A DNA stretch of 18,609 bases from a candidate division WOR-3 bacterium (GTDB taxonomy: Bacteria; Hydrothermota; Hydrothermia; LBFQ01; DSFT01): assembly GCA_965649115.1 (NCBI GenBank), contig CBFGJN010000037.1, positions 1 through 18,609 on the forward strand, written 5' to 3'. A program made the translations under genes and the position numbers. Below are positions 1-18,609 of this stretch, one piece after another. The notes under the pieces are model-generated. The model saw only the letters and a program-made list of their open reading frames with translations. It was not told the DNA's origin and made no database searches. The first letter of the stretch is position 1; each line of letters starts with the position of its first letter.

Positions 1-206
1 TGTTTTGTCTAGTAATTCTAAAAATATAATTATTTCTATATTTTTCCCGCCCACCCTATATTTAAGCCTTCGGCTTATAAATTCCCATTCTTTTGCTTTG
101 GGGGGCAGAGCCCCCCATTAGAACCCCCCAAAAATCAAGTAATTTATTAAAATTTTAATTAGGTTATTGACAGTCAATAACTTAACACTATTTACTAGAC
201 AAAGCA
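1..206 (-). repeat. Full-length copy (206 bp) of an intergenic MITE-like inverted-repeat element, reverse orientation
   Basis: Ends TGTTTTGTCTAGTAA (1-15) and TTACTAGACAAAGCA (192-206) are a 14/15 inverted repeat. Hairpins TAAGCC-TTC-GGCTTA (63-77) and GGGGGGC-AGA-GCCCCCC (100-116); dyad GTTATTGAC-A-GTCAATAAC (163-181). Colinear with the reverse complement of 7750-7956. Confidence 0.9.
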
Positions 207-218
207 CACTAAAACTAC

Positions 219-282
219 ACCCTAATATGGGCATTTTAAAAATAAAGAAATGAATATAATTTCAGAATTACTAGATAAGGTA
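219..282 (+). repeat. Degenerate right-end fragment of the element
   Basis: ATGGGCATTTTAAA...TTTCAGAATTACTAGATAAGGTA matches the family right end (ATGGGTATTTAAAA...TTTCAGAATTACTAGACAAAGCA). Left boundary is approximate. Confidence 0.65.
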
Positions 283-304
283 AACAAAAAAATTTTTTAT
301 CCTT

Positions 305-310
305 TAAAAT
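305..310 (+). promoter_or_regulatory. Putative -10 box (TAAAAT) for a leaderless or near-leaderless rpsP transcript
   Basis: 8 nt upstream of the ATG at 319, with no Shine-Dalgarno. The same geometry recurs at other first genes. Confidence 0.5.
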
Positions 311-318
311 TTTCAAAT

Positions 319-567
319 ATGGTGAGAATTCGTCTTCAAAGGTTTGGAAAGAAGGGAAACCCAATATATAGGATAGTTGTAGCTGAATCAAGATGGAAAA
401 GAGATGGTAAAGTCATTGAAATTTTAGGTTATTATAATCCAAAAAGAGATTGGGACTTTAAACTTGATTTAGAAAGGTACAACGAGTGGATAAAAAAAGG
501 AGCACAACCTACACCAAGAGTTAAGAGTATATTCAAACTTCAAATGAAAAAGGAGGTTCAGAAATGA
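319..567 (+). CDS. rpsP: 30S ribosomal protein S16
   Basis: MVRIRLQRFGKKGNPIYRIVVAESRWKRDGKVIEILGYYNP is the S16 signature. Start moved from 250 to ATG 319 because the extension runs through a repeat end. Confidence 0.97.
   Translation: MVRIRLQRFGKKGNPIYRIVVAESRWKRDGKVIEILGYYNPKRDWDFKLDLERYNEWIKKGAQPTPRVKSIFKLQMKKEVQK
551..557 (+). promoter_or_regulatory. Shine-Dalgarno sequence for khpA
   Basis: AGGAGGT 6 nt upstream of the ATG at 564. Confidence 0.7.
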
Positions 568-803
568 ATAACACAAAAGAGCTTCTTGAATATATAGTAA
601 AAATGATTGTTGATAGACCAGATGAGGTTGATATAAGAGAAATTCCTGGTGAAAGAGTGGTAATATATGAAGTTAGAGTAAGTAAAGAAGATGTAGGTAA
701 GGTCATAGGAAAACAAGGAAGAACTGCTAAGGCTATAAGGACAATTCTTGCTGCTGTTTCTCTTAAAAGAGGTAAAAAGGTTGTTGTAGAAATCCTTGAA
801 TAG
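564..803 (+). CDS. khpA: KH-domain RNA-binding protein KhpA (YlqC/UPF0109)
   Basis: DVGKVIGKQGRTAKAIR KH motif, 79 aa, conserved position between rpsP and rimM. Confidence 0.93.
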   Translation: MNNTKELLEYIVKMIVDRPDEVDIREIPGERVVIYEVRVSKEDVGKVIGKQGRTAKAIRTILAAVSLKRGKKVVVEILE

Positions 804-1308
804 GTACCCTGTTGCTAAAATTCTAAAAGCATTTGGATTGAGGGGGGAGTTAAAAATAAAAATCTACTTCTCCCCTCCTTCCTACTTTAAAAATTATAAT
901 AGTGTTTTCATAAATGATAAAGAATTAGGGTTTATTGAATTTAAAATTGAAAAGTTTAAAATTCTTTTTGATAATTTTGCTTTGATAAAGTTTGAAAAAC
1001 TTGATAGCAGAAATGATGCTGAAAAATTAAGAGGTAAAGAAATTTTTATTTATCAAGATATGCTTCCTCCAAAAAATGAAGGAGAATACTATGTTTTTGA
1101 ACTTGAAGGACTAAGTGTTTATTACAATGAAAAGAAAATTGGTTTTATAAAAGATATATTAACTAAAAACGAATATACGATTTTTAAGATAAAAACTGAA
1201 AATGATGAAATTTTTATTCCATTTAATAAGCACTTTATAGAAAAAATTGATTTAGAAAATAAGGTTTGCATATTAAAGAAAATTGATGAGACAATTATCA
1301 ATAGTTGA
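796..1308 (+). CDS. rimM: Ribosome maturation factor RimM
   Basis: KAFGLRGELK N-terminus, SRNDAEKLRG, LPPKNEGEYYVFELEG and IPF motifs; operon position; TTG start. Confidence 0.93.
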   Translation: MNRYPVAKILKAFGLRGELKIKIYFSPPSYFKNYNSVFINDKELGFIEFKIEKFKILFDNFALIKFEKLDSRNDAEKLRGKEIFIYQDMLPPKNEGEYYVFELEGLSVYYNEKKIGFIKDILTKNEYTIFKIKTENDEIFIPFNKHFIEKIDLENKVCILKKIDETIINS

Positions 1309-1483
1309 TTTTATAATTTACACTGTTTTAATTTGGTTTATTATATCACTTTTAGCTTCAATTTATTCACTCTATAAAGTTCAAAAACAAATTAAAATTT
1401 TAGAAAATGAAATTGAAAAATACAAAATTGGATATATTATTTATAATTCAAAAAGTGCACAATTAAACCAACAGAAACAATAA
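1286..1483 (+). CDS. Small protein with one TM helix and a coiled coil (possibly FtsL/DivIC-like)
   Basis: Hydrophobic stretch FIIYTVLIWFIISLLASIYSL followed by VQKQIKILENEIEKYK. Fills the gap between rimM and rsmE and overlaps both. Start is 1283 or 1286. Confidence 0.5.
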   Translation: MRQLSIVDFIIYTVLIWFIISLLASIYSLYKVQKQIKILENEIEKYKIGYIIYNSKSAQLNQQKQ

Positions 1484-2129
1484 CTGCGGTTTCACTTCTC
1501 AATATAAAATTACCAAGAGAAAAGTCAGAAAATCCATTCAATTTTAAATAGTTTTCTTCCTCATCAGAGAAACCACCTTCTGGACCTATTAAAATTATAA
1601 CATTATCTGTTTTACCAAAACTAAATAAATTTTTATTTGACTTTGGATTAGCAAATAACCTTAAAGAATAATCTTTTGAAATTTGAACAACTTCTTCTAA
1701 GGTTTTAATATCATGTAATTTTGGAATAATTTGTCTATGACTTTGTTTACAAGCATTTAAAATTATTCTTTCCCATCTTTCCTTTTTTTCTTTAAGTTTT
1801 ACAACACTATACTTTGTTATAACGGGATATATTTCTTTAACACCAATTTCAACAACCTTTTCAAGTATCAATTCAAATTTTTCTCTTTTGATTAAGGCAG
1901 GAGCAACAGCTACATTGAAATTATATTCCTTATTTTCAATTTTTTGTATTTTTTTTATCTTTGCTTTATCCTTTTGAATTTCAATAATTTCACAAAGATA
2001 TTCATTTGATTTACCATCAAAAACCAAAATTTTATCTCCAATTTTATGCCTTAAAACATTATAGAGATGATGAAATTCTTCATCTTTAATAAATTCAAAA
2101 TCATCCGAAAAAAATCTATCAATCCTCAT
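1437..2129 (-). CDS. rsmE: 16S rRNA m3U1498 methyltransferase RsmE
   Basis: HHLYNVLR, EKVVEIGV, ACKQSHR, IGPEGGFS and ILRSETA SPOUT motifs. Confidence 0.95.
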   Translation of the reverse strand: MRIDRFFSDDFEFIKDEEFHHLYNVLRHKIGDKILVFDGKSNEYLCEIIEIQKDKAKIKKIQKIENKEYNFNVAVAPALIKREKFELILEKVVEIGVKEIYPVITKYSVVKLKEKKERWERIILNACKQSHRQIIPKLHDIKTLEEVVQISKDYSLRLFANPKSNKNLFSFGKTDNVIILIGPEGGFSDEEENYLKLNGFSDFSLGNFILRSETAVIVSVGLIVHFLNYK

Positions 2130-4110
2130 TTATTGTCCATAAAACAAAAGCTATTACGAATGCATTATATCTCAAAACCTTATATCTATCCTCCCCAACC
2201 GAATGTCCTGCATTTTCCTCAAATTTTACTAAAATTATACTATTTGATTTATTATTTTCTCTTAATTTTGCTACCCATTTTAGTGGTTCCCAATATCTTA
2301 CTCTTGGGTCATTAAATCCACAAGTTGCTAAAACATTAGGATAACTTTTTTCCGTTATATTATCATAAGGAGAATAACTTTTTATATAATAATAAAATTC
2401 TTCAATTTCGGGATTTCCCCATTCGTCATACTCCAAAATTGTTAAAGGTAATGAAGGATCAAGCATAGTATTTAAAACATCTACAAATGGAACATGAGCA
2501 ATAGCTGTTTTAAATAATTCTGGTCTCTCATTTATACAACCACCTACAAGTATCCCACCAGCACTTGCCCCCTCAATAATAATTTTACCTTTTGATGTCC
2601 ATTTATTTTCTATTAAAAATTCACAAGCTTTTATAAAATCATCAATTGTCCTTTTTTTATTTAGTAATTTACCTTGTTCGTACCATTCCTCACCCCTCTC
2701 TCCACCTCCCCTAACATGAATAATAGCATAAATAATTCCCCTATCCAAGATACTCAATCTTTCCACTTTAAAATAAGGTAAAATTGAATAACCATAAGCT
2801 CCATATCCATAAGCCCAAAGAAAATTACTTCCATCTTTCCTTAATAAGTCTTTTCTATAAGCAATTGTTATAGGTATATCATCAGCAAAAATTCTTTTCA
2901 TTTCGTAAATTTCCTTATTGAAATTGTTAATTTTAGTTTGCTTCCTTAAAATTAAGTTTTTATTTTTAATGTCATAATCGTAAATTGTCTTAGGTTGAAT
3001 TAATGTTTGATATTCAATTCTTAAAAAGTCAGTTTCATATTCATAATTATCTGAAAATTCAATATAATATGCAGGGTCTGGAAATTCAATATAATGAGAA
3101 TTGTTATTATCAAATTCAATAATTTCAATTCTTTCAATTGCTTTTTCTTTATCAAGCTCATAAATCGCTATAAAGTCTTTAAAAATTTCAAAGCTTTCAA
3201 TTTTTATATGATCTCTTGCTTTAAGAAAAATTTCAAAATTTTCAAAATTATCAATAGGACACTTATAAATTTCAAAGTTTTTATTAAATTCATTTGTCAA
3301 AATATAAAATTCTCCACCTCTATGTTCAAGAAAATATCTTATACCCTTTTTTCTTTCCTTGAAAAGCTTTAAATTAAAGTTTTTATCAACTATCCAAACT
3401 TCTGTTGTATCAAGTGAATGAAGAACAATAAATAAGAAATTTTGGTCTTTTGATTTTATTAGGTCTATATTAAACGCTTTGTCGTTTTCTGTAAAAAATT
3501 CTTCAATTTCTAAGTTTATTGGATTTAATTTCAAAACTTTATAAGGTCTTAATATTTCATCAGTAATTGTAAAGAATAAATATCCTTTGAACCATTCAAA
3601 TGAATTGAATGTTTTTTCAGAGATGAATTTAATATCATTTTTTCTTATGTCTTTTAAAAACAATTTAAAGTTTTCCGAGCCTTCTGTATCATAGTTAAAT
3701 GCTAAAAAATTACCCTCATAATCAAATTTTATGTTTCCAACATCAAAATAATTATAATTTTTAGCTATTTCATTAAAGTCAATTAAAATTTCTTCTTTTG
3801 AACCATCTGTTCTATAATATGCTTTATAAGATTTTCCTTTAAAGGTTTTATAAAAATAGAAATAATTTCCATATTTAAATGGATAAGAAGTATCTTCTTC
3901 TTCAATTCTACTTAAAAATTCATTATAAAGTTCCTCTTCAATGTGTTTGAAGTTTTTTGAAATTTTTTCTAAGAATTTTTTTTCTTCTTGGAGATATTCA
4001 ATTAGCCTCGGGTCATTTCTGTCTCTCATCCAATAATAATAATCTACAATTTCATCGTTGTGCTTTCTTATAACATAAGGAACTTTTGGGGGTTTAGGAA
4101 AATCTGACAT
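2119..4110 (-). CDS. ptrB: Oligopeptidase B (S9A family, protease II)
   Basis: DYYYWMRD N-terminus, GYGAYG, HVRGGGE, catalytic GASAGG, VPFVDV, EYDEWGNP, NDPRV and AGH. Confidence 0.93.
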   Translation of the reverse strand: MSDFPKPPKVPYVIRKHNDEIVDYYYWMRDRNDPRLIEYLQEEKKFLEKISKNFKHIEEELYNEFLSRIEEEDTSYPFKYGNYFYFYKTFKGKSYKAYYRTDGSKEEILIDFNEIAKNYNYFDVGNIKFDYEGNFLAFNYDTEGSENFKLFLKDIRKNDIKFISEKTFNSFEWFKGYLFFTITDEILRPYKVLKLNPINLEIEEFFTENDKAFNIDLIKSKDQNFLFIVLHSLDTTEVWIVDKNFNLKLFKERKKGIRYFLEHRGGEFYILTNEFNKNFEIYKCPIDNFENFEIFLKARDHIKIESFEIFKDFIAIYELDKEKAIERIEIIEFDNNNSHYIEFPDPAYYIEFSDNYEYETDFLRIEYQTLIQPKTIYDYDIKNKNLILRKQTKINNFNKEIYEMKRIFADDIPITIAYRKDLLRKDGSNFLWAYGYGAYGYSILPYFKVERLSILDRGIIYAIIHVRGGGERGEEWYEQGKLLNKKRTIDDFIKACEFLIENKWTSKGKIIIEGASAGGILVGGCINERPELFKTAIAHVPFVDVLNTMLDPSLPLTILEYDEWGNPEIEEFYYYIKSYSPYDNITEKSYPNVLATCGFNDPRVRYWEPLKWVAKLRENNKSNSIILVKFEENAGHSVGEDRYKVLRYNAFVIAFVLWTINED

Positions 4111-4119
4111 AATAAAATT

Positions 4120-4464
4120 TTATAGTTCTATAATAACTTTTCCATTTTCAATAATAGTGCTTTTAATCTCAATATCTTCAATATATTGCGAGATATCTAT
4201 TTCAAGAATTTTATTTTCAAATTTTATACCTTTTTGGTTTATATTTGGCAAAAAATTGCTAAATAATCCTTCAACTAAGAACTTAATTTTAGAACCCGTC
4301 AATTCTAGTGGTTCTAATTTAAAATTAAAAGGAATAAATAAATAATTCCCCTTTACATTTATAAAATTTTTTTCAATTTCAACTTTTAAATTACTTACAT
4401 TTTGAACTTTTATAATTTTTGGCAAAATTTTATTTAAAAATTCCTCATTTAACTCAATTTTCAT
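4120..4464 (-). CDS. Hypothetical protein (114 aa)
   Basis: ATG-started ORF directly upstream of and co-oriented with ptrB, with a promoter-like element upstream. No recognised motif. Confidence 0.7.
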   Translation of the reverse strand: MKIELNEEFLNKILPKIIKVQNVSNLKVEIEKNFINVKGNYLFIPFNFKLEPLELTGSKIKFLVEGLFSNFLPNINQKGIKFENKILEIDISQYIEDIEIKSTIIENGKVIIEL

Positions 4465-4471
4465 ATTGAGA

Positions 4472-4500
4472 ATTTTAAAGGTTTAAGGCTGTTTTGTCTA
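4472..4500 (-). promoter_or_regulatory. Putative sigma70 promoter: -35 TAGACA (inside repeat TIR), 17 bp, -10 TAAAAT
   Basis: Plus-strand TGTCTA at 4495-4500 and ATTTTA at 4472-4477; spacer 4478-4494 is 17 bp; the start codon follows the -10 by 7 nt. Confidence 0.6.
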
Positions 4501-4621
4501 ACTTATAAAGAATTTTTTGAAATTATAGATTTATTGGGGGCAAAGTTTAAAGACTCTGCTATTTCAGGGTGGGTGGGAAAATATAGAAACAAAGATATTT
4601 TCAGAATTATTAGACAAGGCA
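4490..4621 (+). repeat. Internally deleted copy (132 bp) of the element between divergent genes
   Basis: TGTTTTGTCTAA...CAGGGTGGGTGGGAAAATATAGAAAC...CAGAATTATTAGACAAGGCA. Dyad and hairpins are deleted or decayed; both ends are kept. Confidence 0.85.
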
Positions 4622-4639
4622 AAAATACTACTTTAAAAT
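4611..4639 (+). promoter_or_regulatory. Putative sigma70 promoter: -35 TAGACA (inside repeat TIR), 17 bp, -10 TAAAAT
   Basis: TAGACA at 4611-4616, TAAAAT at 4634-4639, ATG at 4649. Confidence 0.6.
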
Positions 4640-4648
4640 TTTCAACAT

Positions 4649-5662
4649 ATGCTTTACGAATATGTTAATGCTCGTGTAAGTAGCAGAAGCTCAAAATTAC
4701 TTCCATTAACTATATTTAATGAACTTTTAAACTACAAGTCTCTAAAAAGTCTAATTGATTATCTAAAAGGGACATGGTATAATGAATATATATCAAGAAT
4801 CAGAGATGAAAGTCTTGATAGTTTTTTAGATGTTCTCAAACAAGCATTTTCAGATGAAATTGAAAAAGTTGTTAAATTTTCAGGAAAAGAAATCGGGAGA
4901 ATTTTAAAGGCTTATCTTTCAAGGTGGGATTTATATAATATACTAACAATTATAAGAGGAAAATTTAGTAAATTCAAAAATGAAGAGATACTTGAAGGGA
5001 TTATGCCATTTGGAACTATAACAAAATTAGAATTAAATGAATTATTAAGTGTTAATGAGGCATATGAGGTCTTGGATAAACTTGCTTCAATGGGAATAAA
5101 ATTACCCTTTGAAATAAGCACTCAGCTAAATAAGTTATTAAGGGAAGGTGATTTAAGAAGTGCAGAATTTTACCTTTACAAAGAATTTTATAGAAAGGTT
5201 TTATTATCGCTCTCAGATGTAGAAGGTATTGAACCTCTCAAAAGAATTATTGGTTTTCATATTGATTTGAGAAACATTATTTCAATTTTGTTATTATTAA
5301 GTGAAGGTGTAAAAATTCCTAAAATTGAGTTTATTGGAGGTGGGAATTTAAAGAAGGAAGAGTTAGAAAAGTTAGCAAATTCCGAAAATTATGAAGAAGC
5401 CTTAAATTTCCTTAAAGGAACAATATATGGAGAAGTTATAAAAGATGAGAAAGATTTAGTAAAAATTGAAAGAAAAATTGAAAACTATATCTATAAATAC
5501 ACTTATCATTTGAAAAAGACTAATTTTCTTGATATTGGACCAATTCTTTCCTATGTTTCAAGATTAGAAGTAGAAATAATGAATTTAAGAATTATAGCCA
5601 TTTCCATAGAAAGAGAAATTCCAAGAGATGAAACAGAAAATTATTTAATTTGGTTGGTTTAA
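4649..5662 (+). CDS. V/A-type ATP synthase subunit C (NtpC/AC39 family)
   Basis: YEYVNARVSSRSSKLL N-terminus, LKGTWY, RWDLYNILTIIRGK, IDLRNI and EVEIMNLRIIA motifs; 337 aa. Confidence 0.88.
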   Translation: MLYEYVNARVSSRSSKLLPLTIFNELLNYKSLKSLIDYLKGTWYNEYISRIRDESLDSFLDVLKQAFSDEIEKVVKFSGKEIGRILKAYLSRWDLYNILTIIRGKFSKFKNEEILEGIMPFGTITKLELNELLSVNEAYEVLDKLASMGIKLPFEISTQLNKLLREGDLRSAEFYLYKEFYRKVLLSLSDVEGIEPLKRIIGFHIDLRNIISILLLLSEGVKIPKIEFIGGGNLKKEELEKLANSENYEEALNFLKGTIYGEVIKDEKDLVKIERKIENYIYKYTYHLKKTNFLDIGPILSYVSRLEVEIMNLRIIAISIEREIPRDETENYLIWLV

Positions 5663-6507
5663 TTGCTAATCCAAAAGCTGGAAATGGAAAGGCAATTGAA
5701 GTTCTATCAAAATTTGAAAATTTATTATTAAAAAATAAACTTGAACATATTCTTGTATTTACAAAAGAAAATTTAGACAAGGTTATAAGCGAATTTGAAG
5801 AAAACAATATAAAACATATAATTATCTTTGGAGGTGATGGAACAGTTAATAGTGTGGCAAGAAGAGTTCTATATAAGGATATTGGAATAATTGTTGTTCC
5901 TGGTGGAAGTGGTAATGATTTTTCAAGAAGTAATTGGAAAGATATGGAATTTCAAAAGCTTATTTTTTCATTAAAAGAAAATAAAATATATTATGAATTT
6001 GTTGATGTAGGATATATTGAAGAATTGGATATTTATTTTTTTAATTCTTTTGGAATAGGAATAGCAGGGAATGTAGCAAGAAATGTAAAATTCTTAAAAA
6101 ATTACAAAATTTCAACAGTGAAAAGTTTAGCTTTTGATTATAAAATTTTTCAAATAAAAGTTAATGAAATTTATAATGGAAAGGCAATTTCTTTTCATAT
6201 TGGAATAAATAAAATTGAGGGACATGGTATTAAGATGTTTCCAAATGCCAAGAATAATGATAACTTATTGGATTTTGTAATTTTTAAAGATGTTCCTTAT
6301 TTTCAAACATTTTTTAAAATTTTAAAAGTCCTAAAAGGGGAGCATATTTCTGATAATTATGTAATTTATAATCAATCTAATAGGATTTGTTTTGAATTGG
6401 ATAGACAACTTTATGGACATTACGATGGGGAAGTTTTTAAAATAAATAAAGGAAGCTATAATGTTATTTGTTTAAATAAGGCTCTTAAAATTATAAAATG
6501 GAATTAG
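5650..6507 (+). CDS. Diacylglycerol/lipid kinase family protein (YegS/DgkB-like)
   Basis: IANPKAGNG, GGDGT, PGGSGNDF and DGE motifs; TTG start. Confidence 0.9.
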   Translation: MVGLIANPKAGNGKAIEVLSKFENLLLKNKLEHILVFTKENLDKVISEFEENNIKHIIIFGGDGTVNSVARRVLYKDIGIIVVPGGSGNDFSRSNWKDMEFQKLIFSLKENKIYYEFVDVGYIEELDIYFFNSFGIGIAGNVARNVKFLKNYKISTVKSLAFDYKIFQIKVNEIYNGKAISFHIGINKIEGHGIKMFPNAKNNDNLLDFVIFKDVPYFQTFFKILKVLKGEHISDNYVIYNQSNRICFELDRQLYGHYDGEVFKINKGSYNVICLNKALKIIKWN

Positions 6508-7550
6508 TTTTTTTAACTATTACTTTTCTTGCTTTGAGTGTAATTTTTTATTTTTTGAAACTTCCCTTAATTTTATCGTACATTCTTGCCGGTGCTTTTT
6601 CATATCAATTTTTTCAGTTTAATAATGAAACTGTTGAAATAATTAATAATTTAGCAATATCAATAGTTTTATTCTTTATAGGTTTTGAATTTTCTTATAG
6701 TAAAATAAAGAACTACATAAATCAAGGAATTTTCAATTTCCTTATCACATTTTTTATTATTGTTTTGTTTGGATTTTCTTTTTCTTACTATATTTCAAAA
6801 AGCATCATTGATAGTTTGATTTTCTCTTTTCTTATATTCCCAAGTTCATCAATTATAGTTATAAAAATTCTTCAAAAAACAAACAGATTAGTAAATGTTG
6901 AAGTTCCATTTATTATTATTTTTCTTGTTTTTGAAGATATTGTTATTCCGCTGTTAATAGGAATTTTAATTAGTAAATCATTTTTTTCAATAATTTACAT
7001 ACCAATTTTGATTGTTTCAATTTTAATAAATTTGAAATTCAAAACAAGAATTAAAAATTTTTTAAAGTTTCTCATAAGTTTAGATAGGGAGCTTTTTATA
7101 ATTTTTTTATTTTCAATTATCTTTATTTTTAATGCTCTTTTAAATTCACCAATTGGTTCTTTCTTTTTAGGAATAGTTGTTTCTGAAACTTATGAGGAAT
7201 ACTTTGAAAATGAACTTTCCTTATTAAGAGAAATTATTATTATTATTTTCTTCTTCGTTTTTGGAAATCACTTGGCATCAATTTTAAAGTTTTTAGAAAT
7301 TAAAAGCACAATTATTGGACTTGGTTTATTTTTAATTATTTCAATTCTAAAATCTATTTATTTTGTTCATTTTAGTGATTTTAAGACATATATTAGGTCA
7401 TCTCTAACAATTTTACCAAAAGGTGAGTTTTCAATATACTTAGCATATTTCTTATCAAATTATGAAATTAAAGCAATTTCAATTTCTTTCATTGTTATTT
7501 CAATTGTTTTGGGTTCAATAATATCCTTCTATTCAAAAAATATAAAATAA
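6498..7550 (+). CDS. Cation:proton antiporter (CPA2 family)
   Basis: Many TM segments; LFFIGFEFS, SSSIIVIKIL, LVFEDI and PKGEFS motifs. Confidence 0.85.
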   Translation: MELVFLTITFLALSVIFYFLKLPLILSYILAGAFSYQFFQFNNETVEIINNLAISIVLFFIGFEFSYSKIKNYINQGIFNFLITFFIIVLFGFSFSYYISKSIIDSLIFSFLIFPSSSIIVIKILQKTNRLVNVEVPFIIIFLVFEDIVIPLLIGILISKSFFSIIYIPILIVSILINLKFKTRIKNFLKFLISLDRELFIIFLFSIIFIFNALLNSPIGSFFLGIVVSETYEEYFENELSLLREIIIIIFFFVFGNHLASILKFLEIKSTIIGLGLFLIISILKSIYFVHFSDFKTYIRSSLTILPKGEFSIYLAYFLSNYEIKAISISFIVISIVLGSIISFYSKNIK

Positions 7551-7567
7551 AAAATGCTGTTATTAAT

Positions 7568-7740
7568 TGCTTTGTCCAATAAATAGTGCTAATTGCTTGA
7601 CTACCAACAACTTGTGAAAATTTATTAGAAGTTTTTGCCCCCATAGCAAAAGAAAGGGTATTTACAAGCCGAAGGCTCATTTTCAGGTTGGATGGGCAAA
7701 ATAAGAAAAATAAATACTTTCAGAATTACTAGACAAAGCA
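7568..7740 (+). repeat. Copy of the element (173 bp; left arm of hairpin 1 deleted)
   Basis: TGCTTTGTCCAATAA...AGCC-GAA-GGCT (7667-7677)...CAGAATTACTAGACAAAGCA. Confidence 0.9.
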
Positions 7741-7749
7741 AACATACTT

Positions 7750-7956
7750 TGCTTTGTCCAATAAATGGTGTTAAGTCCTTGATAATCAATAACTTATAAA
7801 ATTTTTAAGGAAATTATTTATTTTTCGGGGGGATTGTAGGGGGGCGAAGCCCCCCAAGGCATAAAAATGGGTATTTAAAAGCCGAAGGCTTGGATTTAGG
7901 GGGGGGGTGGGAAAAATATAGAAATAATCTTATTTTCAGAATTATTGGACAAAGCA
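7750..7956 (+). repeat. Full-length reference copy (207 bp) of the element
   Basis: Perfect 15-bp TIR TGCTTTGTCCAATAA / TTATTGGACAAAGCA; dyad at 7772-7796; GGGGGGC-GAA-GCCCCCC at 7839-7855; AAGCC-GAA-GGCTT at 7879-7891; G tract at 7899-7911. Confidence 0.93.
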
Positions 7957-7976
7957 ATTTTTTTATCCCTTAAAAT
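7946..7976 (+). promoter_or_regulatory. Putative promoter: TGGACA (TIR), 19 bp, TAAAAT
   Basis: -10 at 7971-7976 lies 8 nt before the ATG at 7985. The 19-bp spacer is suboptimal. Confidence 0.4.
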
Positions 7977-7984
7977 TATAAAAT

Positions 7985-9202
7985 ATGTTTTTATTAACCT
8001 TAACATTTGAAAGGATACTTGTTCCTATGGATGATGCTCAAACAAATCACTTAAAAGCTTATGGTCTTGCTTATTGGTCAGTAAAGAATGGCTTTAAAAC
8101 ATGGTGGATATTGAATTATAGAGGAGGAAGTTTTATGATGGAATTTAATAAAGATATTTTAGTAAAAGCAAGTAAAATGGGTGTTTATGTTGAAAACTTA
8201 AATCAAAGTGATATTTCAGAAATTTATTCAATTGTTGAAAAGAAAAATATGGAAATTGTTGAACTTGTTAGAGCTCCAAAAGTAGCGGTTTATGCACCAC
8301 CCTATAATAGACCATGGGATGATGCTGTAGAACTTGCCTTAAATTATGCTGAAATTCCTTATGATAGAATTTGGGATGAAGAAATTTTAAATGGAAAGGT
8401 TATGGAGTACGATTGGTTACATTTACACCATGAAGATTTTACAGGAATGCTTGGTAAATTTTGGGCAAGCTATCAGTTTACAGATTGGTATCAAAATATG
8501 GAGAAAATAAATTTACAAATGGCAAAAAAATTTGGCTTTAAAGATATTCCATCACTTAAAAAAGCAGTTTCAAAAAAAATTAGAGATTTTGTTGCAAGTG
8601 GTAAATTTCTTTTTGCTATGTGTGCTGCTCCAATTACTTTGGATATAGCATTAGCAAGCCAAAATGTTGATATTGCAGATGTTCCTTTTGATGGAACACC
8701 ACCTGAACCAAACTATAATAATAAATTAGATTATTCTCAAACATTTGCTTTCAAGGACTTTAAAGTGATTTCTGACCCTTACATTTATGAGCATTCTGAT
8801 ATAGACATAACAAGAGAAGCAGCTTTGAGAGGTCCTGATAATTATTTTGAATTATTTGAATTTTCTGCAAAGTTTGATATAATACCTACAATTTTAACCC
8901 AAGATCATACATCAACTATAAGGGAATTCCTCGGGCAAGATACGGGATTTAAAAGAGATAAAATTAAGGATAATGTTATAATTCTTGCTGATGTTCCTGG
9001 AACTGATGAAGTTAAGTACATTTATGGAACTTATGGTAAAGGGTTCTTTTCATTTCTTGGAGGACATGACCCCGAGGATTATCAACATTTCGTAGGAGAA
9101 CCTCCTACTGATTTATCAAAATTCCCCAATTCACCAGGTTATAGACTAATTTTAAATAATGTTTTACTTCCTTCTACAAAAAGAAAACCTTTAAAAACAT
9201 GA
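7985..9202 (+). CDS. Conserved hypothetical protein, probable class I glutamine amidotransferase-like fold
   Basis: Motifs PMDDAQTNHLKAYG, WILNYRGGSF, PWDDAV, YDWLHLHHEDFTG, FAMC, GGHDPEDYQH and PNSPGYRLILNN. From recall, the family is often auto-labelled 'asparagine synthetase B' in Bacteroidota-related genomes, but it lacks AsnB motifs. Confidence 0.8.
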   Translation: MFLLTLTFERILVPMDDAQTNHLKAYGLAYWSVKNGFKTWWILNYRGGSFMMEFNKDILVKASKMGVYVENLNQSDISEIYSIVEKKNMEIVELVRAPKVAVYAPPYNRPWDDAVELALNYAEIPYDRIWDEEILNGKVMEYDWLHLHHEDFTGMLGKFWASYQFTDWYQNMEKINLQMAKKFGFKDIPSLKKAVSKKIRDFVASGKFLFAMCAAPITLDIALASQNVDIADVPFDGTPPEPNYNNKLDYSQTFAFKDFKVISDPYIYEHSDIDITREAALRGPDNYFELFEFSAKFDIIPTILTQDHTSTIREFLGQDTGFKRDKIKDNVIILADVPGTDEVKYIYGTYGKGFFSFLGGHDPEDYQHFVGEPPTDLSKFPNSPGYRLILNNVLLPSTKRKPLKT

Positions 9203-9861
9203 AAGTTATATCATTTGATTGTTATGGAACAATTGTAGATTGGGAAAAGGGTATAATAAGTTCTTTAAGACCAATTTTTGAGAAATATGAGGTTGATATA
9301 ACAGATGATGAAATACTTGAAATTTATTCAATTATTGAAAGTAGGCTTGAAAAAAATTATATTCCTTACAAAGAAATTTTGAGGAAAATTGTGATAAAAT
9401 TTTCGGATTATTTTGATTTTGATCTTGAAAAAGGTGAAGAAAATGCTTTATTAGACAATTGGGCTAATTTTGAATTATTTGAAGATGTTAATGAAACTCT
9501 TAAAGAAATTAAAAAAAGAGGATATAAAATTGCCATTATTTCAAATGTTGATAATGATTTATTTGAATTAACAAAAAAGAAATTTGAATTTGAAATTGAT
9601 TATCTTATAACTTCACAAATGGTTAAGGCTTATAAACCCTCAAAAATTATATTTGAATATGCATTAAATGTCTTTAATTCAAAAAAGGATGAAATTTTAC
9701 ATACTGCTCAAAGTTATTATCACGATATTATTCCTGCAAAAGAATTAGGAATTAAGACTGCACATATAAGAAGAAGAGGATTTGGTGCCACACCAAGAGT
9801 TGAAATTGTTAATTCAGATTATGAATTTGAAAATTTAAGAGAAATACTTTCTATACTATAA
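9199..9861 (+). CDS. HAD-superfamily hydrolase (haloacid dehalogenase type II-like)
   Basis: Motif I FDCYGT, motif II SNVD, YKP, and HDIIPA. Confidence 0.9.
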   Translation: MKVISFDCYGTIVDWEKGIISSLRPIFEKYEVDITDDEILEIYSIIESRLEKNYIPYKEILRKIVIKFSDYFDFDLEKGEENALLDNWANFELFEDVNETLKEIKKRGYKIAIISNVDNDLFELTKKKFEFEIDYLITSQMVKAYKPSKIIFEYALNVFNSKKDEILHTAQSYYHDIIPAKELGIKTAHIRRRGFGATPRVEIVNSDYEFENLREILSIL

Positions 9862-11229
9862 ATAACTTCTTAAATAGAGCTTTTGACCAAATCTATCAAT
9901 CGTAATATCAATATATCTCTTTGATTTTACTATTTCAAAAGCTTTTTCAAAATCACTTTTATTATTAACATCAATACCATTCATTTTCAGAATAACATCA
10001 CCTTTGTTTATCCCAATATATTCAGCTAAACTATTTTGGAAAACTTCAAGGACTAAAATACCTTTTGTTGTTTTTAATGAGAATTTTTGTGCAATTAATG
10101 GGTTATTTGTTGTCCATTTTATTCCGAAATCACTTTTGTACTCTTGATAATTTACTTCCTTTGGTTTTAATTCAAAATGATAAATTTTTCCATTTCTAAA
10201 TAATTCAATTTTTAAAATATCATCTGGAACTAAAAAATAAGTTAAATTATGCCAATCACCAACATTTTTAATTTCTTTACCATTTACTTTAAGAATAATA
10301 TCCCCCTCTTTAATTTGGCTATCATAAGAACTACTAACTAAAACACCTAAATTACCATTATAACCAAGTGCCTTTTTAATTTCATTATTTAAGGGTTGGA
10401 CATCAATTCCAATAAAAGCTTCCCTTAACTTACCAAATTTTATAACTTCATTAAAGAATTTTTTAACAGTGTTTATTGGTATTGCAAAACCTATACCTTC
10501 AAACCCTCCTGATTGCGAGAAAATAAATGTATTAACTCCTATAACCTCACCTTTTACATTAACTAATGCGCCACCACTATTTCCAGGATTTATTGCAGCA
10601 TCGGTTTGAATCATATTTCTATATTCTCTTTCTCCTCTACCTTTAACTGATCTTCCAATAGCACTTATAATACCAGCAGTAATCGTTGGTTCTGTATTTT
10701 CTAAATAGAATGCAAGTGGATTACCAATTGCAATAGCCCATTCTCCTACCATTAATTCATCAGAATTTCCAAGTTTAGCATATGGAAAATCTTTTCTATT
10801 TGAATTGATTTTAAGTAAAGCCAAATCTAATTTTGAATCTTTATAAATTAACTTTGCACTAAATTGTTCTGAATTAGGAAATGTTATTAGAATTGAATCA
10901 GGATTATCACCAATAACATGTTCATTAGTTATAATATAACCATCAGGTGTAATAACAATACCAGAACCAAGTGATTGAACTGTTCTTATACTATAACTTG
11001 GAGGAATAATTTCCTTCCAAAAAGGGTCTAAAAATGGAGGATATTCTTCCACTACTTCTTTTGTTAAAACTGTTATAGAAACAATACTTGGCGCTGCCAA
11101 TTGACTTGCATAAACAATAGCATTAGCTCTTGTGCTATCTATATATCTATTTAAGAGAAATTTATCATTTTCTAATGAATAACCTTTTGAATTACAAGCA
11201 ATTAAAAATAAAAAAATTAGCTTTCTCAT
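9856..11229 (-). CDS. HtrA/DegP/DegQ-family serine protease with two PDZ domains, probable lipoprotein
   Basis: TNEHV, DLALL and QTDAAINPGNSGG triad motifs; two GDII/GDVI PDZ segments; N-terminal MRKLIFLFLIAC lipobox-like sequence. Confidence 0.93.
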   Translation of the reverse strand: MRKLIFLFLIACNSKGYSLENDKFLLNRYIDSTRANAIVYASQLAAPSIVSITVLTKEVVEEYPPFLDPFWKEIIPPSYSIRTVQSLGSGIVITPDGYIITNEHVIGDNPDSILITFPNSEQFSAKLIYKDSKLDLALLKINSNRKDFPYAKLGNSDELMVGEWAIAIGNPLAFYLENTEPTITAGIISAIGRSVKGRGEREYRNMIQTDAAINPGNSGGALVNVKGEVIGVNTFIFSQSGGFEGIGFAIPINTVKKFFNEVIKFGKLREAFIGIDVQPLNNEIKKALGYNGNLGVLVSSSYDSQIKEGDIILKVNGKEIKNVGDWHNLTYFLVPDDILKIELFRNGKIYHFELKPKEVNYQEYKSDFGIKWTTNNPLIAQKFSLKTTKGILVLEVFQNSLAEYIGINKGDVILKMNGIDVNNKSDFEKAFEIVKSKRYIDITIDRFGQKLYLRSYL

Positions 11230-12368
11230 TCTATATATTCTTCAATAATTTGAGACTTCATCTCTTCAAAAAGTTTCGGAGCTTTCTTATAAATTACATT
11301 TAAAGTTCCAACCCTATAACAATTTGGACATTCAATATAGAAGCTATTAAATTCTTTATTACAACTACTACATTTATAAAAATTGAGGTTTTTAGAAATG
11401 TTTAAAATTTCTTTGATAACTTGTTCATCTTTAATAATCTCATAAACTCTTGAAAGGAGAGATATATTTGAAAGAAAAATTTCCTTATTTTCATAAAAAT
11501 AATCTCTTGCCTTTTCAAATTCTCCCATATTGTACAAAATTCTAATATAATCCAGTTTTGCAATTGGATTTTCAAGATTTTTGAGAAATTCTAAAAATTC
11601 ATTATAATTTCCGACTTCAAAATATGCTTCTTTAAGCTCATCTTTAATATAACTATATAAATTTGGAGACTTCAATAATCCATCTTTAAATAAGTCAATA
11701 GCAGTTTTTAAATTTCCATTATAAAATTGATAAGTACCTCTTGCTAATACTAAAAATCCATTTTCATATATCTTACTTGCTTCTGCTATAAGTTTTTTAC
11801 CAATTTCAAGCTCTCCATTTCTTATAGCTGATATTGAAAGCTTTGATAATATATTTGAAAATTGTTCTTTTTCTAAATTATTTATAATTTTTTTATAGTA
11901 ATAAGCGGAATTTTTGTAGTCTTTAAGTTGTTCGTAAAATTTAGCAATTAGAAAATAATAGTTTTTGTCATTAATTTTGTGTTCTAATAAAAATTCTAAA
12001 CCTTCTTTTATTTTATTTAGTTTTAAATACAATTCTCCAACTAAAATAATTGCTCTATTTCTAATAGTTTCATCAATATAAGCACCAACAATTAACGACC
12101 TTGAAAGTCTTAAAGCTTTTTCAATTCTTCCAACATCTATATATAAAAATGCTAAATGCAAGTATATGTAGTATTTATCACTTATTCTTGCAATTTTAAC
12201 TTCCTCTTTTAGCAAATCAATAGCAACATTAACAGGATTTTTTAGAATCTCATCAACTTTTTTTATAATTTCTTTGCTTGGTGTAAATTTTGGGGTATAA
12301 ATTTCTCTAATATAGCCAAATAAGAAAAATAAAATTATTAAAAGTATAGCAATGTAAATCCAAATCAT
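11226..12368 (-). CDS. LapB (YciM)-like TPR protein with C-terminal rubredoxin-type motif
   Basis: N-terminal TM, TPR-like helices, YKCSSC...CPNC; directly downstream of a LapA-like gene. Confidence 0.75.
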   Translation of the reverse strand: MIWIYIAILLIILFFLFGYIREIYTPKFTPSKEIIKKVDEILKNPVNVAIDLLKEEVKIARISDKYYIYLHLAFLYIDVGRIEKALRLSRSLIVGAYIDETIRNRAIILVGELYLKLNKIKEGLEFLLEHKINDKNYYFLIAKFYEQLKDYKNSAYYYKKIINNLEKEQFSNILSKLSISAIRNGELEIGKKLIAEASKIYENGFLVLARGTYQFYNGNLKTAIDLFKDGLLKSPNLYSYIKDELKEAYFEVGNYNEFLEFLKNLENPIAKLDYIRILYNMGEFEKARDYFYENKEIFLSNISLLSRVYEIIKDEQVIKEILNISKNLNFYKCSSCNKEFNSFYIECPNCYRVGTLNVIYKKAPKLFEEMKSQIIEEYIE

Positions 12369-12661
12369 GTTTCTTCTTCTATTAAAAATTTTCTTAATTC
12401 ATCAAGTTCATTTTCAAGGTGTTTAATTTTTCTTTCTTTATTATTAAGCTGAATTTTTGCTCTTGTAATTTCAATTAGACCAATTACGGAAGAAGAAGCA
12501 AATCCAAATATAAATGAAATTAAAATTATTACCCAAAGTGGAACACTTTCATAAGCACTTCCAAAAATGCGGAAATTTATTCTAATCTCACTATTTTCTA
12601 ATAAAAAATAAAAAAGCATTGAGGACAAAATTAGAACAATTACAAAACGAAGGAATGTCAT
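12365..12661 (-). CDS. LapA (YciS) family membrane protein
   Basis: Two TM segments, FLLEN...VPLWVIILISFIFG, and a C-terminal coiled coil. Confidence 0.8.
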   Translation of the reverse strand: MTFLRFVIVLILSSMLFYFLLENSEIRINFRIFGSAYESVPLWVIILISFIFGFASSSVIGLIEITRAKIQLNNKERKIKHLENELDELRKFLIEEET

Positions 12662-12670
12662 ATATTGAAA

Positions 12671-12676
12671 ATTTTA
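12671..12676 (-). promoter_or_regulatory. Putative -10 box TAAAAT for the lapA-like operon
   Basis: 9 nt upstream of the ATG (12661); no SD. Confidence 0.45.
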
Positions 12677-12696
12677 AAGCATAATAATAGATTTTT

Positions 12697-12874
12697 TGGT
12701 ATGTCTAGTAATTCTAAAATATAGATTATTTCTAATTTCTCCCACCCACCCTATGATTAAGCCTTAGACTTAAAAATCTCTACTCTTATGTCTTGGGGGC
12801 TTCGCCCCCTATTAACCCCACAATAAATAAGTTATTGAAAATCAATAACTTGACATTAATTATTGGACAAAGCA
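12697..12874 (-). repeat. Copy of the element (178 bp), reverse orientation, between divergent genes
   Basis: TGGTATGTCTAGTAATTCT...CCCACCCACCCTA...GGGGGC-TTC-GCCCCC (12795-12809)...AAGTTATTGA-AAA-TCAATAACTT (12829-12851)...TTATTGGACAAAGCA. Confidence 0.9.
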
Positions 12875-12995
12875 TATACCCTGTGTTTTCTTTTTTCTTT
12901 TGGGAGCTAAATAAAGATTTTTGGTATTTGGCAAATAGCAGTTTGAAGAGGAGAAAAAAAAGAAATTTTGTTTAGAATTTGTTAAGAATCATTTT

Positions 12996-13001
12996 TATAA
13001 T
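12996..13001 (+). promoter_or_regulatory. Putative -10 box TATAAT for yifB/comM
   Basis: Consensus hexamer 7 nt upstream of the ATG at 13009; no SD. Confidence 0.5.
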
Positions 13002-13008
13002 TTAAAGT

Positions 13009-14526
13009 ATGTATTCCAAAATATCATCTGCTAATGTGATTGGGGTTGATGGGTTTTTGGTAGATGTTGAGGTTGATTTATCAAATGGACTTCCCTCAGT
13101 TATACTTGTTGGTCTTGCTGAGACAAGTGTTAAAGAATCAAGAGAAAGGGTAATATCTGCTATAAAAAATTGTGGTTTTACAATTCCTTCTAAAAAAATT
13201 AGAATAAATTTAGCACCTGCTGATATGAGGAAGGAAGGTTCTTTATTTGATTTACCTATCGCTATTGGTATTCTTTCTGCTCTTGGTTATATGGATTATA
13301 GTGAATTTTATAAAAAATATATAATAATTGGTGAGTTATCTTTGGATGGTAAGTTGAGAAAAATTAGAGGTGCATTGCCAATTTGTTTAATGGCAAAAGA
13401 ATTAGGATTTGAAGGTGTTATTCTTCCTTATGATAATAGATATGAAGGAAGTATGGTAGATGATTTGAAAATTTATCCATTTGATAATTTGTTGGATGTT
13501 GTTAAGTTTTTAAGAAATGAGTTATTTGTCAAACCTTTTGATGAGAAAAAGGAAAATTTCATTCAAAACTATGATTTAGATATTAGTGATATTAGGGGGC
13601 AGTGGGCTGTTAAAAGAGCAATTGAAATAGCAGTTGCAGGAGGACACAATCTTCTCATGCTCGGACCTCCTGGTAGTGGTAAAACTATGTTTGCTAAAAG
13701 AATTCCTACCTTACTGCCCCCCCTAACAAAAGAAGAAGCTCTTGAAACTACAAAAATATATTCTATTGCTGGCATTTTAAATGGTAGTATAATAAATCAG
13801 AGACCTTTTAGAAACCCTCATCATTCAATATCAGATGTTGGACTAATAGGTGGTGGAACGCACTTTCAACCAGGTGAAGTTTCATTAGCTCATAATGGTG
13901 TTTTATTTCTGGATGAATTACCTGAATTTTCAAGAAAAACACTAGAAGTTTTGAGGCAACCTCTTGAAGATGGTTATGTTGTTATTTCAAGGGCAAATTA
14001 TAAAGTTAAAATTCCTTCAAGATTTATGCTTGTTTGTGCGATGAATCCTTGTCCCTGTGGTTATTTTGGTTATGGAAATTGTAAATGCACTGTAAATCAA
14101 ATAAAACAATATCAAAATAAAATTTCAGGACCACTTTTAGATAGAATTGATATCCATATTGAAGTTCCTAATGTTCCTTATGAGGAATTAAGATATAAGG
14201 ATGGCGGTGATAGTTCAGTAATCATCAGAGAAAGAGTTTTAAAGGCAAGAGAAATTCAGGAAAAACGATTTAAAAATTTAAATATAAAGACAAATAGTCA
14301 AATGAGTGAAAAAGAAATAACAAAATTCTGTAAATTGGATATAAAAGCAGAAGAATTTCTATTAAGTATTTCAAAAAAATTTAATTTTTCAGCAAGAGCA
14401 ATACATAAAATTATAAAAGTAAGTAGAACAATTGCAGATTTATCATCATCAAATGAAATTAAAATTGAGCATATAGCAGAAGCTGTGAGTTATAGAGTCT
14501 TAGATAAACTAAATGGTAGTTTTTAG
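13009..14526 (+). CDS. comM: YifB/ComM family Mg-chelatase-like AAA+ ATPase
   Basis: VKESRERV, INLAPAD, FDLPIA, Walker A GPPGSGKT, RPFRNPHH, PGEVSLAHNGVLFLDE, MNPCPCG and SGPLLDRID. Confidence 0.93.
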   Translation: MYSKISSANVIGVDGFLVDVEVDLSNGLPSVILVGLAETSVKESRERVISAIKNCGFTIPSKKIRINLAPADMRKEGSLFDLPIAIGILSALGYMDYSEFYKKYIIIGELSLDGKLRKIRGALPICLMAKELGFEGVILPYDNRYEGSMVDDLKIYPFDNLLDVVKFLRNELFVKPFDEKKENFIQNYDLDISDIRGQWAVKRAIEIAVAGGHNLLMLGPPGSGKTMFAKRIPTLLPPLTKEEALETTKIYSIAGILNGSIINQRPFRNPHHSISDVGLIGGGTHFQPGEVSLAHNGVLFLDELPEFSRKTLEVLRQPLEDGYVVISRANYKVKIPSRFMLVCAMNPCPCGYFGYGNCKCTVNQIKQYQNKISGPLLDRIDIHIEVPNVPYEELRYKDGGDSSVIIRERVLKAREIQEKRFKNLNIKTNSQMSEKEITKFCKLDIKAEEFLLSISKKFNFSARAIHKIIKVSRTIADLSSSNEIKIEHIAEAVSYRVLDKLNGSF

Positions 14527-14560
14527 TAGGAGAAATTTTTTTAAGGAGGAATAGTTTCAA

Positions 14561-14719
14561 GGCTTTGACTTATAAATGATTTATAAAAAATTTTTTGAAA
14601 TTATAATTTTTATAGGGGGTTTATTAAAGGAGCGTTAGTTATAAGGTTCCGCCTTATTTCGTAGGGTGGGTGGGTAAAATATAGAAATAATCATATTTTT
14701 AGAATTACTAGACAAAGCA
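14561..14719 (+). repeat. Degenerate copy (159 bp) of the element
   Basis: GGCTTTGACTTATAAAT (decayed left TIR)...ATAAGGT-TCC-GCCTTAT (14641-14657)...GTAGGGTGGGTGGG...AGAATTACTAGACAAAGCA. Confidence 0.82.
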
Positions 14720-14726
14720 AAAAAGC

Positions 14727-14904
14727 TGCTTTGTCTAATAATTATTGTTAAGTGATTGATAGTCAATAACTTATAAAATTTTTAAAGAAATTATTGATTT
14801 TATGGGGGATTATTAGGGGGGCGAAGCTAAGGCGAAACCTTATTTTCAGGGTGGACGGGCAAAGAATAGAAATAATCTACATTTCAGAATTCTCAAAAAA
14901 AGCA
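14727..14904 (+). repeat. Copy (178 bp) of the element with decayed right TIR
   Basis: TGCTTTGTCTAATAA, dyad at 14749-14773, GGGGGCGAAGC joined to TAAGGCGAAACCTTA, CAGGGTGGACGGG, CAGAATTCTCAAAAAAAGCA. Confidence 0.87.
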
Positions 14905-14916
14905 AAACATAAGGTT

Positions 14917-14922
14917 TAAAAT
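14917..14922 (+). promoter_or_regulatory. Putative -10 box TAAAAT for topA
   Basis: 7 nt before TTG 14930 (10 nt before ATG 14933); no SD. Confidence 0.45.
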
Positions 14923-14929
14923 TTATAAC

Positions 14930-16933
14930 TTGATGAAATTAATAATTGTAGAAAGCCCAAGTAAAGCAAGAACAATAAGTAAATTTTTAAAAGGTTATTT
15001 AATAAAAGCAACGCTTGGACATATTGTAGATTTACCCGAAGATGAAATGGGCATAGATTTAAAAAACTTTGAAATGTTTTTTGTTCCAATAAAAGGGAAA
15101 AATAAAATTATTAAAGAGCTAAAAAAATTCGTTAATAAATCTGAAATTGTTTATATTTCAACTGACCCTGATAGAGAAGGTGAAGCAATTGCTTATCACA
15201 TAGTACAAAGAACAAAACCAAAAAATTACAAAAGAATTGAAGTTCATGCTATTATAGAAGAGGAAATAAAAAAGGCCCTTTTAAATCCAAGAGATATTGA
15301 TTACAATAGAGTTTATTCACAATTTTCAAGAAGATTAATTGACAGAATTGTAGGATATTTTCTATCACCCCTTGCAAGTAAGATAATAGGTGGAAGGCTA
15401 TCAGTAGGTAGAGTTCAAAGTCCCGCTTTAAGACTTATTGTTGAAAGAGAAAGAGAAATAAGGAACTTTAAACCTCAAACTTATTATCAAATACAAGTAG
15501 TATATAAAAAAGATAATTTAACTTTTATGGCAAAATTAAACAAAAATATAAAAGAAAAAGAAGAAGCAGAAAAAATTCTAAAAGAAATAGAAAAAAATGA
15601 ACATATTGTTTATAAAGTTTTTGAAATTGAACAAAAAGAAAGTCCTCCTGAACCTTATAGAACCGCTACACTTCAACAGGATGCAAGTAAAATTTTAGGT
15701 ATAAGTCCCGAAGAAACTATGAATATAGCACAATTTTTATATGAAAATGGATATATAACTTACCATAGAACTGATAGTGTAAAAATAAATGAAGAAATCA
15801 TAAACAAAATTCGTGGATATATAAAAAATAATCTTGGAGAAGATTACTTAGCCAAAAAATTAAGAATTTTTAGAAGAAAAAAATTTTCACAAGAAGCACA
15901 TGAAGCAATAAGACCTTCTATAATTAATTCAAGTAGAGAACCAAAAAATATAAACTTAACAGGAAAAGCAAAAAAAATTTACGAACTTATATGGAATAGA
16001 ACGATAGCTAGTCAAATGGAAAGTGCTGTATGGAAAAAAATTAAGTACATCATAAAAGCGGGAGAGAATGAACTAATTGCAGAAGGAAAGTACATTTTAT
16101 TTGAAGGATGGAGAAAAATCTATCCTAACATTGAAATGGATATTATTCCAGAATTAAATGAAAATGAGAAACTAAATAAAATAAAAGTTGAATTATTAGA
16201 AAAACAAACCCAACCTCCACCAAGATGGACAGAAAGCACACTCATTAAAATGCTTGAAAAACTTGGTATAGGAAGACCTTCAACCTATGCTCAAATTATC
16301 AAAACATTAAAGAAAAGGAATTATGTAAAGGTAAAAAATGGTGTTTTTTATCCTACGGAAATTGGGGAAAAATTAGTGGATTGGTTAAGCAAAGAATATC
16401 CATGGGTAATAGATTATAAATTTACAGCTGATATGGAAGAAAAGCTTGACCTTGTTGAAGAAGGAAAACTAAATTGGAAAGATGTCGCTTATGAAGTATA
16501 TCAAAAATTAAAAGATGTTGAAAATAAAATTAAGGATAATAAACCAACCGAAAAACAAATAGAATTTGCTAAAGTTTTGTCAAAAAAATTAAATTTAGAT
16601 TTAAGTGAAGATATTAAAAATGATAGAAGAAAACTTTCAAAGTGGATAAATCAAAATAAACCACCAACTGAAAAACAAATAGAATTTGCCAAAAAATTAG
16701 CAAAAGAATTAAATATAAATTTAGATGAAGAATTATTAAAAAACCAAAAAAAACTTGAAAAATGGATAAAAGAACATCTTAAACCAACAAAAAAGCAAAT
16801 TGAATTACTAAATAAATTTAAAGAAGAAGGATATGAAATACCAAACGAAGCATTCATAAGTTTTCAAAATGCAAAGGAAACAATTAAAAAAATAATAACT
16901 AATAAAGCTAACGCCAAAAAGAAAACAAAATAA
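14930..16933 (+). CDS. topA: Type IA DNA topoisomerase I with non-zinc C-terminal repeats
   Basis: TOPRIM LIIVESPSKA and TDPDREGEAI, SVGRVQS, catalytic GYITYHRTDS, QEAHEAIRP, GIGRPSTYA. No Cys4 zinc ribbons. Start is 14930 (TTG) or 14933 (ATG). Confidence 0.92.
   Translation: MMKLIIVESPSKARTISKFLKGYLIKATLGHIVDLPEDEMGIDLKNFEMFFVPIKGKNKIIKELKKFVNKSEIVYISTDPDREGEAIAYHIVQRTKPKNYKRIEVHAIIEEEIKKALLNPRDIDYNRVYSQFSRRLIDRIVGYFLSPLASKIIGGRLSVGRVQSPALRLIVEREREIRNFKPQTYYQIQVVYKKDNLTFMAKLNKNIKEKEEAEKILKEIEKNEHIVYKVFEIEQKESPPEPYRTATLQQDASKILGISPEETMNIAQFLYENGYITYHRTDSVKINEEIINKIRGYIKNNLGEDYLAKKLRIFRRKKFSQEAHEAIRPSIINSSREPKNINLTGKAKKIYELIWNRTIASQMESAVWKKIKYIIKAGENELIAEGKYILFEGWRKIYPNIEMDIIPELNENEKLNKIKVELLEKQTQPPPRWTESTLIKMLEKLGIGRPSTYAQIIKTLKKRNYVKVKNGVFYPTEIGEKLVDWLSKEYPWVIDYKFTADMEEKLDLVEEGKLNWKDVAYEVYQKLKDVENKIKDNKPTEKQIEFAKVLSKKLNLDLSEDIKNDRRKLSKWINQNKPPTEKQIEFAKKLAKELNINLDEELLKNQKKLEKWIKEHLKPTKKQIELLNKFKEEGYEIPNEAFISFQNAKETIKKIITNKANAKKKTK
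16544..16903 (+). repeat. Three tandem 120-bp (40-aa) repeats in the topA C-terminus
   Basis: Units start at 16544, 16664 and 16784 (PTEKQIEFAK / PTEKQIEFAK / PTKKQIELL). DNA GAAAAACAAATAGAATTTGC is identical in units 1 and 2. Confidence 0.85.
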
Positions 16934-18195
16934 TCATAAAAATTGTAAATTCTATTTTTTGAAACAATTTTAAACATTAACAAGCGAGAAATTGATAAAA
17001 TAATTATAGAAAATAAATAAGCAAGAGCTGTTCCTTCCTTTGAATAAATTTTTGTGAAAATAAATAAAAATAAAATTGTTGAAAATGAATAAACTATGTA
17101 ATTTATCAGGTTTAAATCTGTTCTTCCTTTTGCTTCTAAATAAATTTCAAAAGGTGAAAAAAATGCTCCAATTAGAACTTGAAATGACAAAATAATCAAA
17201 ACATTATAACCTAAAACATAATCCTTTCCAAGTAAAGATAAAACAAACTTTCCAAAAAAAATTAAAAAAACGACGATAAAATAAACAATCAATGTATTTA
17301 AAATAAAAAATTTTCTTAATGTCTTTAAAGCTAAAATATCATAATTTTGAGCAATAAGTTTTGTAATTCTTGGAAATAATGTTGAACTAAAAGCTATGTT
17401 TAAATTCCACAGAATTGAAATAATAAAATTTGAACCTCTATAAATTCCTGCAGATAAATTATCTTTTAAGCTTCCAAGAACAATAATACCAATATTATCA
17501 GCTAAATATGAAAAAACATATCTTAAAAAACTTGGAAATGAAAATTTGAACCAATTTTTAAATTCATATTTCGGATTATATTTCAAGAATTTAAACTCAT
17601 TTTTTAGATAAAATAAAGAAAAAATAAAATTAATAAATGATTTAAAAACAAGAGATAAAGTAATACCAATTTCTTTGAATGGTAAAAATATCCACCAAAA
17701 TAAAAGAAAAATTAATCTAAAAACATTTGGAAAAATGTTATTTGAATTTGAAAATTCTTTATATTTTTCAAAGCCAAGAAGAAAAGAAGAAAAGTATGAA
17801 GAAAAAATCATAAAAGGAATAGAAAATGAGTAGAAAAACAAGAATTTAGAATAAGAGGAGGAATTCAAAAAACTTTTACTTATAATGTCTGAAAAAAACA
17901 AAAAATAAGACATTAAAACAACACTTAAAATCAATCCATAAATCAAAGAAACTCTTATAATTCCACTAATTTTCTCATTTTCATTAGAACCTCTATAATA
18001 AGCGATAAATCTTCTTGATGTTGAAGTTAGAAATCCAGAAAGAATAACAACATATATATTTACATAATTTACAGCAACTGAATAATTTCCAAAATCTTGT
18101 GTTGAAACCATTTTAATGACGATTATTCCACTTATAAAATTTAAAATTTGAGATAAGATATTTGAAGAAAACAAATAAAAAATGTTCCTTAACAA
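16864..18195 (-). CDS. Oligosaccharide flippase (Wzx/MOP superfamily)
   Basis: NIFYLFSSNILSQ N-terminus, DFGNYS, AGIY, LFPRI, LLGKDY, AKGRT; many TM segments; TTG start. Confidence 0.87.
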   Translation of the reverse strand: MLRNIFYLFSSNILSQILNFISGIIVIKMVSTQDFGNYSVAVNYVNIYVVILSGFLTSTSRRFIAYYRGSNENEKISGIIRVSLIYGLILSVVLMSYFLFFSDIISKSFLNSSSYSKFLFFYSFSIPFMIFSSYFSSFLLGFEKYKEFSNSNNIFPNVFRLIFLLFWWIFLPFKEIGITLSLVFKSFINFIFSLFYLKNEFKFLKYNPKYEFKNWFKFSFPSFLRYVFSYLADNIGIIVLGSLKDNLSAGIYRGSNFIISILWNLNIAFSSTLFPRITKLIAQNYDILALKTLRKFFILNTLIVYFIVVFLIFFGKFVLSLLGKDYVLGYNVLIILSFQVLIGAFFSPFEIYLEAKGRTDLNLINYIVYSFSTILFLFIFTKIYSKEGTALAYLFSIIILSISRLLMFKIVSKNRIYNFYDYFVFFLALALLVIIFLIVSFAF

Positions 18196-18204
18196 ATGAA
18201 GAAA

Positions 18205-18210
18205 ATTTTA
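18205..18210 (-). promoter_or_regulatory. Putative -10 box TAAAAT for the flippase gene
   Basis: 9 nt upstream of the TTG (18195). Confidence 0.4.
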
Positions 18211-18224
18211 TAGTAAAAAAGTAT

Positions 18225-18308
18225 TGCTTTTATAGGGGGATTATTGGGGGGCGTCAGCCCCCTGATACCGAAATAAGGGCAAGCAGAGCTGAATTACTAG
18301 ACAATGCA
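18225..18308 (+). repeat. Short deleted copy (84 bp) of the element
   Basis: TGCTTT...AGGGGGATTATT-GGGGGGC-GTCA-GCCCCC (hairpin 18246-18262)...GAATTACTAGACAATGCA. Confidence 0.78.
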
Positions 18309-18317
18309 CATTTTTGA

Positions 18318-18477
18318 TGCTTTGTCCAATAAATAATGTTAAGTTGCTCAAATTATTGATTTTACTTCTCCCCCTATGCCGAAATAGGGGTATTTATAAG
18401 GCGTAGCCTTATTTCGTAGGGTGGGTGGGCAAAAAAATATAGAAAAATAAATAGTTTTGGAATTACTAGACACAGCA
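18318..18477 (+). repeat. Copy (160 bp) of the element
   Basis: TGCTTTGTCCAATAAAT...ATAAGGC-GTA-GCCTTAT (18396-18412)...GTAGGGTGGGTGGG...GAATTACTAGACACAGCA. Confidence 0.88.
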
Positions 18478-18486
18478 AAATTTTTT

Positions 18487-18609
18487 TGCTTTGTCCAATA
18501 ATTGTTGTTAGGTTATTGATTATCAATAACTTATAAAAATTTTAAGGAAATTATTGATTTTAGAGGGGTTTTGATGGGGGGCGAAGCCCCCTAAAGCCGA
18601 AAAATGGGC
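18487..18609 (+). repeat. Copy of the element, cut by the window edge
   Basis: TGCTTTGTCCAATAA, GTTATTGAT-T-ATCAATAAC (18512-18530), GGGGGGC-GAA-GCCCCC (18576-18591); colinear with 7750-7871. Confidence 0.9.

Follow-up and report, generated by a model that had tools for sequence, protein, structure and literature searches.

Element copies in the window and in the genome

The window, that is, the whole stretch of DNA analysed here, is the complete contig CBFGJN010000037.1 (18,609 nt) of a candidate division WOR-3 bacterium (GCA_965649115.1). A first-pass annotation had described 11 copies of a structured repeat in these 18.6 kb, with a common module order, and both points were borne out. Shared blocks on both strands were recovered by exact-seed repeat finding, the 11 stretches align as one element of 212 columns in that module order, and an nhmmer search of the window with a profile made from the 11 stretches returned exactly 11 matches (E 1.7e-55 to 3.3e-6). 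For four partial copies, the boundaries given by the profile search and by the first-pass annotation differ by up to ~40 nt. Both contig ends lie inside element copies, indicating that the assembly broke on the repeat.

A full-length copy occupies the left edge of the contig on the minus strand (1-206; alignment, and profile positions 1-204, E 2.4e-52). It is followed on the plus strand by a right-end fragment (219-282 in the alignment; the nhmmer profile match, 159-281, is weak, E 3e-6), which ends 19 nt before the motif of rpsP, encoding ribosomal protein S16, and whose right flank reads aacaaaaaaattttttatc and then CTTTAAAATTT. This motif (302-312, plus strand) is located 6 nt before the ATG at 319 (MVRIRL..., the S16 start); in the longer ORF at this locus, residue 31 is the first of the Pfam S16 domain. 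The divergent gap contains an internally deleted plus-strand copy (4490-4621; profile match 4499-4621; alignment and nhmmer), each end of which is 9 nt from a motif (4480-4470 on the minus strand, 4631-4641 on the plus strand), so placed that TAGACA-17 nt-TAAAAT is found on both sides.

A two-copy stack on the plus strand consists of a distal, internally deleted copy (7568-7740; nhmmer, 136 bits) and a promoter-proximal, full-length copy (7750-7956; nhmmer, 188 bits, the best in the genome); a motif variant begins ~12 nt past the right end of the latter, and the ATG is at 7985. The copy facing the minus-strand LapA-like gene (12697-12874, minus strand; nhmmer) has its right end 17 nt before the motif at 12679-12669, with the ATG at 12661. 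Upstream of topA, a second plus-strand stack comprises a distal copy (14551-14719, or 14561-14719 in the first-pass annotation; nhmmer, 100 bits) and a promoter-proximal copy (14727-14904; nhmmer, 135 bits) ending 9 nt before GTTTAAAATTT (14914-14924), the topA start being at 14930/14933. The last gap holds three plus-strand copies. The oldest and most eroded (18225-18308; profile match 18186-18307, 46 bits; alignment and nhmmer) has its left edge 11 nt from a minus-strand motif (18213-18203) serving the gene that starts at 18195, the middle copy (18318-18477; nhmmer, 114 bits) is 9 nt from each neighbour, and the third (18487-18609; nhmmer, profile positions 1-122) is cut by the contig end. 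Right-end-to-motif distances in the window are 19, 9, 12, 17 and 9 nt.

The element fills every promoter-bearing gap of the window (6/6). The first-pass annotation had extended this to every sizeable gap, which does not hold, given that the 128-bp gap between convergent genes at 1309-1436 contains no element copy; what looks like another gap, 568-795, is taken up by a 79-aa KH-type ORF. Its statement that no copy interrupts a coding sequence agrees with our finding that none lies within a long ORF in the window and that, genome-wide, 97% of element bases fall outside ORFs of at least 90 aa (crude ORF mask).

The repeats are real copies of a ~205-bp non-coding MITE. Alignment and folding give a full length of ~204-207 bp with 15-bp inverted ends forming a terminal stem, followed by a left dyad and the hairpins GGGGGGC-GAA-GCCCCCC and AGCC-GAA-GGCU (z -3.3 and -5.4 in two folds). 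No ORF of at least 80 aa starts inside the copies. Against Rfam, the window as a whole yielded two matches, with E near 0.8 and scores well short of gathering level, and we found no description of the family in the literature, in line with the earlier suggestion that it may be undescribed. The copy number is high, as had been proposed: a profile search of the genome produced 705 matches on 93 of the 99 contigs, 98 kb in total, 248 of them near full length. The family thus makes up 5.3% of a compact 1.85-Mb genome (~11.5% non-coding by a crude mask) and ~44% of its non-coding DNA. Median pairwise identity among full copies is only 79%, implying that a large part of the family is old. Across 119 full copies, per-column conservation of the internal modules (the dyad, the two hairpins and GGGTGGGTGGG) is 80-99%, and the variable columns of the full-copy alignment are located in loops. 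An inward-facing look-alike of the motif, TATAAAATTT, is found inside the element, ~45-55 nt from the left end.

Target duplications of 9 bp flank 108 of the 213 full copies (94 perfect and 14 with one mismatch), against 0.5% in a shuffled-partner control; the other 105 are without a recognisable duplication, and among all 213 almost none of 7, 8, 10 or 11 nt was seen. A search of 272 genomes of the phylum found the MITE only in this genus, where four of the five species have it; G001, a congener, has no match to the element at all. The first-pass annotation had taken the repeat for a mobile family and suggested a look for empty orthologous sites. When three window promoters were compared in four congeners, all were empty in G001, G003 and G004; G002 differs from G000 in that its topA promoter is empty and its promoter of the gene at 7985 carries one copy. 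Such sites, together with the duplications, support mobility.

A candidate parent insertion sequence

Two termini that do not belong to the MITE carry the same terminal repeat, on 10 and 16 contig ends. The first ~26 nt of the MITE resemble the left end of this insertion sequence (IS) and its last ~18 nt the right end, and for six of the 10 left ends the flank has a perfect 9-mer in common with the flank of a right end. The left end encodes an N-terminus, MGKVNWQEYNKELVRRG..., that is 92% identical to the 300-aa database transposase P0002, the last 14 residues of which are readable from the right end; in the window's genome only the first 56 codons (92% identity) and the last 14 codons (identical) of the transposase are assembled. 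P0002 matches NCBIfam NF033579 (IS5 family transposase; 245 bits, cut-off 140) as well as PF01609 and PF13737, and is ~30% identical to the transposases of ISVa1 and ISAba10. The ISAba10 repeat GGCTTTGTTGCATAAATA shares 14 of 18 positions with the terminal repeat of the IS and MITE, which is of the GGCTTTGTTG type but begins with T, not G.

Contig ends and P0002 together give an estimated IS length of ~1052 bp (67 + 903 + 82). One metagenome locus (L036) covers the stretch between codon 5 and the right end in 980 nt, and the sole metagenome locus with both IS ends (L037) is a 922-bp deleted copy with no duplication. The assembly of this genome has no intact IS copy flanked on both sides, and a PF01609 search of the assembly itself gave no match. 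Both the IS and the MITE break this assembly, 26 other contig ends lying in IS copies. The near-identity of the ends suggests that the IS copies are probably recent.

The parent of the MITE is likely a ~1.05-kb IS5-family (IS903-group) IS that is unassembled in this genome. The first-pass annotation had proposed mobilisation in trans; a candidate of the IS903 group with the same ends does reside in the genome, and the mobilisation itself we infer. The HUH/RAYT or tyrosine-recombinase helper also suggested there is not needed, since the element with matching ends encodes a DDE transposase.

Probable promoter motif and spacing of the element

In 556 of 782 cases the motif CTTTAAAATTT precedes the start codon by 4-9 nt, and it is found within 60 nt upstream of 32 of the 45 tRNA genes, 5-9 or 12-14 nt from the mature 5' end. 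It is also present at element-free orthologous sites in congeners. Given its position before start codons and tRNA genes, we read it as the host promoter motif. These promoters show no -35 signal. With one mismatch allowed, the motif has 2127 matches compared with 2440 for its reverse in this AT-rich genome, so the 555 "promoter-like" sites include false positives. A consensus 4-9 nt before start codons would imply mostly leaderless mRNAs. The two RNA runs yielded only sparse contigs.

Genome-wide, 254 of 432 intact MITE right ends are followed by the motif, 168 of them at offset 19-20 and 58 at offset 11-14. A further 116 are followed by the left end of the next copy, at exactly 9 nt in 101 cases, and the remaining 62 have no motif and no other copy in front of them. 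Only 28 of 213 copies have a motif facing their left end, and the distances there are scattered. Viewed from the promoter side, 256 of the 555 promoter-like sites (46%) have an element right end within 45 nt and 299 are without an element. The spacing is not unique and falls into three registers, mostly 18-19 nt with minor ones at 11-12 and 9-10 nt; where the spacing is 9 nt, the terminal repeat creates TAGACA-17 nt-TAAAAT, a sigma70-like hybrid promoter. The first-pass annotation had tied the repeat to promoter regions, and this link proves to be one of fixed distance and orientation.

The IS follows the same rule, with 12 of its 16 right ends located 18-19 nt from the motif and 3 more abutting a MITE at 9 nt. 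Diverged IS variants in public metagenome contigs (61-88% amino acid identity) have 6 of 7 right ends in register (5 at 18-19 nt, 1 at 11 nt), and 4 of 6 intact right ends in the fetched loci, all 4 from the sister species G002, fall in the same registers. Within stacked pairs, the promoter-proximal copy scores higher in 101 of 136 (p 1.3e-8).

Interpretation and relation to known systems

We consider it probable that the repeat is a non-coding MITE, moved by a resident IS903-group IS and inserted in an oriented fashion at a fixed distance upstream of promoters. The DDE transposase of the IS would mobilise the MITE in trans, each insertion producing a 9-bp target duplication. The element would enter not at random but with its right inverted repeat (IRR) towards the promoter, the junction usually lying 18-19 nt upstream of CTTTAAAATTT, approximately at position -35 if TAAAAT is the -10 element. 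The distance could reflect target choice by the transpososome, reading the motif or motif-bound RNA polymerase, and the orientation could be set by differences between IRL and IRR. Each new insertion would land between the promoter and the previous copy, building head-to-tail stacks with 9-bp spacers; with a 9-bp target measured from the promoter, the newest copy is expected nearest the promoter and the oldest furthest from it. Such a position may be a safe haven that leaves promoter function intact.

Insertion could instead be random or merely AT-preferring, the promoter-adjacent pattern being left by selection alone in a compact genome. The small non-coding fraction fits this idea, the average age of the copies leaves time for selection, and the relatives MITEAba12 and ISAba12 favour AT-rich targets, without promoter homing in the account given of them (PMC6382973). 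However, selection alone would permit any upstream position and both orientations, yet two-nucleotide precision is seen in 168 of 254 motif-facing right ends, and left ends rarely face motifs and have no preferred distance. Precision is highest in the probably recent IS copies (18-19 nt for 12 of the 13 right ends that do not abut a MITE), and a gradient such as that in stacked pairs would follow from a target anchored to the promoter but not from random insertion. Selection as the sole cause is in our judgement unlikely. Some of the pattern must come from purifying selection, in a proportion that sequence alone cannot separate from the effect of target choice.

It is very unlikely that the repeat is maintained by the host as a structural or regulatory module of the REP/BIME or ERIC kind (an insulator, terminator or protein-binding module) and is now immobile. 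Half of the full copies retain the 9-bp duplication, the genome contains multiple copies of a transposase-bearing element that shares the ends of the repeat, the same promoters occur without the element in sister species, including G001 with no match, and a scan of the window for terminator-like structures showed no enrichment (7 versus 5.8 expected). Host maintenance would account for modules conserved despite the low pairwise identity, for the occupancy of nearly half of the promoter-like sites and for the hybrid promoter of the 9-nt register, and domestication of some copies is compatible with oriented, IS-driven insertion. The constant spacing and the look-alike carried inside the element might also suggest that the mobile unit extends ~30 nt past the right repeat and spreads ready-made promoters. 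This appears extremely improbable, because on either side no nucleotide separates the duplication from the terminal repeat, which places the motif outside the transposed unit, and the same motif precedes orthologous genes in species without the element there, as well as most tRNA genes and the 299 element-free promoter-like sites.

Insertion by the IS903-group transposase at a fixed distance from promoters could be taken further, into a joint reading that we consider less likely than not. This transposase, whose 300 residues show no additional domain, may have evolved oriented, promoter-guided insertion at approximately -35 of the -35-less promoters of an uncultured lineage, transcripts from which appear to be largely leaderless; promoter homing would then have arisen in bacterial transposons a second time, independently. 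Guidance could come from docking on promoter-bound RNA polymerase/sigma factor or from reading the 11-nt motif at a distance, and the MITE, with its conserved dyad, internal promoter look-alike, two GC hairpins and G-run block, could have been co-opted at almost half of the promoters as a general upstream module with an insulating or regulatory role.

To our knowledge, the only transposases linked until now to targeted insertion upstream of promoters belong to one Mutator-like lineage (TnGBS, ISLre2 and ISKra4). If IS5-family promoter targeting is true, it would offer a second, much smaller system for studying how a DDE transposase finds promoters and chooses an orientation, with hundreds of natural insertion events available to read. 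It would also be a clear case of the "safe haven" strategy, in which a 1.85-Mb genome tolerates ~700 copies with no sign of long-ORF insertions, and the insertion sites would mark the promoter (consensus CTTTAAAATTT) of a hot-spring lineage without genetics.

Correia (NEMIS) and ERIC elements are short, structured intergenic inverted repeats present in high copy, often beside genes, that can affect transcription; the Correia duplication is TA. The likeness to them drawn in the first-pass annotation extends to general layout only. No sequence relation was seen, and the present element differs in its IS903-type ends, its 9-bp duplication and a plausible autonomous parent in the same genome.

The closest resemblance in parts is to the IS903 group (ISAba10, ISAba12, ISVa1), which likewise has a single ~300-aa DDE transposase matching PF13737, PF01609 and NF033579, although the transposase here is only ~30% identical. 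As described for that group, the duplication is 9 bp and the repeat of the GGCTTTGTTG.ATAAAT type (PMC6382973); the length estimated for the IS, ~1.05 kb, would also fit. MITEAba12 is, in the same account, also a short non-coding derivative that retains only the ends, but it measures 113 bp, compared with 205 bp with GC hairpins and G-runs here, and is reported in 90 copies across 31 genomes, compared with ~700 matches in one genome here; its described integration sites are AT-rich and diverse, with the interior of hns among them (PMC6382973).

TnGBS conjugative elements, ISLre2 and ISKra4 have prokaryotic Mutator-like (p-MULT) transposases, with a signature associated with promoter targeting, and, as described, insert at a fixed distance upstream of promoters, in intergenic "safe" sites and with IRR next to the promoter, an orientation ascribed, as proposed here, to asymmetry of the two repeats (PMC3942029). 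The resemblance is functional only, the transposase family being unrelated: P0002 had no Mutator-type match in its Pfam and NCBIfam lists, which contain IS5, IS4 and IS1182-type entries only. The TnGBS group is reported to insert 15-17 bp upstream of the sigmaA -35 box (PMC3942029), whereas the junction here is 18-19 nt upstream of a single -10-like motif, approximately where a -35 box would be. A further difference from the TnGBS group is that here a MITE derivative has been amplified to hundreds of copies and stacked at single promoters.

An abundant non-coding element

The window comprises all of contig C37 (18,609 bp) of a 1.85-Mb assembly in 99 contigs with 27.6% G+C, and both ends of this contig fall within copies of the element. 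The 11 stretches that the first-pass annotation had assigned to one inverted-repeat family do belong together: they align as a single 212-column element, and a profile built from the alignment gives exactly 11 matches in the window (E 1.7e-55 to 3.3e-6). The shared blocks are recovered on the + and − strands by repeat finding. From left to right, the aligned element opens with TGCTTTGTCCAATAA as its terminal repeat; then come a perfect dyad (TTATTGAT.ATCAATAA), an AT tract with TATAAAATTT inside, a G-run, the hairpin GGGGGGC-GAA-GCCCCCC, a GGG, the hairpin AAGCC-GAA-GGCTT, GGGTGGGTGGG, a second AT tract and the terminal repeat in inverted form, TTACTAGACAAAGCA. The two hairpins and the terminal stem reappear when the sequence is folded. 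A role of the hairpins as terminators was rejected after a simple scan of the window gave 7 sites, with 5.8 expected, and placed no more than two or three of these within elements. An Rfam scan of the whole window at E up to 1 returned only two chance-level matches, leaving the family unmatched there.

The high copy number proposed earlier holds for the whole genome, where the profile has 705 matches on 93 of the 99 contigs, which together span 98 kb (5.3% of the assembly); 248 are near full-length. The first-pass annotation had seen no copy within a CDS of the window, and genome-wide 97% of element bases fall outside ORFs of 90 aa or more. Under this crude ORF mask the MITE (the ~205-bp element) makes up 44% of non-coding bases genome-wide, and it is found in 310 of the 399 gaps that measure at least 200 nt. 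The claim that every sizeable gap of the window carries a copy is upheld for the six gaps that contain a gene start and fails for the gap at 1309-1436 (128 bp, flanked by convergent genes), which has no copy. A further candidate gap, 568-795, is a 79-aa KH-type ORF.

Several coding features of the window are recorded here. The 3′ part of topA contains two tandem 120-nt units, 73% identical (16536-16775; repeat family D8), which are probably repeated C-terminal zinc-ribbon modules. The end of topA (16933) overlaps a convergent polysaccharide-synthesis/MatE-type gene (16864-18195, −) by 70 nt (16864-16933), and one of the two gene ends may be miscalled. The ORFs at 7985-9202 (405 aa) and 4120-4464 (114 aa) have no Pfam match; the 405-aa protein is 89–98% identical in all four congeners.

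Right ends and the probable host promoter

The right flanks of MITE copies share the motif CTTTAAAATTT. Among 432 intact right ends, the motif comes next in 254, with 168 at an offset (right end to motif) of 19-20 nt and 58 at 11-14 nt. The left end of another copy comes next in 116, exactly 9 nt away in 101, and the remaining 62 right ends have neither next to them. Of 213 copies, only 28 have a motif facing the left end, and its distance varies from copy to copy. The suspected tie to promoter regions is thus an oriented one, at a fixed distance. The same register pattern occurs at four of six intact right ends in fetched loci, all four in the sister species G002. A right end lies within 45 nt of 256 of 555 promoter-like sites (46%), a set that includes false positives because the motif with one mismatch is common in an AT-rich genome.

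The motif is found 4-9 nt upstream of the start codon in 556 of 782 cases (ORFs of 60 codons or more), in the window at the motif-to-start stretches 302-321, 4631-4651, 12679-12659 (−) and 14914-14935. Of 45 tRNA genes, 32 have the motif no more than 60 nt upstream; its distance from the mature 5′ end is 5-9 nt in 17 genes and 12-14 nt in 13. This points to a transcription rather than a translation signal. The motif also precedes orthologous genes in species without the element. This single 11-nt motif appears to be the host promoter. The promoters appear to lack a −35 element, since 299 unoccupied promoter-like sites have no conserved signal beyond ~6 nt upstream. If TAAAAT in the motif is the −10 hexamer, its spacing of 4-9 nt from start codons and 5-14 nt from tRNA 5′ ends would imply that most mRNAs are leaderless or nearly so, and the main insertion junction would fall at about −35. 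A hybrid −35 supplied by TAGACA of the terminal repeat cannot account for the main pattern, because the 17-nt spacing of TAGACA from TAAAAT occurs only at the minor 9-nt register; at the main one the spacing is 26-27 nt.

Short contigs from a public sediment metatranscriptome (X1) match coding parts of the window at 100% identity (586-930, 8036-8338, 8941-9139, 10157-10550 and 11919-12205); sequence identical to that of this genome is therefore present in an RNA library, a type of library that can hold DNA. One metatranscriptome contig corresponds, with 8 differences, to a portion of a MITE copy. These RNA runs are available as sparse contigs, which cannot reveal transcription starts or strands.

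The MITE is abundant in this genome (G000) and in its sister species G002, whereas G003 has one full copy, G004 a fragment and G001 none that we could find. Among the 272 genomes of the phylum searched it is found in no other genus, except for one 32-nt match. The empty orthologous sites sought in relatives exist at three window promoters. Upstream of gene 7985, G000 has two copies, G002 one and G001, G003 and G004 none. Upstream of topA, G000 has two copies and G002 and G001 none; in G003 and G004 no gap separates topA from the gene upstream. The V-ATPase subunit gene at 4649 has one copy upstream in G000, a remnant in G002 and none in the other three. The motif is retained at the empty sites.

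Transposition and a candidate parent

Together with these empty sites, target duplications bear out the proposed mobility. The 9-nt flanks are identical in 94 of 213 full MITE copies and differ by one mismatch in 14 more, against 0.5% for shuffled partners and almost none for lengths other than 9 nt. Terminal-repeat pairs are mostly 200-209 bp apart. Duplications are found at both registers (46 of 89 copies for offset 19-20, 19 of 33 for 11-14), so that both are real insertion positions. The duplications have no target consensus, and neither they nor the 45 nt upstream of empty promoters hold information beyond AT-richness.

In stacks, defined as neighbors in the same orientation with gaps of 5-12 nt (136 pairs), the promoter-proximal copy scores higher in 101 pairs and lower in 35 (p 1.3e-8), with medians of 125 versus 84 bits and lengths of 180 versus 140 nt. 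The window stacks follow this trend toward the promoter, from 136 to 188 bits upstream of gene 7985, from 100 to 135 bits upstream of topA and from 46 to 114 bits in the last stack. Such a gradient is the prediction of a promoter-anchored target, in which each new copy would land between the promoter and the previous copy.

A search for the parent as terminal-repeat pairs 0.4-15 kb apart gave two equal-length pairs (1449 and 1454 bp), which enclose host genes and no transposase. Two other termini, with the MITE-type repeat and a different continuation, recur on contig ends of G000. In the "A" end (10 contig ends) the promoter motif occupies nt 54-63, with an ATG following at nt 68; in the "B" end (16 contig ends) a stop codon is located 83-85 nt in from the tip. 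For 6 of 10 A ends a perfect 9-mer is common to A-end and B-end flanks, a pairing that identifies these contig ends as the two sides of insertion sequence (IS) copies that broke the assembly. The 26 contig ends stop ~100-236 nt into IS copies (e.g., C93:1-236, C50:14008-14223 and C71:1-127), and the MITE and IS are a main cause of assembly fragmentation.

The 56 assembled codons of the IS (P0001) retrieve a single 300-aa database protein, P0002, at 92% identity, whose C-terminal 14 residues are the ones encoded at the B end. P0002 scores 245 bits against the NCBIfam IS5 family transposase model NF033579 (cut-off 140), matches PF13737 and PF01609 with no extra domain in Pfam/NCBIfam family scans, and is ~30% identical to the ISVa1 and ISAba10 transposases. 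The ISAba10 terminal repeat GGCTTTGTTGCATAAATA, taken from a plasmid record and also tabulated in PMC6382973, shares 14 of 18 positions with the repeat of the element. An IS with the same repeat and an IS5-family transposase is thus a candidate for the helper in trans that the first-pass annotation had postulated. Its length would be ~1052 bp; the assembly, the phylum genomes and the metagenomes yielded no intact copy with two flanks. PF01609 finds no match in the G000 assembly because that assembly lacks the interior of the IS, and a transposase search of relatives and the phylum gave only contig-end fragments, in G000, G013, G166 and G255. The fragments in three other genera are related IS5-family transposases of 31–48% identity: L033 (G013:C69), L032 (G255:C3) and L034 (G166:C112). 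A metagenome scan found no intact IS with both flanks and a duplication; one metagenome locus, L037, is a 922-bp deleted copy.

The two IS ends differ from ~position 16 inward, and the MITE retains one of each type. IS right ends are positioned like those of the MITE: 12 of 16 have the motif 18-19 nt away, and 3 have a MITE 9 nt away. Diverged IS variants (61–88% aa identity) on public metagenome contigs have the same register pattern at 6 of 7 right ends.

Further likenesses are internal. Each MITE carries the inward-facing promoter look-alike TATAAAATTT (profile columns ~44-56, window ~7795-7806) directly 3′ of the 8+8 dyad, at the place where the IS has its true motif upstream of the transposase ATG. 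Given this likeness, the MITE may itself be transcribed, and the dyad may be an operator. G-run blocks (GGGTGGGTGGG) lie close to the MITE right end (window 7895-7912, 14664-14676 and 18420-18432), and the IS right end has several GGGG runs within its last 80 nt, in a genome of 27.6% G+C. These blocks might form a G-quadruplex.

Probable target choice and known systems

We conclude from these positions that the IS903-group IS and its MITE appear to insert right end first, at a set spacing on the upstream side of the promoter motif. The asymmetry between left and right inverted repeats (IRL and IRR) would set the orientation, fitting the proposal made for TnGBS-type elements that orientation follows from asymmetry between the repeats (PMC3942029). 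Selection surely helps to shape the pattern; however, selection alone cannot easily produce a peak only 2 nt wide, a single orientation and the preservation gradient within stacks, and the IS copies, whose near-identical ends suggest recent insertion, are the most precisely placed.

The empty sites and the place where the duplications lie both contradict the idea that the motif is part of the mobile unit and travels with it. Likewise, the duplications, the polymorphism between species and the resident IS contradict the view of an immobile repeat maintained purely by the host. It is possible, within promoter-directed insertion, that some MITE copies have been co-opted by the host, as per-column conservation is high with the variable columns in loops, and the copy at 4490-4621 has TAGACA 17 nt from TAAAAT at the 9-nt register at both of its ends.

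The MITE/IS system is real, abundant and unusually informative on target choice. The suggestion that the family might be undescribed is consistent with the Rfam result and with the literature searched, a body of work outside which fall most subscription journals and older IS903 target-site papers: no description of the element or of promoter homing by the IS5 family was found there, and the words transpos*, MITE, mobile and intergenic are absent from a 2025 WOR-3 genomics paper. By family, the pairing of an IS5/IS903-group IS with a MITE resembles ISAba12 and MITEAba12; the passages of PMC6382973 that deal with the latter describe a 113-bp element with 9-bp duplications and a preference for AT-rich targets, and no promoter homing. 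By behavior, the system is instead like TnGBS, ISLre2 and ISKra4, whose transposases are unrelated to P0002 and which are described as inserting 15–17 bp upstream of the −35 box with IRr beside the promoter (PMC3942029).
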